Shown here: positions 1 through 64,000 of the stretch, in pieces
How positions within the stretch are numbered: position 1 is the stretch's first letter
Layout: the number at the start of each line of letters is the position of its first letter
Assembly: GCA_964493715.1 (NCBI GenBank)
Contig: CAZBPC010000002.1
Coordinates: 1-64,000 of the forward strand
Source: an uncultured archaeon
GTDB taxonomy: Archaea > Asgardarchaeota > Lokiarchaeia > Sigyniarchaeales > SOKP01
Reading direction: 5' to 3'
Length of the DNA stretch: 64,000 bases
Made by a program: the position numbers and the translations under genes
The notes under the pieces: generated by a model
What the model saw: the letters and a program-made list of their open reading frames with translations, nothing else
Told to the model about the DNA's origin: nothing
Databases searched by the model: none

Positions 1-28
1 TTCGAGGGTTCGAATCCCTCCTCCTGCA
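1..28 (+). tRNA. 3' end of a tRNA (truncated by window edge, isotype undetermined, possibly Leu)
   Basis: T-arm GAGGG-TTCGAAT-CCCTC followed by acceptor 3' strand CTCCTGC-A and a T-rich tract. Confidence 0.85.
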
Positions 29-164
29 TTTTTCTCAATATTTTTATACAAGAGGTTCCCATTTCATTTTATATAAATATATAAAAGTTAGATTTAATAG
101 TTGACTATCACATTACTATTCAGAATAATGCTCATTATTTTACAATCTCAATAAGTAATGAATT

Positions 165-1367
165 ATGACCTTGATATTAGATGATCCAGAAGCAACCATT
201 AATCATGTCAACTCCTTAGCATTTAATAGATCTGCCGGTTCAGAGGGAGAAACAGAAGCAGTTTTTTATATCCGTGATCAATTAAATAATAAAAATATTG
301 ATAATCATATTGAATATTTTACGTATTTAGGTCCAAAAAAAGTATTAATGAGACTTACATATCTTATTTTCCTTACTTATCTAATATTCTATAAACTCTT
401 AGTTGTTATTGTTTTTTACTTTTCTATAAAATATTCATTTTCGACCACGCGTAACTATTCATTGATAAAAGAAGAAAGTTCAAAAAATTTGGTAACAACA
501 ATACCAGCAGTTAATCAAAGAAAAAAGCGTCCAGTGGTTATACTCACGGCTCATTACGATTCCTTTTCAACTAAACTTCCATTTAGAATTCAAAATTTCT
601 TATTTTTTATTTTCAAGATTATTATTATTCCATATTTTATGATCAAATTAATCTTCTCGCTCTGGTTACTCGGAGATTTTAGCTTTACTGTAAGTCAATC
701 TCCAGTCATATTAGAACTCATTTTAATGTCATCTATAATAGAATTTGTAATCGTTTTCTTAATTTTCTTACTCATCTATAATACTAAAATATCAATGGGC
801 GCTATTGATAATGCGAGTGGTGTTTCTATAATACTTGAGTTAGCTAAAAAATTAAATGAGAAACCTTTAGAAAATATGGATGTTATTATAGTATTCACAA
901 GTGCAGAAGAATGGGGTTTAATTGGTTCAAAAAGGTTCTGCAATCGAAATCTAAAATCATTTTCAGAGAAATATATTCTTGATAAATCCCTTAGTATAAA
1001 TTATGATATGATTGGTACATATATAGGTTTACTCGATAAGAAAAGCTTATTTAATAAAAAATCAATCAATCAAACACTTAATAAAAATATTGAAGATACC
1101 GCGAACAATTTAGGGATATCATTAGTTAAACACAAACCCTTGATTACTCCAAAGACTGATCATAAAATGTTTTTAAAATTTGCAAAAAAAACCGAATCAG
1201 ATTTTCAGGTTGCTTGTTTTCACGCTGCTAAGGACGTAAAATATATCCATTCTGCAAGAGATACTCCAGATAATTGTGATGTTCAAAATTTAAATAAAGT
1301 TTTAGAAATCAGTCTGGTAACCTTACGTAAAATCGATTCAGAGTCATATCCTTCAGAAAAAATCTGA
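165..1367 (+). CDS. M28-family membrane metallopeptidase
   Basis: Motifs TAHYDS, GAIDNASGV, AEEWGLIGS, NYDMIG, IHSARD, with hydrophobic TM segments. Confidence 0.85.
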   Translation: MTLILDDPEATINHVNSLAFNRSAGSEGETEAVFYIRDQLNNKNIDNHIEYFTYLGPKKVLMRLTYLIFLTYLIFYKLLVVIVFYFSIKYSFSTTRNYSLIKEESSKNLVTTIPAVNQRKKRPVVILTAHYDSFSTKLPFRIQNFLFFIFKIIIIPYFMIKLIFSLWLLGDFSFTVSQSPVILELILMSSIIEFVIVFLIFLLIYNTKISMGAIDNASGVSIILELAKKLNEKPLENMDVIIVFTSAEEWGLIGSKRFCNRNLKSFSEKYILDKSLSINYDMIGTYIGLLDKKSLFNKKSINQTLNKNIEDTANNLGISLVKHKPLITPKTDHKMFLKFAKKTESDFQVACFHAAKDVKYIHSARDTPDNCDVQNLNKVLEISLVTLRKIDSESYPSEKI

Positions 1368-4300
1368 TAATTTTTGTTGTTTTATTTTTGGATTATTAGT
1401 TAAACTTTCCACGTATTGTTCAATTAATTCCATTCTTTGAACGGTATAGTGATCCAGATTGAATTCTTTGCAAAGTTTTTGAGCTCTAGGAACATATTTT
1501 TCTATACCTCCACTATTTACCGTTAAAATCACTTTTTTACCACATTTTGGACATTTACCATTATTAGATATTGGAACACGTCGAAATTTTTCATTACATT
1601 TAACACATCTGAACTCTTGAACTGAAAATTTGCGTAAATTCCCAAGTATATCTGGATTGAAATGTGTAGAAAGAATTTTTTCAGCAACCTTCTTTGCATC
1701 AACCGCTTTGATAATTTTCGCAATATGTAATTGAGCTTCAATCTTTTCTTCCATATTTTCATGGGTTTTATATGCTGTCATTAATGGCCCCTCATTAATA
1801 TCATCCGTGGGTATATTAAATCCGATATCTTCATATTGCTTTTCTGTGCCTAATCGAGTTTTCACTAAATTCATAATGTCTTCAACTTTTTGTGGTGACG
1901 CAAAATTTTGAGTTGCTTCATAGAATTCTAAAGGATACCGGTACAATGTATCGATGTTATGTGCTTCTCCATCAATTTCATTAGGATCTAACTTAGTAGA
2001 AATAACTAAAGTAGCATCCATTCTCCCCCCAATTTTACTTGGTAGATAATATCTGGAAAAATTTAATAATGGATCTAGTAAAAGCATAATACCATCTTCA
2101 TCGCCATCACAATTACGCCGCTTAGCAGCATGCCAATACGGATGAGCATAAATAGATCTTGCGGGGGAAGTGCCAATTATTCTACCGATGATACCCGCAC
2201 TAGTGTGAGGTGCTAAACCAACAACTAAGTGACCAATTAAATCATCTATACCAGATACATTATAAAATCGTTTCAATTGATAAAAACTTTCAAGCTCATC
2301 ATCTAAAAATTTCGCAAGCCGTAAAAAATAATTGGCACAATCTTCAGATAAGAGAACATCTTGTACTTTTAATTCTATAATTTGATCAGTTTCTACTATT
2401 GGGTTGCCTTGATAATCATATTCATATCCTAAATCCTTCAGTTTTTTGATAGATGTGCCAATCTCTTTAGGTTTAAAATGGGTTAATGGTATATCAGTAG
2501 CATCATAACGTATCTCTGCAGTTTTGTATACTAATAATCCATTCTTTGCTCTTAATATACCTTTCTCAATAGGTTCAGGAAGTTTAAATTGATTGGTTAA
2601 GCCAAAAATTGCTTTAAATTTTTTAGGTAGAGTTAATCCTAATGATGTAAGAGCAGAATTGATATAATTTTTAAAATTAAGAGAAGCTTCATTTGAGAAG
2701 CTTAATATTTGACCGCACTGAGAGCATTTATCCATGTCCTTAGAATATGTTTTTTTACATTTAACACAGATCTTTTGTACTTCTGTATGACTTCCACATA
2801 ATGGACATTTATTGAAAAGAGATACATTATGACAATTAGGACATTTTTTTCTACCTGCGTCAATTTTAATTACTCCAAGCTCTATAGCTTTTTCAACTAA
2901 TCGTTGATTTCCCACCTTATCACTTAATGGAAACAATGAATGAACACCTTTCATGGATTTTCGTTCAGATTTTTCTGGTCGTCCCATTCTAGTTCCCATA
3001 TAATAAGGAGCTTTATTCCTTATTTCAAGTCCAGATCTAAGTTTAAAATAAGAAAAACTGTCACTAATGCCTTCCAAAGATATATTATTTGAATTTAAAA
3101 GATCGAAAATTGATTGAAAAATATAGTTCTTAGCTTTGCTGAATTCTATAATTCCATCTTTAACCAAATGGACTACAAAAGCCTTTTCTAAAATTTCTTT
3201 CACTTTGGGGTCGTTCTTCAAATAAATTTTCTTTTCTGATCTATTAAAGCCTTCATTCATAGCTATTCGAAGTACTTCTAGTTCAGATACAGATAGATTT
3301 CCCCAATAATCGGTATAAAAGGGATGTAGTGGAATTTTTAAACTATTCGCTAATTTAATAGCATCCTCTGCTGAAGGAACATTATAAAACGGGTCTTTTA
3401 TGAAACTTTTGAGTTTTGGTGGTGTTTCTCCTGCTTTTTGCAGAGCATTTTCTAATTCTAGCGCCCACCATTCTTCAACATAACCTGACGGGACTAATTT
3501 ATGGTTATTTTCGGCGAATTCTCCAAAACCAAACAAAATATCACCTAAAAATAGTATGCTTTCAACTTCTGGAAAAATACGCTTTGCTTTTTCCTTAGTT
3601 TTAACCTTAATAACGCTTCCATCCTTTAACTTTACTATTGGAGGCTCAATTGAGTTTACAGGACAAACACTTGCACTTTTACCAGGACGCTCTATTCTTA
3701 GTTGAGTACCAATTGCAATAAAATTATCCAATAGTGTCATAGTCGCCGGATGTATGCCCGCAGCCGCAAGACCAGTGTTTCTAGACCTACCATACCGAAT
3801 TCGATGACCTCCGATGCGTGAGGGATGACTGAAAACGGGTCTTCCTGCTATGATATCTGAAACATATTTTGAATTTGGTGATATTTTTTTTTTATTGATA
3901 ATATCCTCTTTTTCCGAATTTTCCGTTTTTTGAGATATATTCTTTAATGATTTTAACCATTCCCAACCTTTTAGATTCATACTTGCTGCAATCTTCATTA
4001 ATTTCGGTGCTTTAAGAAGTATACCATCATTTAATACTAAACAAGCACCTCCTCGAATTTTATTAGTATCAACCCGTGGAAGATCCCGAAAGGCAGAAAC
4101 CTCTTCATCTTCAGTTGAATCTCCATTAATTTCAATTGGTAAATGCTCAACAGCAAATCTTATTTCATCATTTGAAGAAGGATATTGAAGATGGACTCTA
4201 CGATCATATAATTTAACTTCTTCAACATATCGTCCAATTTCAGCTTCAGTAGCCTCATACTTAGGAATATTTGACTTTTCTCGTACATAATCCGCAATAA

Positions 4301-4778
4301 GCACACATAAAGCTGCAGTGGTACCTCCTGCAGCTCGAATTGGTCCAGCAAAAAAAAGTGAAAGATAAGATTTTCCATAATTATCTTTTCTAATGAGAAT
4401 TTTTGAAATTCCTTCTAATGGAGCACTAACAACTCCCATTGTCTTTATTGCTAACCCTACTCTAATCGCACGTTCGACTCTTTCATCTAGGGTCCCAATA
4501 TTTCCTAACTTTTTTTCCAAAATATCAGAAACAACTTGAAAAACAATTTCATCATCAGAATTGCCAACATTCTTTAAATTTCGTATCACTTCAGCAATAC
4601 CTTCTGGACCTACAAGTTTTTCAACTCTTCCAGCTAGATCTTTTGCTTGTGGAGATTCTACATATGTTTCAGGATCTAAACCTTTCTGACGGGCTTCTTC
4701 AGCAATTTCATAACAATGATCTACTTTTTGCTGAATTACTCTAAAGTATTCTTCCATATTTTTGCTTAAATCTGACAT
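1353..4778 (-). CDS. polC: DNA polymerase D large subunit DP2
   Basis: 1141 aa; AGPIRAAGGT, RYGRSRNTG, catalytic RRNCDGDED, Zn fingers; no intein seen. Confidence 0.97.
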   Translation of the reverse strand: MSDLSKNMEEYFRVIQQKVDHCYEIAEEARQKGLDPETYVESPQAKDLAGRVEKLVGPEGIAEVIRNLKNVGNSDDEIVFQVVSDILEKKLGNIGTLDERVERAIRVGLAIKTMGVVSAPLEGISKILIRKDNYGKSYLSLFFAGPIRAAGGTTAALCVLIADYVREKSNIPKYEATEAEIGRYVEEVKLYDRRVHLQYPSSNDEIRFAVEHLPIEINGDSTEDEEVSAFRDLPRVDTNKIRGGACLVLNDGILLKAPKLMKIAASMNLKGWEWLKSLKNISQKTENSEKEDIINKKKISPNSKYVSDIIAGRPVFSHPSRIGGHRIRYGRSRNTGLAAAGIHPATMTLLDNFIAIGTQLRIERPGKSASVCPVNSIEPPIVKLKDGSVIKVKTKEKAKRIFPEVESILFLGDILFGFGEFAENNHKLVPSGYVEEWWALELENALQKAGETPPKLKSFIKDPFYNVPSAEDAIKLANSLKIPLHPFYTDYWGNLSVSELEVLRIAMNEGFNRSEKKIYLKNDPKVKEILEKAFVVHLVKDGIIEFSKAKNYIFQSIFDLLNSNNISLEGISDSFSYFKLRSGLEIRNKAPYYMGTRMGRPEKSERKSMKGVHSLFPLSDKVGNQRLVEKAIELGVIKIDAGRKKCPNCHNVSLFNKCPLCGSHTEVQKICVKCKKTYSKDMDKCSQCGQILSFSNEASLNFKNYINSALTSLGLTLPKKFKAIFGLTNQFKLPEPIEKGILRAKNGLLVYKTAEIRYDATDIPLTHFKPKEIGTSIKKLKDLGYEYDYQGNPIVETDQIIELKVQDVLLSEDCANYFLRLAKFLDDELESFYQLKRFYNVSGIDDLIGHLVVGLAPHTSAGIIGRIIGTSPARSIYAHPYWHAAKRRNCDGDEDGIMLLLDPLLNFSRYYLPSKIGGRMDATLVISTKLDPNEIDGEAHNIDTLYRYPLEFYEATQNFASPQKVEDIMNLVKTRLGTEKQYEDIGFNIPTDDINEGPLMTAYKTHENMEEKIEAQLHIAKIIKAVDAKKVAEKILSTHFNPDILGNLRKFSVQEFRCVKCNEKFRRVPISNNGKCPKCGKKVILTVNSGGIEKYVPRAQKLCKEFNLDHYTVQRMELIEQYVESLTNNPKIKQQKLSDFF

Positions 4779-5048
4779 AATGAGATAATATAGATATAAA
4801 CTGAATCCAATAAACCAAATTTATTATGAATATATTGTATAAATAAATCTTGAAAAAATAAATGGAATTATTAATAGGATAATTGAAAAATTAACTTAAA
4901 AATCAAATGAGATGATTGATTTTTGAATAAATCGATTGAAATAACACTCTCTCTTAAAATATAAGATGTGATGTTTTTTCTTTAATAATAAACAATATAA
5001 TTATTCATTACAATACATAATATAAATTCTATCTCGAGAGAATAAACC

Positions 5049-6803
5049 TTGAATCACGAGTATCTTTCCCATAAGAAGGTATTAATAAATAGATTAGCGA
5101 ATTCGGGTATAAATATTTCTCCCAAATCTATCGAAGTCATCATGAAACTTGAAAATCCTCTAATTAAAACCGATATCATTATACAAGAAATGAATACCAT
5201 CCCCACTTTTAATGGACATCTTACTTTAAATGTAATGCAAAAAATATCTAATGAAGAAATCCAAAGGGTGTTAAAAAGAGAGAATCTGATAATAAGCAAT
5301 GATGAAAAAACTACCTATAATGAAAATAACTTAGAGAGCAATCGAATAGACATTCCTTCTTCAATTAAAAGTGAATATGCGAATTCTATAGAAACTCAAA
5401 ATCTTATTAATACTCCTCAGCCAAAAAAACCTGAACTAATAGTTATTAACCCTCTTCCTGCAAAAAAACAACAACCAAAAATTAAACAATTTGATTCCGT
5501 AAAATCTTCAATTTCATTTAATCCTATAGCGAAAAATTATGAATTTGAATATAATATTTTAAAGGATCCAAATGGTAAACTCTTCACAAATGGATCCTTC
5601 GAAGATTTCTATGAGATGACTGTGGATAAATACAATTCATTGCGTAATTTAATGAGAAATCGAGCTGAAGTGCTCTCATCAACAAATATTGAAAAGATAA
5701 TTAGATTATCTAACAATGCTGAAGTATCTACAATGGGGTTGATCAATAGTATACGATTAACAAAAAACAAAAATTATCTTTTATCATTAGAAGATTTAAC
5801 GGGAGAAATCTCCGTATTAATTAATAAAAATGATGAAGATCTCAATGAAATGAAAAGAGCTGAACGGCTCATCAATGATCAAATGATATATGTGGAAGGT
5901 ATATATAATCCAAGTAATACTAAAGGCAAAGGAATTATCTTTGCAAATAAATTCACGAAGATAGATATTCCTACTAATTTCCAACCTAATAATTCAACTG
6001 AACCTCTTGCTATTGCATTAATTTCCGATACTCATATCGGAAGTAAAGAGTTTGAAGAACCATTATTTAATAAATTTATCCAATTCTTGAAAGGCAAAGT
6101 TGGTGATAATAAGGTAAGAAAATTAGCTGGAAAAATTAAATATTTGATAATAAACGGAGATCTAATTGATGGAATTGGGGTTTATCCAAATCAGAATGAA
6201 GATCTCATCATATCAGATATTTATAAACAATACGATAAGGCTACAGAATTTATCAAGGAGATCCCCGAATATATTAAAATTTTTTATGTATCGGGTAATC
6301 ATGAACCCGTGAGAAATGCTATTGCGAGACCCGCTGTTCCTAAAAAATATTGTAAAGGATTAGTAGATTTAGGAGTTAAGTGTTTAGGTAATCCTTCTCT
6401 AATAAGTACCCATAGTGTTAAAACCCTTATATTTCATGGGGAAAGCATGCACGATTTAAATATGGCCGTTCCAGATTTGGATATAAACAATCCAACTGAA
6501 ACAATGAAAGAATTGCTTATTTGCAGACATCTCGCCCCTACATATGGTGGAAAGACTCAAATTGCACCCACAAACAAGGATTGGCTCGTAATCGACACGA
6601 TTCCCGATATATTTCATACCGGTCATCTACATATCAATGGATTTAATCGTTATCGAAATGTTAACTTAATCAATTCAGGATGCTTTCAAGCACAAACAGA
6701 TTTTATGAGAAGTTTTGGTATAGATCCAACAATAGGAATAGTACCAGTTATTGAATTAGATTCCTTAAAAACAAGTATATTAGATTTTAAAAAGCAGCTT
6801 TAA
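5049..6803 (+). CDS. polB: DNA polymerase D small subunit DP1 (proofreading exonuclease)
   Basis: OB fold (LEDLTG) plus calcineurin-like motifs SDTHIGS, GDLIDG, GNHE, HTGHLH; divergent from DP2. Confidence 0.95.
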   Translation: MNHEYLSHKKVLINRLANSGINISPKSIEVIMKLENPLIKTDIIIQEMNTIPTFNGHLTLNVMQKISNEEIQRVLKRENLIISNDEKTTYNENNLESNRIDIPSSIKSEYANSIETQNLINTPQPKKPELIVINPLPAKKQQPKIKQFDSVKSSISFNPIAKNYEFEYNILKDPNGKLFTNGSFEDFYEMTVDKYNSLRNLMRNRAEVLSSTNIEKIIRLSNNAEVSTMGLINSIRLTKNKNYLLSLEDLTGEISVLINKNDEDLNEMKRAERLINDQMIYVEGIYNPSNTKGKGIIFANKFTKIDIPTNFQPNNSTEPLAIALISDTHIGSKEFEEPLFNKFIQFLKGKVGDNKVRKLAGKIKYLIINGDLIDGIGVYPNQNEDLIISDIYKQYDKATEFIKEIPEYIKIFYVSGNHEPVRNAIARPAVPKKYCKGLVDLGVKCLGNPSLISTHSVKTLIFHGESMHDLNMAVPDLDINNPTETMKELLICRHLAPTYGGKTQIAPTNKDWLVIDTIPDIFHTGHLHINGFNRYRNVNLINSGCFQAQTDFMRSFGIDPTIGIVPVIELDSLKTSILDFKKQL

Positions 6804-6815
6804 TTAAGAATTATC

Positions 6816-7502
6816 ATGGATTTAACAATTCCCCGTAAAAATCTTACAGAATTGGTTTTATATATTTGGAAAATCATTGGATTATCTTTAATATCATTAA
6901 ATGATCTTCTATATCGACTTTCATTCGAATTATTTTTATTTGATCCAAAAGAAGCTAAAAAATTTGTTGAAACTGCGATTTCTCAAAATTATTTAATTTT
7001 AGATAGAGACGATAATCTCAAATTATCAACGGAACTAAATCAAGAATTGAATATGTGGCAAATAAAAAGAAAGGAAGAAATTTCTGAGAGATTAACTTCC
7101 TCTAAAAGGATTAAAGATTTAAGGGGTGAAAACGGAACACAAAAAAACGCAAATCAATTCAAAAACCTATTTAAAATTTTCGTTGATGAAGCTACAGCGG
7201 GAAGATCAGCTTCTATTTTAAATTCTCATATAAAACTCCTCAGATTTGATGACAAAATTGGAATTCTTAAAGCAACTGTGAAAGGATCTCAAGAAAATAA
7301 TTATAACGTAGAGATAAATGTTGGGTTAAAAATATTAAAACATGATTGTCATGATTTTCAAACAAAAAAATCTAAATCCAAGAAATTTTGTAAACATTTA
7401 GCAAGATTATTTTTTCTAATAAAAGAACAAAATGAAAATTCAGCAACTTATTTCCTAAAAGAAATTGGAGAAAATATCAATGAATGGGAATTTATTGGTT
7501 AA
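6816..7502 (+). CDS. DUF2240-like N-terminal domain plus SWIM zinc finger protein
   Basis: C-terminal HDCHDF...FCKHL SWIM-like motif. Confidence 0.6.
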   Translation: MDLTIPRKNLTELVLYIWKIIGLSLISLNDLLYRLSFELFLFDPKEAKKFVETAISQNYLILDRDDNLKLSTELNQELNMWQIKRKEEISERLTSSKRIKDLRGENGTQKNANQFKNLFKIFVDEATAGRSASILNSHIKLLRFDDKIGILKATVKGSQENNYNVEINVGLKILKHDCHDFQTKKSKSKKFCKHLARLFFLIKEQNENSATYFLKEIGENINEWEFIG

Positions 7503-8818
7503 AGAAGCTTTTTAAATACGTTACTTTTGATTTTTACTTTATCAGTTTGTAATAGTAATGGTTTATAATTCAATAAATCAGCCAATGATATGTGTTTTAT
7601 TTGAGATAATACTTTTTCTGTCAATGATAAATCTATATCTAAAGTGATAATTTTGGTCCTCCCATAATGCCCCATTGATCTTGTAGTAGCTGTTATAATA
7701 CCTGCTAAAGCAAGTTCATTTATGTAATCTGATATTCTTCTTTTGGTTAATAATTTTGTATTTGTTAGCTTATTTGTAAGTTCTAAATGGATATCATATA
7801 TTTCACCTGAAGTGATTATATTATCCCTAGAATACTTTCTCATCAAATAAATCGCGGTAAGTGTTAATTGAGACTGTAAGGGCATCCCTAATATATATTC
7901 AACAACATTGTCTTTCTCAATATCCTGTTGAGCTTTATTTACATCCAATTCAGAGATAAATGCTCGCTGATTTCTTTCTGAATTTTCTCCTGCTTTTCTT
8001 AATAATTGAAGTGCCTTACGAGAATCACCGTGTTCCTTAGCAGCTAAGCCCGCACATAATTTTATGACTCCTTCATTGATGACTCCCTCTTGAAATGCAA
8101 CTTTCGCTCGTTTCTCAAGAATATCCGATAATTCATTTGCATTATAAGGATGAAAAACCAATTCTTCTTGTCCCAAACTAGATTTTACTCGTGGATCTAA
8201 GTAGTCCTTAAATTTCAATTTATTTGAAATTCCAATAACATTAGCCCTACAAAGATCTAAATTTTCATTTAATCTGGTTAGATCGTAAAGAATTTCGTTT
8301 CCTCCCTTTTTTTCAATAAGAATATCAATTTCATCTAGGACAAGAAAACAAACATTTGTATTTATGCATAAATCTAGTAAACCTAATAGTTTCTTAAAAA
8401 TTATATCTTTTGGTAAACCCGTGGGAGGAATTTTTTCTTTTCCGGAGATAGTGTTATATATATGTGCTAAAACTCGATAAGGTGTTGAAACTACATTACA
8501 ATTTATATATATCCACCAAGGTGGCTTTGAATCACAGTGTTGTGCTAACTTCTGACTAACATATCTTATTGTAGCTGTTTTACCCGTACCAGTCATCCCA
8601 TAACATAAGAAATTTGGAGGAACATCTCCTTTCAATGCACAAGCAGTGAGTCCTGCTATTTTTTCTATCTCAGCGTCTCTATGTGGCAATTCATCTGGGA
8701 TGAAAGATGGATCTAATGCTTCCCGATTTCTAAAAATTTTAGGACCATTCATATAATTTTTGTAAAAACGATCAATGTTAAAGCTATAGTTACCATTATT
8801 ATTTGGGTTAGTCAACAC
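7499..8818 (-). CDS. cdc6: Orc1/Cdc6 replication initiator
   Basis: Walker A GMTGTGKT, Walker B LDEID, RVKSSL, HGDSRKAL, C-terminal winged helix GHYGRT. Confidence 0.95.
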   Translation of the reverse strand: MLTNPNNNGNYSFNIDRFYKNYMNGPKIFRNREALDPSFIPDELPHRDAEIEKIAGLTACALKGDVPPNFLCYGMTGTGKTATIRYVSQKLAQHCDSKPPWWIYINCNVVSTPYRVLAHIYNTISGKEKIPPTGLPKDIIFKKLLGLLDLCINTNVCFLVLDEIDILIEKKGGNEILYDLTRLNENLDLCRANVIGISNKLKFKDYLDPRVKSSLGQEELVFHPYNANELSDILEKRAKVAFQEGVINEGVIKLCAGLAAKEHGDSRKALQLLRKAGENSERNQRAFISELDVNKAQQDIEKDNVVEYILGMPLQSQLTLTAIYLMRKYSRDNIITSGEIYDIHLELTNKLTNTKLLTKRRISDYINELALAGIITATTRSMGHYGRTKIITLDIDLSLTEKVLSQIKHISLADLLNYKPLLLQTDKVKIKSNVFKKLL

Positions 8819-9108
8819 TCACATCATTCCTTTTATGTTTATATATAGGATGAACAGCAAAATAATTCCAATCGAAATCATATTATTTCCAATGCAAGAA
8901 TCTTATATAAATTTATTTATTGAAATCATATTAAATATTTAATAAGACCATCTTGCAACAACCTAATCAATAAAATATTATATTATTGTCGGGAATATAA
9001 AAGATCATTATTAGTTGACAAATATTATTAAACTCCTATTAAAAAGGAAAGTAAAACTTAATATTTAATTTCAATAAAAAATTAACTAATCTAATTTTCC
9101 CGTCTTTT

Positions 9109-9894
9109 ATGGTTCTAAAAATGACAGAATACGATAATAATGATCCTTCAAAAAGGAAACACATTAGAATTGCTTTAATTTTAGCTCTTACATGTGCTAC
9201 GTTGATATTTTTAAATTTTGTGGTCATTTCAATTATTTTTGATTGGGCCGATTGGGTAGCCATATTAGTTTTTAGCATAATCTTCATCGTACCAGCATAT
9301 ATATCAAATGCGGGCATGGTAATGGTCGGAGGTGGCAAACCAATAGATGGTGGAAAGTTCTGTAAAGACGGAAGAAGAATCTTAGGCGACCATAAAACAG
9401 TCAATGGTCTAATAAAGGGACCACTATATGTTGGAATTCCCATTTCTTTAGGAATACATCTTTTATTTTTTATTTTATGGCCTCTGATTCAACTTATTCC
9501 CATCCAAGCCGCTTCTCAAGGGTTTTTTGTTTTATATGCTGATCTTAGATTGTATGAATTTTACTTTATTGGTGGACCTTTCCCCATCGGAATTCTCATA
9601 TTAGTCCTTAGGATTATTCTCTGTTCATATGGCGCTGTTTTAGGGGATCTTGCAGGTTCTTTTTTAAAGCGACGCCTTAATTACGCAAGTGGAGCCCCTT
9701 TCTGGGTTGTAGATCAATTGGATTTTGCTTTAGGAGCAATCCTTCTTGGTTCAATTCCAGCATTGATCTTTCCTGGAATTTATTTAGCTCCTGACTGGAA
9801 CATTATAATATTTTTAATGATAATAACACCTTCTGTCAGCATCATAGCCAACACAATCGCTTATGTTGTCGGATGGAAGGATGTTCCGTGGTAA
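9109..9894 (+). CDS. carS: CDP-archaeol synthase
   Basis: PAYISN, PIDGG...DGRRILGDHKT, GDLAGSFLKRR, DQLDF. Confidence 0.92.
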   Translation: MVLKMTEYDNNDPSKRKHIRIALILALTCATLIFLNFVVISIIFDWADWVAILVFSIIFIVPAYISNAGMVMVGGGKPIDGGKFCKDGRRILGDHKTVNGLIKGPLYVGIPISLGIHLLFFILWPLIQLIPIQAASQGFFVLYADLRLYEFYFIGGPFPIGILILVLRIILCSYGAVLGDLAGSFLKRRLNYASGAPFWVVDQLDFALGAILLGSIPALIFPGIYLAPDWNIIIFLMIITPSVSIIANTIAYVVGWKDVPW

Positions 9895-9895
9895 T

Positions 9896-10408
9896 TTAAA
9901 TTCTTACAACCTCACATTTTATGTTTATTGGAAAACCATCATCATTATTAAAAATAATATAATTTTCAAATAATTTATTTACCGCTTTGATATACTCTCC
10001 TTTACACCCAATGGCAATCCCCCTTTCTACAAAACTTAAAAAACCAATAATTATATCTTTTTTCCCAGAATACACATTTCGATAAACTCTTATGTCATGA
10101 ACGTAAGGATCGGGAAAGAAGTTATACAGGAGTCTTAAAAGTGTTCTTTCATCACGAATAATTAATATCTTTTTATTTTGGATTTGTCGCCTCATGAGAG
10201 GTAAGGAAAGTTTTGCATTAAAATACTCTTGGCTATTTACAAAAAAGAAAACGAAATTACTAATCAAGATGATATTTTTAGGATAAACCTTGCAGCATTG
10301 ATAAAAGTAATGGTGAAGGAGTAATTCTTGGTTAGTATATTTTTTTTTAATATGAAGTCTCTGATTTAATGACGAATCCGTAGAATCTGTAGAATTTATA
10401 TCCAACAT
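9896..10408 (-). CDS. KH-domain protein, NusA-like
   Basis: C-terminal RGIAIGCKGEYIKAVNKL resembles the archaeal NusA KH GxxG motif. Confidence 0.6.
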   Translation of the reverse strand: MLDINSTDSTDSSLNQRLHIKKKYTNQELLLHHYFYQCCKVYPKNIILISNFVFFFVNSQEYFNAKLSLPLMRRQIQNKKILIIRDERTLLRLLYNFFPDPYVHDIRVYRNVYSGKKDIIIGFLSFVERGIAIGCKGEYIKAVNKLFENYIIFNNDDGFPINIKCEVVRI

Positions 10409-10510
10409 GTATAAATAATTTTTTCAACAATCATTTTAAAGTCCTCTAAGAAAAAAATATACAATATGAGTTACTTTTTTAATTCAGAATCAATTTTATA
10501 AATTTATAAC

Positions 10511-10963
10511 GTGAATGAAAAGAAAGTGAAAATTCCCGGATTTGAATACATAGATCACACCGCAGATGTTCAAGCTCGTTGCTACGGACGTACTCTCGAA
10601 CAAGCATTTGAACAAACTGCCTATGCAGTTATGAAAACAATCTCACCTAATTTGGAGAAAATCCTCCCAATAGAGAAAAAAGAAATTACAATTAAAGCAG
10701 AAGATAAGCAAGCTTTATTATTTGATTTTTTATCTGAATTTTTATACATCTTTGATGTTGAAGGGTTAATATTTTCCCAAATAATCGTTGAGAAAATTAA
10801 AAAAAGGGGGGATGAATTTACCTTAATCGCGAATGCCAGCGGAGAGAAATTTAATAATTTACGTCATGAAATCGGGATAGAAGTGAAAGCAATCACGTAT
10901 TCATACATGAATATTGAAGAAAAAAGTGATAAAACCATAATCGATATTGTTTTTGATATATGA
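10511..10963 (+). CDS. Archease (RtcB cofactor)
   Basis: FEYIDHTADV, EVKAITY, C-terminal VFDI; convergent with and abutting rtcB. Confidence 0.95.
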   Translation: MNEKKVKIPGFEYIDHTADVQARCYGRTLEQAFEQTAYAVMKTISPNLEKILPIEKKEITIKAEDKQALLFDFLSEFLYIFDVEGLIFSQIIVEKIKKRGDEFTLIANASGEKFNNLRHEIGIEVKAITYSYMNIEEKSDKTIIDIVFDI

Positions 10964-12471
10964 TTATCCCTTAACAACTCCTACTGGCACTAAACGTACG
11001 ATCTTTTCAATAATTCCAAGATCGTGGCTAACTTGAACTACTTGATCAATATCTTTATAAGCTCCTGGAGCTTCTTCAGCAACTACTTCATTCGAAGCAG
11101 CTCTTATCGAAATCCCTTGATTTTTAAGGCTATCTGTCAATTGTCGAATATTAGGAAGGTACTTTCGTTTTGCTTTAGATCTAGACATCACTCGACCTGA
11201 ACCGTGTGCTGTTGAACCAAATGAGAGATCCATAGCTTTTGGTCTTCCAACACAAAGATATGAAGCTGAACCCATGGTACCTGGAATCAACGCTGGTTGT
11301 CCAATACTTTTATAATCCTGTGACAATTCTGGATGACCTGGAGGAAAAGCTCGCGTAGCTCCTTTTCTATGTACATTTAATAAGATCTTTTTACCATCCA
11401 CTTCGTGTTCTTCTATTTTAAGGATATTATGAGCAACGCCATATATCAGCGTGAAATCTAATTCCTCAGCACTCTGTTTAAAATGTGATTGAAATGATTC
11501 TCTTAACCAATGAGTAATTAATTGCCTATTATTAAATCCAAAATTCGCAGCACAAGCCATTTGACTTAGATACATATCTGCTTCTGGTGTATTTGCAGGC
11601 ACACAAGCGAGCTCTCTATCGGGAACCTCAATCTTGTATTTTTTCATGGCTTGTTCTATAGCTCTCAACGAATCAGTACATATTTGATGACCTAAAGCTC
11701 TTGAACCTGTATGAACCATCACTGTGACTTGATTTTCTTGAAGAATTCCTAATTTCTTTGCTATATCTCTATTGAAAATTTTATCTACTTTTTGTATTTC
11801 TAAAAAATGGTTTCCACTTCCTAAAGAACCGAGTTGTTTTATACCTCTTTGCTTTGCTTTCTGTGAAACTAATTCTGCATTTGCATTTTTTAAAAAACCA
11901 TTCTCCTCACAGTGTTTTATATCTTCTTTCAAGGCATAGCCATTATCAAGTGCCCAGTTTAATCCATTATTTAGAACATCATCTAAATCTGAGAAATTTA
12001 TGTTTAATTTTCCTTTTGACCCTAATCCTGAAGGAATATTCTTGAATATTGTGTCTAATAAAGTTGGAATTTTTTTTTGAACATCTTTCATCATTAAATT
12101 CGTTCGTAGTAATCTTACACCACAGTTAATATCGTCTTTGGCATAAAAGCCTATGCTCTTATGTATCCAACGCCGCCAGGCGAAATCATACCATCTGTGG
12201 CATCCGTTCCTGCAACTCCTCCAATACAAAAACCGTATCCTTGATGAGCATCAGATAATGCGATTGCATGTTTTTGAATGCCCGGCAAACAAGCAACATT
12301 ACTTATCTGATCAAGAGTTCTATCTTGTTTAATCTTTTCCATGATATATTCATTGGCGTAAATATGTACTGGGACTTTCATTTCAAATTTTTTAATTGTC
12401 CCCTCAACTCGTGCCATCAAAGTTTGCGGTTCGATCTCATAAATATTTTCAGCAATTTTTTTTACATTCAT
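10964..12471 (-). CDS. rtcB: RNA-splicing ligase RtcB, two exons (12471-12165, 12135-10964); 492 aa after splicing
   Basis: Exon 1 has [13 protein letters not shown]...SPGGVGY; exon 2 has [39 protein letters not shown]; removing 29 nt joins them in frame. Confidence 0.93.
12136..12164 (-). other. 29-nt BHB-type intron in rtcB mRNA
   Basis: CG-TTGG-AT^A-CATAAGAG-catagg-CTTTTATG-CCAA-AG^A-CG: 4-bp helix TTGG/CCAA, two 3-nt bulges, 8-bp intron stem; canonical cuts give GGA TAC GAT ATT AAC TGT. Confidence 0.88.
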
Positions 12472-12641
12472 TATCTTCAATAATTCTACATTTATCAAAA
12501 ATTTAATTGAAAATTGAATAAATTCATTATAAAAACTTATTTATAAGGATGTTTAAATTTTTTGATTATTGAAAAAAAATTAAGATTTTAAGTAATAGCT
12601 TAATTATGGCAAGGATTAATGTACTGTGGTAAAAATCTCTT

Positions 12642-14783
12642 TTAAGTATGAATAAATATTCCAGCAGATAATCCAAAATTATTGGAATCTTCTAAACATA
12701 GATTATAGATTTTCAATGGTTCACACTCGATGATTTCAATACTAATAATTTTATGATTAATCACTTTATGACTTCTGGTCAGATGCCCTGATAATCCTCT
12801 CTGTGAGCCAAAAATTTTGTCACAAAGAGGACAAGGGAAGCAACCAACTTCTCGTACCTTATGGTCTGGGTTTTCAGGACAGTATCTTATATGAGTACTT
12901 AATCCTCCATTTCCCTTGAATAATTCATTACAAAAAGGACATGATATTAATTCATTGTGAACCTCAGCATAGTGTTTTTTTAATTCACTTGCCCCAATTA
13001 TCATTTTTCCACATTTATGACAAACCATCTTTCCATTTTTTGCCTTTTCTGATTGATTCTTCCGTCCTTTTTCACTCCTTACATATGCTTTTGAAGCTTT
13101 TTGAAATTTGTTCTGCAATTCTAACCAATGAGGTGGATGAGTGTTTTTATAATGCTCAATCATTTCCGCTCTGCCATAAACCAATTGACCACATATCTTA
13201 CATATCATTTTGCCTTGTTTTCCTATTTCGGAGGACTTTTTCCGCCCCTTTTCACTTTTATTATATTTTACCAAATACTCTTTACCCCTTTTCCCAGCAG
13301 CCCTCGTCATATCATAAAAGGCTTCTGATTTTATATAATCACTTATATTTTTCGATGCTCTTTTTGAGTGTCTTTTTTGAAATTGCGGATCTCGATGTAA
13401 CTTTCTTATATTCTCTGAAGCCATTTCAGAATAGAAATCTGGATATAATTTATGTGCTCTCCCCCATCCAATTTCCCCTTTTACTGCTCTTTCACTGGCG
13501 AATTTACTATGGATTTCAAAATGCTCTTTAAAAAATGTTCTCCTGATATTAGAGGGATTATTATTATATTTATCGAAATCGATATGATGCCTTATTTTCC
13601 CCATATCTTTTGTATAAACATTATCCCTAATATTGTAATCATCAGCTAAATTATGTATATAATCATACGTTCCTGTTCTCGGATTATAGACAACCAGATA
13701 ATCTTCTAATTTTAATCGCTTATCTTTATAAGATCTGTTAGCTACGGATATATCTTTAGCATAATAAATTTTTAAAGGCATTAATGAATCTTCATTATGC
13801 AAATGAACAACTTCAATTAATTTATTATTCCTGTTTATAAAAGCACAATTATAATCACAATATATTATGGTAGAATCATCCAAGGTAATTTTTATTAATT
13901 TTGATACATCTCTAATTCTTTTTATTTTTTCTATTTTTGAAATAACAATATTAGAGTATCGATCTAATGAAAAACAATACAATTCATTCCCTAAATTACA
14001 TTCTTCCATTAATTTTAAGAGAGTTAAATCACGTCCATCAGCTAGGTGAATTTTACTACTTCCTATTATACCCCCTTTTCTAAAATTCCTCTTTTCCTGT
14101 ATATTATTAATGGTGCTGGACATTTTTGATTGAATTTTGTTAAAATCATAAGTATTTAAATCCCTAAATATCATTGCTTCAAATTTATCAATCAATCCCT
14201 TATTCCATAATTCAGAAACTAATATGAATACTTGTTTTACTAACCATCTTAGGTATATTATGAATCTCTGGCGAAAGATTGGGTACAATTTTACCTTATT
14301 GTGTATTTTTGTTAAATTAGAATAAAAATCTGCCAGGGTTATCTCATTTAATTTATCCAAAAAATCTTCTTCAACATCATTATGTAAAATAGGCATTAGA
14401 GCCCCCGATAATAAATTAAGCAATTTCACATCAAGCTCTACATTATCGAATTTCTTATCTAAAGTTTTTTCAAGATACCTAATATTGAAATAGATCATAC
14501 GGGCAAGAACAAGTGTTAAATTGTCGATGAATCCAATCTGAATATCATGATCTTCGGCAATAATCTCAACAGGGTGTTCAATAGAATTGAGAGTAGTTTC
14601 GGAATTATTTTCTTCTGTATTATCCAAATTAGTGAGATTGATTTTATCCAACTTGCTTCCACAACGCTCGCAAAAATGTATCTTATCCTCATAGCCAGAT
14701 ATTTCTCTTATCTGATTATTTAAAATGCGCCATTCACAATTAGGGCAACTATAATAGTAAAGTCGACTATTGTCTACTACCAT
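12642..14783 (-). CDS. Zn-ribbon protein fused to a C-terminal degenerate intein (Hint) containing an HNH endonuclease and C2H2-type zinc fingers
   Basis: N-terminal CPNC..CERC; intein-like GIIGSSKIHLADGR ... NHKIISIE...NNFGLSAGIFIHT*; HHIDFDKYNNNPSNI HNH; four CxxC-x12-H-x3/4-H/C fingers. Confidence 0.8.
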   Translation of the reverse strand: MVVDNSRLYYYSCPNCEWRILNNQIREISGYEDKIHFCERCGSKLDKINLTNLDNTEENNSETTLNSIEHPVEIIAEDHDIQIGFIDNLTLVLARMIYFNIRYLEKTLDKKFDNVELDVKLLNLLSGALMPILHNDVEEDFLDKLNEITLADFYSNLTKIHNKVKLYPIFRQRFIIYLRWLVKQVFILVSELWNKGLIDKFEAMIFRDLNTYDFNKIQSKMSSTINNIQEKRNFRKGGIIGSSKIHLADGRDLTLLKLMEECNLGNELYCFSLDRYSNIVISKIEKIKRIRDVSKLIKITLDDSTIIYCDYNCAFINRNNKLIEVVHLHNEDSLMPLKIYYAKDISVANRSYKDKRLKLEDYLVVYNPRTGTYDYIHNLADDYNIRDNVYTKDMGKIRHHIDFDKYNNNPSNIRRTFFKEHFEIHSKFASERAVKGEIGWGRAHKLYPDFYSEMASENIRKLHRDPQFQKRHSKRASKNISDYIKSEAFYDMTRAAGKRGKEYLVKYNKSEKGRKKSSEIGKQGKMICKICGQLVYGRAEMIEHYKNTHPPHWLELQNKFQKASKAYVRSEKGRKNQSEKAKNGKMVCHKCGKMIIGASELKKHYAEVHNELISCPFCNELFKGNGGLSTHIRYCPENPDHKVREVGCFPCPLCDKIFGSQRGLSGHLTRSHKVINHKIISIEIIECEPLKIYNLCLEDSNNFGLSAGIFIHT

Positions 14784-14963
14784 TAAAAATCATTTATTTT
14801 TTTATGCAAATTTGTAGTATTATTTCACCCTCTCTTTAAAAAGGAAAATTTTTTATTCATAAAATAAATTTTTTGTTTATTAAATTGAAGAATCTCAATT
14901 TATAACAAGGTATTAAATATCATCCTTAAATCACGTTAAAAAAAGAAAAATCAAAAATAACAA

Positions 14964-15698
14964 TCATTTAATATCAATAAATTTCAGTAAACCCAAATCA
15001 TCCAAGTCATCAATAATAACCTCAATCTCAGCTTGAGGAATGCCAGCTTCCTCTGCTATATCTGAAATTGTATGAAATCCATCAGCTAAATGCGCAATCT
15101 TGTAAGCATTCTTATCCAAAAAACCCTGCGTGATAACTTGCCTAGGTAATCTCTTTGAAGTCCATTCAGGTTTCTGATGTTGTACTGTACGTAAATCTTC
15201 TTCCGAAACAACTAACCCTTTCTTAGAAATTTCTTTGCTTTTTTTTAAAAAATCTTTTTCATATATTTTCAAAATTGGAATTTTGAGGGGTACTTCTGCA
15301 ACCTTACCATTTTGTAAGATATTGTCGATGATTGCTTCAAAATCTCTAAACATTCGAACATCTCCTGACCAATTCACAAGTTTATCACCAAATTCTTCTA
15401 CGAATCTCTCGATTATGTCACTCAAGCATTTATGTGTGATTTTTGCATCATCATTCTTATCTGCGGCTGCCGTACAGAGAATTCCAGCTTTAAAAACTAA
15501 TAACAAGTAAAAAACCTGCATATCTATGATTTTTAATTCACCTGATCCCTTCGAGAATTCGACGCTAAAATCTTTAAGGGCAGTTAAAAAACCCGAAACC
15601 AAATCTTGGTTAAATTCTATATTTCCATAACTTCGATGGACAAGACATATTCCCGAATATTGGTGTATCAGATATAGGTTATGAAGAACTTTAGGCAC
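14964..15698 (-). CDS. Longin-like domain plus C-terminal winged-helix protein
   Basis: LYLIHQYSGICLV...DLVSGFLTALKDFSVE...F...W.GD pattern typical of Asgard longin-like proteins; C-terminal HTH. Confidence 0.65.
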   Translation of the reverse strand: MPKVLHNLYLIHQYSGICLVHRSYGNIEFNQDLVSGFLTALKDFSVEFSKGSGELKIIDMQVFYLLLVFKAGILCTAAADKNDDAKITHKCLSDIIERFVEEFGDKLVNWSGDVRMFRDFEAIIDNILQNGKVAEVPLKIPILKIYEKDFLKKSKEISKKGLVVSEEDLRTVQHQKPEWTSKRLPRQVITQGFLDKNAYKIAHLADGFHTISDIAEEAGIPQAEIEVIIDDLDDLGLLKFIDIK

Positions 15699-15963
15699 CT
15701 CCTAATTCAAATATTGCGCTCTTATTACAGAAGCAAGACTTCAATTAATTGTTTTAATATTAATAATATTACCAATATTTATAATTTCTGAATTAAAAAA
15801 TTTGCTGAATATAATATTATTTCCATTTTAAATTAGCGTTGTTGAATTATTAATTTTTTCCCTTCAGCTTCTTTTATTCTGTAGGGTGATAAATTTAAGA
15901 TATTATCAATTCATTTTTCTAAAACGTATGAATATTAATTTCTAAAATATTGTTTAATACTCT

Positions 15964-16131
15964 TCATAGAGGATATGCAAAATCGACACATAATTCTTTA
16001 CACATTATTATCAAAGCACCAAACTCTGTAATCCCTTCAATCACTCTCTTCTTTCCCAATACATACTCTTTAATTTCATTTCTGGTTAATCCAGTTTCTT
16101 CAATTATTGCCCTCAAGATTCTTTCATTCAA
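15964..16131 (-). CDS. 55-aa helical protein resembling the N-terminal domain of archaeal RPA/OB-fold proteins (not in ORF track)
   Basis: TTG start after AGGTG SD-like sequence; MNERILRAIIEETGLTRNEIKEYVLGKKRVIEGITEFGALIIMCKELCVDFAYPL. Confidence 0.6.
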   Translation of the reverse strand: MNERILRAIIEETGLTRNEIKEYVLGKKRVIEGITEFGALIIMCKELCVDFAYPL

Positions 16132-16225
16132 TTAATCTCAACACCTGCTGCTTAAACTTTGAATTCGGATTGAATTAATATCCAGAATTAATTATTTAAA
16201 CTCCGATTAAATTTTAAAGTCTAAA

Positions 16226-16960
16226 TTAAAATTTGAACCATCTACTATCATTTTTTAACGTTTCATATTCATTTAGATCTCCAAAATCTCCATAGAAGTG
16301 ATCTTTACTCATTTTGAATACTCGAACTTGCCAGTTAAGATACTTGATTCCAAATCTTATAGTTTCAGGAATTTCAATTTCACCCCTAGCAGATGGTTTT
16401 TGTTTCTTTAATATATTAAATATCTTTTTTGAAAGTATAAATATCCCCGCATTGTTTAGATTCGTTGAAGATGTTCCTTTAGGTGGTTTTTCAATAATTT
16501 CTGAACAATATTGATTATTTAAGTATATAGCGGCACCCTTATAGGGATCATCAACTAAATTCCCCACTAAAATGAAATCTGGGTTTTCTTTTCTATAAAT
16601 TTCGATTATTTCTTTATAAACTTCATATGAAACAAGCGTATCTCCCCATGTTAAGAAAAAGACAGAGTTATCAATAAACTTTTCACATAAAAGGACAGCT
16701 TCACCTGTTCCATTTAACTCCTTCTGTTCTATATAGGATATCTTTATTCCCCAATTACGACCATCTTGAAAATAATCGATAATTTGCTCTTTACGATATC
16801 CAACAACTAGTATGAAATCAAGAATTCCCGCTCTTTTTATACCTTCAATAATGAATTCTAATACTGGTTTACCCCTAAATGGTATCATTGTCTTTTGATA
16901 ATCATCCGTATAGGGTTTCATACGCTTTCCAAAACCAGCACAAAGTATAATTGCCTTCAA
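16226..16960 (-). CDS. Sugar-phosphate nucleotidyltransferase
   Basis: KAIILCAGFGKRMKP, EQKELNGTG, IIEKP, RGEIE. Confidence 0.9.
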   Translation of the reverse strand: MKAIILCAGFGKRMKPYTDDYQKTMIPFRGKPVLEFIIEGIKRAGILDFILVVGYRKEQIIDYFQDGRNWGIKISYIEQKELNGTGEAVLLCEKFIDNSVFFLTWGDTLVSYEVYKEIIEIYRKENPDFILVGNLVDDPYKGAAIYLNNQYCSEIIEKPPKGTSSTNLNNAGIFILSKKIFNILKKQKPSARGEIEIPETIRFGIKYLNWQVRVFKMSKDHFYGDFGDLNEYETLKNDSRWFKF

Positions 16961-16973
16961 AAATCATTCCCCT

Positions 16974-17921
16974 TTATGTATAATTAAATAACTTGAATAT
17001 CCAAGCTTTTCCACCAGCATCTCTTATAGATTTTGCAACTTCTTCTTGTTTTCCCGGACATAGTGCGATCATACACCCTCCTCCTCCCGCACCCATTTGT
17101 TTCGCTCCTAATGCTCCCGCTTTCCTTGAAACCTGACATAATTCTTTAATTTTTTGAGTATCTGCTTTCAAGATGGCTTCTTGGTCTTGTTGAGTATTCA
17201 TTAATAACCCTAATTTTTGAAAATCCCCTCTTAGCAATGCTTCTTTTCCTTCATTTACACATTTTTCAATGATATTAAACGCTTTTATTGTTCCGGGTTC
17301 TTCCTTTTTAATTTGAATTTTTATCCTATTTAAAATAGAACTAGCCTTTCTTTCTTCAAGGGAATCGCCTATCACCATTGGTAATTCTTTAATATCTATT
17401 CTCTCAACTGTTGTATTAGCATCCGTATGAATAAAACTTACTCCTCCATGAGCTATGCTATATTGATCCATTCTACCACATTGGATACCTAATTCGTGAT
17501 TTTCTCCCCAGAAAGCAATTTCAGCAATATCATTATTTCGTAATCCCAAACTATATGCTCTATTCATTACCTTAAGGAACCCTACTGATATAGCTGCTGA
17601 TGTTGATAACCCACGACCTATAGGAATATTAGAATTTACTTCCAAATAAAATCCCGTATTAATCTTTTCATTCAATCGTTCATATAAAACACTCCAATAA
17701 GAAAGATCTTTATTTCGGGGAGGAGTATCTCCTAATTGAAATTCTATTTTTTCTTTAGTATTGTGACTATAAAATGTAATTGATGAGTTATCACATTTTA
17801 TAAAATTGAAATTCATCATTAAATCGATTGTTGCTGCGATCACGGGTTTCTCCATTAAATCAACTTTATCCCCTAAAATACAAATGCGACCAGGTATTGA
17901 AATAGAGAATTTATCCGACAT
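16974..17921 (-). CDS. GHMP kinase (mevalonate/galactokinase-like)
   Basis: PGRICILGD, PIGRGLSTSAA, GAKQMGAGGGG; likely start is the ATG at 17921. Confidence 0.85.
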   Translation of the reverse strand: MSDKFSISIPGRICILGDKVDLMEKPVIAATIDLMMNFNFIKCDNSSITFYSHNTKEKIEFQLGDTPPRNKDLSYWSVLYERLNEKINTGFYLEVNSNIPIGRGLSTSAAISVGFLKVMNRAYSLGLRNNDIAEIAFWGENHELGIQCGRMDQYSIAHGGVSFIHTDANTTVERIDIKELPMVIGDSLEERKASSILNRIKIQIKKEEPGTIKAFNIIEKCVNEGKEALLRGDFQKLGLLMNTQQDQEAILKADTQKIKELCQVSRKAGALGAKQMGAGGGGCMIALCPGKQEEVAKSIRDAGGKAWIFKLFNYT

Positions 17922-18062
17922 TTTATTGTTCAAAACGCAAGATTGCTTTTTAATTGAGATGCTAAATCTTAGGAGTAGATAAATTTTATTTAGAGAAAAA
18001 AGTTTGTATTTAAACATTCATTATCAATGATAAATCAATAAATTTGCCATTGGTGCAAAAAT

Positions 18063-18389
18063 ATGAAATATTGTATTTTTTTTGTTACTGTCTCGAATAT
18101 CGAAGAAGGGAATAATATCTCAAGAATTTTAGTTGAAGAAAGGCTAGCAGCTTGTGTGAGTGTTGTACCAAATATTATTTCCACTTATTGGTGGAAAAAT
18201 AACATTGAAGTTGAGAAAGAAAATTTACTGATTATAAAAACTATTAAAAGTAAAAGTGATTTAATAATTCAAAAGATCCGCGAGATACATAGTTATGAAA
18301 ATCCCGAATGTATCAGAATACCTATAACAAAAGGCTCGGAAAAATATTTAAATTGGATTACCAATGTCGTAATTGATAAAAAGGAGTAA
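18063..18389 (+). CDS. cutA: Divalent cation tolerance protein CutA
   Basis: LVEERLAACV, STYWWK, HSYENPE. Confidence 0.92.
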   Translation: MKYCIFFVTVSNIEEGNNISRILVEERLAACVSVVPNIISTYWWKNNIEVEKENLLIIKTIKSKSDLIIQKIREIHSYENPECIRIPITKGSEKYLNWITNVVIDKKE

Positions 18390-18394
18390 TTTTA

Positions 18395-19195
18395 ATGAGT
18401 TTTGATATTTTTCGAGTCAATTGGATACTAGTTAGCTCAATCGTTATAATTCTTTTAATAATATTTTTAATATGTGTCAAGATTTATAAGATATTAACTC
18501 GTTGGAGGTATGCATTCGTTAATGAAGATATCTCTTTGTCATCTTATATTTCAATAGAGAAAGAAAATGAGTCTAATATTAAAACTTGTCAGTGGAACTA
18601 TGCTATAAATAATAAACTCATAGATAAAAACGATCCTATAATAATCATCCTTCGGACAAAAAAGAGGATTAATTTATTAAGAGTCATAACTGAAGGACTC
18701 AGCAGTTATGGATTAAGAGTGATAAATATATTATTTTCAATTAATAAAAAACCCTCACAAGAATTATATACAAATAATATCAACCTTGAGATGAAATCTA
18801 TAATTAGTTCGATAATGGAAATTATATCAGGATCTTTAAACAATAATAAATACATTTTATTATCTTATAATGATAAAAATATAGATCCCATTTACATCAC
18901 AGATGAAAATGATTACCAGGGTCATATAATCATAAATTCTAAGTCAAACATTGAAGAAAACCAGGAAAATTTGATAAGAAAGATAGGAATTAACTCCGTA
19001 AGGAATATCTATTTCATATACAGCGAATATAACATATTAAGGTTTAAAAAAAAAATCGTTAAGAAAAGTTATGGGACCCAAACCTCAACTAATTCAATAA
19101 TTGTTAGTAATGCTAGTCGAAATTTTAAATATTTTGAAACTATTTTATTTGGGATAATTCTAACTCTTATTACTAAAATCAAAACCCACGAATGA
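18395..19195 (+). CDS. Hypothetical membrane-anchored protein
   Basis: 266-aa ORF with N-terminal TM helix, in operon context. Confidence 0.6.
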   Translation: MSFDIFRVNWILVSSIVIILLIIFLICVKIYKILTRWRYAFVNEDISLSSYISIEKENESNIKTCQWNYAINNKLIDKNDPIIIILRTKKRINLLRVITEGLSSYGLRVINILFSINKKPSQELYTNNINLEMKSIISSIMEIISGSLNNNKYILLSYNDKNIDPIYITDENDYQGHIIINSKSNIEENQENLIRKIGINSVRNIYFIYSEYNILRFKKKIVKKSYGTQTSTNSIIVSNASRNFKYFETILFGIILTLITKIKTHE

Positions 19196-19196
19196 G

Positions 19197-19904
19197 TTGA
19201 CAATGGATAATATATTAAGAAATTATAATAGAATCATCAAATATAAAAAAAGTAATTGGGAGCTTCTGAATAACAAAAGACTACAAGCTTTAAAATTACT
19301 AAATATTTTTGTTGAAGAAGGTTTTAATCCATACATTTATGGAAGTTTAGCTCGTGGAGATGTAAATATTGATAGTGATATTGATATTGTATTTCTACAA
19401 AGGATATCATCATTTCTAATTGAGCATATTTTATTTAAAAAAGGTTATGATAATTATTTTAGAGAAATAGTGATGGCCACTCCAAGAGATACAATAAAAT
19501 TATATATTTATTTAAGTGAATTAGAAAGCATCACAATCCCAATATCCCCTTTCGATAAAAAAAACTTAGAATTTTATTCATTTGGAGGAAAAATCAATCA
19601 AGTTCAATTAAAAAATAAAATTCGAGTCCCTGGAATAGATAAACGGTTAGTGCTTATTAACCCTACAAATGATGGTCATGAAGAATCCTCTGTTATAGGG
19701 AATGAGCATAACGTCGCTAAACAGATTAACGTAGATATTGAAACTGTTATAGAAAGAAGGAACGTACTTTTAAGGCGAGAACAATATGGGCGTACAGGGG
19801 TCTTCATAAAAAGATCTTTAAAACCAGATGAATCTACAGAAGATGTTCTAAAAATACTTGCTAGAAAAAAAACAATTATTAGAAATAAAATGCGGGAAAT
19901 ATGA
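19197..19904 (+). CDS. Archaeal Pol-beta-like nucleotidyltransferase
   Basis: YGSLARGDVNIDSDIDI, RVPGIDKRL, GRTGVF. Confidence 0.85.
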   Translation: MTMDNILRNYNRIIKYKKSNWELLNNKRLQALKLLNIFVEEGFNPYIYGSLARGDVNIDSDIDIVFLQRISSFLIEHILFKKGYDNYFREIVMATPRDTIKLYIYLSELESITIPISPFDKKNLEFYSFGGKINQVQLKNKIRVPGIDKRLVLINPTNDGHEESSVIGNEHNVAKQINVDIETVIERRNVLLRREQYGRTGVFIKRSLKPDESTEDVLKILARKKTIIRNKMREI

Positions 19905-21070
19905 GAAAAAAAAGAATTGTTGATTCAGGAAAAAATAACTTACTAATTAAAGGAAGAGGGATCCCAAAGGGATGTCAAATATGTTTGAAAGGAGCAAAAA
20001 CAGTCTTATTTCTAAATGGATTGTGCCAGAATCCAGATCATTGTTACTGGTATTGCCCCATTTCTGAAGAAAGAAAGAATAAATCTTTAATGTTTGCTAA
20101 TGAGATCCAAATTACGACGAAAGAAGAAATTCTTGATGAAATTTATAATACGGATGCCTTAGGTATGAGCATCACGGGAGGAGATCCCCTTTTTCCACCA
20201 AATATTGAATCTACACTTGAAATAATTAGATTTATCAAATTAAAAATGGGTAAAAAATTCCATATACACCTTTATTCGAATGGTATTAATTTTGATGAGA
20301 ATTTGGCAGTAAATCTTGCGAATGCCGGCCTAGATGAAATCAGATTTAATCCCTCTCGGAATAATTGGAATGTTATCCGTTTAGCACTTAAAAAAGGAAT
20401 GAAGGTTGGTGCTGAAGTGCCATTAATCCCTCAAGATAAGTATTTAAATGATATAGAACATCTTATCTTATTTTTAGATAAAATTGGGGCTGATTTTATC
20501 AATTTAAATGAATTCGAATATAGTGAATCTAATTGTATTCATTTAAAAAATAGAGGTTTTGAATTAAAAAAGGAGACTATAGCTTCGGTTAAGAATAGTA
20601 AAGAAATGGCTTATGAACTAATAAAGCGTATTTCTCCTAAAGTATCAATTAAAATTCATTTTTGCACAAGTATTACAAAAGATTATTGGCAATTAAGCAA
20701 ACGATATTATCGACGAGCAAAAAAAATACAAAAATCATATGAATCAATTTCTCTTGAAGGTTTATTGATTTACAGTCAAATCGAAGGACCTTTAGACGAT
20801 TTAAATGAATTGAAAGAAGAATTACTAAAAATGACGAATTTAAAACCGAAATATTTTGAAATTGATAATTCAGTTTTAAAATTACCCGTTAATACTGCAC
20901 TGAATGATGAAATAATTCAATTAGTTAATAGTAAAGGATTAAAATGTTATATTCAAGAAATCACTCCATTCAGAGAAGAAAAATATAAACAAATAACAGA
21001 AAAAACACCAATTAACGTATTCCGGGAGGAATTAGGATTAAATGAGGATAGAAAAAGTCAAGATCAATGA
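19901..21070 (+). CDS. Radical SAM protein (conserved archaeal family)
   Basis: GCQICLKGAK, C..PDHCYWYCP, SITGGDP, LDEIRF, NLNEFE. Confidence 0.85.
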   Translation: MRKKRIVDSGKNNLLIKGRGIPKGCQICLKGAKTVLFLNGLCQNPDHCYWYCPISEERKNKSLMFANEIQITTKEEILDEIYNTDALGMSITGGDPLFPPNIESTLEIIRFIKLKMGKKFHIHLYSNGINFDENLAVNLANAGLDEIRFNPSRNNWNVIRLALKKGMKVGAEVPLIPQDKYLNDIEHLILFLDKIGADFINLNEFEYSESNCIHLKNRGFELKKETIASVKNSKEMAYELIKRISPKVSIKIHFCTSITKDYWQLSKRYYRRAKKIQKSYESISLEGLLIYSQIEGPLDDLNELKEELLKMTNLKPKYFEIDNSVLKLPVNTALNDEIIQLVNSKGLKCYIQEITPFREEKYKQITEKTPINVFREELGLNEDRKSQDQ

Positions 21071-21482
21071 TTTGAGCCAAATAAATTCACTTGAGAAAAG
21101 TACCTTTAAAAATAATTCGTTTTCAGAAGAAACTATTGAACAACTAATTTTCCATAACACTTTTTTTTTGAAAATTGTAAATAACGATGAAAAAATAATC
21201 GGATTCGTAATAGCATTAGAGCAAGAAAGAAATAAACTCAATATTATAAATTTCCTCATAAGAGAAGATTATCGAAATATGGGATTAGGCTCTTATCTCC
21301 TAAATCATATATTAACGGAAGTCAAGAAATCAAAAAATTTTGATCGAATCATATTAAATGTACGAACGTCTAATCTAATCGCTCTTAAGCTGTATAAAAA
21401 TCATAATTTTCATATTGTCAGAGAAATTGATAATTATTACTACAAAGGGGATAATGCTTACTTAATGGAGCTTAAGTTCTAG
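21042..21482 (+). CDS. RimI/Ard1-type N-acetyltransferase
   Basis: YRNMGLGSYLL, LNVRTSN, NYYYKGDNAYLM. Confidence 0.88.
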   Translation: MRIEKVKINDLSQINSLEKSTFKNNSFSEETIEQLIFHNTFFLKIVNNDEKIIGFVIALEQERNKLNIINFLIREDYRNMGLGSYLLNHILTEVKKSKNFDRIILNVRTSNLIALKLYKNHNFHIVREIDNYYYKGDNAYLMELKF

Positions 21483-21585
21483 CTTTTTACTATTAACTTA
21501 AACTTATAAATAAAAACTATTATAATATCAGTATAAATAAATGCTTTAAATTCAGATTAATAATCAAAAGAGAGGTTGAGGTATA

Positions 21586-21738
21586 ATGACCCCATTCGAT
21601 AATGAACTGAAAGAGGAAATAAAAAAGGGTGTTACTCTCCAAAAAGTAGATGAAGAAGAAATGAAGAAACGTGAGGAAGAAAAGAAGAAGCGGATGGAAG
21701 AATTGGAGATGATTAAAAAAGCTCTTGGAGATAAATGA
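21586..21738 (+). CDS. 50-aa WH2-like (putative actin-binding) small protein (not in ORF track)
   Basis: GAGGT SD then ATG; MTPFDNELKEEIKKGVTLQKVDEEEMKKREEEKKKRMEELEMIKKALGDK; followed by a T-rich terminator. Confidence 0.7.
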   Translation: MTPFDNELKEEIKKGVTLQKVDEEEMKKREEEKKKRMEELEMIKKALGDK

Positions 21739-21863
21739 TTATTTTTTTTTACTATTTTTTTTATTTAGTTTTGTAATTTGAAGTATAAATTTATTGGAAA
21801 AATTACTTTTCTAATACTATTACTATTTATTTTTAACCCTTTCATAAGAAAGATTGATTGGTT

Positions 21864-22937
21864 ATGAAAATTCTGGAAAAAAATGATAAAACAGGAGAAA
21901 TAACGGTTCAAATTGAGACCTTAAACGATTTATGGAGCCTATACAATGTAATAGCAGAGAATGATCAAGTTGCTGCTCGAACACAAAGAAGAATTGTATT
22001 AAAAGAAGGATCAAAAGGAGAGCGTAAGCCAATGTACCTTAAAATTAATGTAGAAGGTGTCTCATTTCATGAATTTTCTAATCGCTTAAGGATCAAAGGT
22101 ACAATATTAGAAGGACCTGAAGATTTTGTAAGTTTTGGGACCTATCATACTTTAAATATTGAAATTGGTCAAACATTAGTTATTAAAAAGGAGAATTGGT
22201 TGAGAAGCGAAATAAAGAGATTAAATGAAAAATCTAAATTTGAAACAAATTTTAATATGATTATAGTTGCTATAGAAGCAGGTTTGGCCACAATCTCCCT
22301 CACAACAAATTTCAGCCATAAAAGAATTGCTACCATAAAAAAAAATATACCAGGAAAACGATATGAGCAAACACACAGAAATAAAGCATATGAAGAATTT
22401 TTTTTAGAAATTGAAAAAATACTTGAAGAAAATATAAAGATTAATGAAATTAATTTGATTGTTTTATGCGGACCTGGAAGCACCAGAAATCACTTTTTAA
22501 CTTATTTGAAAGAAAATGTAAAAGCACCTTACCAGAATAAAATTCAAAACTTTCATGCAAGTTCTGGGACTGAAAGTGGAATCATCGAAATTCTAAAATC
22601 TAAAAAATTAATGAGTATAAAAAATAATGTAAAAATACTACAGGAGAGTCAAAAAATAGAAGAGATCTTTACACTGTTTGACAAAAACCCTGATCTTGTC
22701 GCTATCGGCTTTGATGAGATAGATGTTGCATCGCAAAAAGGTGCAGTAAAAGAATTATTTCTTGCTGATACCCTAATTAGAGGAGCAATGAAAAATCAAA
22801 AACTACAAATTGAAAGAATAATAAGTAATGTAGAGAGATCACAAGGTATAATCCACATTATGAATAGTGAGCATCCAACTGGCCAACGTATCGATGATTT
22901 AGGTTCTCTCGTAGCAATATTAAGATATAAGGTTTAA
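21864..22937 (+). CDS. pelA: Pelota/Dom34 ribosome rescue factor
   Basis: LNDLWSL, FHEFSNRLRIKG, GTYHT, IPGKRY, LVAILRY. Confidence 0.93.
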   Translation: MKILEKNDKTGEITVQIETLNDLWSLYNVIAENDQVAARTQRRIVLKEGSKGERKPMYLKINVEGVSFHEFSNRLRIKGTILEGPEDFVSFGTYHTLNIEIGQTLVIKKENWLRSEIKRLNEKSKFETNFNMIIVAIEAGLATISLTTNFSHKRIATIKKNIPGKRYEQTHRNKAYEEFFLEIEKILEENIKINEINLIVLCGPGSTRNHFLTYLKENVKAPYQNKIQNFHASSGTESGIIEILKSKKLMSIKNNVKILQESQKIEEIFTLFDKNPDLVAIGFDEIDVASQKGAVKELFLADTLIRGAMKNQKLQIERIISNVERSQGIIHIMNSEHPTGQRIDDLGSLVAILRYKV

Positions 22938-22955
22938 TCAATAATGGTGTAATGA

Positions 22956-23987
22956 ATGCATCAAGATATTATTTATGTCAATGAAGCATCTAATATCCCC
23001 TTGATGGGAGTAGATTTTTTAGGTTTAATTGATCGTGGTACAAACATTATTGAGATTAAGCCCATAACATTATGCAATTTGAAATGTAAGTATTGTTTCG
23101 TTAGTGCTGGAGATTATAGAACAAATTTTATCGTGAGTTCGAAATATATAATAAAAGGAATAAAAAAAATAACAGAAATTAAAGGAGCTCACGATTTAGA
23201 GATTCATATTGCGCCATATGGTGAAAGTTTACTTTATCCTGAATTATATGATTTATTGACGAAATTATGGAATATTGAAGGAATCTCTACAATTTCTATG
23301 CAAAGTAATGGATTATTATTAACAGAAAAAAAAATCAACATGTTGGAATCATTAAATCTCTCAAGAATAAATATTAGTTTAAACACACTTAATGAAAATC
23401 TCGCAAGAAAATTGTGTGGTTGCAAAGTTTATGGTGTTAATGAATTATTAGATATTTTAAATTTACTTATCGCATCAAAAATAGATGTACTTATTGCACC
23501 AGTATGGTTTCCAGGGAAAAATGACATAGATATTGAAAATATTATTAAATATGTAATCTACTTAAAAAATCAAGGATATAAGCAAATCCCAAAAATTGGG
23601 ATACAAAAATATTTAGTTTATAAAACTGGTAGAAAGCTCAGCAGAACTTATCCAAAATCTTGGGGATATTTCTATGAGCAACTTACGAAATTAGAAAAAA
23701 AATATGGATTAAAGTTAAAACTAGGACCTAAAGATTTTGGAATTCATAGAAGAGAATCGATCTCTACCTTAAATTTAAAAAAAAATGACGAAATAAAATT
23801 AGTAATAATATCTAAAGGACGTTGGGAACAAGAATGTATTGGTAAAATTACTAAAGAGATAGGTATTAAGGTACTATTGCAAAAACCCCTTAAATTTACA
23901 GATAATATGATTGGTAAAGAAATTAAAGTAAAGATTATAAAAGCTAATTATAAAGATAATATTCTAACTGCTAGATATCCTACCTAA
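22956..23987 (+). CDS. Radical SAM protein with C-terminal TRAM-like domain
   Basis: GLIDRGTNIIEIKP, CNLKCKYC, GIQKYL..KTGR. Confidence 0.85.
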   Translation: MHQDIIYVNEASNIPLMGVDFLGLIDRGTNIIEIKPITLCNLKCKYCFVSAGDYRTNFIVSSKYIIKGIKKITEIKGAHDLEIHIAPYGESLLYPELYDLLTKLWNIEGISTISMQSNGLLLTEKKINMLESLNLSRINISLNTLNENLARKLCGCKVYGVNELLDILNLLIASKIDVLIAPVWFPGKNDIDIENIIKYVIYLKNQGYKQIPKIGIQKYLVYKTGRKLSRTYPKSWGYFYEQLTKLEKKYGLKLKLGPKDFGIHRRESISTLNLKKNDEIKLVIISKGRWEQECIGKITKEIGIKVLLQKPLKFTDNMIGKEIKVKIIKANYKDNILTARYPT

Positions 23988-24078
23988 TTAAATCACTTTG
24001 AAAAACCTAAAAATTATAATATCAAAATGCTATTAAATTAATATTAAATGTAATGATTATTTATTCGAGTTGAAAATT

Positions 24079-24702
24079 ATGAGTCCTATTATAACGCATG
24101 AAGATGAGCTAGAATTAGCCAAAACTGAACAAGAACTCGTTAAAGAAATTAAAAAACTTGCGAAAGCTCAATCAGCACTTGTAAATTCTCAGAAAAAGTA
24201 TGCGGAAAACTTAACTAAAGCGACTCTTGCAAGAGAAATGATGAATCGAACTTATAGAGATGTTTTAAAACAAATGCAAACATTAGTGAGAGAAAGACGA
24301 TCTAATATTAAAGACGAAGAAGTCCAGTTGTTTGATGATATTATTCATCAAAATGATAAATATATTGAAGCTAACAAGAGTTATATTGATTCTATAAAAA
24401 ATCTTACTCTAAAAAAGGATTATTTAATTGAAAAAAAAGAAGAATTTGCTGACGCATTAAACGAAGTAGCCCAAAGGAGAAGTGTCATCATAAAAAAAGC
24501 TCTATTTGTAGAAAAAAAGAAAAATAGCTTGGAAGAAGGCGAAAAAATAAAAATTTATGAATCCGAACTAGATGATATCCAAAGAGAATTTGATAGAGCT
24601 CGAGACGTAATGCTTAAAAAAATTAATCAATTTTTACAAGTTAGAGACGAGGTAGACAACTTGTGGTTAAAAGTAAAAGATACAGTATCCAAGTCAAGCT
24701 AA
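24079..24702 (+). CDS. All-helical coiled-coil protein
   Basis: ~207 aa of heptad-rich sequence, nearly lacking Pro and Gly. Confidence 0.7.
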   Translation: MSPIITHEDELELAKTEQELVKEIKKLAKAQSALVNSQKKYAENLTKATLAREMMNRTYRDVLKQMQTLVRERRSNIKDEEVQLFDDIIHQNDKYIEANKSYIDSIKNLTLKKDYLIEKKEEFADALNEVAQRRSVIIKKALFVEKKKNSLEEGEKIKIYESELDDIQREFDRARDVMLKKINQFLQVRDEVDNLWLKVKDTVSKSS

Positions 24703-24839
24703 CTAATTCTTCATTATTTTTTTACCAATTTTGATTTAATGACTTTTCATAGGTCACTACTTAAATTTATTAAACATCTCTAACATATAATTATTAAAAA
24801 TTTCTATGAAAATCAGTAATTAATTATCGGGATTAAAAA

Positions 24840-25307
24840 ATGTGTGCAGAAGAATTTACCAGCTTTTTAGAAAATGCTCGTAAATCTCCGATTGAAGAAA
24901 AGATCAATGCTTTTGGAGACATCGTTGAAAAAATGATGATCATGTTCCTAAGGATTCCAGATCTTGTTGATCAAGCCTTACTTACAATTAATCAGCAAAT
25001 AACAACAATGGAATCACGAATTAATACGATAAATACAGAAGTATCTAATATAAAGACAAAATCTACCCTTTCAACTCCAATTGTAGCCACACCTACCGCT
25101 CCGAGTAGTGCGCCTCCTCCATCAGGAGGACCACCTGGAAGACCACCTGGAGGACCACCTGGAGGACCACCTGGAGGACCACCTGGAGGACCACCGCCTC
25201 CACCTGGAGGACCACCTGGAGCTGCTCGTCCTGCAAATCCCCAAAGTTTAAGGGGAGCAATAATGGGTGAATTAAAGCAATTATTTGCCAAACGGAACCA
25301 AGGTTAA
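24840..25307 (+). CDS. Coiled-coil plus polyproline (PPGG)n protein with a C-terminal WH2-like helix
   Basis: Repeated GGPP, ending SLRGAIMGELKQLFAKR. Confidence 0.75.
   Translation: MCAEEFTSFLENARKSPIEEKINAFGDIVEKMMIMFLRIPDLVDQALLTINQQITTMESRINTINTEVSNIKTKSTLSTPIVATPTAPSSAPPPSGGPPGRPPGGPPGGPPGGPPGGPPPPPGGPPGAARPANPQSLRGAIMGELKQLFAKRNQG
25125..25217 (+). repeat. 12-bp coding tandem repeat GGAGGACCACCT (~7 copies)
   Basis: Directly visible; encodes GGPP. Confidence 0.95.
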
Positions 25308-25665
25308 TATATTATAGCATTTAAGTACTTCATTTATCTTATTAGATGTTTATTCCAATAACTTGTACCACTCTATCTTATTTTTTGACCTAAAACTATT
25401 AAAATGAGAAAATAATTTAGCTTGCTGAATCAGTTTATCCAGAAGCTGATTCTCAAATTAGAAGATTTGGAGTATATTTAGCAAGTTTTCTAACATCAAG
25501 ATATAATCCGATTGGTAATAACCTGATGATTCTCTTTAACAATTGGAGTCAATTCATTCATAAAAATCAATTATACCAAGAGAAAATCATTAAAGAAATT
25601 CTGAGCCTGCCGCTATGGAAGCATATATTAAATCCTGTAAAAGATATTATTTTGAATTTGAAGTA

Positions 25666-26244
25666 TTAAAACTCTAGAAAGCCTGGATCATCAAAAATGT
25701 CTTCGATTTTCTTTTCCCGCTTTACTTTACCTTCAGTTTCATCAAATAATGAATCTTCATCAGTTTTTATACCTTTTTCAAGTTCAAGAGTATCTAATTG
25801 CTGTAAAGCTCCCTTTTCAAGTTGTTTATACTCTTCGGATTTCATGCGCCAATGATTAGCATCTTCTAATTTATTACCTTCTTCCTCTTCCAAGGCGATT
25901 GCTGCTTTTGCTCGGCAAATGTCTGATAAAATAGAATATGATAATGCCAATTCACCCCATTCATTCCCTTTTTTTAATTTAAAGATTCTTTTTTCTAATC
26001 TTTGTAACTCTTGGTCTGCATAATAAACATCGATGAAATCCCCAAATGCATCAACTGGTTCAGATATGGAATTTACTATTACATCCTTATTCAATCCACA
26101 ATATCCACATTTAACCGTTGCAATAGCAGATTTTCTTATATTTTCTACTTTGACGGATTTTTCTCCGCAATTAGGACATGTAAAGATCTTTGGTACTCTC
26201 TTTACTCGTTTGTATGATTGCTGCTTTCTTTTTCTTCTTCCCAT
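25666..26244 (-). CDS. elf1: Transcription elongation factor Elf1-like, with helical/acidic C-terminal extension
   Basis: MGRRKRK...FTCPNC...CGYCG...EPVDAFGDFID. Confidence 0.85.
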   Translation of the reverse strand: MGRRKRKQQSYKRVKRVPKIFTCPNCGEKSVKVENIRKSAIATVKCGYCGLNKDVIVNSISEPVDAFGDFIDVYYADQELQRLEKRIFKLKKGNEWGELALSYSILSDICRAKAAIALEEEEGNKLEDANHWRMKSEEYKQLEKGALQQLDTLELEKGIKTDEDSLFDETEGKVKREKKIEDIFDDPGFLEF

Positions 26245-26415
26245 AGAACTTCACGTGAAAATGATTACAATAATGATATATAAACCAAAACTAAAAAAAT
26301 TTAGCTTTTTTAATGAGAAATTAAAGTATACCATAAAATTTTTTAGGAATGCTTAATTATGATAAGTACTCTTTTTGATTGAAATGATTAAAATTAAGGT
26401 GAGTGGACAATAGGC

Positions 26416-27516
26416 ATGGAACATAAGTCTCTATCAATAGAAGAAGATGAAAATTTGTTAATCAAGATCCTTGATGATGCAGATATGCGTTACATAATAC
26501 TGTATATGTATATAATTCGAAATGATTTGCTAAAGGATCTTAGTGATTCTAAAATGATAGAATCTTATGAACGTGTTTTAATCTTGGATGAAATATTTAA
26601 AAATAATATAATTGAATTTTGGGATGAAGAATTCATTGAAATAATGATAGATCTGGGTCTATTCAAAAATATAAGAAGTTTGGGAGAGTATAACAAATTA
26701 GAAGGAGATTTTATCCTAAAGTTAGGAGAAGAAACCATTACAATTGAAAACAACACGATTTCTGTACCCGATGATATTCTCTTCTTAATTATTAAAAAAA
26801 AATTCAAATTTTTGAACAGAAGGAATTTCAATCTCGCACTTACGAGATTAAAAGGAGTCAGTTGTGAAAAAAGCAGTATTATTCATCCTTTTATTTATGA
26901 AATTGGAGATCACGACTTTACTCTTTCTAATGATCTTTATTATATATTGGATCAATTTGGAAATGTATATCAATCAGTTAAAATTGAAATTACAATTGAA
27001 GGATTTTACCAAAGATTTGAAGAATTACTTGAAAAAGTCAATAATTTTATTGATATATTTGATCCCGTTTTAAATTCTAAACCAGGAATGAAAAGGATTG
27101 ATGAGGCTCTAGAACAAAACAAAGAAGTCATATCATTTCTAAAAGATTCAAAAATTCAACTTTCAGATAAATTTAATTTAGAAAATGTTGAAAAGTCAGA
27201 TGATACATATAAGAAGTGGTATACACAATTAACGATTTTACTAAATTCGAGGTATCAATTAAATAAGATTCAAGATAAACTGAATGAATTAAGAAGTTAT
27301 TATTCAGGAAAAAAAAAAAAAAATAATTATCTTGAATTTATTGAAAAAATCTCGTTTAATGAAAATGGAATAGTTAATACTATTCAAAACACACTCATCA
27401 AATTAAGAAAAGAAATTGTTGAAATTAATACTCAAATTTCGGATTTTACAAAAAAAAAATTAAAATTATTAAATTTAGATTATGAAAGAATAATTGTTGA
27501 AAGCAAGAATGAATAA
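26416..27516 (+). CDS. Hypothetical protein (C-terminal coiled coil)
   Basis: 366-aa ORF, first gene of a tight operon. Confidence 0.7.
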   Translation: MEHKSLSIEEDENLLIKILDDADMRYIILYMYIIRNDLLKDLSDSKMIESYERVLILDEIFKNNIIEFWDEEFIEIMIDLGLFKNIRSLGEYNKLEGDFILKLGEETITIENNTISVPDDILFLIIKKKFKFLNRRNFNLALTRLKGVSCEKSSIIHPFIYEIGDHDFTLSNDLYYILDQFGNVYQSVKIEITIEGFYQRFEELLEKVNNFIDIFDPVLNSKPGMKRIDEALEQNKEVISFLKDSKIQLSDKFNLENVEKSDDTYKKWYTQLTILLNSRYQLNKIQDKLNELRSYYSGKKKKNNYLEFIEKISFNENGIVNTIQNTLIKLRKEIVEINTQISDFTKKKLKLLNLDYERIIVESKNE

Positions 27517-27518
27517 TT

Positions 27519-28478
27519 ATGATATGTCCATCATGTAATGTTGAAATGGAACCCCTTGTAGCAGGTATCTTTCAATGCCCTAATTGCAGAAAGATAGTAA
27601 AATCTAAAGAAAAAACAAGTAAAAATGTTTCAGACGAGGGTGAAGATAAAGGAGGATTTTTAGATGGAAATTATTTTCATGACCAGTTAACATTAAATAA
27701 AGAGTATGAAATTTGTGAAAAAGGTATAATTATCAATAAAACAGAAACTAGAGTACTGGCTGCTCTAATTTGCCATAGTCCATTGTTAAAGAGTGAAAGA
27801 TACGTTCGACTTTCATGGTGGAAAACATATCAACACGCAGGAATGCTTAAAATTTATGAAAGTCACGTTCTAACTAACCTAATTAAAGCCTTAGAAAAAT
27901 TTGATGAATCTTTTGATGATTTGTGGAACTGGAAAGGAAAATTTGATAAAAAGGATTCAAAAACTGAAGAGGATCTAGAAAAAGAGAAAAAATTAGACAT
28001 CATTAAATATCGTATATTAGAGAATCGAACATGCCCTAATTGCCAACAGAAAATGGAAAAACATAAATCTCATTATATCTGTCAACATTGTTCAGAAATT
28101 GTTATTTTAGAAGGATATAATCAACCAATTTTTAATATCGATTCTAAAGATCTTGATTTGAGATTTCATAGTAATTTTCCCATTAATTTTTATATGCCTA
28201 CAAGTGGAATAACCATCAAATGGCTTGTAGGTGAATGGAAAGCTATAGTCGTTATTTATTCAAATAATAACCCTAATAGACGCTGGCTTAGATTTTATTG
28301 GTGGACTCGGGATTTAAGTAAATTAATAAAATATGGACAAAGGGAGATGACTGAAGGTACTCAAATGGGATGGAAAGCGCAAAAGGGAGTGTCTTCTCCA
28401 AATATATTTGATAAAAAGAATATTAGACCATTGATTAATGCTTTGGAAAAGATTTCTAATGAATTAAATTGGAACTAA
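27519..28478 (+). CDS. Hypothetical protein with two Zn ribbons and an internally duplicated domain
   Basis: CPSC..CPNC and CPNC..CQHC; RYVRLSWWK / RWLRFYWWTR repeats. Confidence 0.75.
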   Translation: MICPSCNVEMEPLVAGIFQCPNCRKIVKSKEKTSKNVSDEGEDKGGFLDGNYFHDQLTLNKEYEICEKGIIINKTETRVLAALICHSPLLKSERYVRLSWWKTYQHAGMLKIYESHVLTNLIKALEKFDESFDDLWNWKGKFDKKDSKTEEDLEKEKKLDIIKYRILENRTCPNCQQKMEKHKSHYICQHCSEIVILEGYNQPIFNIDSKDLDLRFHSNFPINFYMPTSGITIKWLVGEWKAIVVIYSNNNPNRRWLRFYWWTRDLSKLIKYGQREMTEGTQMGWKAQKGVSSPNIFDKKNIRPLINALEKISNELNWN

Positions 28479-28495
28479 AATAGGAAAGAGAAAAA

Positions 28496-29635
28496 ATGGA
28501 AAAAAGAACGAATTCTTCATGGCAAAACCTCTTACAATCATTTGAAAAAGGGCTTGAATTGGCAATCGATCAAGTAAAAAAACGTGATGTTGAAAGCATA
28601 CCTGGAGCAAAAGATGCATTAGTTCAACGGCTTGAAAATATGAAATTACACTTTCCTAGGAATAATGGTGATTTATTTAAGAAAGCAGTAAATGAAAAAA
28701 TCCAATTTTTTTTTTTCCCTAAAACTAAAAATTTCTCTGAAGCATTTAGTAAGATTTTAAATTCCCGGACCCATGAACAAGATTTTATAATAAATGAGTT
28801 ACTCAATGGTTTTGTCACCTCCAAGGCAAAAGCAATCGCCTCGGGAACGCAAGTGCCTATTATAGATAGGATGGTAGAAGCTTTTAGTAAAAGAAATGAT
28901 TTCCACATAGTGGATCATCAATTTTATGCTATGTTTGGGGATCCAAATAAACCTCGACATTATGTTAAAAACCAACTTGAAGAACTTGTCAATATGTTTG
29001 GATTAATCTCTAAGAAGCTTATCATTGAGAAAGATGTAAGACGAAGTGAGGAGAAAGTTTATACTTTTTACACCTTTCCTGATGATATTATTAAAATCCT
29101 TGAAGAAAAATACCTAATACTTGATACTAAATTAGGATATGCTTATGTTTCTAAAAATTTTGATAGAAATGTATTTATATGTATGTTTTTAGCAAATGTA
29201 GCAATTAACAGTGATAATATTGAAAAAATTGGAGGTTCTTATACCATAAATGGAATTTGTGCCATTTTTGCATTAATTTTATTACTGAGTTTTATGCCAA
29301 AACTATCCGTGGACGAAACAAATCCAATTTTAAATGATCCTGGTTATAATGAAAGTAATATGAGTGTTATTCCAAAATCTTGGATGATGCGACAAGTTTT
29401 AGAGCCATTATTTGAACCACTGATTAAAATTATTGCTTATAGATTAGGGGGAGGTTTATGGCTATCAAAAGTTATTGATTCAGAAATAAATAAAAGGATT
29501 CACAATCAAATACGTTTCTTATTAAAAGATGTCAATAAATGGGTGTTGGGTGAACTAGTACGTGTAGAGATTCCAATTTTTGTAGAAATTGCGAATATCT
29601 TTGCAGAAATTGTAGTTGGATATGATAAAGAATAA
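28496..29635 (+). CDS. Hypothetical protein
   Basis: 379-aa ORF in operon. Confidence 0.7.
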   Translation: MEKRTNSSWQNLLQSFEKGLELAIDQVKKRDVESIPGAKDALVQRLENMKLHFPRNNGDLFKKAVNEKIQFFFFPKTKNFSEAFSKILNSRTHEQDFIINELLNGFVTSKAKAIASGTQVPIIDRMVEAFSKRNDFHIVDHQFYAMFGDPNKPRHYVKNQLEELVNMFGLISKKLIIEKDVRRSEEKVYTFYTFPDDIIKILEEKYLILDTKLGYAYVSKNFDRNVFICMFLANVAINSDNIEKIGGSYTINGICAIFALILLLSFMPKLSVDETNPILNDPGYNESNMSVIPKSWMMRQVLEPLFEPLIKIIAYRLGGGLWLSKVIDSEINKRIHNQIRFLLKDVNKWVLGELVRVEIPIFVEIANIFAEIVVGYDKE

Positions 29636-29658
29636 ATTAACTATTAAAATGAGATATC

Positions 29659-30960
29659 ATGAGTTATTCAAAAAAACCTGCAAGAAAATCTGGACGTAAG
29701 CGCGAGAAATGGACTGATATTTTACCAAGATACCTTACATTTATTAGTCATATGAGACCAATTCTTAGAGAAACAAGAAAAATTGTTAGTGATTTGGATG
29801 CAGATTTATTGATAGACACAGAAATCTTAGATAAAATTCGTGAAGAAGAGGAAAAAAGAAATATAAGAAAAGTAAGAGCACTTTCCGAATTCTCTGCAAT
29901 GTATCGATCTAATGTTTATGAAATAATCAAAGGCTTTATTACTAAATATAGAGGAACAATTCCAATTATTGATATTAAAGATTACATCATTGAGTTCTTA
30001 CATGAATCTATCGGTGCTCTATATATTTTAAGACATATAACTAATCCAGATCAAAAAAATTTGGATGATACCTACCTTTATTCTCTTAGCAAATTTATAG
30101 AAGAGCGTTTATTTCATAAAGGTGCAAATTTAAGAATGATATATGAAAAACTTCATAAATTTTCGACGGAATACTATGAATGCCAAAGACATTTATTGCA
30201 ATCACATACCTATTACAGAGAGAAACTAGATAATTCTGATTCATTTGAAATACCAGGAATCTCTCCAAAAATGTATCAAATAATAAACAACATTACATCA
30301 TTGTTTAATCTTGATCCTAGTTTCGGGGTTTTTCCAGAACGACCTGATTATGAAATTCCAATGATTTTAAAAAGTGATATATTTTTACCTTATATCGACT
30401 CTATAGCTAATGCAGAAGAGGAATCTATTGAAAATCTAGCTGAACGAATCGGTATGCGATTAATTGATGATCTATTTTTAGCACCTAAAGAGGAATTTGT
30501 AAATATATTAGAAGAAAATAATTATTTAAGAACAAATAAACAATCCGATGGAACAATAAGATATTTACCTCAATTTAGTAATGAAACCCTTATCTTGCAT
30601 TACCTTGCATTTGTTTCTCAACGGAGGGGTTTTTTATCAAAAGAATTGATTAATTGGATTTCGATGAATTTTGCATTTTTGATATATATGGGGATTTTAA
30701 AATGGAAATTATCAGATGAGAATATCTTTTATTCAATATTTAAAGATTTACAAACTAATGAAAAAATTTTACCTTATTTAATGAAGCTAATTTGTTTTCC
30801 GAATTATCTTGGATTAGATAAAATGAAGATAAGAGACTCAGTTCAATATAGGAAGGAAATATTTAATTTTATAGGATCACAAATTGATAATTTAAAAGAT
30901 CTCATTAATGAAGTTGCACTATTTTGTGAAAAATTTGATAAAGAAAGAAAGAAAAACTAA
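29659..30960 (+). CDS. Hypothetical protein
   Basis: 433-aa ORF in operon. Confidence 0.7.
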   Translation: MSYSKKPARKSGRKREKWTDILPRYLTFISHMRPILRETRKIVSDLDADLLIDTEILDKIREEEEKRNIRKVRALSEFSAMYRSNVYEIIKGFITKYRGTIPIIDIKDYIIEFLHESIGALYILRHITNPDQKNLDDTYLYSLSKFIEERLFHKGANLRMIYEKLHKFSTEYYECQRHLLQSHTYYREKLDNSDSFEIPGISPKMYQIINNITSLFNLDPSFGVFPERPDYEIPMILKSDIFLPYIDSIANAEEESIENLAERIGMRLIDDLFLAPKEEFVNILEENNYLRTNKQSDGTIRYLPQFSNETLILHYLAFVSQRRGFLSKELINWISMNFAFLIYMGILKWKLSDENIFYSIFKDLQTNEKILPYLMKLICFPNYLGLDKMKIRDSVQYRKEIFNFIGSQIDNLKDLINEVALFCEKFDKERKKN

Positions 30961-30993
30961 ATAATAATATACCGAAAAAAGAGATGAAAGAAA

Positions 30994-32103
30994 ATTTCTA
31001 AATTAAAAGATGATCTTGAAAAGAAAGTAATATTTACGGATGACGTTATTAGAGAAAGACTTGGGAAATATGGTGTGGTATACTTTCCGGAAGATATTAA
31101 AGAATCCGTTGATGATATATTAGGGAATGCAAAGATAAAAGAAATACTTGAAGATTTCTTCAAAGCTTTGAACAAGTATTATGATTTTGTGGAACAGTTA
31201 AAAAATACCAATTTAGCTCCAAATCTCACAGTACTTTTATATGGTCCTCCAGGAACAGGCAAAACCTCACTAACTAGAGGATTTGCAAAAAAATATGGCG
31301 TGCCAATATGTGTAGTTGAATCAGATCGCCTTGTTTCACCGTTATTAGGAGATACAATTAAAAACATAAGAAATGTGGTGGAGTTAGCTTCAGAAATTTC
31401 TAAAGAGAGAGGTGCTTTTGTTTTATTTTTTGATGAAATTGATGCTGTTGGTTCAGAACGATCCAACACACATGAAGTAGGAGAAATCAAAAGAGCTGTC
31501 ATTTCGTTTTTACAGGTAATTGATAGAGTAAATTATGAAGGTGTACCATTAGCAATATTCGGAGCCACAAATCACCAACATCAATTAGATTCAGCAATAT
31601 GGAGGCGCTTTACATTTCATTTTAGATTTGATTTTCCGGATTATAATTTAAGAAAGAAGATAATTGAAGCTTTTTTAGATAAAATCAAACAAGCAAAAAT
31701 AGGTGTTGATAATCAAATTTTTTCTAATTTAAATGAGGAATATAATCGTATGCAAAAAATTGAAAAAGAAATTACAAATAAAATGGGGCAGAACGTCACT
31801 GAATTTGATGATATAATATTATGGAATGAAATTTCCAAGAAAATTAAAGGAGAGGGGTTATTAAAATTGACTCACGGATATTCTGGATCTGATATCGAAA
31901 GAGGAACTAAAGTTGCATTATTAAAAGCGATTACTATCGAACTCCTAACTTACGATCTATTCTATGATTCCTTAAAGTTAGTTGGAGGTACAGCAATTCA
32001 TGTCGAACGTCAAAATACTCTAGCAACTACGAGAGGATTCATATTAAAAGATGAAAGAAATGAGAAAAAATCTAATAGGGATAATAAACCTCCTGAAATT
32101 TAA
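30994..32103 (+). CDS. AAA+ ATPase (classic AAA clade, single domain); start probably ATT at 30994 (ORF track gives 31075)
   Basis: GPPGTGKT, FFDEIDA, ATN, LDSAIWRRF, GYSGSDI. Confidence 0.88.
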   Translation: MSKLKDDLEKKVIFTDDVIRERLGKYGVVYFPEDIKESVDDILGNAKIKEILEDFFKALNKYYDFVEQLKNTNLAPNLTVLLYGPPGTGKTSLTRGFAKKYGVPICVVESDRLVSPLLGDTIKNIRNVVELASEISKERGAFVLFFDEIDAVGSERSNTHEVGEIKRAVISFLQVIDRVNYEGVPLAIFGATNHQHQLDSAIWRRFTFHFRFDFPDYNLRKKIIEAFLDKIKQAKIGVDNQIFSNLNEEYNRMQKIEKEITNKMGQNVTEFDDIILWNEISKKIKGEGLLKLTHGYSGSDIERGTKVALLKAITIELLTYDLFYDSLKLVGGTAIHVERQNTLATTRGFILKDERNEKKSNRDNKPPEI

Positions 32104-32142
32104 TCCTTTAATATATGAATATGATAATAAAATTGATGAAAA

Positions 32143-33183
32143 ATGTCAAAAGATTACATTCTTGATTTAAGTAGAATAAAAAGTATCACACAACCTTTAT
32201 TAACCCTCCAAAATGGATTAGGGTCCCTTTCCCCTTTATTAGAGCAAATAGAGCAATCGAAAAATGGTTTTCATAAAATCCTCTTTTTAAATATGGATAA
32301 ACAACAATTTAATCAGATAATAACTCTAATTCAAGAATTACATAAGGAATTAACTCAAATAACACACAAAAATATCACTAATTTCCTTGCTTTTCAAGAT
32401 AATTTGTTGAAAAAATATAGGGAGCAATATAGAGATCGTTTATTAAGATTGAAAATCGACCAGGAAAAAAGTAAAAACCTTGGCCTTTACTTAATTGGTC
32501 AGAAAAAAATAAGCAAGGTAGATCATCAGATTTCCTACGTTAACTCTATTATTCTGGATGACTGGTTCAATCTTTTAGATTCTTTAAATCAAAACTCTAA
32601 TTTTTTGAGTTTAATCCCTAAAATAAGAGATTATTACAAAAAAATCACTCACAATAGATTAAAAATGGAATTAGAAAAGATACCTGAGGAATTTGATGTA
32701 ATGATCAAACGTGAATTCAAGAATGCTTTTAATGAAGATCCTGATTTATCTTTTGAACAATTTTTCAATGAAAATGAAAAGATGTTAACTGCTGCCGATT
32801 TAAACACAAGAAGAGAAGTGTTACAAAGAGTCAAGGAAAAAGAAGAATTAGAAAAATTAAAATTAAAGCAAGAAGAGCAAAATCAAGGTTATAAAGATTA
32901 CTTAAAATTATCTGCAAAAGAATTTGAAAGGCGAAGGAGAAAAAAATCAAGAGAAAAATTAAGTGAGATTGATATTTCTTCCAACCCAAAAGAAGAAATA
33001 GAAATTAGTAAAGAAGTATCTGAGAAAATAGAACAATTTAAATCACAATTCGAAAAAAAATTTCAAGATGATTATTTAACAGGATTAGATCAAGAACTAG
33101 ATCCACTAGATTTAATTAGAGAAAGGAAAAAACTGAAAGCTGAAGAGTTTAAGAAATTCAAAAAACATTTTGATCAGGAATGA
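32143..33183 (+). CDS. Hypothetical charged coiled-coil protein
   Basis: 346-aa ORF with K/E-rich C-terminus. Confidence 0.7.
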   Translation: MSKDYILDLSRIKSITQPLLTLQNGLGSLSPLLEQIEQSKNGFHKILFLNMDKQQFNQIITLIQELHKELTQITHKNITNFLAFQDNLLKKYREQYRDRLLRLKIDQEKSKNLGLYLIGQKKISKVDHQISYVNSIILDDWFNLLDSLNQNSNFLSLIPKIRDYYKKITHNRLKMELEKIPEEFDVMIKREFKNAFNEDPDLSFEQFFNENEKMLTAADLNTRREVLQRVKEKEELEKLKLKQEEQNQGYKDYLKLSAKEFERRRRKKSREKLSEIDISSNPKEEIEISKEVSEKIEQFKSQFEKKFQDDYLTGLDQELDPLDLIRERKKLKAEEFKKFKKHFDQE

Positions 33184-33187
33184 ATAA

Positions 33188-34804
33188 ATGACAGTTGAGG
33201 ATGAACATAAACAAATAACTATAGGAACGCAGAAATATAATATCCAAGATAAGTTAACATTGATATTAGGAAAGATTAAAGACGATGACTTAATCTCATT
33301 TAAGGATGAAAATTTAGTTGATTTAATCACAAATTTAGATCCTTTACCAGTAGAGAATATTATTAAAAATCTAAAATCAGTTTACCCCGTTATCACAAAA
33401 TCGATCAATCTCTTGAAATACTTAAAAGATTATATTAAAACTATCGAATTAAATACTGAAATTATATCAGATTATAATAAATTGGCTCAGAAAATCATTC
33501 TTTCATTTCAATTCGTATTTCTGAACAATGAAAAATCTCAACTCAATGACGAATTAGAGATCGCAAAATTATCCAAGCAATCAAGTGAAATAAAAGCAAT
33601 TTCAGATTTATTGGAGAAGTTAAATGAATCTTTAGCACATAATAAAACCAATTTGACTTATTTAGAGCAAGATTACCAAAAAAAGAAAAATCAAATTGAT
33701 AAAATAAACCAAGAAATCCAAAATGCAAATGATATTATACAAAGCTTGACAAATAAGAAAAAATTATGTTTTAGGTATATCAATAACATCACACGTAATA
33801 TGGATTTATCATCAAAATTAATAATTAATGAAGCAGAAATCAATTCAACATTAGATTTAGATCCTGATTTAACCAATGCTGAAAAAATCAGAAAACTGCA
33901 AATTAAAGCAAGAGAAATACAGCATGACATAAATCAGCATAAATTAAAAATAGACGAAACTAAACTTAAATATGACAATTTATCACCCCAATTTAAAATA
34001 ATTAGTGAGGATTATGAAAAACTTGTTCATTTGATTGAAGAAGATGAAAATAAAGTAAAAAAAAAAGAACATAAACTGAAAGATATGATATCAGGATTAG
34101 ATCCTAAAATGAATGAAAAATTACAAAAAATTGATTTTAGATCTATTCAAACCCCCTCCCAAATAGAATCAGAATTATCAAATATTGAATCGAGATTAAA
34201 TACAATTTTAACAAACGAAACCTTCATCCATGATAATTCTTTTATTAAAGTCGAGGAGGTAATAAAGGAGCTTAATAAATTAATTATTTATTCAAAGAAA
34301 AATAAAAACCAAATTACAATTTCTGATGCAAATCAAAAATTCACCGATATGTTTGAAGGCTACTTCACATTAGAGTCTATTGTTAGTAAATTAGAGGAAA
34401 TACTTAATTTACTATTAAGTGAGATAGATTTACGAGTAAACTTAGAAATATCAATTACCGAAGGATATACAAAATTATTAATTCATCCTCAATTTGCCAG
34501 AAATAAGGCACAAAATTTACAATATGATGACTTAACGACCCCCGAAAAGATATTTTTCGTAATTATAATGTACATATCAATAAAAATGCTCCAAAAATCA
34601 AAAACAATACTTTTTTCAAATGTTTTCATTCCCGAATCTTATAATAAGCGAGGATCGATATTTAGAACAATTAGAAGGTTAGTCCAAATTTTTGAGAGAA
34701 ATTCTTATTTCAATGATTATACTATCGTCTTTATAATTTCAAATTTAGAATTGAAAAAACAAATGGAAAATATAAAAATAATAAAAATTAAAGAAAGTGA
34801 TTAG
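33188..34804 (+). CDS. Long coiled-coil protein with degenerate SMC/ABC-like C-terminal lobe
   Basis: ~300-aa coiled coil then YDDLTTPEKIFF...ILFSN...VFIISN, resembling signature/Walker-B region; no Walker A. Confidence 0.55.
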   Translation: MTVEDEHKQITIGTQKYNIQDKLTLILGKIKDDDLISFKDENLVDLITNLDPLPVENIIKNLKSVYPVITKSINLLKYLKDYIKTIELNTEIISDYNKLAQKIILSFQFVFLNNEKSQLNDELEIAKLSKQSSEIKAISDLLEKLNESLAHNKTNLTYLEQDYQKKKNQIDKINQEIQNANDIIQSLTNKKKLCFRYINNITRNMDLSSKLIINEAEINSTLDLDPDLTNAEKIRKLQIKAREIQHDINQHKLKIDETKLKYDNLSPQFKIISEDYEKLVHLIEEDENKVKKKEHKLKDMISGLDPKMNEKLQKIDFRSIQTPSQIESELSNIESRLNTILTNETFIHDNSFIKVEEVIKELNKLIIYSKKNKNQITISDANQKFTDMFEGYFTLESIVSKLEEILNLLLSEIDLRVNLEISITEGYTKLLIHPQFARNKAQNLQYDDLTTPEKIFFVIIMYISIKMLQKSKTILFSNVFIPESYNKRGSIFRTIRRLVQIFERNSYFNDYTIVFIISNLELKKQMENIKIIKIKESD

Positions 34805-34810
34805 AAATTT

Positions 34811-35308
34811 ATGGAAAATCAAGATATTGAAACTACTGTTAGAAAAATAACAAAGCTCATTTTAACAAATCCTCAAAAATTAATAAGAGAAGAAGACTTG
34901 AAAACTTTAAGTAGCGAGCAAGATTTTGAGGATCTTATAAGTAAAGTTTACATTAATTTACAAAATGTTGGATTTGAATTAATCAAAACAAAATTTTTTG
35001 ACCAAAGCTTCTATGTGTTAACCACCGATGGCATGGATGACACTATCTCACCCTCTCAATATGGAATATTAGCTTTAATAACTGCTCTTAGTAAAGAACT
35101 AGAAGAAAATTTACCAATAAAAGATATTAAAGAATTATTTGCCGAAGTATGGGATTCAGACGTTAAATTGTTAATAGATAATGATTACTTAAGAGAAAAT
35201 GAGGATTTAGCAATTATTAGAGTTTCTCCTCTTGGAAAAGCCATACTAAAGAATATAATTCAAGATCTAAGATTAAAAAACTTGTTAAATGTTTTTGAAG
35301 AAGAATAA
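34811..35308 (+). CDS. Tandem winged-helix-like protein
   Basis: LQNVGFELI and LIDNDYL...IRVSPLGKA patterns. Confidence 0.6.
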   Translation: MENQDIETTVRKITKLILTNPQKLIREEDLKTLSSEQDFEDLISKVYINLQNVGFELIKTKFFDQSFYVLTTDGMDDTISPSQYGILALITALSKELEENLPIKDIKELFAEVWDSDVKLLIDNDYLRENEDLAIIRVSPLGKAILKNIIQDLRLKNLLNVFEEE

Positions 35309-35341
35309 CCTTATTATAATAAAAAAAAATAGAAGATGCGA

Positions 35342-35755
35342 TTATTTCTCAAGATCCAATATAAATTGCTCATAAATTTTCTTTACTCGATCCGCTGATG
35401 GCCCCGTTCCTCTCACTCCGTTTTCATCAACGATAATTTTACCATTTAAAATTGAAATAATGTTTTGATCTTCTATGTAATTAACGTGTCCAGAGAAGAT
35501 TGTTCCGATTCTCTCTGATAAAGCTACCATGGGAAATGGTTCATCTTCTATACTCACAAAATTATAATACGAGCTACGCACTAATAACTTAGGAAAAGAT
35601 TTATTTTTATCATTTTTTGCGTTCACAAGTATAAGGTTTGAATCTTCGGATACTCCTTTTAATTGACCTACAAAAAATCCATCTCCCTCTAAGTAGACCT
35701 TAACGATCTTATCTATGAGTAAACCTAATTCTTGATTATATGATCTAAGCGACAT
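35342..35755 (-). CDS. Sm/Lsm-like protein with C-terminal extension (SmAP3-like)
   Basis: VKVYL..G.L.G...NLILVNA...LLVR Sm1/Sm2 motifs plus C-terminal domain. Confidence 0.8.
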   Translation of the reverse strand: MSLRSYNQELGLLIDKIVKVYLEGDGFFVGQLKGVSEDSNLILVNAKNDKNKSFPKLLVRSSYYNFVSIEDEPFPMVALSERIGTIFSGHVNYIEDQNIISILNGKIIVDENGVRGTGPSADRVKKIYEQFILDLEK

Positions 35756-35856
35756 GTTTATGATTAATTAAGATTATTTTCTATGTTATTAATATTAAAT
35801 ATGATCATTTGCTTTTATTCTTAATTCAGATCAGTATGCGATTTCTTATATTTATA

Positions 35857-36495
35857 TTAAGAAAGGAGTAAATTAATCAAATTAGATATATTCTCTCCAG
35901 TCTGTGCGCTTGTAGGAATTACTTCTAAATTAGGATTAATCTCTTTTGCATCTAAAATCATTTCGTCAATATCTACATCAATAACATCTAATAAATCGAT
36001 TTTATTAATTATTGCTATATCTGACATCTTGAATAGCAAAGGATGTTTTTTTATCACCCATTCTCCTTCTGTAATGGATACAACGACAATTCTTTTATCA
36101 GCACCTAAAATAAAATCAGATGGGCAAATCAAGTTTCCCACATTTTCAATAAAAACAATATCATAATTACTTAAATCGATATTTTTTAGCACTTGATTGA
36201 TATGATAAGAATTTAAAGCACATTCCCTTCCAGTATTTATTTGAATCGATTTTGCCCCATATTGTTCGATCCTGTCAGCATCAATTCTTGTTGCAACATC
36301 ACCATTAATAACAAGTACGTTGTTATCATTAGAAATTTTTTTAACGATTGCCTCTAGTAAGGCAGTTTTACCTGCTCCAATAGCACCTACAATATCAAAC
36401 GATTTTATATTATGTTTTCTAAATAGTTCACTATTTTTGGATGCTAATCTCTCATTATTATCGATTAAGTCTTCATTTAACTCAATAATTTTCAT
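35857..36495 (-). CDS. hypB: Hydrogenase nickel-incorporation GTPase HypB
   Basis: GAGKTALLE, ENVGNLICP, NKIDL, TSAQTG. Confidence 0.93.
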   Translation of the reverse strand: MKIIELNEDLIDNNERLASKNSELFRKHNIKSFDIVGAIGAGKTALLEAIVKKISNDNNVLVINGDVATRIDADRIEQYGAKSIQINTGRECALNSYHINQVLKNIDLSNYDIVFIENVGNLICPSDFILGADKRIVVVSITEGEWVIKKHPLLFKMSDIAIINKIDLLDVIDVDIDEMILDAKEINPNLEVIPTSAQTGENISNLINLLLS

Positions 36496-36522
36496 GATAT
36501 TTGTTTTTAGTTTTTTTTGATT

Positions 36523-37449
36523 TTAGTATCTACTTCTTATTTGATATCGAAATACAACATAAGCTCCAATGATTCCACCTAAATCAGGGAGATAGTATAT
36601 GAAAGAGAGAGGGCTAAATAATACTGGGAAAATCCTCAGTAATATGATTATAATTAATAAGGTTTTTCCTTTCAACCTTACTGGAATGATCATCATTAGC
36701 GCTGTTATTTCTTGATTCATTACGGGGAATATTGAATATGAAATTAAACCTAAAATACCTCCCCATGCGAATCCTATAGGAATTGCCACTAAATTTATTG
36801 GTGCAATACTAATTAATGAAAATCTTAAAAGGATAAATAACAAAAGAGAAAAAAAACTTGATATCATAAAAAGTTTGAAAAGAAAGGATGATCCAAATCT
36901 TATTTCAATAGATCTGGAGAGCAAATACGTGAAAAATAACATTATCGCTAAAAAAAATATATCAATAAATGCATAGTAGCTAAATAAATTAATTTCTGTA
37001 ATGAATAGAGAAGTGAGAATCGTTTGAAATGCGTAATTATTTATTAATCCATTCAAACTAAAATAAATAAATAATTGAAGATTGTTTGCTGCAAAGAATG
37101 ATGCAACTATGGAAAAGACTAAAATAAAAATTAATAGTGTTTTTGTCCCTCTAAAATTCGTGCTCCAATTATTTGAGCGTTTTACTCTTGGTAAATAATT
37201 TTGGTCTTGCCGTTTTAAGTAATTATTCAATTGTTTTTGCTGCTTGGACTTAGATTTTATTTTTTTTGGTTTAATAAGTAAAGGATCCCCTCCAGTAGAA
37301 GTCTTCGGTACTAAGGGGATATGCTTTAATTCAAACGTACACTGATGATTCTCAGGTAATCTATGCTTCTTACAAAATTGTTTCCCGCAGTATTTGCACC
37401 GAAACGGTAAATATCCAATTTCTTCTCCACAAAATTTACATAAGGACAT
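36523..37449 (-). CDS. AN1 zinc finger plus rhomboid-like membrane domain (probably non-catalytic)
   Basis: C..C...LPFRCKYCGKQFCKKHRLPENHQC; multi-TM region has GFAWGG and PDLGG where active rhomboids have GxSG and AHLGG. Confidence 0.75.
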   Translation of the reverse strand: MSLCKFCGEEIGYLPFRCKYCGKQFCKKHRLPENHQCTFELKHIPLVPKTSTGGDPLLIKPKKIKSKSKQQKQLNNYLKRQDQNYLPRVKRSNNWSTNFRGTKTLLIFILVFSIVASFFAANNLQLFIYFSLNGLINNYAFQTILTSLFITEINLFSYYAFIDIFFLAIMLFFTYLLSRSIEIRFGSSFLFKLFMISSFFSLLLFILLRFSLISIAPINLVAIPIGFAWGGILGLISYSIFPVMNQEITALMMIIPVRLKGKTLLIIIILLRIFPVLFSPLSFIYYLPDLGGIIGAYVVFRYQIRSRY

Positions 37450-37547
37450 TAGATAGCGATATTCAAATATATTAATTTAAAAATATCATGAAACTCATTG
37501 ATACTCTATAATTATGGTTTATAAAAAAATGATTCTGTTAAATTTTA

Positions 37548-38480
37548 TTATATCGGGATATATGGATTCGATCCAACTGGGGCATATATACTAATCAAGG
37601 TTATAACTAATAATACCGTTAAAGGTACTATGAGAGTGATATAAACTTTTTTGCTCCATTTCCAGATATTCTGACCATCTAAAATTCCAAAGGGGATCAT
37701 GTTAAATAAACCAAGCATGAAATTAAATTGAGCTCCATATCCAATAAAATAATTCAAGGGATATAATACAGGGGGTATTATGTAAGAAATTAATAATAGA
37801 ATAGAACCATAAATCAAATTAACAAGGGGTCCAGCAGCTTTACATAATCCTGTTTTCCTACTTACTTTATCTAACCCTAAAACGACTACCGCTCCGGGTA
37901 AAGCCATTCGTCCCAATGATATTAACGTCATGAGCATCCCGTAAGTAAGCAATCTGAATTTTGTTTGCAAGCCAAAATGAAGTGCTACCTGCCGGTGACC
38001 AAATTCATGGAAGAGAAAAGCGGTCACGTAAAATGCTGAAAGCATGAACCAAGCCCAAATTAAACCATATGATACCACGTCAAAAAACGACACAAGTCCA
38101 ATAATAAATATTAGAGTGCTTGCGATCAGAAAATGCACTAATTCCGATTTATGTGCTAATAGAATCCCTTTAAATTTTATCCCCGAATTCGGATCAAATG
38201 CATTATCAGGAATTTGTTTTTCTTGTTTATACCACGTATATGTACCGTCAGTGGTTCCTCGAATTATAGAACTTCCTGATTCATTTTCAACCATAGATGA
38301 TCGAATTGAGGAAGTGACTGATTGAGGGCTTGCTTGAAATATTTGAACAGTTGAAGATTCTTTAACTATATTACATTCATGGTCTATTGGATCTTTATGA
38401 AGAAAACAATAATTCTGTCCACATTGAATACAATTATGTATTTCTGGAACAACTTCTCCGCAATGGTAACATATTGGTAT
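37548..38480 (-). CDS. AN1-like zinc finger plus M50 (site-2) metalloprotease; true start is upstream of the ORF-track call, at an ATA
   Basis: In-frame upstream (M)PICYHC...CIQCGQNYCFLHKDPIDHEC; HEFGH, AAGP, FNMIPFGILDG. Confidence 0.8.
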   Translation of the reverse strand: MPICYHCGEVVPEIHNCIQCGQNYCFLHKDPIDHECNIVKESSTVQIFQASPQSVTSSIRSSMVENESGSSIIRGTTDGTYTWYKQEKQIPDNAFDPNSGIKFKGILLAHKSELVHFLIASTLIFIIGLVSFFDVVSYGLIWAWFMLSAFYVTAFLFHEFGHRQVALHFGLQTKFRLLTYGMLMTLISLGRMALPGAVVVLGLDKVSRKTGLCKAAGPLVNLIYGSILLLISYIIPPVLYPLNYFIGYGAQFNFMLGLFNMIPFGILDGQNIWKWSKKVYITLIVPLTVLLVITLISIYAPVGSNPYIPI

Positions 38481-38651
38481 TATGAAAAACCTCTTTATGA
38501 TAATTTAATAAAAATATAATATATATTATGATATATAATTTGATATATAAAATTCCATGCTTTTAATTGTCATCAAAATAGATTTATTAGGTCGTAGTTG
38601 GATAAATTAATTATATTCAAAATTATTGATCTGGATAATAAGAAATTAATT

Positions 38652-38783
38652 ATGAGTGATGAAGAAAATAAACCGACTTCTGAGGATATAAAAAAAGAAC
38701 GAAAAAATTTAGAAGAGCTAGGAGTGACTAGCACATGGAATCTTTTATCTGATTTAGCAAAGAAAAAAAAAGATGATGATTAA
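38652..38783 (+). CDS. 43-aa hypothetical protein
   Basis: MSDEENK...GVTSTWNLLSDLAKKKKDDD; protein-like composition. Confidence 0.5.
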   Translation: MSDEENKPTSEDIKKERKNLEELGVTSTWNLLSDLAKKKKDDD

Positions 38784-38907
38784 AGATTCTTATCAAATCT
38801 TTTAAAATTCACAATTGCTTTTTTGGATTCAAAAAATAAATTAAAGAAGAATAATTTTAGAAAATAATAAAAACATCAACATTTGGTCGATTAATACGGG
38901 GAAAAAC

Positions 38908-39126
38908 GTGGTCTATTGTCCAGTGTGCGAAGCAAACGTAGAGCTAAGGCGTAAAAATTTTGAACATATCTACCACGAAGTATTATGTTTTTTGGTTACA
39001 CTTACCGCAGGCCTAGGATTCATCGTCTATCTTATTTTAAAATATAGTAAACCGAAAAATCGTTGCCCAAATTGTGAGTTACAATTTGATTTAAACAACC
39101 TACCCAATATATTGGAGAAAAATTAA
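38908..39126 (+). CDS. Small Zn-binding membrane protein (LITAF-like topology)
   Basis: CPVC, hydrophobic hairpin, CPNC. Confidence 0.65.
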   Translation: MVYCPVCEANVELRRKNFEHIYHEVLCFLVTLTAGLGFIVYLILKYSKPKNRCPNCELQFDLNNLPNILEKN

Positions 39127-39404
39127 ACATCAACTACTTTTACCTTCATTTCCTTCTTACATCGTGGGCAAATCTTATCGTTATCTTTAAGGTTTTTCTT
39201 TCTTAATATTTTTTTATACTTACACTTCGAATCTGAACAAGTTAATACAAATTTAGTTAATAAATGTGAGTCCTTATTAGTTTCTACAACTGGTGGTTGA
39301 AATTCGAATTCCTCAATTTTATCTTCTATTTTTCTTTTTTTTGGAGGTTTCTTTTGAACTTTTTTGTTATCTCCATTATCTTTTATCCATTTATCTAAGC
39401 TCAT
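39123..39404 (-). CDS. Small Zn-ribbon protein
   Basis: CSDSKC...CPRC; N-terminal SLDKWI. Confidence 0.65.
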   Translation of the reverse strand: MSLDKWIKDNGDNKKVQKKPPKKRKIEDKIEEFEFQPPVVETNKDSHLLTKFVLTCSDSKCKYKKILRKKNLKDNDKICPRCKKEMKVKVVDV

Positions 39405-39547
39405 AACATAACCACTGATTTTATAGCATTTATTCGATCATTGTAATATTACATCTAAATATTATTACTTCATCTTGCTACAAATAATATAATTCTGATC
39501 TATATATAAAAAAATAGTAAAAATAAAAATTAGGTTTGATTAGAGTT

Positions 39548-40789
39548 CTAAAAAACTTGTTCTTTCCCTTCTATTAAACGTTTTCTTAAAAGTATTAAGC
39601 TTTCTTTTCTCAACATTTCTTCACTTACTTCAGCCGCTATTTTTTCAATGCTTGTAAAGTTCACATTTTCAGCTGGGATCAATTCAATTGAATTTATCCA
39701 AGGGTCAGTTATGGGACGACCAATCTGAGATAGTAGTTTAACATGTGCCTCTATGATATCTCCTTCTCCTCGGTTTACAATCGCTCTGGCCATGTTTGTT
39801 GCTAAGATATTGTATATTTTTCCGACATGATTAATCGGGTTCTTTCCACAAACAGCTTCTAAACTCATTGTACGGCAAGGAGTGATCAAACCATTCGATC
39901 GATTTCCACGACCAACTTCACCATCATCACCAGCTTCTGCAGAAGTTCCTGTAATTGTAAGATATACTAATCCCTTTTCGAGGTTATCGCCTACATTTAC
40001 TTGACAAGTGACTTCTCTATCTGGAATTATTTTTGCTGCTAAATCCAAAACTGCATCTTTAATTTGGTTAGTGTAGCTTACATATTCATCAAGATCATTA
40101 ATGTATTTGCTAACCATTGCTGCTGCGATTGTAATTCCTACGTTATTCCCAATCCTTTCAGTCATTACCTTTATATCTTCTCCTGAACCTTTACACTTAT
40201 CTTTAAATTGTGGAGAATTTAGTAATCTTTCCGCTTCTAAAGTTATATTCTCAACATCAGAGAAGGGAGCAAAACCTACACCGAAACTTGTGTCATTTGC
40301 TAAAGGAACTTCATTAGAATGATGCGATGAGTCAAAAACTCCTGTCAAGTCAATTGATCCTGGACGAACAGCATAATCAAATTGTATATCTCGATTTAAA
40401 TCAAGGTTTCTAAAAATTTTTTCTAATTCAGTTCGTTGGGTTTCGATGCATATTGTCGCAACGGGAATATAATCTAACTTAGTTTCAGTTCCACACTCAG
40501 TAAGAATCTGATTGATAGCTCTCCCTACGATTAGAAAATATTGAGGTTGGATTATCATCCCTCCACCATAAGCAGGTTTCGCAGTTCCTCCAACTAAAGC
40601 TGCTTTATCGACATTATGATGGTATACGCGATCATAATGTTTTAAATAATATGCACATAACGCTCTTGAGCAAGCATCTGCGACAGCATCACATACAGTG
40701 TCTGGATGCCCTATTCCTTTCCTTTCAACTATTTCGGGATTTTGACTTTTTTCGATTGGTAAAAAATTTGCATTTGTTATTTTTAACAT
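39548..40789 (-). CDS. mat: Archaeal S-adenosylmethionine synthetase
   Basis: [46 protein letters not shown]. Confidence 0.96.
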
Positions 40790-40963
40790 GTTGCTAAACC
40801 AAGTTCTTATACATATAACTATGTTTTTATTTTAACTATGTTTTTAAATTAATGAGCTTATTTAATAATTATTGAAATGAAAATATCTCTGCAGCATTTT
40901 TTATGCATTCAGATTATACTAAATAAATTTTATGGATAAGTAATTAGAAATAAAGAAAGAGTT

Positions 40964-41533
40964 ATGAAAATCTTACCAGAATTTAAGGAAATCAAAGCTT
41001 TGAGGAAGTCTTTGAATATCAGCCAGAAAGAACTTGGAAAAATCTTAGAAATTCCCCAATCTACAATTTCTCGAATTGAAAATGAAACCATGGATCCTCC
41101 ATATTCTAAATTTAAGAAAATTTACGAATTTTTAGAGATAGAGCGTAGAAAGAGAAAGCAAACAGAAAATATCGCTGGTGATATTATGACAAAAAAAATT
41201 TATAGCATTGACTCGCGCTCAACAATGAAAGATGCGATGGAAATAATGAATAAATATAGCATTTCCCAAATACCAATAATAGAGAATAATGGGCAGAATT
41301 TAGGGAGTATAACTTCTAAAAAAATCCAAAAACTCATCATTGATAACCCAGAACTTATTAATACCAATGTATTGAATTTTAAAGAATTACCGTTTCCAGA
41401 GGTAGAAAAAACTTGGAATGTTAAGGATATTTCAAATCTTTTGGTGAATTATTCAGCTGTTTTAGTAAAGGAGTTTGATGAATATTTGGGAATCATAACT
41501 GATTCGAATTTTCTTAAATTAACTTTAAGGTGA
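40964..41533 (+). CDS. XRE HTH plus CBS-pair regulator
   Basis: ISQKELG...QSTISRIE, ISQIPII, GIIT. Confidence 0.9.
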   Translation: MKILPEFKEIKALRKSLNISQKELGKILEIPQSTISRIENETMDPPYSKFKKIYEFLEIERRKRKQTENIAGDIMTKKIYSIDSRSTMKDAMEIMNKYSISQIPIIENNGQNLGSITSKKIQKLIIDNPELINTNVLNFKELPFPEVEKTWNVKDISNLLVNYSAVLVKEFDEYLGIITDSNFLKLTLR

Positions 41534-41600
41534 TGTGAATCAATTTTAAATCAAAAAAAGAATTTTTTAAGTAATTCATATTTCTAGTAATGTAGATATT

Positions 41601-42605
41601 ATGGATGATATTCTTGAAAAAATAAATTTCATTTTGAAAAAAGCTAATTTTGAAACATTTTTACTTAATAATTTCTATGAAAAAAAGAATAAATTTTGTT
41701 TTGATCTGTTAGCAAAAAAGCAAGGAACTATTTTTAGTGTTAAAATATTTTCAAATATTGATAATCTTAATAAAGACTTAGTAAATGATATTAAATCACT
41801 GTCAATCTTGCTTAAATCAAAACCTTTACTGATAGGTCTTAGAAATAGATACCAAAACTTAGAGGATAATGCTCTATATATGCGATATGGATTGCCTTTT
41901 ATTTCGATTAATACATTTGAAAAAATTATAGAAAATGACGAATATCCATACATATTAGCTAGGAGAGGAGGTGGCATTATTTTCTTGGATGGGCAACTTA
42001 TGAAATTAAAAAGAGAATCTGAAGCAATCTCACGAAAGGAGCTTTCAGAGAAATTGGGTGTTACGAAAAGAACAGTTTGTGCCTATGAAAATGATAGTAT
42101 GCGGCCTTCAGAGAGTATTGCTTTAAAAATTCTTGAATTATTACATGATAATATGATCCTAAAGAGAATGAATCCATTTGGCTGGAAGATAAAATTTGAC
42201 TTTAAAGAAACCTCTATTAGTGAAGAAAAAGATTTAAACCCTTTTGAAACTCATATACATGACGTCATTGAGGATATTGGAATGTCAACATATTGGTATA
42301 GTAAAGGACCCATCCCTTTCAAATTTTCTATTTATTCCCCTTCTGAACCCCAGGTTAATGTTTATCCAATCTTTTCAGGGATCTCTGAAGAACAAAAAAA
42401 AATATCAGAAACTAATTTAAAATGCTTGAAAATATTCACAAATTTATTTCAGAAAAAAAGTCTATTAATTGTAACCAACGAAATTAAAGTAACCGATACT
42501 ATTAAGCAAAACTTTATTCCAATTGTAAAAATTAAAGACTTAGAAAAAGTAGATAACGAAGATGAATTTATTGAACTCGTCAAAGGAACGACAAACAACA
42601 TCTAA
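41601..42605 (+). CDS. Conserved archaeal HTH transcriptional regulator
   Basis: CFDLLAKK, KIFSNID, ARRGG, central HTH ELSEKLGVTKRTVCAYE. Confidence 0.85.
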   Translation: MDDILEKINFILKKANFETFLLNNFYEKKNKFCFDLLAKKQGTIFSVKIFSNIDNLNKDLVNDIKSLSILLKSKPLLIGLRNRYQNLEDNALYMRYGLPFISINTFEKIIENDEYPYILARRGGGIIFLDGQLMKLKRESEAISRKELSEKLGVTKRTVCAYENDSMRPSESIALKILELLHDNMILKRMNPFGWKIKFDFKETSISEEKDLNPFETHIHDVIEDIGMSTYWYSKGPIPFKFSIYSPSEPQVNVYPIFSGISEEQKKISETNLKCLKIFTNLFQKKSLLIVTNEIKVTDTIKQNFIPIVKIKDLEKVDNEDEFIELVKGTTNNI

Positions 42606-43296
42606 ATTGATTTGTGGATTAGATGAGGCTGGCAGAATATAATTCGTATCGAATGATATGTTAACAGGACCTGTTCTAGGCCCAATGGTTATTTGTGGTG
42701 TTTGTTTCCTCGAAGAAAATATCCAATCTCTAGAAACTTTAGGAGTGAAAGATTCAAAAAAACTAACTATAAGAAAAAGAACCGAATTATCCGCAATATT
42801 AAAATCAATTTGCTTTTCTTATCAAAATGTTATAATTTCTCCTCAAGAAATTGATGAGAGGATTTCATTGAGAATTTCATTAAACCGACTTGAAGAATTA
42901 AAAATGGCCCAAATACTGAATCATCTAAAGCCAGAGTTAGTATATATAGATGCCGCTGATGTGAGAGAAGAGCGATTTGGACGGTCTATAGCTAAATTAT
43001 TAAATTATTCACCAAAAAAAATCATTTCCAAACATAAAGCTGATGATCTTTACCCAATAGTTTCAGCTAGCTCAATTATTGCTAAAGATATGAGAGATAG
43101 ACTCATTGAAGAACTAAAAAAAAATTATGGAGATTTTGGTTCAGGATATCCCTCAGACGAACGTAGTACGACATTTCTTCGAAAGTGGATAATAGATAAT
43201 AAGAAAGCTCCACCTATTGCAAGAAAATCATGGGAAACTACGAAAAAAATAATAAGAGAAGAAATATTTAATAAGAAGATTACTGATTATGTATAG
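42562..43296 (+). CDS. rnhB: Ribonuclease HII, two exons (42562 or 42607 to 42635, and 42666-43296)
   Basis: Exon 1 ICGLDEAG(R); exon 2 GPVLGPMV, VKDSKKL, YIDAAD, HKADD, SIIAK, GSGYPSD; 30-nt insert carries an in-frame TAA. Confidence 0.92.
42636..42665 (+). other. 30-nt BHB-type intron in rnhB mRNA
   Basis: C-TGGC-AG^A-ATATaATTCG-tat-CGAATgATAT-GTTA-AC^A-G: 4-bp helix TGGC/GTTA (2 G-U), 3-nt bulges AGA/ACA; canonical cuts give GCT GGC AGA GGA CCT. Confidence 0.82.
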
Positions 43297-43359
43297 ATAT
43301 ATTGTAAGATTAATTTAGTTTGAAGAAAAATAAAATTTCTTACAGAAGTATTATTTAAA

Positions 43360-44049
43360 TTATTTGTGGGCAACTAAAATGATGTGATTTGCTGCATATC
43401 TGTGAATATTTAAGTTTTCAATTATTTCATAACCTGCCTTTTCCAAAGTCTTTTTCTCTTGAAGATAAATTTTTTCAGGCTTTTGAACACTATCAATTGA
43501 TTGAGATTTGATTGCAAGAATTAGAAGTCCTTTATCCTTTAGATAATAATTGCAGTTCGCAATGGCAATTTGTGCTTGGTTTGGTTGAGCTATATCTTGA
43601 TAAACTAAATCAATTTTAGTAAAAACAGAATTAGCATATTTTTCGGGAAAATTAGCATCTCCTAAAATTGGAATAATATTTTTTCTTTTGTTAGTATTCT
43701 GAATCAACTGTCGCATGCTACGTTCAGCAAATTCTACTCCATAGATAATTCCATCACATACTATGTCTGAAAGGTGAGATATTGTTGTACCTGACGATGC
43801 TCCTAAATATAAGCATTTTAATTCACTTGATAAAAAATCCTCTAAAGGTTTTTCCAATATCATTGCAGCTAATTTACTTCTATAAGGATCCCATTCTCGA
43901 TACTCTTCTCCTTTAAATGTAACTAACTTCTCCCCGTACACTTTATTACCAGAAACTAAGTTTTTAGAATAAAGTTTTAGGTTATTTGGAGGACCAGATA
44001 TATAAACATTAGAATATTTTGGATGTGCTCTAATGCTTTCGTTGCTCAA
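43360..44049 (-). CDS. flpA: Fibrillarin rRNA 2'-O-methyltransferase
   Basis: YREWDPYRSKLAA, LYLGASSGTTISH, YQDIAQPNQ. Confidence 0.96.
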   Translation of the reverse strand: MSNESIRAHPKYSNVYISGPPNNLKLYSKNLVSGNKVYGEKLVTFKGEEYREWDPYRSKLAAMILEKPLEDFLSSELKCLYLGASSGTTISHLSDIVCDGIIYGVEFAERSMRQLIQNTNKRKNIIPILGDANFPEKYANSVFTKIDLVYQDIAQPNQAQIAIANCNYYLKDKGLLILAIKSQSIDSVQKPEKIYLQEKKTLEKAGYEIIENLNIHRYAANHIILVAHK

Positions 44050-44050
44050 A

Positions 44051-45274
44051 TTAATTTTCCCTCCTTCTTTTTTTATTTAATTGCTTTTTATTTGGTTTTA
44101 TTTTTGGCTCACTTTTTTTAAGTGGGGGTTTTGTATATTTTTTTTCAAGCTCTTTTATTTTTTCTTCAACTTCGTTTGCTAAAGTTTCTCCTATGAACTC
44201 ACCATTAAAAAAATCTACTTTAGTGGCAATTCCTATTTTCCCTGAAATAACTCTAGAAATCTTTCCACGGTTATATGCTTTACTTCCTCTAATCAAATTC
44301 CATTGAAAAATTAAACCGTGTTTGGGTCGTTTTTCACCAGTTTTAAGGAATCTATACAAGGCTTTTTCAGCTCCTAAAAGTTGAATCCTCGAAGCTGGCA
44401 TATAAGCTAAGTTTTTTAAACTTCCTGCTTTTGATATCAATTTTGCTCCTATCAAACTTCCAATAAGTTTAGTAAGATTAGGTGCCGCTTGAGTCATTAA
44501 ATCTTCAAGATATTCCTCCAATACTTCTCGAAAGGCATCTAAATCTAATATTTGTCGAGCGTATTTTTTAATTATAGAAAGATCTAAATCTGCTCCCATA
44601 GATCGGGCTGCTAAATCTTGTAGCATTTGAGTTCGTTTATCTGTAAAAGTAAAATATTCACTAATATTCTCAACAGTATAATTATCTCGATGACCTAATT
44701 TGTCAACCATTTTAGCCAAGATTACATTATCCTCAATTAATTTATCAGTTAATTCCGGAAAATGTAAACCATACCATTCCTTTAACCGGCTTGCAAATAA
44801 ACTTATTGATTTCTTTAAAATATCGAGGGATTCGATCACTTGAATTATTATTAAATCTTCTTTTCCCCCTGCTTCTTTTATATTAGTTTTGATTAATTTT
44901 TCTTGCACATGTTTAAAATGCAATGAGATTTCATTAAATTCAAGGTAATTTCCTATTTTTTTTAGCTGTTCTGTCAAATTAAATCGAAAATTTCTGAATT
45001 CCAAGTTTTCAATAGCATGAGTCGTTTTTAAATCTAATGTCTGGTTCGTAATAGTTGCTAATGCCTCGTTATCAAAAATTAAAACATCAAACCCAGCGGC
45101 ACTAATTTCTTGGACAAATTGTTCAAATTCTTTACTGATAATATTTTCCTTTAATCCATTGAAAAAATCAATAGCTTTATTTTCATTTTTACTAAAATCA
45201 ATAAAATTGATAATTGTTTCTCCTTCGTCCAAGGCATAGATTCCTAATAATGTATCAATTACAAAACACTTCAT
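44051..45274 (-). CDS. nop5: C/D box sRNP protein Nop5 (Nop56/58)
   Basis: EWYGLHFPEL, PASRIQLLGAEKAL, PKHGLIF. Confidence 0.95.
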   Translation of the reverse strand: MKCFVIDTLLGIYALDEGETIINFIDFSKNENKAIDFFNGLKENIISKEFEQFVQEISAAGFDVLIFDNEALATITNQTLDLKTTHAIENLEFRNFRFNLTEQLKKIGNYLEFNEISLHFKHVQEKLIKTNIKEAGGKEDLIIIQVIESLDILKKSISLFASRLKEWYGLHFPELTDKLIEDNVILAKMVDKLGHRDNYTVENISEYFTFTDKRTQMLQDLAARSMGADLDLSIIKKYARQILDLDAFREVLEEYLEDLMTQAAPNLTKLIGSLIGAKLISKAGSLKNLAYMPASRIQLLGAEKALYRFLKTGEKRPKHGLIFQWNLIRGSKAYNRGKISRVISGKIGIATKVDFFNGEFIGETLANEVEEKIKELEKKYTKPPLKKSEPKIKPNKKQLNKKRRREN

Positions 45275-45343
45275 TTTTCATTAAACTTGTGATATGAATT
45301 ATCTCAAATAATAATAATAATACTTTCTTAAATTATAATAGTA

Positions 45344-46270
45344 ATGCTAGAGGTAAATATTTCTGGTTTAAATTTAAAATCACCATTCATTCTAGCTTCT
45401 GGTATCTTAGGAGTTTCTTTTTCTAGTATGAAGAAACTTATGGATGCGGGCTTTGGGGCTATAACAACTAAATCTATTGGTCCTAAACCCAGAAAAGGAT
45501 ATAAAAATCCTTCAATAATCGAAATTTTTCCCGGCACTTTCCTGAATAGTGTAGGATTAGGGAATCCCGGAATAGATTATTTCATTTCAGAAATTAAAGA
45601 GATTAAAGCGAACAATATTCCTTTAATTGTGAGTGTTTTTGGTGATACAAATGAATTATACTTAGAGGTAGCATTAAAAGCACAAGAAGCTGGAGCCGAT
45701 GCAATAGAAATTAACATTTCCTGTCCTCACGCTGAGGTTTCTTCTATAGGCATAAATAAAGATCTCACATTTGACCTAACAAAACTTCTTAAGGAAAAAT
45801 TATCGATTCCTTTATTTGTAAAATTAAACCCTAATGTCACTGATATATGTGAGATAGCTCTCGCTGCCCAAGAGGGTGGTGCAGATGCTGTTGTCGCGAT
45901 AAATACAATGAAAGCAATGAAAATCGATGTTAACACTATGAGACCTATTTTATCTCATGGAAGTGGAGGGCTTTCTGGAAAGGGAATTCACCCTATCGCA
46001 GTGAAAAAAGTTTACGATCTCTACAAAATTTTAAAAATTCCAATAATAGGATGTGGAGGAATATCTAAATGGCAAGATATTATAGAATTTTTCCTTGCTG
46101 GAGCAAGAGCTGTCCAAATCGGTACAGTTTTATATAAAGGCTTAGAAATTATTCCTGATATAATAAAAAATCTTAATACATTTTTAGAAGAACGGTCAAT
46201 TGATAATATTTCTAAACTGATAGGTAAAGCACATTATTTTAAAACTCAAGAGGTGCCAGATTTTGACTAA
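45344..46270 (+). CDS. pyrD: Dihydroorotate dehydrogenase, catalytic subunit
   Basis: ASG, TTKSIG, NISCPH, VKLNPN, GGLSG, IGCGGI. Confidence 0.95.
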   Translation: MLEVNISGLNLKSPFILASGILGVSFSSMKKLMDAGFGAITTKSIGPKPRKGYKNPSIIEIFPGTFLNSVGLGNPGIDYFISEIKEIKANNIPLIVSVFGDTNELYLEVALKAQEAGADAIEINISCPHAEVSSIGINKDLTFDLTKLLKEKLSIPLFVKLNPNVTDICEIALAAQEGGADAVVAINTMKAMKIDVNTMRPILSHGSGGLSGKGIHPIAVKKVYDLYKILKIPIIGCGGISKWQDIIEFFLAGARAVQIGTVLYKGLEIIPDIIKNLNTFLEERSIDNISKLIGKAHYFKTQEVPDFD

Positions 46271-47117
46271 TTACTCTATAAAAATTGTACCTATTATTGA
46301 ATCTTATGAAGTATGTAAGGATATAAAGAATATCACCTTTAATATTAAAAATCTTAAGGACTATAAGTTTGAAAAGCCTAAACCTGGTCAATTTGTAATG
46401 GTGTGGGTACCTGGCATTGATGAGATTCCGATGTCAATATCAAGTTTCGATGATGATGGAAATTGCAGTATTCTTGTGAAAAATATTGGAGAATGCACCA
46501 ATGCCCTAAATAATCTAAAAACTGGAGATTATATAGGTGTGAGAGGACCTCTTGGGAATTGGTTTGAAATACCAACTGAAAGTTTTAAAAAGATTTTCTT
46601 AATCGCTGGGGGAGTGGGTATAGCACCATTGAAATTTTTAATTATTGAACTAAATAATCTGAAAAAAAATTATGTCTTGATCAAAGGTGCTAAAGCAAAA
46701 AATGAACTAATCTTTATCCATGAACATCAAAACTTTGATAAAGAAATCGCAGAAATTTTTTATTGCACTGATGATGGAAGCTATGGTACTGAAGGATTTG
46801 TTTCTGATGTTTTCAAAAACGTTATTAATGATTTTTCTGAAAAACAATTATCAAACGCACTTGTTTATACCTGCGGACCAGAAAAAATGATGTATGAAAT
46901 TTTTCAGATATGTGAACAAAATGGAATGGAATTACAAGCAAGTTTAGAGAGAATTATGCGCTGTGGTTGTGGATTATGTGGTTTATGTGCTTTAGATCCT
47001 CTTGGATTTCTTGTTTGTAAGGACGGTCCAATATTTAATTCCGAAAAGTTAAGGAAAATAGAAGATTTTGGTAAATATCGCCGAGATTTTACTGGAAAGA
47101 AAAATCAAATCGATTGA
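46263..47117 (+). CDS. pyrK: Dihydroorotate dehydrogenase electron-transfer subunit
   Basis: PGQFVM, GGVGIAP, CGPEKMM, CGCGLCGLC...CKDGPIF. Confidence 0.93.
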   Translation: MTNYSIKIVPIIESYEVCKDIKNITFNIKNLKDYKFEKPKPGQFVMVWVPGIDEIPMSISSFDDDGNCSILVKNIGECTNALNNLKTGDYIGVRGPLGNWFEIPTESFKKIFLIAGGVGIAPLKFLIIELNNLKKNYVLIKGAKAKNELIFIHEHQNFDKEIAEIFYCTDDGSYGTEGFVSDVFKNVINDFSEKQLSNALVYTCGPEKMMYEIFQICEQNGMELQASLERIMRCGCGLCGLCALDPLGFLVCKDGPIFNSEKLRKIEDFGKYRRDFTGKKNQID

Positions 47118-47222
47118 ATCATATAATTTATAATATTTATATAAAAGTTTATCTCGATTAATGATACGAAAAATTTGCTTTAGAACATAAAAATTGGGTT
47201 CCTATTTTTAACGTAAAATTCT

Positions 47223-49604
47223 CTATATCATTAATTCAAACTTTTTCAAGTAAAAAAACTTAATCTGATCGTTCAACAAAAGACATGTTACAAATGTATA
47301 ACCTATTATAAATAAAATTGTTATTATAGGTATAGGAGTAATTCCTGGCAGCCCTATTGAAGAAAGTAATAATATAATAATGGAATTAATAATAATCACA
47401 ATAGCTAAAGGTTTACTCGGTTTTGAATTCCAAAAGTGCTTTCTTTCTCTAACGGTGAGTACCGTAAAATATCCTGAATACACCAAAAACACAAGTACAA
47501 ATGTATGTAAGGCATTTACATTTCCCAGTATTCCAAACATTAAATCCCCAATAAAGACTAGAAATATCCCCTCAATAACCATTAGAACGCCTAAAATCGC
47601 TCCTATTTTTACCATTCCGTTAACATTCCAAGTTTCTGGTTTTTTAGAATAACGAACATTATCGGTAGAAAGAGATAAAGTGACATAATCACTTAAAAAC
47701 AAAAGAATGATAATATCTAAAGCAGAAACAATATAAATTCCAAAGATAACAAAAGCAAGAATTATAAATAGTACTCGTTTAAATGTTCTAATCATTTTAT
47801 TTATTATCCAGGTTGCAATCCTTTGATAAATCATTCTTCCTATTATTATTAAATCAATGATACCCTCTAACCCCTCAGTAGTAAGCACCGCACTTGAAGA
47901 TTTCTTTGCAACATCTGTAGCATTACTAACAGCTATTCCAACCTCTGATTGCTTTAGCGCAGGAGCGTCATTGACGCCATCTCCGGTCATACCAACGATA
48001 TGATTATAATTTTGTAAATCTTTTACAATTAAATATTTATCTTCAGGATAAATTTCAGCAAATCCTATGGCATTTTCAATAATATCGTTTTTATCTTTAT
48101 CTGTTAAACTTTTCTTTAATTCTGTTATTCTGATTACATTTTTACCTAAATCAAGCTCCGATGCAATCTCTTGTGCTATAGGTAAAGCATCTCCCGTTAA
48201 AATTTTTACAGAAATACCTAAATCATTAAGTTTCTTGATTAATTGGGAGGCATTTTCTCGAATTTTATCATATAGCATTACATATCCTACCAATCGTAAA
48301 TCTTGCTTTTGAATCCCATATGCAACAGCAAGAAATCTATATCCTTTTGCTATGTAAGAATTAATTTCTTGAGTTATATTATCAAGTTCAATAAAATCAT
48401 TTTGAACTAAATCTTGAATTTCCTTTACAGCACCTTTAAAAACGTAGAATTCAGCATTATTTTTTTTAATGAAAGCTTCTGTTTTTCTTGTTGATGGATC
48501 AAAAGGGATGAAATATTTTTGCTCACAGTCATTAATTTTTATGTTTTTATATTTTGTCATCGATATAAAAGCATAATCAATGGGATCTTGGTTTGCTTCT
48601 TGAGATGCCAAGGCTCCATAGAAGAGAACATCATTTTCTTCAAATCCAGGACGTGGTAAAATCTTTACAATAGAAAGTTTATTAATAGTGAGAGTTCCGG
48701 TCTTATCCACACAAACAATATCCATAGTTGAAGCATCTTCAGTTGCATCCAACCTTGTTATTAATACACCTTTTTTAGATAATTCCAAAGATCCTAAAGC
48801 CATACTTAATGTAAACATAGTAGGCAATGCAACGGGAATAGAAGCAACTAAAAGTATTGCAATTAAAGGGAGAATCTGGAACACAAATTCAATTCCTTTT
48901 AACAATGATATGCTTATTGCTATAAATATTGATATAAATACAATTGCAAGAAGCCACTTAACTACTTTTGATATAATTTCTTGAATATGGAGTTTAGGTT
49001 TAGCAATTTGAACAAGTTCAATAGTGCGTCCAAAAAAAGTTTTCGTTCCAGTTTTAGTAATGAATCCTGTAATTTCTCCACGTTTTACAATGGAGCCTGA
49101 ATACAACTCATCACCTTTTTTTTTCTTAATAGCCATGAATTCTCCCGTTAATGTAGATTGATCTATTTCCAAATTGCCCTCTAATATATTTAAATCGGCC
49201 GGAACGAAATCCCCGCCTCTTAATCTTACAATATCGCCCGGAACTAACTCTCTTGCAGGAATTAATGTCCAAACTCCATCCCGTTTAGTCCGTGCTTTAA
49301 TACTAAGCTTTTCCTTAAGAAGATCCACTGCGCTATTAGCTTTCTCTTCTTGATAATAACCGATTATAGCATTAAACAGGAGAAGCCCCATAATTATATA
49401 ACCTTCAATATATTTACCTAATAGGAATTCTAATATAATCGTAAATTCTAACATCCATGGAGTAATACCCCAGAATTTTTTTAAAAATTTTTGAAGTAAG
49501 TTTACTTTTTTTTCAGGAACCTCATTATAACCATATATATTTAATCTGGTCTTAATTTCCACTAAATCTAATCCCTTTTCTAAATCATTAGAAATTAAAT
49601 TCAA
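47223..49604 (-). CDS. P-type ATPase, type IIIA (H+-efflux-like)
   Basis: DQSTLTGE, IPVALP, DKTGTLT, QDPID, PFDP, GDGVNDAPALK. Confidence 0.92.
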   Translation of the reverse strand: MNLISNDLEKGLDLVEIKTRLNIYGYNEVPEKKVNLLQKFLKKFWGITPWMLEFTIILEFLLGKYIEGYIIMGLLLFNAIIGYYQEEKANSAVDLLKEKLSIKARTKRDGVWTLIPARELVPGDIVRLRGGDFVPADLNILEGNLEIDQSTLTGEFMAIKKKKGDELYSGSIVKRGEITGFITKTGTKTFFGRTIELVQIAKPKLHIQEIISKVVKWLLAIVFISIFIAISISLLKGIEFVFQILPLIAILLVASIPVALPTMFTLSMALGSLELSKKGVLITRLDATEDASTMDIVCVDKTGTLTINKLSIVKILPRPGFEENDVLFYGALASQEANQDPIDYAFISMTKYKNIKINDCEQKYFIPFDPSTRKTEAFIKKNNAEFYVFKGAVKEIQDLVQNDFIELDNITQEINSYIAKGYRFLAVAYGIQKQDLRLVGYVMLYDKIRENASQLIKKLNDLGISVKILTGDALPIAQEIASELDLGKNVIRITELKKSLTDKDKNDIIENAIGFAEIYPEDKYLIVKDLQNYNHIVGMTGDGVNDAPALKQSEVGIAVSNATDVAKKSSSAVLTTEGLEGIIDLIIIGRMIYQRIATWIINKMIRTFKRVLFIILAFVIFGIYIVSALDIIILLFLSDYVTLSLSTDNVRYSKKPETWNVNGMVKIGAILGVLMVIEGIFLVFIGDLMFGILGNVNALHTFVLVFLVYSGYFTVLTVRERKHFWNSKPSKPLAIVIIINSIIILLLSSIGLPGITPIPIITILFIIGYTFVTCLLLNDQIKFFYLKKFELMI

Positions 49605-49908
49605 AACTTATTTCTCCTTTACATAATGCTATAAGATCTTTCATTCTAAACATTTTAGAATAAATCTATTATAAATACCTTTTTCTTATAATATTTAAAC
49701 GATTTTTAAGTTAAAAGTTTTATAAACCAAAAAGAATCACAATAAATTTTTGATTAGATGGTATTTAATTAATTATGAAATGATCCTAATTACTCTAAAA
49801 CAATAATATGTTTATTCTCTAATGTTATCATTGATGTTTCTATAAATAATTAAAATATTGATTTCAAAATCATAAAATTTATCCTATTATAAAAACTATG
49901 TTTACTAA

Positions 49909-51534
49909 ATGGCTGAAGATCTTGATGATTCTGAAAAGTTGGAAAAGATATCTCGAGAAATAATAAATTATTTAATTAAAAATCCTAACATAGCACGTCA
50001 TAGAATTACAAATTTAAAGGGAAAAATTGGAAAAAAATATCATCTTGATAACGTCATAAAGAATGCAACTATTTTACAATTTGCCACAATTGAAGAAAGA
50101 AGAATCATTGTACCACTACTTAAAAGAAGAAAGACACGAACAATCTCAGGAGTATCAGTAATTGCAATTATGACCAAACCACTTCCGTGTCCCGGCACGT
50201 GCATTTTTTGTCCTGGTACAAGCTCTCAACCAGGTCAAAAAGTTGCTCAATCTTATACAGGACAAGAACCCGCTGCACTCCGTTCTATCCATAATCAATA
50301 TGATTCCTTTAAACAAGTCCAAAGCAGAATATCTGATCTAGAAGCAATTGGTCACGTTATAGACAAGATTGAACTTATTTGTATGGGTGGTACCTTTTTG
50401 TCAGCACCTTTAGATTATCAACAACAGTTCATTCAAGGAGCCTACGAGGGTATTCTAAATAAAAAAGTATCTGATTTAAATGAAGCGAAACTATTAGCCG
50501 AAAATTCAAAACGTCGGTTAATTGGATTAACTATCGAAACAAGACCCGATTATTGCAAAGAAGAACATGTTGATAGAATGTTATCGTATGGTGTAACAAG
50601 AGTAGAACTTGGTATTCAAACTGTATTTGATGATGTTTTTGAGTTGGTAAAACGAGGTCATACTACAAGGGACAATATAGAAGCAATCAGGATTGCTCGT
50701 GATGCTGGTCTCAAAATTAATGCCCATATCATGCCGAATTTGCCGGGTTCAGATTATAATCGAGATCTAAATCTATTTCGGACATTATTTTCTAATGCGG
50801 ACTATAGACCAGATATGCTAAAAATCTATCCATGTTTGGTAATAAAAGGTACGGAACTATATAAATGGTGGAAAAACGATTTATATCATCCATACTCAAC
50901 TGATCAATTAATTGATTTGATCGCTCAAATTAAAAAAGAGATCCCACCTTATGTTAGAATTCAGAGGATTATGCGAGATATACCAGCGCCATTAATCGAA
51001 GCAGGATGTAATAAAAGTAACCTAAGACAATTGGTAAAGGCGAGATTAGATGAAAATAAATCAAAATGCAATTGTATAAGATGTCGAGAGTATGGCATAG
51101 CTCTAAATAAAGAACAATACGCTGATAATAAATTTGAAGATTTTAAGCTAGAAAGACTAGATTATAAAGCATCCCAAGGAGAAGAAATTTTTCTTTCGTT
51201 TGAAAATGAAGATTTACTAATAGGTTATTTGAGGTTAAGAAAACCTTCTGAATTTTCTCATAGATCTGAGTTAAATGATGGAAATACCTTAATTGTTAGA
51301 GAAATTAGAATTGTTGGTGAGATTGTTCCAATAGAAACTGTTCCAAGTTATTTTAACCAAATTCAACATCGTGGCTTTGGAAAGATGCTTATGGAAGAAG
51401 CAGAAAAAATATCAAGAGAAGAGCATGATGCAAAAAAATTAGCAGTCATTAGTGGAGTTGGGGCGAGAAACTGGTTCTATAAATTAGGTTATGAATCAGA
51501 TGGACCATACGTTTCAAAAAATTTAGTTTTTTAA
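49909..51534 (+). CDS. elp3: Elp3 tRNA U34 acetyltransferase (radical SAM plus KAT)
   Basis: RTISGV, QSYTG, IETRPD, LKIYP, QHRGFG, ISGVGAR. Confidence 0.95.
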   Translation: MAEDLDDSEKLEKISREIINYLIKNPNIARHRITNLKGKIGKKYHLDNVIKNATILQFATIEERRIIVPLLKRRKTRTISGVSVIAIMTKPLPCPGTCIFCPGTSSQPGQKVAQSYTGQEPAALRSIHNQYDSFKQVQSRISDLEAIGHVIDKIELICMGGTFLSAPLDYQQQFIQGAYEGILNKKVSDLNEAKLLAENSKRRLIGLTIETRPDYCKEEHVDRMLSYGVTRVELGIQTVFDDVFELVKRGHTTRDNIEAIRIARDAGLKINAHIMPNLPGSDYNRDLNLFRTLFSNADYRPDMLKIYPCLVIKGTELYKWWKNDLYHPYSTDQLIDLIAQIKKEIPPYVRIQRIMRDIPAPLIEAGCNKSNLRQLVKARLDENKSKCNCIRCREYGIALNKEQYADNKFEDFKLERLDYKASQGEEIFLSFENEDLLIGYLRLRKPSEFSHRSELNDGNTLIVREIRIVGEIVPIETVPSYFNQIQHRGFGKMLMEEAEKISREEHDAKKLAVISGVGARNWFYKLGYESDGPYVSKNLVF

Positions 51535-51605
51535 TAATAAATTTAAATTTTCCTACTTGATTAGTTATTGCATTATTATATTTAACATTAAAATGATGAT
51601 TTTTA

Positions 51606-53525
51606 ATGAAACAATTTAATTATAAAGATTTAGGGCTTAAATGTGGTCTTGAAATACATCAACAACTTGATACTGAAACTAAGCTGTTTTGCAGATGTCC
51701 AACTAATCTCCAAGGAACAAGAGAACCTGATTTCACTCTCAAAAGACTAATGCGACCCGTGTTAGGAGAAATGGGCACGTTTGATAAAGCAATGCTAACT
51801 GAATATGAAAAAGGTATGGAGGTTGTTTATGAGGGTTATAATGACGTGATCTGTACTTATGAAATGGATGATACCCCTCCGTTTTCATGCAATGAAGAAG
51901 CGAGAAAAATTGCTTTGGAATTGGCAATGCTATTAAACGCTAATATAATTGAAGAAATGCATGTTTGCAGGAAAAACTATTTAGATGGGAGCGTACCTTG
52001 CGGATTTCAAAGAACGATGATCTTAGGAACAGATGGATACGTGGAACTTAAAAATGGCAAAAAAATTGGAATTGACATTTTAAGCTTAGAGGAGGAAGCT
52101 GCTAGACGAATTAAAACTGAAAACAGAACAAATTATTTTAGGTTAGATAGATTAGGAATTCCCTTAGTTGAAATAACTACTAATCCTGATATAAATCATC
52201 CCGATGAATGTAGAGAATGTGCTGAACGATTGGGATTGCTTTTATGGTCAACAAAAGTAAAAAAAGTTCTCGGTTCAATACGTCAAGATATTAATGTTAG
52301 TATTAAGTTAGGAACTCGAATCGAGATAAAAGGAGTACAAAAATTAGGATGGATACCCGTTCTAATTAATCATGAAATCTCCCGGCAACTTGGATTGGTA
52401 CATATTAAAGAAGAGTTAAAAAAAAGAAATCTTAAACCAATTGATATTCCTTCTAATGGTCAAGATTTAACAAAGTTAATTAAAGCAAATACCAGTTTCA
52501 TAGGGGCGGGAATAAAAAAAGGTAAAACACTTTATGGTCTTAATTTGAAAGGTTTTAAGGGTATATTCGGTACCGAGCTGATGGAAGATTATAGATTTGG
52601 TACAGAAGTCAGTAGTAAAGTAAAAACTCTAGTAGGATTGAAAGGGTTGATTCATTCAGATGAAATTCTTAACAAGTATAAATTTTCAAATGAGGATCTT
52701 AAGAAAATTAGAAAATATTTACACTCTGACTCTCAGAATGATTGTTTCCTGTTGATTTTAGGTTCATTGAAAGATGTCGAAAAAGCCATTGATATCATTA
52801 TTCAACGGGTAAAATTATCATTCAAGGGGGTCCCTCCCGAAACTCGAAAAGCATTAGAAAATGGTAATACTGAATTTTTGAGAGAATTACATGGCGGAGC
52901 ACGATTATATCCTGATACCGATTCTAAAGCTATCTTTAATCCGCCTAAAGAAGCAGAACTTATAAGAAAAAATCTTCCAGAATATCCTTGGATAACGATA
53001 AAAGAATATTCAAAGAAATACTCTTTAGAAGAGAAACTGATTAAGAAATTGATCTTCAATGATAAACTTGAATTATTTGAAAAATTAATCAAGATATTTT
53101 CTGAAAATCCTGGTCTTATAATAAATGCAATATTAGAAATAACTACTGCCTTACGAAGAGATGGTAAAAATATGGAGAATATATCCGATTCAGATTTTGA
53201 AGATATATTTATGGAAATAAAAAGAAGAGAAATAAGTAAGGAAGCAATTGAGGAAATTTTGATAATGAAAGCAGATAACCCCGCTCTATCTATTGATGAT
53301 ATTAAAAAAAAATTAAAACTTGAGAAAATGACTGTAGATCAACTAAAAAAAATAATAGAAATGGTGGTTATCAACAACTTGGAAATTATAAAAAGTAAAG
53401 AAATGCGAGCAATAGGACCTTTAATGGGAGAAATTATGAAGGAAGTGCGAGGTAAAATTGATGGAGCAATTGTTTCTGAGGAATTAAAAACAGCAATTCA
53501 AAATAAATTGGAGGAATTAAAATAA
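51606..53525 (+). CDS. gatE: Glu-tRNA(Gln) amidotransferase subunit E
   Basis: GLEIHQQL, GFQRT, LDRLGIPLVEI, RQDINVS, RLYPDTD. Confidence 0.96.
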   Translation: MKQFNYKDLGLKCGLEIHQQLDTETKLFCRCPTNLQGTREPDFTLKRLMRPVLGEMGTFDKAMLTEYEKGMEVVYEGYNDVICTYEMDDTPPFSCNEEARKIALELAMLLNANIIEEMHVCRKNYLDGSVPCGFQRTMILGTDGYVELKNGKKIGIDILSLEEEAARRIKTENRTNYFRLDRLGIPLVEITTNPDINHPDECRECAERLGLLLWSTKVKKVLGSIRQDINVSIKLGTRIEIKGVQKLGWIPVLINHEISRQLGLVHIKEELKKRNLKPIDIPSNGQDLTKLIKANTSFIGAGIKKGKTLYGLNLKGFKGIFGTELMEDYRFGTEVSSKVKTLVGLKGLIHSDEILNKYKFSNEDLKKIRKYLHSDSQNDCFLLILGSLKDVEKAIDIIIQRVKLSFKGVPPETRKALENGNTEFLRELHGGARLYPDTDSKAIFNPPKEAELIRKNLPEYPWITIKEYSKKYSLEEKLIKKLIFNDKLELFEKLIKIFSENPGLIINAILEITTALRRDGKNMENISDSDFEDIFMEIKRREISKEAIEEILIMKADNPALSIDDIKKKLKLEKMTVDQLKKIIEMVVINNLEIIKSKEMRAIGPLMGEIMKEVRGKIDGAIVSEELKTAIQNKLEELK

Positions 53526-54887
53526 ATGTTCGATAAATTGCAAGGTTATAAGGGAAAAGTTAAAAAGTATTTGGAAGAAAACAAAATAGAAATCTGGGAT
53601 ATAGTTGAAATTGAAACCATCAAAACAACATTAAAAGGTATTCTTCTTCCTCGAAATGAATACGCAGATCCTAATTTTATTGAAATTAAACTTAAAAATA
53701 ATTACAATTTGGGAGTAAATCTCAACGAAGTTAATAAGATTACTAAAACTGGGAAAAAAGAGGCTATATACAAGATCCCTGAAAGAAAGTTCCCCATTAA
53801 TAAGGAACTCCTAAATGTTAGGCTCCTTGGAACAGGTGGGACGGTTGCTTCAAGGTTAGACTACACAACGGGAGCAGTAATTCCCTCATTTACTCCTGAG
53901 GAGTTATTTAGTTCTGTTCCAGAATTAGCTGAAATATGTAATCTTGATTGTGAAATTGTATTTGAAATATTATCCGAAAATATGAAACCCGAATTATGGC
54001 AACAGTTAGCTATTAAAATTAAAAAAGCAGCGGATGAGGGAATAGATGGGATTATCATTGGGCACGGAACAGATACGATGAGTTTTACTAGCGCAGCATT
54101 ATCTTTTATGTTAGAAAATTTATCAATTCCCATTGTATTGACCGGCAGTCAAAGAAGTTCAGATAGACCTTCCTCTGATGCTGCACTGAATCTTATCAAC
54201 TCGGCAACAGTTGCAACATCAGATATAGCAGAAGTCGTAGTAGTAATGCTTGGATCAACTTCTCATGATTATGGATTAATTCATAGGGGAACACTAGTCA
54301 GAAAAATGCATTCTTCTGTAAGAGATACGTTTCGCACAATCGATGATATTCCAATTGGAATGATCAAAAGGAATAGAAAAATAAAACTGTTTAAAGATGA
54401 TGTCCAGAAGCGAAATAATCGAGAAATAATTCTCAAAACAAATTTCGAAAACAAGATAGCTCTTATCTATTCATATCCTGGTATGGAAAATGAATTGATT
54501 GAATTTTATATAGATAATGGATATAAAGGGATAGTTTTTGCTGGCACGGGATTAGGTCACCTCAGTACCGATATATACAAGGCAATCAAAAGAGCGATAG
54601 AAGAAAACATCACAATTTTTATGACTACTCAAACTCTCCATGGTTTCGTGGGTATGGATGTCTATTCAACAGGAAGAGAACTCCAAAATCTTGGGGTAAT
54701 ACCTGGAAAAAATATTTTACCCGAAGTTGCTTATGTTAAACTTGGATGGGTTCTTGGACAAACCAAAGATCCTAAGAAGATTAAAGACTTATTATTAGCA
54801 AATATCGCAAGGGAATTTATTGAGCGAGAATTGCCCATTGCATTTAATTATAATATTGATGAATTGCTCAAAAATAATAAGCTCTAA
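53526..54887 (+). CDS. gatD: Glu-tRNA(Gln) amidotransferase subunit D
   Basis: TGGTVASRLDY, HGTDTM, SQRSSDRPSSD. Confidence 0.96.
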   Translation: MFDKLQGYKGKVKKYLEENKIEIWDIVEIETIKTTLKGILLPRNEYADPNFIEIKLKNNYNLGVNLNEVNKITKTGKKEAIYKIPERKFPINKELLNVRLLGTGGTVASRLDYTTGAVIPSFTPEELFSSVPELAEICNLDCEIVFEILSENMKPELWQQLAIKIKKAADEGIDGIIIGHGTDTMSFTSAALSFMLENLSIPIVLTGSQRSSDRPSSDAALNLINSATVATSDIAEVVVVMLGSTSHDYGLIHRGTLVRKMHSSVRDTFRTIDDIPIGMIKRNRKIKLFKDDVQKRNNREIILKTNFENKIALIYSYPGMENELIEFYIDNGYKGIVFAGTGLGHLSTDIYKAIKRAIEENITIFMTTQTLHGFVGMDVYSTGRELQNLGVIPGKNILPEVAYVKLGWVLGQTKDPKKIKDLLLANIAREFIERELPIAFNYNIDELLKNNKL

Positions 54888-54994
54888 GAATTTTTGCTTT
54901 ATTTATTTGAAATTTTATGAGATAACTCAAAATAATAAAAAATTTATACTTTATTTAATTAATAAAGATAATTCTACTTTGTCTAGTGATATAT

Positions 54995-55723
54995 ATGGGA
55001 AAACGAATACTTGTTCAGAGAAAAGGATACGGGCACTTGTGGGCACAATCTCCAAGTCATCGACATATGGGAGAAGTTAAATACCGATCGTTTGAGAAAG
55101 GGGAGAAAAAAATCACATTTAGTGTAACAGAATTAGTTCATTCCCCGGGAAGAGGAGCTCCATTAGCACGAATAAAATATGAAGACGGCAAGAAGGGATT
55201 GTGGTTACCCCCTGAAGGAATTTATGAAGGTCAAGAATTTATTCAATCTAAAAAAGGTTATGGCGTTCCTGTCGAAGTAGGAAATATTATCCCTCTTAAA
55301 AAAGCGCCTCTTGGAGCATTAGTGTTCAACATTGAAGGTACACCTGAAGATGGTGGAAAATTTGCTCGAGCTTCTGGAGTTTCTGCTATTGTTAGGGATA
55401 AATTAGACAATAAGGTACAATTATTATTTAGATCGAAAAAAATGCGTTGGTTTAATGATAGTTGTCTATGTACCATTGGAGTGGTAGCAGGAGGAGGAAG
55501 GACAGATAAACCATTTTTAAAAGCTGGAACCAAATTCTATGCCTATCGATCAAAGGCAAAAAAGTGGCCTATTGTGAGAGGAGTTACTATGAATGCATGT
55601 AGTCATCCTTACGGTGGAGGCGCAAAGCAATCTCCTCATAAACCAACAACAACTTCTCGTAATGCTCCTCCCGGTAGAAAGATTGGGCAGATAGCAGCAA
55701 GAAGAACAGGTCATCAAAACTAA
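54995..55723 (+). CDS. rpl2: 50S ribosomal protein L2
   Basis: MGKRILVQRKG, HSPGRGAP, VRGVTMN..HPYGGG, PPGRKIG. Confidence 0.97.
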   Translation: MGKRILVQRKGYGHLWAQSPSHRHMGEVKYRSFEKGEKKITFSVTELVHSPGRGAPLARIKYEDGKKGLWLPPEGIYEGQEFIQSKKGYGVPVEVGNIIPLKKAPLGALVFNIEGTPEDGGKFARASGVSAIVRDKLDNKVQLLFRSKKMRWFNDSCLCTIGVVAGGGRTDKPFLKAGTKFYAYRSKAKKWPIVRGVTMNACSHPYGGGAKQSPHKPTTTSRNAPPGRKIGQIAARRTGHQN

Positions 55724-55852
55724 AAATTTAATTTTCTGATTTTCTCGATGTCTTTGAATCATAATAATAAATCAATTCTGGCAAAGTCTAAAGCTATCAT
55801 TAAAAAATCTAAAATTCCTGAATTTAGACCGTAAAAATATCAAAAAAATCCC

Positions 55853-55873
55853 CTAAGATTTTTTTAATCTTAG
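55853..55873. terminator. Hairpin between convergent rpl2 and tfb
   Basis: CTAAGATT-ttttt-AATCTTAG perfect 8-bp inverted repeat. Confidence 0.35.
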
Positions 55874-55942
55874 AAAATATAAATTTAAAAATATAGCTTT
55901 AATAAAATTTAAAATTAAATAAGAAAAATTAAAAGAGAGAGT

Positions 55943-56824
55943 TTAAAAAGAAAATTCGACTGAAGTCAAAAGCTCCTTATATCTTGATCTTAGGGTAACT
56001 TCTGTCACTCCAATTATTCGTGAAATGTCTTTCTGACTAACTTTCACATTTCTTAGCTTGGAAATTAAATATATCGAACCAGCACATAGACCTTTTGGAT
56101 CCTTGCCCGAAATCGATGTTTTTCTAATAAAGTTCTGAAGCACTCGCATGGCTTCTTTCTCAACCTCAATTCCAAGACTTAAATCCGCACAATAACGAGG
56201 AATTAGTGAAACGGGGTTAATATGTGATATTTTTAAATTAAGTTCTCTTACTAAGATTTTATAACATTTTTTAACAATATTATCATTTATCGATGCTTCT
56301 TCTAATATTTCTTGAAGCGTAATAGGAACTTTCTCATCTTTACAAGCATAATAAGCGCAAGCAGCAATCATCCCATTAATTGAACGACCACGGAGTAATT
56401 GGCGTTTAAATACTTCTTTGTATAAACGTACTGCAGATTTCTTGACACGATCAGGAAAATTGAGATTTCCTCCAATTCTTTTTAGCTCAGTTATTGCCAT
56501 CAACATATTTCGTTTTTCCCATGATAAGTGAGTATTCCATTTTGCAGCTCGACGAAGATCAGGACTTTTAATTTTAGAACGATCAATTACAGTACTTAAT
56601 CCAATATCAGGCATTAAGATGGACATTGGAGAACCTGTACGTTCTTTTTTGTCTTTTTCTGATTTAGAATAAGCTCTGATCCCACTATGATTAATATCAA
56701 GACCCCTTTCAAAAATAACAAGCCCACATTGCATGCATACAGTCTCTCCTCGCTCTTCACTTGCAGTTGTGCTTCCACTACATTCTGGACATATGTTTGT
56801 TACGATATCAATCTCGACAACCAT
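55943..56824 (-). CDS. tfb: Transcription initiation factor IIB
   Basis: CPEC...CMQCG Zn ribbon, LLRGRS, GKDPKG, VTEVTLRSRYKEL. Confidence 0.96.
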   Translation of the reverse strand: MVVEIDIVTNICPECSGSTTASEERGETVCMQCGLVIFERGLDINHSGIRAYSKSEKDKKERTGSPMSILMPDIGLSTVIDRSKIKSPDLRRAAKWNTHLSWEKRNMLMAITELKRIGGNLNFPDRVKKSAVRLYKEVFKRQLLRGRSINGMIAACAYYACKDEKVPITLQEILEEASINDNIVKKCYKILVRELNLKISHINPVSLIPRYCADLSLGIEVEKEAMRVLQNFIRKTSISGKDPKGLCAGSIYLISKLRNVKVSQKDISRIIGVTEVTLRSRYKELLTSVEFSF

Positions 56825-57459
56825 TTTTTTTACCCTTTTATAATTCTTTTACAATAATATATTTAAAATTCTTGTTTGTCCCGTGTTAAATTGGGATAAC
56901 AAAAATTAAATGTTTACACACAACAATTTTTTTGTTATGATACAAATATTATGCTTTTGTATTTAAATCTTGTGATTTGAATTTGAAAATTGTGGCGATC
57001 TATATCCCATTGATAGGCAGTTATCTATATTTATTTACTTTTTTGATAATTTTTATTTTTATAACAAAATAAATATAATCACATATGTTTTTATAAAAAA
57101 TATAATTTTTAGTGTGCCATCCATACTAAAAAAATGATATATTATGTTAGTGATAATTTTCATAGGACCATAGGGCCTTCTATTCCACACGAAAAAAAAT
57201 TCTATTTTAATTGTGGGTTAAGAAGAAAAAAAGATACTAGAAAATAAAAAAACTTGACTTAAAAGAGACTAGTCGATTTGTATTAAAAAAAATAAATTAT
57301 CATTATAGGGAAACGAAAAATTAATTATTACAACTCTAACGTAGGAGAAGAGATAAAAATAAATTTAAATAATTTATCTCTTATCATCTTTTTGAACAAA
57401 AAAAAAAAATGTGGTAAAAAACCTTTGTTCGAATGACTCTCTTATCAGGTGAAATTTAA

Positions 57460-58497
57460 ATTATAAAAAAGGCTCCAAATTCCAAAGAAGAAGCAAATGA
57501 GCCCGAAAAAGGGGATGAAAAAGAGCAAAAGGTTTCTGATAAATCTTCAGAATCAAAAGATGAGGATTCAAATGATGACAATCGTCCTCATTTCACAGAA
57601 GAACAAATAGAAAATCTTGACTTGGAAAGTGAAATGCTAAAATTTTATATGCGTATGTATGAAGATGAGACTGATAGATATGCAATTTGGAGAAATACGA
57701 TAACGGAGGGTTTTAAAAGATGGCTAAAAGGAGAAAAGATCTACATGCGCGACAAAGAAAGAATCTCGCTATACGTGTCTGAAGAAACGAAATTAGAATG
57801 GCAAGATTTTCTCAATCAAAATAAAGATGATTATAGTTCATTTTCAAAACTCATTCGAGAAAGTGTTAAAACATTCATCGAAGATTCACTTAGAAATAGT
57901 GATGATATTTCAAGAATTGATACTAATACAATTGCAAACATATCTCATGCATTGAAAGAACCTTTAACATCAATAAAAGGATATTCTCAACTCCTTCTTG
58001 AAAGCAAGGAATATGAAGATAAACTCACTGATATCGTGAAAGATACTATCAAGAATATTTTTGATCAAAGTAATATCCTCGAAAACAAAATTAAAGACTT
58101 TTTGGATAATATAAAAGTCCAAGCTAATCATATTGATGTTCTTTTAATTGAAGATGATCTACCAACAATTCGATTAATAACTAAAATCATTGAAAGTAGG
58201 GGTTATGTATGCAAGGGAGTTATTAGCGGTTCAAAAGGATTAGAAGAATTAGGAAGAACTTCTCCAAAGGTAATCTTATTAGACATTATTTTGCCTGATC
58301 TTAGTGGATATGATATATGTAAAACAATCAAGTCTGATAACGAATGGAATCAAATTCCCGTATATTTCTTAACAGCTATTTCTGGATCTGAAGTCAGAAA
58401 ACACCTGAATGAAACAAAAGCAGATGGTTATGTTCTCAAACCTTTCAATTTTTCTGATTTTGAAGTCATTTTTGATATTTTAAATGGTGAAGCCTAA
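57460..58497 (+). CDS. RHH-HisKA-receiver regulator, paralog 1 (start probably ATT 57460; ORF track gives 57622)
   Basis: RISLYVS...SKLIRESV (RHH-like), SHALKEPLTSIKG (HisKA), IEDD...LLDIILP...KPF (REC). Confidence 0.85.
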   Translation: MIKKAPNSKEEANEPEKGDEKEQKVSDKSSESKDEDSNDDNRPHFTEEQIENLDLESEMLKFYMRMYEDETDRYAIWRNTITEGFKRWLKGEKIYMRDKERISLYVSEETKLEWQDFLNQNKDDYSSFSKLIRESVKTFIEDSLRNSDDISRIDTNTIANISHALKEPLTSIKGYSQLLLESKEYEDKLTDIVKDTIKNIFDQSNILENKIKDFLDNIKVQANHIDVLLIEDDLPTIRLITKIIESRGYVCKGVISGSKGLEELGRTSPKVILLDIILPDLSGYDICKTIKSDNEWNQIPVYFLTAISGSEVRKHLNETKADGYVLKPFNFSDFEVIFDILNGEA

Positions 58498-58541
58498 CTT
58501 AAAATTTTTGTAAAAAATTTTATATAAAAAGCACAAATTTG

Positions 58542-58553
58542 TTGTTATAACAA
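58542..58553. promoter_or_regulatory. Palindrome TTGTTATAACAA, candidate operator
   Basis: Perfect 12-bp palindrome upstream of paralog 2; near-matches at 56891, 56932 and 57056. Confidence 0.4.
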
Positions 58554-58611
58554 GATCTAATTTTTTGCACAATAACACAATTACTTTTAAACATTATTAG
58601 GTGATTAGGCT

Positions 58612-59556
58612 ATTAAAAAAGGAGAGAAAGATGCTAAAGAGGAATTTTACGATTCTCCTCATTTGAGCGATGATGAGATTGAAAAATTAGATTTGAATAG
58701 CGATAAAGCGAAAGATTTAATGAGAAAGTATCAAAAATCTTTTGATAAATATGCAATTTGGAGAGATTCAATAACTGAAGGCTTTAAGAAATGGCTTAAA
58801 GGAGAAAAAATATATGATCGAGATAAAGAGCGAATTTCTCTTTATGTATCAGAAGAGATGAAAAATGATTGGCAAGATTTTATAAAAGAAAACAACTACA
58901 CTATCTCAAAATTAATAAGAGAGAGCGTAGATTTCTTTATAAATAAAAAATTAAGAAGATTCAATGGAGATGTTCTTAAAACGGAGAGTCAAGCAATTTC
59001 TAACATATCACATGCACTCAAAGAACCGTTAACTTCTATTAAAGGCTTTTCACAATTATTGATTGAAAATTATAAGGATGATTTAAATGAAGATGTTTTT
59101 AACACCATTCAAAACATATTTGAACAATCTCAACTCTTAGAGAATAAAATCGTAAATATCCTTGATAATATCAAAACCGAAAAAACTCAATATGATATTT
59201 TGTTGATTGAAGATGATCAAGCAACTATTCGACTCCTCACGAGTTATTTCGAGAGCAAGGGATTTAATTGCCAAGGTGTTGTTAGCGGTACTAAAGGGTT
59301 GGAAGAATTGAATAACAATATTCCCAAAGTTATCTTATTGGATATAATTCTTCCCGATTACAGTGGGTATGAAATTTGTAAGATAATAAAATCCAATAAC
59401 AAGCTAAAAGATATAAAGATTTTTTTATTGACCGCCATCCCTGGTTATGAAGTAAAAAAACACATGGAAGAAACTAAAGCTGATGGGTACATCCTAAAAC
59501 CCTTTGATTTCTCTGACTTCGAGATTCTTTTCGATTACCTCAAAAAGGATGAATAA
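58612..59556 (+). CDS. RHH-HisKA-receiver regulator, paralog 2 (start probably ATT 58612; ORF track gives 58663)
   Basis: Same architecture, highly similar to paralog 1. Confidence 0.85.
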   Translation: MKKGEKDAKEEFYDSPHLSDDEIEKLDLNSDKAKDLMRKYQKSFDKYAIWRDSITEGFKKWLKGEKIYDRDKERISLYVSEEMKNDWQDFIKENNYTISKLIRESVDFFINKKLRRFNGDVLKTESQAISNISHALKEPLTSIKGFSQLLIENYKDDLNEDVFNTIQNIFEQSQLLENKIVNILDNIKTEKTQYDILLIEDDQATIRLLTSYFESKGFNCQGVVSGTKGLEELNNNIPKVILLDIILPDYSGYEICKIIKSNNKLKDIKIFLLTAIPGYEVKKHMEETKADGYILKPFDFSDFEILFDYLKKDE

Positions 59557-59588
59557 TTGAAAATATCACTGGGATTTATATAAGAGAA

Positions 59589-59695
59589 TGGCGGGCTATG
59601 AGGGAATTTCGCAATCATCCTATTCGGACGAATCTATCGAACCCCCGACCCCCCGGTTAAGAGCCGGATGCGCTACCTAGCTGCGCCAATAGCCC
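59589..59695 (-). tRNA. tRNA-Lys(CTT) with 30-nt intron in the T-loop (59606-59635); CCA genome-encoded
   Basis: GGGCTAT/ATAGCCC-G-CCA acceptor; CCGG-CT-CTT-AA-CCGG; TTCG/CGAA helix with 3-nt bulges restores the TTCGATT loop. Confidence 0.93.
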
Positions 59696-59733
59696 TGATT
59701 TTATATATTTTTTTACTACACCATTAATCAAAA

Positions 59734-59834
59734 CGCAGACGGAGGGATTCGAACCCCCGAGCGCTCACGCGCACCGGTTTACTCGAATATGAAAACACTC
59801 AAGACCGGCGTCTTACCAACTAGGCTACGTCTGC
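59734..59834 (-). tRNA. tRNA-Ser(TGA) with 18-nt canonical 37/38 intron (59780-59797)
   Basis: GCAGACG/CGTCTGC-G acceptor; CCGGT-CT-TGA; long variable arm GCGC-gtga-GCGC; helix CTTG/CGAG. Confidence 0.93.
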
Positions 59835-60094
59835 GTGTTTGAGATAATAAATGGTGTTGATACTTAATCATGAATAATTAAGTTAAATTAGATTATATTC
59901 AATTAAATAAATTTTTTTTTATTTTATCTTCATTTTTTCCTCGAAAAAAATTAAGATGTAATTTCTCTGACCGAATGTGCATTACTTGCACCATTTATAT
60001 CAATAAGGCACAAGACTGAGAGAGATTTACGAATTTCATGAGTAGAACCAAATTTTTCGTAAAATATAAATTTTGTTGTATATTAGAATACTAC

Positions 60095-60577
60095 ATGAGT
60101 GCCGCTAAAGACTTTAGATATTTAATTCCTCAAAAAATATTTGATGAAATAACAAAAAAAGCCACAGAAGCATATCCTAATGTCGAACATTATTGGATAT
60201 TTGCAGATCGCAAGGAGAATTTTGGTATTGTGACTAAATTCATTCCGAACCCTGACTTGAAAAAATCTAGAACTCATATGAAGCCTAGAAGTTGGATGCG
60301 ATACAAAAAATCTAAAATCTATAACATGCGTAAATTTAAGCAAGAATTAGGTGTTGATATTGTTTGGCAAGCTCATACACATCCCTCTGGTAACGAAAAA
60401 CTCCACCAAATCGATAAAAGAATACTTAAATACCTTTCTAATGGAGTGATGATTGTGGTAATACCTGAAATCCCAGATCAGAATTTAAAAGGAAATCTAA
60501 TTGGCTGGTATTATGATAAGCGGTATACAAAAAAACCCATAATTGAGCGCATGACATTTGAGATCATATCCGAATAA
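60095..60577 (+). CDS. JAB/MPN-domain protein
   Basis: AYPNVE...AHTHPSG.....ID JAMM-like motif (Ser replaced by His). Confidence 0.75.
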   Translation: MSAAKDFRYLIPQKIFDEITKKATEAYPNVEHYWIFADRKENFGIVTKFIPNPDLKKSRTHMKPRSWMRYKKSKIYNMRKFKQELGVDIVWQAHTHPSGNEKLHQIDKRILKYLSNGVMIVVIPEIPDQNLKGNLIGWYYDKRYTKKPIIERMTFEIISE

Positions 60578-60784
60578 TTTGTGAATCAATTTTACTCTTT
60601 AAAATCTATCAAAAAATTATAATCAATTTCGACGTGTTTCAATTAACTCCAAATGATTATGAATGATATTTTCCCTATTTCTTATTTTTCTTTACCACTT
60701 AATTGGGAGACGTTTTAGTAGTTATTTATAAGTTTACGATAATTACTGTAAAAATAATTATTTTATTTATGAAAAGTAATAACA

Positions 60785-61987
60785 ATGGAACAATCTACAG
60801 AAATATTGAATGTAAATTCGAAACAAGAAAATAAAATTACCTCTTTTTTCCAAGTTGATGTTCTGAAAACAATAATGATTTTTCTTGTGATTTTTGATCA
60901 TACCATTCCGTGGGATATAAAAAATCACTTAGGAGTGGCTCTCTGGGAAAGGATCTCCATTCCCGTGTTTTTGGTCATAATGGGGTTTAACATGGGTCTT
61001 TCATTTCAAAAGAAAAAAAACCAGTCTTTAAAGCAGCTTTATTCCTGGAAATACTTTCGGCACAAAATTATACGCTATGTCTTACCATTTCTTCTCCTAT
61101 ATCTTATTTCTTCCATAATTGGAGGATTATTTTATGGACCAAGTCTTCATAATATAGCAACTGGACAGTGGGGTACAAGTTGGGATGATCGTCACTTGTT
61201 CATAGGAATATTGCCCTTTTGGGGACCGGGTAATTGGTTCATACCAGTGATTTTTGGAAGTATTATCATTATGCCTTTAATTTATAAAGGATTCTCAGGA
61301 TCGACATTCAGGGCAACTATTTCTTTAATTATATGTTTTTTAATTGAATTTAGCCTGCAATTATTTGTCTATTATGCATTGAAAAATCCTAACCCACCTC
61401 CAACATTTATTACGTGGGATGATTATTATAATTATCTTATCATAGCTTGTAGTATATTTTTTTATCTTTCAGCAATTGGTTTAGGAATGTGGTTTTCCCA
61501 GAACCATAATATTTTTAATGTTCATAACTGGTTTATGTGGGTGCTATTTCCCTTGAGTCTAGCCTATCTCATAGCATACCAATTTTTTGATTTTAGGTTT
61601 AGGAATGAAAATGGAGTTTCTTTTATATCTGGTGATTATAATTTCTTAGTCTTTCCTTATTCAGCTTTCTTGGTTTTAATCGCATTGAAGCTGTTACCTC
61701 ACGAATCTAAGAATTGGTTTTCAAAGGGGATAAAAATGATAAGCAGATCAACTTATCACATCTTATTAACACAAATATTGTATTTTGCTATTGTAGTAGC
61801 ATTGTATGGAGATCATTATAGAGCAAGTATCATTGGAATTAACCCTGATCAAGATATAGTTGCGTTTTTATATCTCATAATAAATTGGGTCATTTGTATT
61901 CCGATTGGAGTATTTTGGTGGTATGTAGAGACGAAATTAAAAAATATTATTAGCACAAAAATCATACTCAAAAGAAACCTAAAATAA
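60785..61987 (+). CDS. Membrane acyltransferase (acyltransferase-3/OafA family)
   Basis: DVLK..MIFLVIFDH, IPVFLVIMG, WFI, TYHILLTQ; multi-TM. Confidence 0.85.
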   Translation: MEQSTEILNVNSKQENKITSFFQVDVLKTIMIFLVIFDHTIPWDIKNHLGVALWERISIPVFLVIMGFNMGLSFQKKKNQSLKQLYSWKYFRHKIIRYVLPFLLLYLISSIIGGLFYGPSLHNIATGQWGTSWDDRHLFIGILPFWGPGNWFIPVIFGSIIIMPLIYKGFSGSTFRATISLIICFLIEFSLQLFVYYALKNPNPPPTFITWDDYYNYLIIACSIFFYLSAIGLGMWFSQNHNIFNVHNWFMWVLFPLSLAYLIAYQFFDFRFRNENGVSFISGDYNFLVFPYSAFLVLIALKLLPHESKNWFSKGIKMISRSTYHILLTQILYFAIVVALYGDHYRASIIGINPDQDIVAFLYLIINWVICIPIGVFWWYVETKLKNIISTKIILKRNLK

Positions 61988-62078
61988 ATTCTTTTTTTAT
62001 TTTTTTTTACATAAATTGGTCTACAATTCACAATAAAAAAGTATTAAAAATTTAAAACGTTATATAATTATATAAAAA

Positions 62079-62159
62079 GCAATCGTCGCCTAGTGGTATG
62101 GCGCTGGTCTGCTAAACCGGTGTCCGACGGACTCGTGGGTTCGATCCCCACCGATTGCG
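62079..62159 (+). tRNA. tRNA-Ser(GCT)
   Basis: GCAATCG/CGATTGC-G acceptor; CTGGT-CT-GCT-AA-ACCGG; variable arm GTCC-gac-GGAC. Confidence 0.95.
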
Positions 62160-62178
62160 TTTATATGATAAAAACATC

Positions 62179-62281
62179 GGGCCAGTGGTCTAGTGGCTAT
62201 AAATCGTGAGATCTTCTTATAATTGATTAGGACGCCACGCTTACACCGTGGATATCGGGAGTTCGAACCTCTCCTGGCCCA
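62179..62281 (+). tRNA. tRNA-Val(TAC) with ~30-31-nt intron in the D-loop (approx. 62197-62230)
   Basis: GGGCCAG/CTGGCCC-A acceptor; CCACG-CT-TAC-AC-CGTGG; AT-rich hairpin insert within the D-arm; exact junction ambiguous. Confidence 0.9.
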
Positions 62282-62293
62282 TTATTTTTATTC

Positions 62294-63088
62294 CTAATGG
62301 CATAATTCTCTAATTCTAGAAGGTCTAATCGCATTTAGTTTACAATTCCGTAAATATTTTCCTATATCAGCGATTATCCCAGGAGCTTCAGTATTATCTG
62401 AGAGAAGAACTACGTTATCTATAAAATTGTGCCTATAAATGGAAACGATATCTCTTAGATGTCCCGTTTTTATCAAAGCTTTTTTTAATTGACCTTTTGT
62501 TTCTCCGCTAACATAAACAGCCTCGAGATCTTCATCAAGAACTTTTTTAAAGAAATTTAAAGTTGGAATATCTAACTCACCTTGAGCATTTTGCTTTTCA
62601 AGATCTATTTTATTAATTTTTACGTGAACAGGAAATTCATTTATGAAATCATATGCTTTAATAATTTCAGGTAAAGATTTTTCTTTAAAATTACATAATT
62701 GATCCCTAAGCGTATGTAAAGAAATTAAAACATCCGTTTTAGGATTTAAGATCCCACAATCTACAAATAACCCAAATCCTACTTTTCCGACATCTACTAA
62801 ATTTCCTTTCAAACGCATTCCATTTTCTAAATTCTTGAATTCCTGGATCGTACCAATTTCTTTCTTTAACATGTTAACGATAAACACTTCCTCAGGACCT
62901 GATATCGTGATTTCCACTCGTTGGTCAAACTTTCTTACTTTATTGAAAATTATTTTTGTGTTAGGAAACCCTTGAGTTAATTCAAGGATGTATTTTTGAT
63001 ACCTTGAAACCAAATCTTTTGAATTTTGATCATTTCTACTATTATAAAGTCTATCGAATAAAACAATCTGCTTTACGATTAAAATCAC
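62294..63088 (-). CDS. Conserved archaeal protein (DUF2110-like, S1-like domain)
   Basis: VGKVGFGLFVDCG, GHLRDIV, TEAPGII. Confidence 0.75.
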   Translation of the reverse strand: MILIVKQIVLFDRLYNSRNDQNSKDLVSRYQKYILELTQGFPNTKIIFNKVRKFDQRVEITISGPEEVFIVNMLKKEIGTIQEFKNLENGMRLKGNLVDVGKVGFGLFVDCGILNPKTDVLISLHTLRDQLCNFKEKSLPEIIKAYDFINEFPVHVKINKIDLEKQNAQGELDIPTLNFFKKVLDEDLEAVYVSGETKGQLKKALIKTGHLRDIVSIYRHNFIDNVVLLSDNTEAPGIIADIGKYLRNCKLNAIRPSRIRELCH

Positions 63089-63246
63089 CAGAGGAAAAAA
63101 TTAGTATGATATAATTAATAATCTAAACGAAATAAAATACTTTCTCCTAAGCTCATTTTTCTCTTGTACATTCTATTCCAGTAAATTTAAATTACTTTTC
63201 TTTTATTGTAATGGATAGAAAAAAATATTAATGAGAAAGATTACCC

Positions 63247-63618
63247 ATGGAAGAACATAGGTTTTTTAATATCGTAGAAAAGCTAAAAGAATATGAAGGA
63301 ATGGATGAGATATTTCTATTAAATTCTGAAGGAGAAGTGATCTATAAATCGGAAGATTTTACTTTAACAAGCGATGAAGCAAAGACACTTTTAAAAGCGT
63401 GGAAAGAAAAAGAACCTGCTATTATTTTTCACGATCTGCGTTTTGCGATTCTTAAAAATGATGAAATTCAATTAGCTGCAAAAAATATAACAGGTGGAAA
63501 GGGAAATATAGTAGGATCCATAACTAAAGAAGGAGATTATCTTGTTGCGCATACAAGGGATGAAGGATTGATCCTACTAGAATGGTCAATTTTTATAAAT
63601 AAAGTGGCATGGAGTTAA
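63247..63618 (+). CDS. Profilin-like protein
   Basis: 123 aa; helix, IFLLNSEGEVIY, IIF..LRFAIL, KNITGGKGNIV, terminal helix; matches the Asgard profilin pattern as recalled. Confidence 0.75.
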   Translation: MEEHRFFNIVEKLKEYEGMDEIFLLNSEGEVIYKSEDFTLTSDEAKTLLKAWKEKEPAIIFHDLRFAILKNDEIQLAAKNITGGKGNIVGSITKEGDYLVAHTRDEGLILLEWSIFINKVAWS

Positions 63619-63690
63619 TTACCATTTTCTTTCTTAAGATAAAATAAAACTAATTCGAAAACACTATCTATTTATTTTAATGTAGAAAAA

Positions 63691-64000
63691 ATGAAAGTTG
63701 AAATCCGGGAAGCTAAAAGTATTATAACTAAAAGTAATATCCCTTCAATAGATTATGTGATAAATCCATATACAGGGTGCCAACATGGTTGTATTTACTG
63801 CTATGCGGAATTCATGATTAGGTTTACTGGTCATAAAGGAGAGAAATGGGGCGCTTTCTTAGATGTTAAAAATTATGACTTTGGAAAGATTAAACCTTCA
63901 AGATATGATGGTAAATCAATTCTGTTAAGTTCTGTGACAGATCCATATTTACCATTAGAAAAGAAATATCAAAATACCAAAAAGATTTTAGAAAGTCTTG
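63691..64000 (+). CDS. Radical SAM protein, SplB-like (partial, runs off the window)
   Basis: INPYTGCQHGCIYCYA, LSSVTDPY. Confidence 0.88.
   Translation, partial: MKVEIREAKSIITKSNIPSIDYVINPYTGCQHGCIYCYAEFMIRFTGHKGEKWGAFLDVKNYDFGKIKPSRYDGKSILLSSVTDPYLPLEKKYQNTKKILESL

Follow-up and report, generated by a model that had tools for sequence, protein, structure and literature searches.

A 29-nucleotide insert with bulge-helix-bulge geometry is probably an mRNA intron in the only rtcB gene of an Asgard archaeon

Cleavage of archaeal bulge-helix-bulge (BHB) motifs takes place after the second base of each bulge, and the motif needs to be flanked on either side by a helix of 2 bp or more. To our knowledge, cbf5 of Crenarchaeota is essentially the one archaeal protein-coding gene in which BHB introns have been described. 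The cbf5 pre-mRNA of Crenarchaeota carries a BHB intron (Watanabe 2002; Yoshinari 2006; Yokobori 2009; PMC2738675, PMC5829648), and BHB introns of tRNA genes are very abundant in Asgard archaea (PMC11291895; preprint 10.64898/2026.10.13.758758). Eukaryotes splice XBP1 and HAC1 mRNA in an IRE1-dependent manner, and two reports attribute the joining step in metazoans to RtcB with archease (PMC4282640, PMC4687415). Our search of the full-text literature, which left subscription journals mostly outside, returned no report of an intron in rtcB mRNA, and a prior description is possible.

Here we describe the rtcB locus in a 64,000-nt stretch of contig (the window) whose Asgard (Promethearchaeota) origin, proposed in a preliminary description, is supported by our results. 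The gene lies on the minus strand and is split into two frames, between GGVGY and DINCG, by a 29-nt frame-shifting insert with a TAG stop (Table 1). We consider it probable (roughly 0.78) that these 29 nt are a BHB intron in the pre-mRNA of the sole rtcB, with the self-dependence of the ligase as a by-product, and that the element is a tolerated mini-intron spread by recombination. In several respects it resembles the cbf5 intron: both are short, sit in a protein-coding gene with the BHB at the exon-intron boundaries, occur in a host with hetero-oligomeric EndA and show patchy gain and loss among relatives, and the rtcB insert, too, would depend for its removal on tRNA-splicing enzymes. Unlike the cbf5 intron, the rtcB insert has an Asgard rather than a crenarchaeal host, is 29 nt long and immediately precedes a catalytic metal ligand, and is one of several inserts in one genome (rtcB, nadE and leuS); moreover, rtcB encodes the pathway's own ligase, so that its expression would be self-referential.

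Table 1. Features of the rtcB locus, elements of the predicted BHB motif, and two further candidate inserts of the same genome (G000).
Feature	Position	Strand	Remarks
rtcB exon 1	12165..12471	-	ATG at 12471; ends GGVG plus first base of Tyr codon; translates M...SPGGVG
29-nt putative BHB mini-intron	12136..12164	-	phase 1; in-frame TAG inside
rtcB exon 2	10964..12135	-	AC plus GAT ATT AAC TGT ... to stop codon
archease gene	10511..10963	+	PF01951, E 1.6e-41, profile 1-136 of 136; convergent, abuts rtcB tail to tail
central helix 5' strand UUGG (exon 1)	12167..12170	-	pairs with 12138-12141
5' bulge AUA	12164..12166	-	predicted cut after second base, between 12165 and 12164
intron hairpin	12142..12163	-	9-bp stem, 12155-12163 with 12142-12150; 4-nt loop
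central helix 3' strand CCAA (intron)	12138..12141	-	RNAfold, carrier alignment
3' bulge AGA	12135..12137	-	predicted cut between 12136 and 12135
2-bp outer helix 3' strand CG	12133..12134	-	pairs with 12171-12172
nadE 30-nt putative BHB insert	G000:C39:8748-8777		NAD_synthase profile 3-143 and 144-242
leuS putative BHB insert, similar 30-nt class	G000:C44:26027-26056		tRNA-synt_1g profile 4-46 and 48-135

The split reported in the preliminary description was borne out by translation and by Pfam, in which the RtcB profile (PF01139) breaks at 47/48, with positions 1-46/47 matched in exon 1 (E 4.8e-14) and 48-426 in exon 2 (E 4.6e-145); as the pieces 1-47 and 48-426 abut exactly, zero profile positions are lost. 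On the minus strand the junction reads ...CCT GGC GGC GTT GGA T/ACATAAGAGCATAGGCTTTTATGCCAAAG/AC GAT ATT AAC TGT GGT..., and the frame from 12133 down to 10964 translates as DINCGVRLL...VVKG followed by a stop. Without splicing, the frame of exon 1 (ORF 12151-12498) meets TAG four codons past the Tyr codon, and the frame of exon 2 is open backwards across the insert (ORF 10964-12229). An AC/AC repeat allows the insert ends to be placed in three equivalent registers (ambiguity of at most 2 nt), of which 12136-12164 is one. The predicted spliced product has a contiguous GGVGYDINCG, with the predicted junction peptide ...SPGGVGYDINCGVR. Exon 2 aligns with residues 95-481 of the RtcB of P. horikoshii (PDB 1uc2), and the insert directly precedes the residue aligned with Asp95, in agreement with its earlier placement next to a metal-ligand Asp. 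In this alignment Asp, Cys and His are present at columns D95, C98, H203, H234, H329 and H404, which we take to be metal and GMP ligands. The neighbouring gene was confirmed as archease by its Pfam domain.

A broken reading frame, which annotation pipelines would call as two fragments, could also denote a pseudogene or an artefact of assembly or sequencing, and we find either scarcely credible here. The insert lies within a contig that is longer than 64 kb and was recovered in seven independent assemblies. Both frames are otherwise open, and dN/dS is about 0.10 between the genes that carry the insert, compared with 0.04-0.16 in pairs of intronless genes. A Pfam profile search of the genome, which is 100% complete and has many intron-bearing tRNAs, found this rtcB copy only, and a second rtcB is present in none of the carriers. 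The preliminary description had named assembly error, a second intact copy and relaxed selection as ways in which its reading might fail; what we found instead were a recurrent insert, a single copy and purifying selection like that on intact genes.

Folding of the reverse complement of 12121-12180 with RNAfold gave a 4-bp UUGG/CCAA helix, 3-nt bulges AUA and AGA, and an intron stem of 9 bp with a 4-nt loop. The helix and bulges are those described earlier, but the stem had been given as 8 bp with a 6-nt loop. Predicted cuts after base 2 of both bulges regain GGA UAC GAU, as had been claimed, and restore both the frame and the Pfam 47/48 junction. Among 1,000,000 random 29-mers of genome composition, 404 gave a minimal BHB in the junction-restoring register. 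With a z-score of just -1.54 for the 60-mer, folding energy alone is unremarkable; what stands out is the coincidence of BHB geometry with the junction defined by homology. The intron stem has a pair probability of 0.98-1.0 in 60-, 160- and 300-nt contexts. The earlier term "textbook" BHB proved slightly generous, however: the outer helix has just 2 bp, with pair probabilities of 0.02-0.43 and one of the two pairs lost in carrier G209, and the minimum free energy (MFE) structure prefers the outer pairs C6-G48/G7-C47, the canonical form with C9-G48/G10-C47 lying 2.8 kcal/mol above it. Central helix probability falls to 0.12-0.25 in the 300-nt context, and in the 160-nt MFE structure the 3' bulge is paired with UUU. 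At worst, the motif of the window is a relaxed BHB; Asgard EndA is described as being of the broad-specificity (alpha-beta)2 type (PMC5829648). An extended exon-exon helix, CCACAG/CUGUGG, around the intron of the window was considered and dropped, as it is not conserved in carriers G001 and G216.

The stable hairpin within the insert and the open frame of exon 2 running back through it would also suit a ribosome that reads through an insert retained in the RNA, by programmed -1 frameshifting or by translational bypassing. Such readthrough would surprise us greatly. Read by eye, the sequence before the TAG has no slippery heptamer, and frameshifting would place about 10 foreign residues between the Tyr and the metal-binding Asp, in a motif that is invariant in 31 of 31 homologues. 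Bypassing would call for a landing codon that matches the take-off codon (UAC or GGA), and none precedes GAU; such a match is likewise missing from the inserts in nadE and leuS. BHB geometry fits all three inserts.

To the reading as a spliced intron we can add evidence from related genomes. Among 152 genomes of the order, five (the genome of the window, G000, together with G001, G209, G216 and G218) share the insert and its site, as do two metagenome contigs (L041 and L042); within the genus, 2 of 41 genomes carry it. Contig breaks also occur 170-300 nt downstream of the inserts. Only one or two of the 29 intron bases differ between the window and any other carrier (27-28 identical), although the exons share 72-90% identity, going down to 72-77%, and dS between rtcB of G000 and L041 amounts to 1.33. 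Six intron columns vary among the carriers (three in the stem, two in the loop and one in a bulge), and the three stem substitutions (G-U to A-U, U-A to U-G and C-G to U-G) all keep pairing. In the central helix 4/4 pairs are invariant and paired in 6/6 distinct sequences, and paired cells amount to 98.9% in the carrier alignment versus 28-47% with the partners slid. The alignment of related genomes envisaged in the preliminary description thus yielded same-site inserts whose stem changes preserve pairing, but no double compensatory changes; because all changes are one-sided, covariation statistics are flat, with every shuffle equal to the observed value. The middle base of the 3' bulge (G, A or C) is the sole intron difference among the four copies from genus g1.

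In a tree of rtcB the carriers are not monophyletic, and G022, which has no intron, groups as the sister of G000 and G001. Over the 47 nt upstream of the intron, G000 is identical to L041 and L042, and G001 differs from G000 at 8 positions; that distant carriers share such a tract of identity beside the intron suggests that recombination has spread it. Recent transfer, as opposed to constraint, could also be why the intron is so extremely conserved. A further match to the intron pattern, in G046 (3 mismatches), is intergenic and was set aside as a chance match.

The EndA pathway invoked in the preliminary description has its counterpart in the genome, which encodes two EndA-domain paralogues (PF01974) at C5:38084-38308 (E 4.9e-29) and C58:18731-18976 (E 1.9e-18). 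Introns were also found in 12 of the 27 tRNAs called by aragorn, some of them 29-30 nt long, and we therefore conclude that splicing machinery is present and in use. The rtcB insert falls in the same size class as these tRNA introns and, in the scheme proposed below, would be handled by the same enzymes; as in archaeal tRNA BHB introns, there are two 3-nt bulges, a 4-bp helix and one predicted cut per bulge. It differs from them in that the substrate is an mRNA and in that the exon-exon helix, in contrast to the anticodon stem of a tRNA, comprises only 2 bp. Since the exonic part of the BHB is made of codons, synonymous sites are constrained here: the GTT codon is fixed in 7/7 carriers, and GTTGG occurs in 9/31 intronless homologues.

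On the basis of these features we propose that the transcript folds by pairing of exon UUGG with intron CCAA, forming two 3-nt bulges and the 9-bp intron hairpin. A heteromeric EndA built from the two paralogues would then cleave both bulges behind their second base, which produces a 2',3'-cyclic phosphate and a 5'-OH, and RtcB, aided by the neighbouring archease, would join the exons to give GGA UAC GAU and the contiguous catalytic motif. Splicing would have to compete with ribosomes, because archaeal translation can start on nascent mRNA. Unspliced rtcB mRNA is predicted to yield just a 115-aa fragment, so that only a cell that has received RtcB protein at division could produce more of it. 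That a cell needs existing RtcB to make new RtcB is probably a sound inference from the sequence; if true, this would be a self-referential step of gene expression, and once the RtcB protein of a cell was gone, the cell's own gene could not replace it. There would be no such dependence if EndA cut the transcript and another enzyme joined the exons, for instance an ATP-dependent RNA ligase after end healing. A 585-aa frame on contig C107 of the genome does have a weak match to an RNA_ligase domain (PF09414, 31.2 bits), but ATP-dependent ligases require 3'-OH and 5'-phosphate ends, and we consider joining by such an enzyme very unlikely.

With joining by RtcB, the scheme invites comparison with XBP1 and HAC1, where, in the reports cited above, a very short frame-shifting mRNA intron is likewise removed by a non-spliceosomal endonuclease and a ligase (a removal that is predicted in our case). 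The proposed rtcB scheme has neither IRE1 nor a stress sensor, EndA would act on a BHB rather than on twin stem-loops with 7-nt loops at the splice sites, and the message encodes the ligase rather than a transcription factor. The likeness is one of analogous mechanism, not of membership.

The rtcB insert appears to have company. A second, unrelated BHB insert of 29-30 nt interrupts rtcB at PD/AHQGYG in 6/6 genomes of the Asgard genus g58, with a CCCG/CGGG helix and bulges AC/A and AA/G that predict the exact junction; helix and bulges are kept and the hairpin sequence varies. BHB inserts have thus interrupted rtcB twice independently, at GY/D in family f1 and at PD/AH in genus g58. A scan of the window's genome for a BHB combined with an ORF fusion returned 193 candidates on contigs C1-C52 (L 12-120) and 50 from C52 to the end (L 12-60), most of which are neighbouring genes bridged by chance; a control with reversed sequence gave 2 matches, a comparison that is unfair because reversed DNA is without long ORFs. 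In a positive control on tRNA introns, the BHB rule recovered 10/12, a figure that was obtained with a loose 2-bp inner helix and includes chance matches. Five candidates were chosen by eye for Pfam analysis, namely nadE and leuS, both with exact profile splits (Table 1), C28:34412-34441, C145:299-328 and C38:28074-28097, the last of which was rejected, with a complete Ras domain upstream and a different domain downstream. The bulges of the rtcB, g58, nadE and leuS inserts all begin with A, and the leuS intron is as patchy and near-identical as that of rtcB (5/133 genomes of the family).

Inteins occupy nearly the same motif elsewhere. We examined 30 genomes among those with at least two RtcB matches or internal stops (G066, G099, G117, G130 and G132 were among those left out, and a further 282 match rows lay outside the listing), and these comprised 3 with the same-site intron, 6 with the g58 intron, 10 that were intein-like and 11 with contig breaks or fragments. 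In the 10 intein-like cases a long frame (776-1015 aa) contains both parts of RtcB, separated by about 1.5 kb. One of them, G071, was checked by translation and has its intein at DIN/C, three codons from the intron site of the window. Inteins in RtcB of other Asgard families resemble the mini-intron in being selfish inserts in the same catalytic motif, with function attained only via a splicing step. Unlike it, an intein is about 1.5 kb long, in frame, and removed at the protein level by self-catalysis, whereas the 29-nt insert shifts the frame and would need removal from the RNA by host enzymes. An intein encodes a Hint domain and is followed by a nucleophile at the C-extein; as a 29-nt, frame-shifting sequence with a TAG, the insert at rtcB is ruled out as an intein.

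The preliminary description had gone on to interpret the intron as a feedback device that ties ligase level to splicing activity. In this adaptive reading RtcB and EndA activity would set the amount of ligase, or tRNA splicing would be held in a bistable, protein-inherited on or off state. Several observations would suit it: rtcB has been struck twice independently by BHB inserts, in family f1 and in 6/6 g58 genomes; the intron is conserved far above synonymous sites; two loop changes in G209 convert the in-frame TAG to TGA, so that a stop is retained; and archease lies beside rtcB. We nevertheless regard a regulatory role as unlikely. Carriers are as few as noted above, in the order as in the genus, and the close relative G022 lacks the intron; the look-alike inserts in the unrelated genes nadE and leuS of the same genome make a logic specific to rtcB unnecessary, and the leuS intron shares the patchiness and near-identity. 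Inteins at nearly the same motif are what one would expect if selfish inserts were simply drawn to conserved motifs or persisted there, and it is hard to see how a loop with positive feedback alone would serve homeostasis. The feedback interpretation is thus unsupported by our results, because the patchy distribution and the 47-nt recombination tract better fit a tolerated, spreading mini-intron, and for the same reasons, together with intronless G022 and the inserts in nadE and leuS, we find it likelier that self-dependence is a side effect than that it was designed as a circuit.

Under the reading that we prefer, a tolerated BHB mini-intron, the element would belong to a group of mini-introns, about 30 nt in length, that occupy strongly conserved motifs of essential genes in this lineage. 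Such inserts would do no harm because tRNA-splicing enzymes excise them, and homologous recombination would carry them from one related species to another, giving a patchy distribution. Extending this further, and only tentatively, as a possibility that we ourselves rather doubt, such elements might form a so far undescribed class of mobile Asgard mRNA mini-introns that settle in the best-conserved motifs of essential genes (two sites in rtcB, one each in nadE and leuS, and probably others) and pass between species by recombination; the rtcB loop would then be autocatalytic, with a tRNA-splicing capacity that is protein-inherited and potentially bistable, and might be an archaeal forerunner of XBP1-type splicing.

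The inserts at two sites of rtcB and in nadE and leuS suggest that Asgard genomes contain more mini-introns than their annotation reveals. Because gene callers break up such genes or drop them, conclusions about metabolism or about a "missing essential gene" that are drawn from Asgard metagenome-assembled genomes can be wrong; genes with such inserts could also not be expressed heterologously unless the insert is removed. In a protein homologue search with exon 2, the best match was an intronless relative (P0003, 95% identity, 492 aa, on a 13.6-kb contig). Several homologues of exon 2 are 394-396 aa long and are possibly exon-2-only calls or fragments at contig ends.

Translation of the window confirmed that rtcB is divided between GGVGY and DINCG by 29 nt that introduce a TAG stop, as the preliminary description had proposed: past GGVG the first frame runs GGA TAC ATA AGA GCA TAG, and the first piece covers positions 1-46/47 of the Pfam RtcB profile, the second positions 48-426. 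Because these profile pieces abut, the two halves lie exactly 29 nt apart with no protein-coding material between them. We take D95, C98, H203, H234, H329 and H404 to be the catalytic positions of Pyrococcus horikoshii RtcB, and exon 2 has identical residues at all of these columns. In the alignment to that protein (PDB 1uc2, residues 95-481, E 1.6e-143), the first residue of exon 2 stands opposite Asp95. The split gene is the sole RtcB match (Pfam) of its genome, G000 (100% complete, 3.85% contamination), and the archease gene adjoins it, as had also been described.

Features of the window and related loci (G, genomes, with G000 that of the window; C, contigs of G000; L, loci)
Feature	Location	Strand	Remarks
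rtcB, first frame	window, ATG at 12471	minus	translation M...GMISPGGVG
rtcB, second frame	window, 12133 down to stop at 10964	minus	translation DINCGVRLL...
archease (PF01951, E 1.6e-41)	window 10511-10963		tail to tail with rtcB, abutting
CDP-archaeol synthase gene (CarS-like, PF01864)	window 9109-9894	+	adjoins archease region
170-aa ORF, no Pfam match	window 9896-10408	minus	adjoins archease
713-aa ORF	window 12642-14783	minus	directly upstream of rtcB
tRNA-Thr(UGU)	window 59733-59835	minus	aragorn; 18-nt intron at canonical position
tRNA-Lys(CUU)	window 59609-59694	minus	adjoins tRNA-Thr(UGU)
tRNA-Ser(GCU)	window 62079-62159	+	near tRNA-Thr(UGU)
leuS-like gene, 30-nt insert	G000:C44:26027-26056	+	locus L110/L117
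nadE, 30-nt insert	G000:C39:8748-8777	+	locus L111/L120
candidate 30-nt insert	G000:C28:34412-34441	+	frame VWA/CoxE-like
candidate 30-nt insert	G000:C145:299-328	minus	frame thiolase-like
RNA_ligase match (PF09414, 31.2 bits)	G000:C107:978-1466	minus	585-aa frame; locus L121
rtcB insert of genus g58	L065-L069, L102		PD/AHQGYG; independent BHB insert
rtcB intein of G071, ~1.5 kb	L051:1600-1779, L048:1420-1560		

Four further species-level genomes have this insert at an identical codon position: one of the same genus (G001), one of genus g19 (G209) and two of genus g21 (G216 and G218). With G000 counted, the order thus has 5 carriers among 152 genomes, and the insert is also present in L041 and L042, which are metagenome contigs. 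True matches were found in 2 of the 41 genomes of the genus; a third (G046) lies in intergenic DNA and is a chance match. Besides G000, the four carrier genomes each have the split rtcB and no second copy, and dN/dS between carriers is 0.10 (G000-G001, 490 codons, dS 0.42), within the range of intronless pairs (0.04-0.16). An assembly error, or relaxed selection beside an intact second rtcB, had been named as ways in which the initial reading could fail; with recurrence at one site and this dN/dS against them, an artefact or a pseudogene is very improbable.

RNAfold of 12121-12180 (minus strand) recovered a bulge-helix-bulge (BHB) with a 4-bp helix UUGG/CCAA, 3-nt bulges AUA and AGA, a 4-nt loop and a 2-bp closing helix, broadly in agreement with the motif described earlier, although the intron stem comprises 9 bp, not 8. 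In a BHB, each bulge is cut once. One cut per bulge is described too in a preprint (10.64898/2026.10.13.758758). Cuts predicted after base 2 of each bulge take out 12136-12164 and restore the frame as GGA UAC GAU AUU. When 1,000,000 random 29-mers of genome composition were set at the junction, a junction-restoring minimal BHB (4-bp helix, at least two outer and at least three inner pairs) arose in 404. The robust part of the fold is the intron hairpin only (probability about 0.99): the 60-mer has a folding z-score of just -1.54, the canonical outer pairing lies 2.8 kcal/mol above the minimum free energy with outer-helix pair probabilities of 0.02-0.43, and the central helix, with a probability of 0.55-0.93 in contexts of 60-160 nt, reaches just 0.12-0.25 when 300 nt are folded.

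Judging from sequence, we consider that in the pre-mRNA of rtcB the insert is a BHB intron (probability roughly 0.78), which the splicing endonuclease EndA would cut at both bulges and whose exons RtcB, with archease, would join. RtcB synthesis would then depend on pre-existing RtcB, because a second rtcB is missing. Frameshifting or bypassing through the insert is very improbable, since a slippery site is absent, take-off and landing codons do not match, and the 10 added residues would land in a motif that 31 of 31 homologues keep unchanged. A protein homologue search returned no spliced RtcB form, and literature lying mostly outside subscription journals yielded no description of an intron in rtcB mRNA or of BHB introns in Asgard mRNAs.

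Exon identity is 88-90% for G000-G001, 77% for G000-L041/L042 (dS 1.33 for G000-L041) and 72-73% for G001-L041/L042; despite this divergence, the intron of the other copies shares 27-28 of its 29 bases with that of the window. Variation is confined to six intron columns. Three lie in the stem and still pair (G-U to A-U in two sequences, U-A to U-G, C-G to U-G), two are loop positions changed in G209, and the sixth, in the middle of the 3' bulge, is G, A or C. When the BHB was imposed on the carriers, 98.9% of cells paired, against 28-47% with partners slid by 1-3 columns. Inserts at the same site in related Asgard rtcB, which the preliminary description had named as a check, were found, but the compensatory changes to be looked for with them were not: stem changes are one-sided with pairing kept, and the absence of two-sided changes among carrier sequences makes a shuffle control uninformative. 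The exon bases of the motif, GTT GGA TAC, are fixed in 7 of 7 carriers, while among intronless homologues GTTGG occurs in 9 of 31 and GTTGGATAC in 2 of 31; the sequences compared are related and do not form an independent sample.

In an rtcB tree of 34 rows built with the intron left out, carriers occupy two places, G000 with G001 (sister to the intronless G022) and L041 with L042 on a separate deep branch, which requires two changes or more. Over 47 nt upstream and 5 nt downstream of the intron G000 does not differ from L041/L042, whereas elsewhere their 30-nt windows agree at 17-27 of 30 bases; G001, overall closer to G000, differs from it at 8 positions in the 47-nt tract. We infer that this is a recombination (co-conversion) tract, in which case the intron would pass from one related species to another along with adjoining exon sequence, and recent transfer would account for part of its extreme conservation.

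In a sample of 398 genomes of the phylum, 373 had an RtcB match, and we inspected 30 of those with at least two matches or internal stops; 11 of these 30 were contig breaks or fragments. All six genomes of genus g58 (family f21; G173-G178), one of them closed, carry a different insert of 29-30 nt, in which exon CCCG pairs with CGGG (AGGG in one genome) and the bulges (5' AC/A, AU/C or AU/U; 3' AA/G) predict exactly the ...LPD/AHQ... junction. The enclosed hairpin varies in sequence between species, and RNAalifold gave an 11-bp exon-exon helix around the insert with one compensatory pair at synonymous sites (U-A in three, C-G in two, U-G in one). Ten further genomes (families f13, f14, f26 and f27) have long open rtcB frames of 776-1015 aa with RtcB parts ~1.5 kb apart. 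Translation of one, G071, revealed an intein that separates DIN from C, three codons away from the intron site of the window, and frame length suggests inteins in rtcB of G072, G098, G100, G094, G067, G296, G297, G300 and G092.

We also scanned G000 for BHB geometry fusing two open frames and ran Pfam on the separate halves. The nadE insert, with an in-frame TAA, lies at YGD/GGVD and splits the NAD_synthase profile exactly (3-143/144-242); allowing up to 3 mismatches, it is found solely in G000 among 133 family genomes. The insert of the leuS-like gene, at YPMGYD/SFGLPAENAA (tRNA-synt_1g profile 4-46/48-135), has a 9-bp stem, a 4-bp outer helix and an in-frame TAA, and occurs in 5 of the 133 (G000, G006, G022, G023, G276) with at most 3 differences, again the patchy but near-identical pattern of rtcB. 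Two further candidates, on C28 and C145, have 9-bp stems and A-first bulges; one on C38 was rejected after Pfam on its halves. An A opens every bulge in the five G000 BHBs (rtcB, leuS, nadE and the C28 and C145 candidates) and in the g58 intron. Five inserts (on L041, L042, and C44, C28 and C145 of G000) have a contig end 170-300 nt downstream of them in gene orientation, and rtcB is broken near Pfam position 55-58 in several other MAGs (G009, G035, G065, G083, G195); these may be assembly breaks from shared or polymorphic tracts.

G000 has two EndA-domain genes, and Asgard EndA is an (alpha-beta)2 enzyme with broad specificity, according to PMC5829648 and preprint 10.64898/2026.10.13.758758. 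Aragorn detected introns in 12 of 27 tRNAs; as 27 is the count genome-wide, many tRNAs were probably missed on account of introns. Joining of the exons by another ligase is improbable, its sole basis being the one weak PF09414 match, whose frame could encode an ATP-dependent ligase.

The preliminary description went further and cast the intron as a feedback regulator tuning ligase level, which we do not adopt. That rtcB was struck twice by BHB inserts speaks for such a role, but the intron is rare among close relatives, unrelated enzymes carry look-alike inserts, inteins occupy the same motif and a putative recombination tract lies beside it, and we regard adaptive regulation as doubtful. For the same reasons, tolerated and spreading selfish inserts are the better fit.

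In the 713-aa ORF directly upstream of rtcB, Pfam detected only zinc fingers (C2H2). By eye, Hint/intein-like blocks that lack the usual Cys and Asn can be discerned at the protein end (...NFGLSAGIFIHT, then the stop), and the ORF also has zinc-ribbon-like CxxC pairs.

Follow-up and report, generated by a model that had tools for sequence, protein, structure and literature searches.

Two archaeal genes, cbf5 and HVO_1309, have documented endonuclease-dependent splicing of their mRNA, according to those parts of a 2023 review that treat the subject (PMC10485636). In Desulfurococcales and Sulfolobales, the intron of the cbf5 pre-mRNA (Watanabe 2002; Yoshinari 2006; Yokobori 2009; PMC2738675) lies in the codon of a catalytic residue. 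As portions of PMC2738675 describe it, this intron is tied to a hetero-oligomeric splicing endonuclease (EndA), often has a relaxed motif, has been lost in some lineages, and concerns one gene of thermophilic Crenarchaeota, where it measures, for instance, 33, 36 or 39 bp. HVO_1309 of Haloferax volcanii likewise yields an archaeal mRNA that is cut at a motif of the bulge-helix-bulge (BHB) type, by an endonuclease of the alpha2 type; in the relevant part of the review it figures as a single gene of a euryarchaeon with a homodimeric enzyme, with neither a size class nor a multi-gene set (PMC10485636).

The tRNA genes of Asgard archaea are heavily interrupted, and many of them, especially those with introns in the D-arm, are missed by annotators (bioRxiv 10.64898/2026.10.13.758758). 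These introns lie at BHB motifs and arose by repeated gains, and their hosts commonly have two EndA paralogues. That preprint centers on the families Freyr-, Jordi- and Atabeyarchaeaceae and deals with tRNA genes only; its main text contains the term mRNA 0 times.

The DNA considered here, referred to as the window, is a stretch of 64,000 nt from an uncultured Asgard archaeon (Promethearchaeota) of a mesophilic habitat, whose genome (G000) is assembled in 160 contigs with a completeness score of 100%. The named records nearest to it are MAGs of Promethearchaeota. The original prediction of five BHB-like introns in the window was borne out, as each insert is present at or near its predicted place, with the one in tRNA-Val being 31 nt long. 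All five match the BHB rule, and in-silico cuts at the canonical bulge positions regain either a conserved protein motif or a normal tRNA (Table 1).

Table 1. Features of the window that bear on the inserts. Arrows mark the predicted cut within each bulge.
Feature	Positions	Strand	Basis and details
archease gene (RtcB activator family)	10511..10963	+	Pfam Archease, E 1.6e-41; convergent with rtcB and abutting it
rtcB exon 2	10964..12135	-	Pfam RtcB profile 48-426; stop codon included
rtcB intron, 29 nt	12136..12164	-	helix UUGG/CCAA, bulges AU↓A and AG↓A, 9-bp inner hairpin
rtcB exon 1	12165..12498	-	Pfam RtcB profile 1-47; ends ...GGVG + first 2 nt of Tyr codon
rnhB exon 1	42562..42635	+	ends ...GLDEAG + 2 nt of Arg codon; alignment to intron-free relatives
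rnhB intron, 30 nt	42636..42665	+	helix UGGC/GUUA, bulges AG↓A and AC↓A, 23-nt inner hairpin
rnhB exon 2	42666..43296	+	RNase HII from ...GPVLGP on; Pfam RNase_HII profile 8-199
tRNA-Lys(CUU), CCA encoded	59589..59694	-	ARAGORN Lys ctt after in-silico excision
tRNA-Lys(CUU) intron, 30 nt	59635-59606	-	T-loop, after position 59/60; helix UUCG/CGAA, bulges AU↓A and AU↓U
tRNA-Ser(UGA)	59734..59834	-	Rfam tRNA 45.9 bits; ARAGORN Ser(tga), 85 nt, after in-silico excision
tRNA-Ser(UGA) intron, 18 nt	59797-59780	-	position 37/38; helix CUUG/CGAG, outer helix 7 bp
tRNA-Ser(GCU)	62079..62159	+	intron-free, contrast case; ARAGORN, Rfam
tRNA-Val(UAC)	62179..62281	+	recognised only once the insert is removed by BHB excision
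tRNA-Val(UAC) intron, 31 nt	62197-62227	+	D-loop; helix UAGU/AUUG, bulges GG↓C and AU↓U

The rtcB gene is present in the genome as a single, interrupted copy. Its Pfam RtcB profile is divided over two open reading frames (ORFs), with profile positions 1-47 in 12151-12498 and positions 48-426 in 10964-12229, and exon 2 opens with the last nucleotide of the Tyr codon, followed by DINCGV. The start codon is uncertain, either TTG at 12498 or the in-frame ATG at 12471. An insert at the identical site occurs in 2 of 29 readable loci, with genome G001 among the carriers, and the other 27 are continuous at GGVGY/DINCG; among named Promethearchaeota MAGs, it occurs in 3 of 78 readable loci (L200, L213 and L221), with 75 continuous. 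The five rtcB introns differ by four stem substitutions, every one of which keeps a pair. RtcB exon 2 is 92% identical over 389 aa between the host genome and G001, without any further lesion, and a DNA contig from a sediment sample of a different year covers the rtcB intron with 2 differences and 0 gaps.

The rnhB insert interrupts the DEAGR/GP motif and contains an in-frame TAA. The ORF called mechanically at this locus, 42658-43296, starts with an ATG within the intron and matches RNase_HII only from profile position 8; the start of the full gene may be ATG 42562 or TTG 42607. The insert is found in 9 of 24 same-genus loci and, across 30 loci, in 9, with the remaining 21 continuous at the motif. 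Among the carriers its sequence has diverged and its pairing is preserved: 100% of the central-helix cells are paired even though three of the four pairs vary, and all cells taken together reach 92.3% pairing, compared with 27-41% when the register is slid. The pairing was equalled by 13 of 500 shuffles, and the sample is small, with 8 distinct but related sequences, so these counts overstate the support.

The three tRNA introns of the window have the strict BHB form. With its insert in place, tRNA-Val(UAC) was missed by both ARAGORN and Rfam, and the Rfam search of the window at the gathering threshold returned two tRNAs only. At the tRNA-Ser(UGA) locus, the direct ARAGORN label from the intron search, Thr(tgt), was rejected, since the long variable arm fits Ser. 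Genome-wide, introns of 28-31 nt were found in 11 of the 24 tRNA clusters obtained after BHB excision, and the 12 tRNA introns at the canonical position found by ARAGORN include lengths of 29, 29, 30 and 30 nt.

For protein-coding genes, a homology screen was made in which 3247 ORFs from 2.4 Mb of a genome of the same order (G032) were compared with the host genome. Matches were obtained for 1311 of them, covering about 1.06 Mb of the host genome with a bias to conserved flanks. The screen recovered both controls, rtcB and rnhB, together with nine new inserts of 30-33 nt in eight other genes, namely leuS, psmA (the alpha subunit of the proteasome), a Ras-type GTPase, NAD synthase, two thiolases, an alpha/beta hydrolase and an unnamed gene. 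This brings the total to at least 10 intron-bearing protein-coding genes and 11 mRNA inserts, with sizes of 29-33 nt and a mode of 30. Left unspliced, every one of these inserts yields a stop or a frameshift. In-silico excision from leuS, psmA, rtcB and rnhB gives the continuous sequence of the intron-free relatives, and from the remaining genes that of the G032 homologue. For leuS, 31 sequences were inspected and the insert was seen again in 3 of them, and the psmA site holds 31 nt in the host genome and 30 nt in genome G015. Two other apparent gene splits were rejected as N-run scaffold gaps with duplicated flanks. Thus, the expectation that more apparently frameshifted or truncated genes of this genome would carry introns was confirmed, and the proposal that the mRNA inserts are BHB introns of a design of about 30 nt common to many tRNA introns is supported in silico.

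Structure-first scans of the genome gave no clear excess over controls with shifted cuts, and the total intron number was therefore taken from the homology screen alone. A rate of about one insert per 100 homology-covered gene segments makes tens of introns per genome plausible. The reversed screen, which covered 2.4 Mb of another family's genome, found zero such inserts, and the trait is therefore not general to the order.

The structure statistics refer to the 11 mRNA inserts, whose ends are fixed by homology. Within their central helices 42 of 44 positions are paired, and nine of the 11 helices are paired 4/4; when the 3' partner is shifted by 1-4 nt, these values drop to 14-19 of 44 positions and 0-1 helices. 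The chance of obtaining at least 8 of 11, based on composition, is about 9e-8. The strict BHB form is found in 9 of the 11, and the other two are relaxed: site 1 of thiolase A has 3/4 helix pairs, and psmA has 3/4 pairs and a 4-nt 5' bulge. Most mRNA cases have a weak outer exon-exon helix of 0-4 bp. These weak outer helices, together with the 3/4-pair helices and the psmA bulge, would need an enzyme of relaxed specificity. The inner segment is a hairpin in 11 of 11 minimum free energy (MFE) folds. In 8 of these it closes with its outermost bases; in psmA it does so at a single end, and in abh and thlB it closes one or two bases inside both ends. The prediction that the intron sequences are mutually unrelated also held: the 13 introns checked each occur in the genome as a single full-length copy, and local scores between pairs of introns reach at most 10, where the 99th percentile for shuffled sequences is 11.

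With good confidence, we infer that the inserts are BHB introns of one size class which are spliced from both tRNA and protein-coding transcripts of this Asgard archaeon. Other origins were also considered. Group I and group II introns were discarded, as the inserts measure 29-33 nt and a ribozyme core takes hundreds of bases, and insertions of the MITE or IS type were discarded as well, since the genome lacks multiple related copies. A different explanation is that the inserts are disabling insertions, left by small mobile elements or accumulated in decaying pseudogenes, which are never removed and leave the genes dead or truncated. The stop or frameshift in each unspliced gene and the polymorphism of the inserts among close relatives would agree with it. 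However, this would mean that a genome scored as complete had lost its sole rtcB, and that the LeuRS gene was also hit, with only weaker, paralogue-like matches elsewhere in the genome. Moreover, the flanking exons are still open and conserved, as in RtcB exon 2; the same-site insert and its base pairing persist across genomes whose proteins are 54-89% identical; the inserts are single-copy and no more alike than shuffled sequences; and their ends match BHB cut sites far beyond chance. Disabling insertions are thus very unlikely. An artefact of the metagenome assembly is the least probable of all the explanations, to the point of being negligible. The assembly is fragmented and two other splits did prove to be scaffold gaps, but the inserts are shared by independently assembled genomes (five for rtcB, nine for rnhB and three for leuS) and the rtcB insert is covered by a contig from another sample. 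The presence of the inserts in related genomes therefore excludes assembly error.

The ribosome might also skip the inserts during translation, as in the bypassing of phage T4 gene 60 and the byp elements of yeast mitochondria, a process that requires matching take-off and landing codons. The inserts do look like such elements, being short and hairpin-bearing, with a stop that often stands right after the take-off point. However, the codon before the insert and the last codon of the insert differ when compared by eye (for example, AGA and ACA in rnhB), inserts of equal size and design occur in tRNA genes, which are untranslated, and bypassing has no need of an exact BHB geometry. It is accordingly rated as even less probable than disabling insertions. 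A separate matter is whether the mRNA introns form a regulon of RNA-processing genes controlled via splicing. RtcB, RNase HII and LeuRS do act on RNA, and the rtcB intron ties synthesis of the ligase to the ligase itself. However, these three are the only RNA-acting products among the 10 genes, the other seven having no RNA role by Pfam, and this part of the original prediction is not supported. Furthermore, the introns are polymorphic within the genus, and any control exerted by them must therefore be dispensable. A regulon of this type is considered unlikely, although less so than bypassing or gene decay.

Returning to BHB splicing, the genome encodes two PF01974 (EndA) genes. EndA alpha keeps the catalytic Tyr, His and Lys and aligns end to end with 3p1z_B (E 1e-36), including the loop lysine, which stands in ...SKPR against ...EKPR of 3p1z_B and is residue 44 by chain count. 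The second paralogue has Ser at the position of the catalytic His of M. jannaschii EndA. Parts of PMC5829648 deal with the role of K44, the specific-loop lysine of A. pernix EndA, and report conservation of the L1 loop across TACK and Asgard archaea. The set looks like the two-subunit, broad-specificity (alpha-beta)2 type, and the proposal of a broad-specificity EndA therefore agrees with the predicted subunit type, namely a catalytic subunit with the loop lysine and a putatively non-catalytic paralogue.

The mechanism would start in the primary transcript, where base pairs form between the four exon bases directly upstream of the 5' splice site and four bases close to the intron 3' end. This exon-intron pairing would constitute the 4-bp central helix, with the remainder of the intron making up a hairpin of about 23 nt, closed beside it, and with a 3-nt bulge on each strand. 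A heterotetramer of the catalytic EndA with the loop lysine and the non-catalytic paralogue would then cleave two bases into each bulge, and RtcB, aided by the adjoining archease, would ligate the 2',3'-cyclic phosphate to the 5'-OH ends. Only the spliced mRNA would encode the intact conserved motif, the unspliced one leading to a stop or a frameshift. Judging from the gene sequences, the organism must probably splice many mRNAs ahead of translation. Because the sole rtcB gene is itself interrupted, new ligase would depend on pre-existing ligase, and a feedback is predicted in which the ligase is required for making the ligase.

A broader picture, which we favor by a modest margin over its negation, is that BHB mini-introns of about 30 nt proliferate genus-wide and colonise tRNA and mRNA genes alike, remaining polymorphic, with the known cases placed within highly conserved catalytic motifs and even in the sole ligase gene; mRNA splicing by protein enzymes would then be obligatory and genome-wide, with a self-dependent ligase loop. 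If true, the cell must bar ribosomes from unspliced mRNA or bear truncated products, and the lineage closest to eukaryotes would face the translation-before-splicing problem that is commonly cited for the origin of the nucleus. It then becomes a question how a cell lacking a known nucleus keeps unspliced transcripts from being translated. In addition, the polymorphism within the genus and the diverged introns at shared sites make these closest prokaryotic relatives of eukaryotes a natural setting in which the gain and loss of non-spliceosomal introns can be studied. There is also a consequence for annotation: gene callers will list such essential genes as truncated or frameshifted, like the RNase HII of the window without its catalytic motif, and Asgard gene content and completeness will therefore be misjudged.

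In eukaryotes, RTCB-dependent non-spliceosomal splicing of mRNA reportedly occurs in XBP1/HAC1 and in the SOS splicing of transposons. Those systems likewise combine a structure-triggered endonucleolytic excision from mRNA with RtcB-type ligation, but they use other endonucleases and other recognition rules. Closer to the present case is the crenarchaeal (alpha-beta)2 EndA with its Crenarchaea-specific loop (PDB 3p1z/3ajv and 2zyz; sections of PMC5829648), which the alpha subunit and the apparently non-catalytic paralogue of this genome resemble in sequence. Splicing of cbf5 was confirmed by cDNA, according to portions of PMC2738675, whereas the introns described here are known from DNA sequence; among the listed sequencing runs that contain the organism, RNA runs were looked for and none was found. 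BHB introns in mRNA are thus known, and the present scale, uniform length and host were not found in the literature searched. Compared with the single cbf5 gene, at least 10 genes of one Asgard genome are affected here, the introns fall in a tight class of 29-33 nt common to tRNA introns, and the gene for the ligase is one of those interrupted. This genome would therefore lift the count from the two documented genes to at least 10 in one organism, with one design common to its tRNA introns.

RtcB, an RNA ligase, and RNase HII are each encoded in the window by an interrupted gene. The source genome comprises 3.68 Mb in 160 contigs with a completeness score of 100%; the window corresponds to positions 1-64000 of contig C2, and its GC content is about 30%. 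The RtcB Pfam profile is divided between two minus-strand ORFs in different frames, with ORF 12151-12498 matching positions 1-47 and ORF 10964-12229 matching positions 48-426. The gene is single-copy, as these two pieces are the only matches to the family in the genome, and reading of the sequence places a 29-nt block between ...GGVGY and DINCGV.... An archease gene adjoins rtcB (Pfam). The RNase_HII match begins only at profile position 8 (ORF 42658-43296); upstream, a 30-nt block that contains an in-frame TAA intervenes between ...GLDEAGR and GPVLGP. The mechanical ORF begins at an ATG internal to the intron, and an annotator would call this RNase HII N-terminally truncated and devoid of the DEAGR catalytic motif.

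Both blocks conform to the bulge-helix-bulge (BHB) rule applied here, by which a 4-bp helix joins exon bases to bases near the 3' end of the intron, each strand carries a 3-nt bulge, and cleavage follows the second base of the bulge. Canonical cuts made in silico restore exactly the expected frame and motif in rtcB and rnhB alike. Because the outer helix between the exons is short (2 bp in rtcB and 1 bp in rnhB) and hence weak, these are relaxed BHB motifs.

An assembly artefact and the decay of the two genes are both excluded for the inserts by the loci of the relatives. Thirty rtcB loci were returned from the source genome and 40 relatives: the source genome and one relative carry the insert at the same site, their sequences differing by one base, in a bulge; 27 loci are uninterrupted, and a contig end truncates the remaining one. 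Among 80 named rtcB loci, mostly labelled as Promethearchaeota archaeon MAGs and possibly overlapping with the former set, 75 are continuous, three have a homologous insert and two are truncated. At all four stem substitutions across five rtcB introns the pair is kept. The intron is also spanned, without a gap and with two differences, by a DNA contig of 400 nt from a different-year sample (record 7 of X16), the only record that bridges it with at least 31 letters on each side. An intron-free, joined form of rtcB was not seen in four DNA runs searched over window positions 10400-13000; the 24 listed sequencing runs containing the organism are all DNA metagenomes.

For rnhB, a 30-nt insert occupies a common site in 9 of 24 same-genus loci, the other 15 being continuous, as are all six same-order loci. 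The nine inserts represent several diverged sequence types, and in their alignment 100% of the cells of the central helix are paired, with variation at three of the four pairs. The share of paired cells over 13 pairs is 92.3%, versus 27-41% when the register is slid by 1-3, and three pairs display a double-sided change. This level of pairing was reached in 13 of 500 shuffles; as the sequences are few and related, the conservation is supportive rather than decisive.

Further introns were sought by homology, with 2.4 Mb (55%) of the single-contig genome G032, from another family of the same order, as bait. The 3247 stop-to-stop ORFs of at least 80 aa were compared with the source genome by tblastn; 1311 had matches, in about 1096 segments that covered 1.06 Mb at 80 bits or more. 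Two patterns were sought: a change of frame from one HSP to the next, and an insertion with a stop within one HSP. Both controls, rtcB and rnhB, were recovered. The original prediction that more of the apparently frameshifted or truncated genes would contain such inserts was borne out by nine new ones of 30-33 nt, all with BHB-compatible ends and with excision restoring the alignment to the G032 homologue (see table).

Predicted introns of the source genome. Positions without a contig handle (C plus number) are those of the window; bars mark splice junctions or cuts; functions of the newly found genes were assigned by Pfam on the intact G032 homologues; tRNA introns are from ARAGORN after BHB excision.
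Gene	Position of intron	Strand	Length (nt)	Features
rtcB	12164-12136	minus	29	helix UUGG/CCAA; bulges AU|A and AG|A; 9-bp inner hairpin
rnhB	42636-42665	plus	30	helix UGGC/GUUA; bulges AG|A and AC|A; 23-nt inner hairpin
leuS	C44:26027-26056		30	junction ...MGYD|SFGLPAEN
Ras-family GTPase	C6:80447-80476		30	junction WDVAGQ|PQF
NAD synthase	C39:8748-8777		30	junction TKYGD|GGVD
thiolase A, site 1	C28:22709-22738		30	helix 3/4 pairs
thiolase A, site 2	C28:23007-23036		30	junction HDCFTI|T
thiolase B	C120:4198-4228		31	after HDCFT motif, as in thiolase A site 2
alpha/beta hydrolase	C2:119236-119265		30	
proteasome alpha (psmA)	C4:20109-20139		31	frameshifting; helix 3/4 pairs; 4-nt 5' bulge
unnamed protein	C46:25402-25434		33	
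tRNA-Val(UAC), gene 62179-62281	62197-62227		31	D-loop
tRNA-Lys(CUU)	59635-59606		30	T-loop
tRNA-Ser(UGA)	59797-59780		18	position 37/38

Across the 11 mRNA inserts, 42 of 44 central-helix positions are paired, and nine helices are paired at 4/4. Shifting the partner by 1-4 nt leaves 14-19 of the 44 positions paired and at most one helix at 4/4 (0-1 of 11). Minimum free energy folding yields a hairpin in all 11 inner segments, closing no more than two bases from the ends. The introns are single-copy in the genome and no more similar to each other than shuffled sequences, in agreement with the claim that their sequences are unrelated. The suggestion that the intron-bearing genes form a regulon of RNA metabolism was not supported. 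The thiolase A gene (C28:22068-23316), with its two 30-nt introns, probably has a third break at about 22406-22480.

The leuS and psmA introns are polymorphic. The 30-nt leuS insert occurs at one site in 3 of 31 sequences (the source genome and the relatives G023 and G042), the other 28 being continuous, and further genomes in the leuS match table have an internal stop in that region. The N-terminal region of leuS from another relative, G009, gave one match with three internal stops (one TGA and two TAG), which may correspond to several introns in one gene. The GG|IRPFG site of psmA holds a 30-nt stop-bearing insert in G015 (locus L323), versus 31 nt in the source genome, and the match table has psmA of G044 split at the same query position.

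The reciprocal screen, of 3386 source-genome ORFs of at least 120 aa against the 2.4 Mb of G032, gave no such insert; therefore, the expansion of mRNA introns is specific to the lineage of the source genome. The sole candidate, at about 2.3177 Mb of G032, was rejected as two overlapping genes, fused in the source genome, with no intron. These genes (about 2,315,744-2,318,136) correspond to a single 802-aa frame on C38, which, by its cysteine motifs, we take to resemble heterodisulfide reductase A plus an MvhD-like part.

Structure-first scans demanded a 4-bp helix, bulges and an inner stem, with excision merging two long open frames. In the source genome their counts at true cuts matched those obtained when the cuts were moved by 1-2 nt (1470 vs 1424-1481; 55 vs 31-45 at the strictest setting), because junctions of neighbouring genes swamp the counts, and rnhB was missed owing to its short first exon. 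Since true and shifted cuts score alike, these scans give no intron total. Several other loci are ambiguous: C89 at about 3340-3369, where an insert of 30 or 24 nt is possible; C39 at about 2986-3006, a 21-nt candidate with a weak stem; and C3 at about 66998 and C58 at about 7625, with poor flanking identity. At C89:1026-2388 the homologue alignment switches frame by +1 with no inserted block, which may reflect sequencing error, pseudogenization or a true frameshift. The splits at C105 (about 6041-6155) and at C28 (about 3613-3727) coincide with runs of N between duplicated sequences and were discarded as scaffolding artefacts. Single in-frame stops in otherwise good alignments were found on C17 (about 47.8-48.0 kb) and C20 (about 21.4-22.9 kb); one of them faces Cys in the homologue and a tRNA-SeC was called on C26, which suggests selenoprotein genes.

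ARAGORN and Rfam combined detected three tRNA loci in the window and missed tRNA-Val. Every BHB-compatible block in GC-rich stretches was then removed in silico and ARAGORN was run again. The inserts originally noted in the window are confirmed. Run directly, ARAGORN had labelled the tRNA-Ser(UGA) locus Thr; the locus has a long variable arm, which fits Ser. Genome-wide, ARAGORN counted 16 tRNAs without and 27 with intron search, including 12 introns at the canonical position (11, 13, 17, 17, 18, 21, 29, 29, 30, 30, 38 and 39 nt). After BHB excision the best intron measured 28-31 nt in 11 of 24 clusters; several of the others are weak and uncurated. From these two sets of sizes, the mode near 30 nt is real for tRNA introns too. 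The uncurated locus at about 29.2 kb of C34 received conflicting calls after excision (Asp, Thr and 'Pyl' cta) and is a candidate multi-intron tRNA.

Two PF01974 genes, at C5:37733-38356 and C58:18440-19057, encode paralogues of the splicing endonuclease EndA. The 207-aa protein aligns throughout its length with 3p1z_B, the catalytic subunit from A. pernix (E 1e-36). Its catalytic motifs are conserved, and so is a lysine that corresponds to K44 in the specific loop. This lysine is described as conferring broad specificity, and the loop as conserved in TACK and Asgard archaea (PMC5829648). The 205-aa paralogue has Ser in place of the catalytic His, and the pair would fit an (alpha-beta)2 enzyme. 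The proposal of a single BHB class of about 30 nt that tRNAs share with many mRNAs, and on which a broad-specificity EndA would act, has good support at the DNA level, and splicing of these transcripts is predicted.

A full-text literature search, confined to main texts and with few subscription journals covered, returned no account of BHB introns in the protein-coding genes of Asgard archaea. Asgard tRNA genes are described as heavily interrupted in a 2026 preprint whose main text is without any mention of mRNA (bioRxiv 10.64898/2026.10.13.758758). In other archaea, BHB splicing of mRNA has been described for HVO_1309 of Haloferax in a 2023 review, which puts the tally at 'at least two archaeal genes' (PMC10485636). 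It is established for the cbf5 mRNA of Crenarchaeota. There, too, the intron is located in the codon of a catalytic residue, and some lineages have lost it (PMC2738675).

What the first reader, a model, noticed from the sequence alone, without database searches (positions are those of the whole stretch)
42621..42676. Second mRNA BHB intron, splitting the RNase HII active-site motif DEAGR|GP
Seen: the ORF-track RNase HII lacks its catalytic N-terminus. ICGLDEAGR is encoded just upstream in the same frame, separated by a 30-nt insert (42636-42665, AATATAATTCGTATCGAATGATATGTTAAC) with an in-frame TAA. The fold is helix UGGC/GUUA, bulges AGA and ACA, and intron stem AUAU-AUUCG/CGAAU-AUAU; the outer helix is weaker (C-G, AGG/CCU). 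Canonical cuts give GCU GGC AGA GGA CCU (AGRGP). Established: the Asp and Glu of DEAGRGP are catalytic in RNase HII. Inference: ribonucleotide excision/R-loop repair is gated by tRNA-type splicing. Automated annotation would call this gene truncated.
Basis: partly seen in the sequence, partly recalled or inferred. Interest (0 to 1): 0.92.

Follow-up and report, generated by a model that had tools for sequence, protein, structure and literature searches.

The report
tRNA-type intron splitting RNase HII gene
A 30-base stretch that has the shape cut out by the cell's tRNA-splicing enzymes interrupts the active-site code of the repair enzyme RNase HII in an Asgard archaeon, and it is one of several such mini-introns in protein genes of this group, where only one case in archaea was known before.

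Summary
The only RNase HII gene of this complete Asgard (Promethearchaeota) genome is interrupted at 42636-42665 by 30 nt carrying an in-frame TAA, between DEAGR and GP. The insert sits in a bulge-helix-bulge (BHB) geometry: 4-bp helix UGGC/GUUA, bulges AGA and ACA, intron hairpin. Cutting after the second base of each bulge gives AGA GGA (R-G).

Comparison decides the case. The same site carries a 28-31 nt insert in 81 of 124 genomes of the family, while the others read DEAGRGP without a break. In 80 distinct sequences the central helix is 93% paired (24-49% when slid) and shows compensatory changes between synonymous Ala/Gly codon positions and the intron's 3' end. The canonical cuts give Arg in 79 of 80 sequences, even where the first bulge reads AGU. 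All 80 read-throughs hit a stop, and exon 2 has dN/dS of 0.15-0.27.

A two-subunit EndA, RtcB and archease are all encoded. Six more such inserts turned up in passing: rtcB, nadE, cdhD and a dnaG-like gene here, and two in a thiolase gene of a congener.

Splicing itself was not observed. This is a new member of the cbf5-type mRNA BHB introns and likely part of a much wider phenomenon.

The parts
42607..42635 (+). rnhB exon 1 (LICGLDEAG + first two bases of the Arg codon). TTG 42607 is the nearest start. An in-frame ATG at 42562 that overlaps the end of the upstream gene is an alternative start.
   Evidence: The Pfam profile covers positions 1-199 when the stop is read through. Every one of the 87 family junction rows fetched holds the DEAG codons upstream.
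42626..42629 (+). 5' strand of the outer (exon-exon) helix h: AGGC. C42629 pairs with G42667, and AGG pairs with CCU 42670-42672 across a 2-nt interruption.
   Evidence: C-G in 80 of 80, G-C in 79 of 80, G-C/G-U in 80 of 80, and A-U in 44 of 80. These bases are fixed by the codons, so the helix is weakly tested.
42630..42633 (+). 5' strand (UGGC, exon) of the 4-bp central helix of the BHB
   Evidence: Pairs with 42660-42663. 93% of cells are paired in 80 distinct sequences, with compensatory changes.
42634..42636 (+). Bulge 1 (AGA). The predicted 5' cut lies between 42635 and 42636.
   Evidence: Sequence. Bulge 1 is AGA in 75, AGU in 3, AAA in 1 and AGG in 1 of 80.
42636..42665 (+). Intron, 30 nt, with an in-frame TAA at 42640-42642
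   Evidence: It is absent from 25 of 38 congeneric orthologs, which read DEAGRGP.
42637..42659 (+). Intron hairpin h' (AUAU.AUUCG loop UAU CGAAU.AUAU)
   Evidence: Present in the MFE fold. 88.5% of cells are paired, and 8 of 9 pairs show changes on both sides.
42660..42663 (+). 3' strand (GUUA, intron) of the central helix
42664..42666 (+). Bulge 2 (ACA). The predicted 3' cut lies between 42665 and 42666.
   Evidence: Sequence. Bulge 2 is AAA in 58, ACA in 9, AUA in 9 and other in 4 of 80.
42666..43296 (+). rnhB exon 2 (last base of the Arg codon, GPVLGP... to stop TAG 43294-43296)
   Evidence: PF01351 2.8e-40. TIGR00729 7.8e-58. PDB RNase HII chains 2.5e-49.
12136..12164 (-). Companion case in the same window: a 29-nt BHB insert in rtcB. 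The helix is UUGG 12170-12167 with CCAA 12141-12138, and the bulges are AUA and AGA. The cuts give GGA UAC GAU (G-Y-D).

Best explanation
The 30 nt at 42636-42665 are an archaeal bulge-helix-bulge (tRNA-type) intron inside the coding sequence of the genome's only RNase HII gene.

In the pre-mRNA, the last bases of exon 1 (UGGC) pair with the last bases of the intron (GUUA). The result is a 4-bp helix flanked by two 3-nt bulges, with the intron hairpin on one side and a short exon-exon helix on the other.

The two-subunit (alpha-beta)2-type splicing endonuclease cuts after the second base of each bulge. RtcB, helped by archease, then joins the exons and the 30-nt intron is released. The joined mRNA reads ...GAU GAG GCU GGC AGA GGA CCU... 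and encodes a complete RNase HII with its DEAGRGP metal-binding motif.

Unspliced mRNA ends translation two codons into the intron.

The intron is old, probably as old as the family. It has been kept in most lineages and lost precisely in others.

Shown here: the anatomy, its conservation and covariation, the frame logic, selection on the exons, and the presence of the enzymes' genes. Inferred: cleavage, ligation, and the fate of the intron.
For: 1. Presence/absence at one exact site. A 28-31 nt insert lies between the Arg and Gly codons of DEAGRGP in 81 of 124 family genomes with a readable junction: g1 13/38, g22 50/51, g15 5/5, g16 4/4, g21 3/8, g23 4/7, g17 1/2 and g13 1/1. The other 43 read DEAGRG without a break. 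None was seen in the 6 loci read from other families of the order, nor in 13 Thermoplasmatota or other loci.

2. Covariation. On 80 distinct 85-nt rows, 89.6% of cells pair against 24-45% when slid. 65 cells changed on both sides against 14.4 +/- 3.2 in shuffles (0 of 500 reach the observed value), and 10 pairs show compensatory change. In the central helix the pair types are UA 58/UG 4/AU 4/CG 3, GU 44/GC 25, GC 45/GU 35, and UG 42/CG 14/GC 13/UA 10. The exon-side partners are synonymous third positions of the Ala and Gly codons.

3. Codon bias fits this constraint. Ala is GCT in 65 of 82 intron-bearing sequences against 15 of 46 intronless ones. Gly is GGA in 0 of 82 against 19 of 46 (these sequences are related, not independent).

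4. The cut rule. Cutting after the second bulge base gives Arg in 79 of 80 (AGA 76, AGG 3) and Lys in 1. Three sequences have bulge 1 = AGU, which reads Ser if uncut, and still give AGA.

5. The insert is not translatable. 80 of 80 read-throughs meet a stop. Inserts of 28, 29 and 31 nt shift the frame unless removed at the BHB cuts.

6. The gene is alive. dN/dS of exon 2 is 0.15-0.27 among intron-bearing pairs, against 0.06-0.22 among intronless pairs. It is the only RNase HII match in a 100%-complete genome.

7. The machinery is encoded. There are two EndA paralogs with 30% identity. One best matches crenarchaeal-type chains (3p1z_B, 1e-36). The other lacks the His aligned to GLEHSPF and weakly hits the beta-subunit model. 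PMC5829648 (passages read) assigns (alpha-beta)2 EndA with the L1 loop to Asgard. RtcB and archease lie in the window.

8. It is not a one-off. Six other inserts have BHB geometry and canonical cuts that reproduce the uninterrupted ortholog's protein.

9. ARAGORN finds tRNA introns of 11-39 nt in this genome, the same size range.
Against: Cleavage and ligation are inferred. No spliced RNA, circular intron or N-terminal peptide was seen here.

Thermodynamics does not favour the BHB. In G000 the constrained fold is 6.4 kcal/mol above the MFE. Over 80 sequences the median gap is 5.6 kcal/mol, and the MFE holds all four central pairs in only 1 of 80.

The central helix is rich in G-U. It has a mismatch in 10 of 80 sequences at the outermost pair and 11 of 80 at the second pair.

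The outer helix needs a 2-nt interruption (G-G opposite in 80 of 80), and its bases are fixed by the codons, so it is barely tested.

The loose motif is as common as in decoys genome-wide, so geometry alone proves nothing.

One ortholog (G003) would give DEAGKGP. The shuffling control does not correct for relatedness.
Confidence: 0.9

Rival explanations
1. Regulated ('gated') splicing. The intron is a BHB intron, but its removal is limiting or conditional, so that RNase HII supply is controlled by the tRNA-splicing machinery.
For: The intron has been kept in 50 of 51 genomes of genus g22 and in 8 genera overall. An in-frame stop follows the 5' cut in 80 of 80 sequences. The BHB is not the most stable fold, which would allow competition between conformers. 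In G000 and G001 the ligase gene rtcB itself carries an intron, so a feedback loop is conceivable.
Against: Nothing seen here bears on splicing efficiency or conditions. 43 of 124 relatives do without the intron, after at least 4 changes of state on the genus tree. This fits a neutral passenger as well as it fits regulation. The other introns found lie in unrelated genes (nadE, cdhD, a dnaG-like gene, thiolase), which argues for insertion wherever a BHB can form rather than for a dedicated RNase HII switch.
Confidence: 0.15
2. Dead or dying gene. The insert is a disabling insertion and rnhB is a pseudogene, or only the truncated ATG-42658 product is made.
For: There is an in-frame TAA. ORF callers would report only the 212-aa ORF from ATG 42658.
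Against: The insert is conserved at one site in 81 genomes of 8 genera, and exon 1 is kept in all 87 of 87 fetched junction rows. dN/dS is 0.15-0.27. This is the only RNase HII in a complete genome. The internal ATG is not conserved: it is ACG in G007 and there is no ATG in the ACCA-type introns. The truncated product would lack the Asp and Glu of DEAGRGP; their catalytic role is recalled knowledge, and solved chains align only from residue 12.
Confidence: 0.02
3. Translational bypass (as in phage T4 gene 60) or read-through. The ribosome hops over the insert or translates it.
For: The gap is short, a stop follows soon after the take-off region, and there is a hairpin inside the gap.
Against: The take-off and landing codons do not match: AGA against ACA here, and AGA against AAA in most. 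A Gly-to-Gly hop would delete Arg-Gly. The covarying helix joins exon 1 to the intron's 3' end, which a hop does not need. For read-through, inserts of 28, 29 and 31 nt shift the frame, the stops are TAA or TAG at varying places, and the insert peptides are not conserved.
Confidence: 0.02
4. Excision at the DNA level, or an artefact of assembly.
For: None was found.
Against: The insert stands in assemblies from many independent projects (record titles, metagenome contigs) and in contigs of three runs laid here. It has no terminal repeats. Its anatomy is that of an RNA substrate.
Confidence: 0.01

Closest known systems
cbf5 pre-mRNA intron of Crenarchaeota (Watanabe 2002, cited but not read; Yokobori 2009, PMC2738675, passages read)
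   Same: It is a BHB intron inside a protein-coding sequence in an archaeon with a hetero-oligomeric EndA. The cleavage motif is often relaxed, the intron is tRNA-intron-sized, and its distribution is patchy with gain and loss among relatives.
   Different: The gene differs (rnhB, not cbf5), and cbf5 of this genome is uninterrupted. The phylum differs too: Asgard/Promethearchaeota, not Thermoproteota. Here the intron splits a catalytic motif and is accompanied by at least six more in other protein genes of the genus. PMC7714728 (2020, passage read) says cbf5 was the only such case reported, besides the 5'-UTR intron of HVO_1309.
tRNA BHB introns of Asgard archaea (PMC11291895, passages read; bioRxiv 10.64898/2026.10.13.758758, abstract and one passage read)
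   Same: The predicted machinery and motif are the same. The size range is the same (11-39 nt in this genome by ARAGORN). Gain is repeated and lineage-specific, as shown by rtcB, nadE, cdhD and the dnaG-like gene, which are present in G000 but absent in G022.
   Different: The host is an mRNA, so the cuts must also preserve a reading frame. Those papers, as far as read, report tRNA introns only: a search of the preprint found no occurrence of 'mRNA', 'cbf5' or 'RNase H'.
BHB intron in the 5' UTR of HVO_1309, Haloferax volcanii (PMC7714728, passage read)
   Same: It is an EndA-processed BHB in an mRNA.
   Different: That one lies in the untranslated leader. This one lies within codons of the active site.
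HAC1/XBP1 unconventional mRNA splicing in eukaryotes (recalled, not looked up)
   Same: A short intron in a cytoplasmic mRNA is removed by an endonuclease leaving a cyclic phosphate and joined by a tRNA ligase (RtcB in animals). Removal changes the reading frame.
   Different: The endonuclease is IRE1, not the tRNA-splicing endonuclease, and it recognises twin stem-loops, not a BHB. Its regulation by stress is established there and unknown here.

Membership tests
Archaeal bulge-helix-bulge (tRNA-type) intron | Two 3-nt bulges on opposite strands, separated by a 4-bp helix | tested here: met
   UGGC/GUUA with bulges AGA and ACA. The central helix is 93% paired in 80 distinct sequences, with compensatory changes, against 24-49% when slid. 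It is G-U rich and is not the MFE.
Archaeal bulge-helix-bulge (tRNA-type) intron | Flanking helices h (exon side) and h' (intron side) | tested here: met
   For h', there is a 9-pair hairpin with 88.5% of cells paired and 8 pairs with changes on both sides. For h, there is only C-G plus 3 pairs across a 2-nt interruption, and it is fixed by the codons. This is a relaxed form, as in many cbf5 and crenarchaeal cases (PMC2738675 passage).
Archaeal bulge-helix-bulge (tRNA-type) intron | Cuts at the symmetric position in each bulge (after the second base; the rule is recalled from the tRNA 37/38 geometry), giving a functional product | tested here: met
   The rule restores DEAG(R)GP in 79 of 80 sequences, including the three AGU cases, and restores the frame for the 28, 29 and 31 nt variants. 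It also reproduces the ortholog's protein for six other inserts.
Archaeal bulge-helix-bulge (tRNA-type) intron | Cleavage by EndA and ligation by RtcB, shown on RNA | not testable with these tools
   Only the genes are shown: two EndA paralogs, RtcB and archease.
Ribonuclease HII (PF01351 / TIGR00729) | A match above the curated cut-off over the full profile, including the N-terminal DEAGRGP motif | tested here: met
   PF01351 scores 138.8 bits for exon 2 alone, from profile position 8. Positions 1-199 match when read through 1 TAA. TIGR00729 scores 195.9 bits against a cut-off of 123.3.
Programmed translational bypass (T4 gene 60 type) | Matching take-off and landing codons flanking the gap | tested here: not met
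   AGA against ACA here. Bulge 1 is AGA in 75 of 80 and bulge 2 is AAA in 58 of 80.
Group I / group II intron or intein | A ribozyme core of hundreds of nt, or an in-frame protein-splicing domain | tested here: not met
   The insert is 28-31 nt and has stops in frame in 80 of 80. No Rfam family reached its gathering score in the window apart from two tRNAs.

The most novel reading that the evidence does not exclude
The rnhB intron is the visible tip of a genome-wide population of 28-38 nt BHB mini-introns in protein-coding genes of this Asgard family, perhaps tens per genome. They are gained and lost on the time scale of species, can leave a 16-nt micro-exon, and one sits in the gene of the splicing ligase RtcB itself, so that making the ligase needs the ligase.

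That would make these close relatives of eukaryotes the first prokaryotes in which split protein genes, spliced by a protein enzyme, are routine rather than a single curiosity.

Basis: 541,795 aligned bases between G000 and one congener held 3 G000-only and 2 G022-only introns, besides rnhB and rtcB. Introns shared by both genomes are invisible to that comparison.
Probability: 0.65. Interest if true: 0.92.

Novelty: new member of a known kind. Interest (0 to 1): 0.8.

Why it matters
In the library searched, the only BHB intron reported inside a protein-coding sequence in archaea is cbf5 of Crenarchaeota (searches; statement in PMC7714728).

Here a second gene family carries one. It lies in Asgard archaea, inside a catalytic motif, and is conserved across a family with covariation. 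It is accompanied by further cases in rtcB, nadE, cdhD, a dnaG-like gene and a thiolase gene.

- **Annotation.** Pipelines will call these genes truncated, frameshifted or pseudogenes, which biases metabolic reconstructions of Asgard MAGs.
- **Evolution.** The tRNA-splicing machinery of the closest archaeal relatives of eukaryotes may serve mRNAs routinely. Presence/absence polymorphisms between congeners make intron gain and precise loss in protein genes directly testable.
- **Cell biology.** RNase HII, and in two species RtcB itself, depend on EndA and RtcB.

Tried and rejected
**RNA evidence.** The look-up of sequencing runs: no RNA holder listed, so expression and splicing could not be examined. 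Read laying used DNA contigs only. No joint skipping the 30 nt was listed, but contigs cannot show absence, so this is not used as evidence.

**Genome-wide census by motif plus ORF logic**.
- Real and decoy counts were equal: 152,343 against 152,491 and 152,254 raw, and 6357 against 6338 and 6136 after ORF filters.
- In the window there were 18 candidates against 15-17 in decoys.
- The approach cannot enumerate mRNA introns. The best-looking extra window candidate (6780, 24 nt) is an ordinary gene junction with its own ATG.
- One search was killed by memory or time limits and was rewritten.

**Other checks that led nowhere.**
- Copies of the introns elsewhere: blastn-short of the rnhB and rtcB introns against the genome gave only chance matches of 11-17 nt.
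- Calibration on ARAGORN's 12 intron-bearing tRNAs was too noisy to use, because the boundaries are ambiguous and the best of 7 registers was taken.
- An automated check of indels against the ortholog's protein missed the double intron and gave one weak candidate (30 nt, 60% identity), which was rejected.
- The C9 31-nt indel was rejected, because no cut reproduces the ortholog.
- In-frame indels without stops were treated as ordinary protein indels.

**Thermodynamic support.** RNAfold and RNAalifold do not return the BHB. RNAalifold proposed A28-U56 and G29-C55 instead, which is not a BHB. The larger alignment favours the BHB pairs.

**Tools, papers and checks not made.**
- Paper PMC3064391 is not held, so what it says on mRNA BHB motifs was not seen.
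- Supplements of papers were not opened. Those of PMC11291895 and of the 2026 preprint may list introns outside tRNAs.
- A second RNA ligase that could bypass the rtcB self-dependence was not searched for.
Full report
**What is in the sequence**

On the + strand, the frame that starts at TTG 42607 reads LICGLDEAGR, then I, then a TAA at 42640-42642. The same frame continues as ...MLTGPVLGPMVIC... to the stop at 43294-43296.

The ATG-ORF from 42658 matches Pfam RNase_HII (2.8e-40), but only from profile position 8 of 199. It matches TIGR00729 at 195.9 bits. Solved RNase HII chains align to the part from GP onward, starting at their residue 12.

A whole-genome search with PF01351 finds one match only, at C2:42613-43242. 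It covers profile positions 1-199 with '1 TAA' inside, in a genome rated 100% complete.

**Geometry**

Written 5' to 3', the region reads: AGGC (42626-29), UGGC (42630-33), AGA (42634-36), a 23-nt hairpin (42637-59), GUUA (42660-63), ACA (42664-66), G (42667), GA, CCU (42670-72).

UGGC pairs with GUUA as U-A, G-U, G-U and C-G. This is the layout of a canonical hBHBh' motif as deduced from the tRNA 37/38 case (recalled knowledge). In that layout the 5' strand of the 4-bp helix is exon, its 3' strand is intron, and each bulge follows its helix strand.

Cutting after the second base of each bulge removes 42636-42665 and gives GGC AG|A GGA, that is G-R-G.

The energy model does not favour this fold. 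The MFE has the hairpin but pairs CUG with CAG instead. The BHB-constrained fold is -12.4 kcal/mol against -18.8 for the MFE. Over 80 related sequences the median gap is 5.6 kcal/mol, and the MFE contains the four central pairs in 1 of 80.

The loose motif is also common by chance: 152,343 hits in the genome, no more than in decoys. Geometry alone would not carry the claim.

**Who the organism is**

Close relatives' records are titled Promethearchaeota or Promethearchaeia MAGs, that is Asgard archaea of the Loki type. The genome has 3.68 Mb in 160 contigs and about 30% G+C. The runs that hold the stretch are salt-marsh metagenomes.

**Comparative evidence**

*Within the genus.* Of 38 orthologs with a readable junction, 13 carry a 30-nt insert at the same place and 25 read DEAGRGP without a break.

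On a maximum-likelihood tree of the protein (44 rows, quick search), the insert-bearing genes form four clades, including the earliest branch. The tree needs at least 4 changes of state.

*Across the family.* The family search covered 133 genomes in 13 genera, 125 of them with a match. I fetched every junction and parsed them. 81 of 124 genomes carry an insert:

| Genus | Genomes with insert |
|---|---|
| g1 | 13/38 |
| g22 | 50/51 |
| g15 | 5/5 |
| g16 | 4/4 |
| g21 | 3/8 |
| g23 | 4/7 |
| g17 | 1/2 |
| g13 | 1/1 |
| g12 | 0/4 |
| g14, g18, g19, g20 | 0/1 each |

One partial match (G041) is not counted. G141 is counted as bearing the insert, although Ns follow the junction.

Insert lengths are 30 nt in most genomes, 29 nt in G062 and G119, 28 nt in G146 and 31 nt in G147.

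*Outside the family.* Six loci from other families of the order, and 13 from Thermoplasmatota and other groups, have no insert. Metagenome contigs add further variants.

**Covariation**

On 80 distinct 85-nt rows, all with 30-nt inserts, the BHB model has 89.6% of cells paired, against 24-45% with partners slid by 1-3 columns. Ten pairs show changes on both sides. 65 cells show such changes, against 14.4 +/- 3.2 in shuffles, and 0 of 500 shuffles reach the observed covariation score. One row is misaligned by MAFFT, and the shuffles ignore relatedness.

A register-exact count on 80 distinct sequences, including the 28, 29 and 31 nt variants, gives these pair types for the central helix:

| Pair (outer to inner) | Pair types |
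|---|---|
| First | UA 58, UG 4, AU 4, CG 3, unpaired 10 |
| Second | GU 44, GC 25, unpaired 11 |
| Third | GC 45, GU 35 |
| Fourth | UG 42, CG 14, GC 13, UA 10, unpaired 1 |

The exon-side partners are the third positions of the Ala and Gly codons. A synonymous site in the exon therefore changes together with the intron's 3' end, for example GCU with A, GCA with U, and GCC with G.

Codon use agrees. Intron-bearing genes use GCT for Ala in 65 of 82 distinct sequences, against 15 of 46 in intronless ones. They never use GGA for Gly (0 of 82, against 19 of 46). These sequences are related, so this is support and not a test.

**The cut rule and the reading frame**

With cuts after the second base of each bulge, the joined codon is Arg in 79 of 80 sequences (AGA 76, AGG 3) and Lys in one (G003).

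Three sequences have AGU as the first bulge. That would read Ser if the insert were removed at codon borders, yet the BHB cuts give AG+A = Arg.

All 80 read-throughs hit a stop. The 28, 29 and 31 nt inserts shift the frame unless removed at the BHB cuts.

These facts exclude a translated insert and fit badly with ribosomal hopping, because take-off and landing codons do not match.

**The gene is under selection**

dN/dS of exon 2 is 0.15-0.27 between intron-bearing orthologs and 0.06-0.22 between intronless ones. All 87 fetched junction rows keep the DEAG codons upstream.

**Machinery**

Two EndA paralogs are encoded, with 30% identity to each other. The C5 copy best matches tRNA-splicing endonuclease chains 3p1z_B, 3ajv_B, 2cv8_A and 2zyz_B (1e-36 to 2.5e-27). 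That these chains are crenarchaeal is recalled knowledge.

The C58 copy lacks the His aligned to GLEHSPF and weakly hits the beta-subunit model NF007085. This fits the (alpha-beta)2 enzyme with the L1 loop that PMC5829648 (passages read) assigns to Asgard and links to relaxed BHB recognition.

PMC2738675 (passages read) tied the cbf5 intron to the same enzyme type.

RtcB and archease lie in the window.

**Companion introns**

*rtcB.* The gene (- strand) is itself split. Pfam positions 1-46 end at ...PGGVGY, and positions 48-426 start at DINCGVR in another frame. A 29-nt insert (12164..12136) has the helix UUGG/CCAA, bulges AUA and AGA, and an 8-bp stem. The cuts give GGA UAC GAU.

Of 29 informative orthologs, only G000 and G001 have this insert. 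All others, including the next relatives G022 and G006, read GGVGYDINCG. This looks like a recent gain. Only this one rtcB was found.

*Comparison with congener G022.* I compared 654 kb of G022 with G000, of which 541,795 bases aligned. This revealed five further inserts whose BHB cuts reproduce the other genome's protein exactly:

| Gene | Location | Length | Central helix | Product or note |
|---|---|---|---|---|
| nadE (G000) | C39:8748-8777 | 30 nt | GGUG/CACU | ...KYGD\|GGVD |
| cdhD (G000) | C8:45566-45597 | 32 nt | CGCA/UGCG | |
| Toprim/DnaG-like (G000) | C17:13937-13974 | 38 nt | GGCC/GGCU | |
| Thiolase-like (G022) | L247:3375-3408 | 34 nt | ACGU/GCGG | first of two in one gene |
| Thiolase-like (G022) | L247:3425-3455 | 31 nt | UGGG/CCCU | follows a 16-nt micro-exon |

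*Other context.* cbf5, the classical case, is uninterrupted here. ARAGORN finds only 27 tRNAs in this complete genome, 12 of them with introns of 11-39 nt. This is in line with reports of heavily interrupted Asgard tRNA genes (PMC11291895 passages; abstract of the 2026 preprint).

**Interpretation**

The best explanation is a BHB intron in the rnhB mRNA, removed by EndA and RtcB (confidence 0.9). It is probably as old as the family and has been lost precisely several times.

Dependence on the machinery follows; regulation does not. The spread of similar introns over unrelated genes suggests passengers that persist wherever a cleavable BHB forms.

**Novelty**

Seven full-text searches found no report of a BHB intron in rnhB or rtcB, or in any Asgard protein gene. 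PMC7714728 (2020, passage read) states that cbf5 was the only reported case besides the HVO_1309 leader.

Supplements and PMC3064391 could not be read.

The rnhB intron is a new member of a known kind. The wider pattern, if a census confirms it, would be a new scale of the phenomenon.

Noticed in passing
window 12136-12164 (- strand); rtcB exons 12165-12540 and 10964-12135: The RNA ligase gene rtcB is itself interrupted by a 29-nt BHB insert (UUGG/CCAA, bulges AUA and AGA). The cuts restore GGVGY|DINCG. The insert is present only in G000 and G001 of 29 informative orthologs, so it is a recent gain. It is the only rtcB found in the genome, so making the ligase would need pre-existing ligase. 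Archease lies next to it at 10502-10963 (+).
   Followed up: yes
G000 C39:8748-8777 (+), outside the window: The NAD synthase gene carries a 30-nt insert with an in-frame TAA inside the motif KYGD|GG. The helix is GGUG/CACU and the bulges are AUA and AAG. Congener G022 (L273) is uninterrupted.
   Followed up: partly
G000 C8:45566-45597 (+), outside the window: The CODH/ACS delta subunit gene (CdhD) carries a 32-nt frame-shifting insert with a 4-bp Watson-Crick helix CGCA/UGCG and bulges ACA and AUU. The cuts give the same protein as G022 (L265).
   Followed up: partly
G000 C17:13937-13974 (+), outside the window: A Toprim (DnaG-like) gene carries a 38-nt frame-shifting insert with helix GGCC/GGCU and bulges AAA and AAA. 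The cuts give ...DIVGAIFGQ|TEGLL, as in G022 (L283).
   Followed up: partly
L247 (G022:C5) 3375-3408 and 3425-3455: A thiolase-like gene of the congener has two BHB inserts (34 and 31 nt) separated by a 16-nt micro-exon encoding EYPMG. The G000 ortholog (L263, C4) is uninterrupted.
   Followed up: partly
window 59734-59834 (-): Rfam finds a tRNA spanning 101 nt for a 71-position model (45.9 bits), which ARAGORN does not report. ARAGORN instead calls a tRNA-Lys at 59609-59694. This is probably an intron-bearing tRNA gene. Genome-wide, ARAGORN finds only 27 tRNAs in a complete genome.
   Followed up: no
window 42562-42605: An in-frame ATG at 42562 would start rnhB 15 codons earlier and overlap the 3' end of the upstream HTH_3 gene (41601-42605). 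The overlap region is conserved in relatives, so the true start of exon 1 is open.
   Followed up: no
G000 C34:26762-27709 (-): cbf5, the one archaeal protein gene known to carry a BHB intron in Crenarchaeota, is uninterrupted in this genome (TIGR00425 positions 5-319, no stops).
   Followed up: yes
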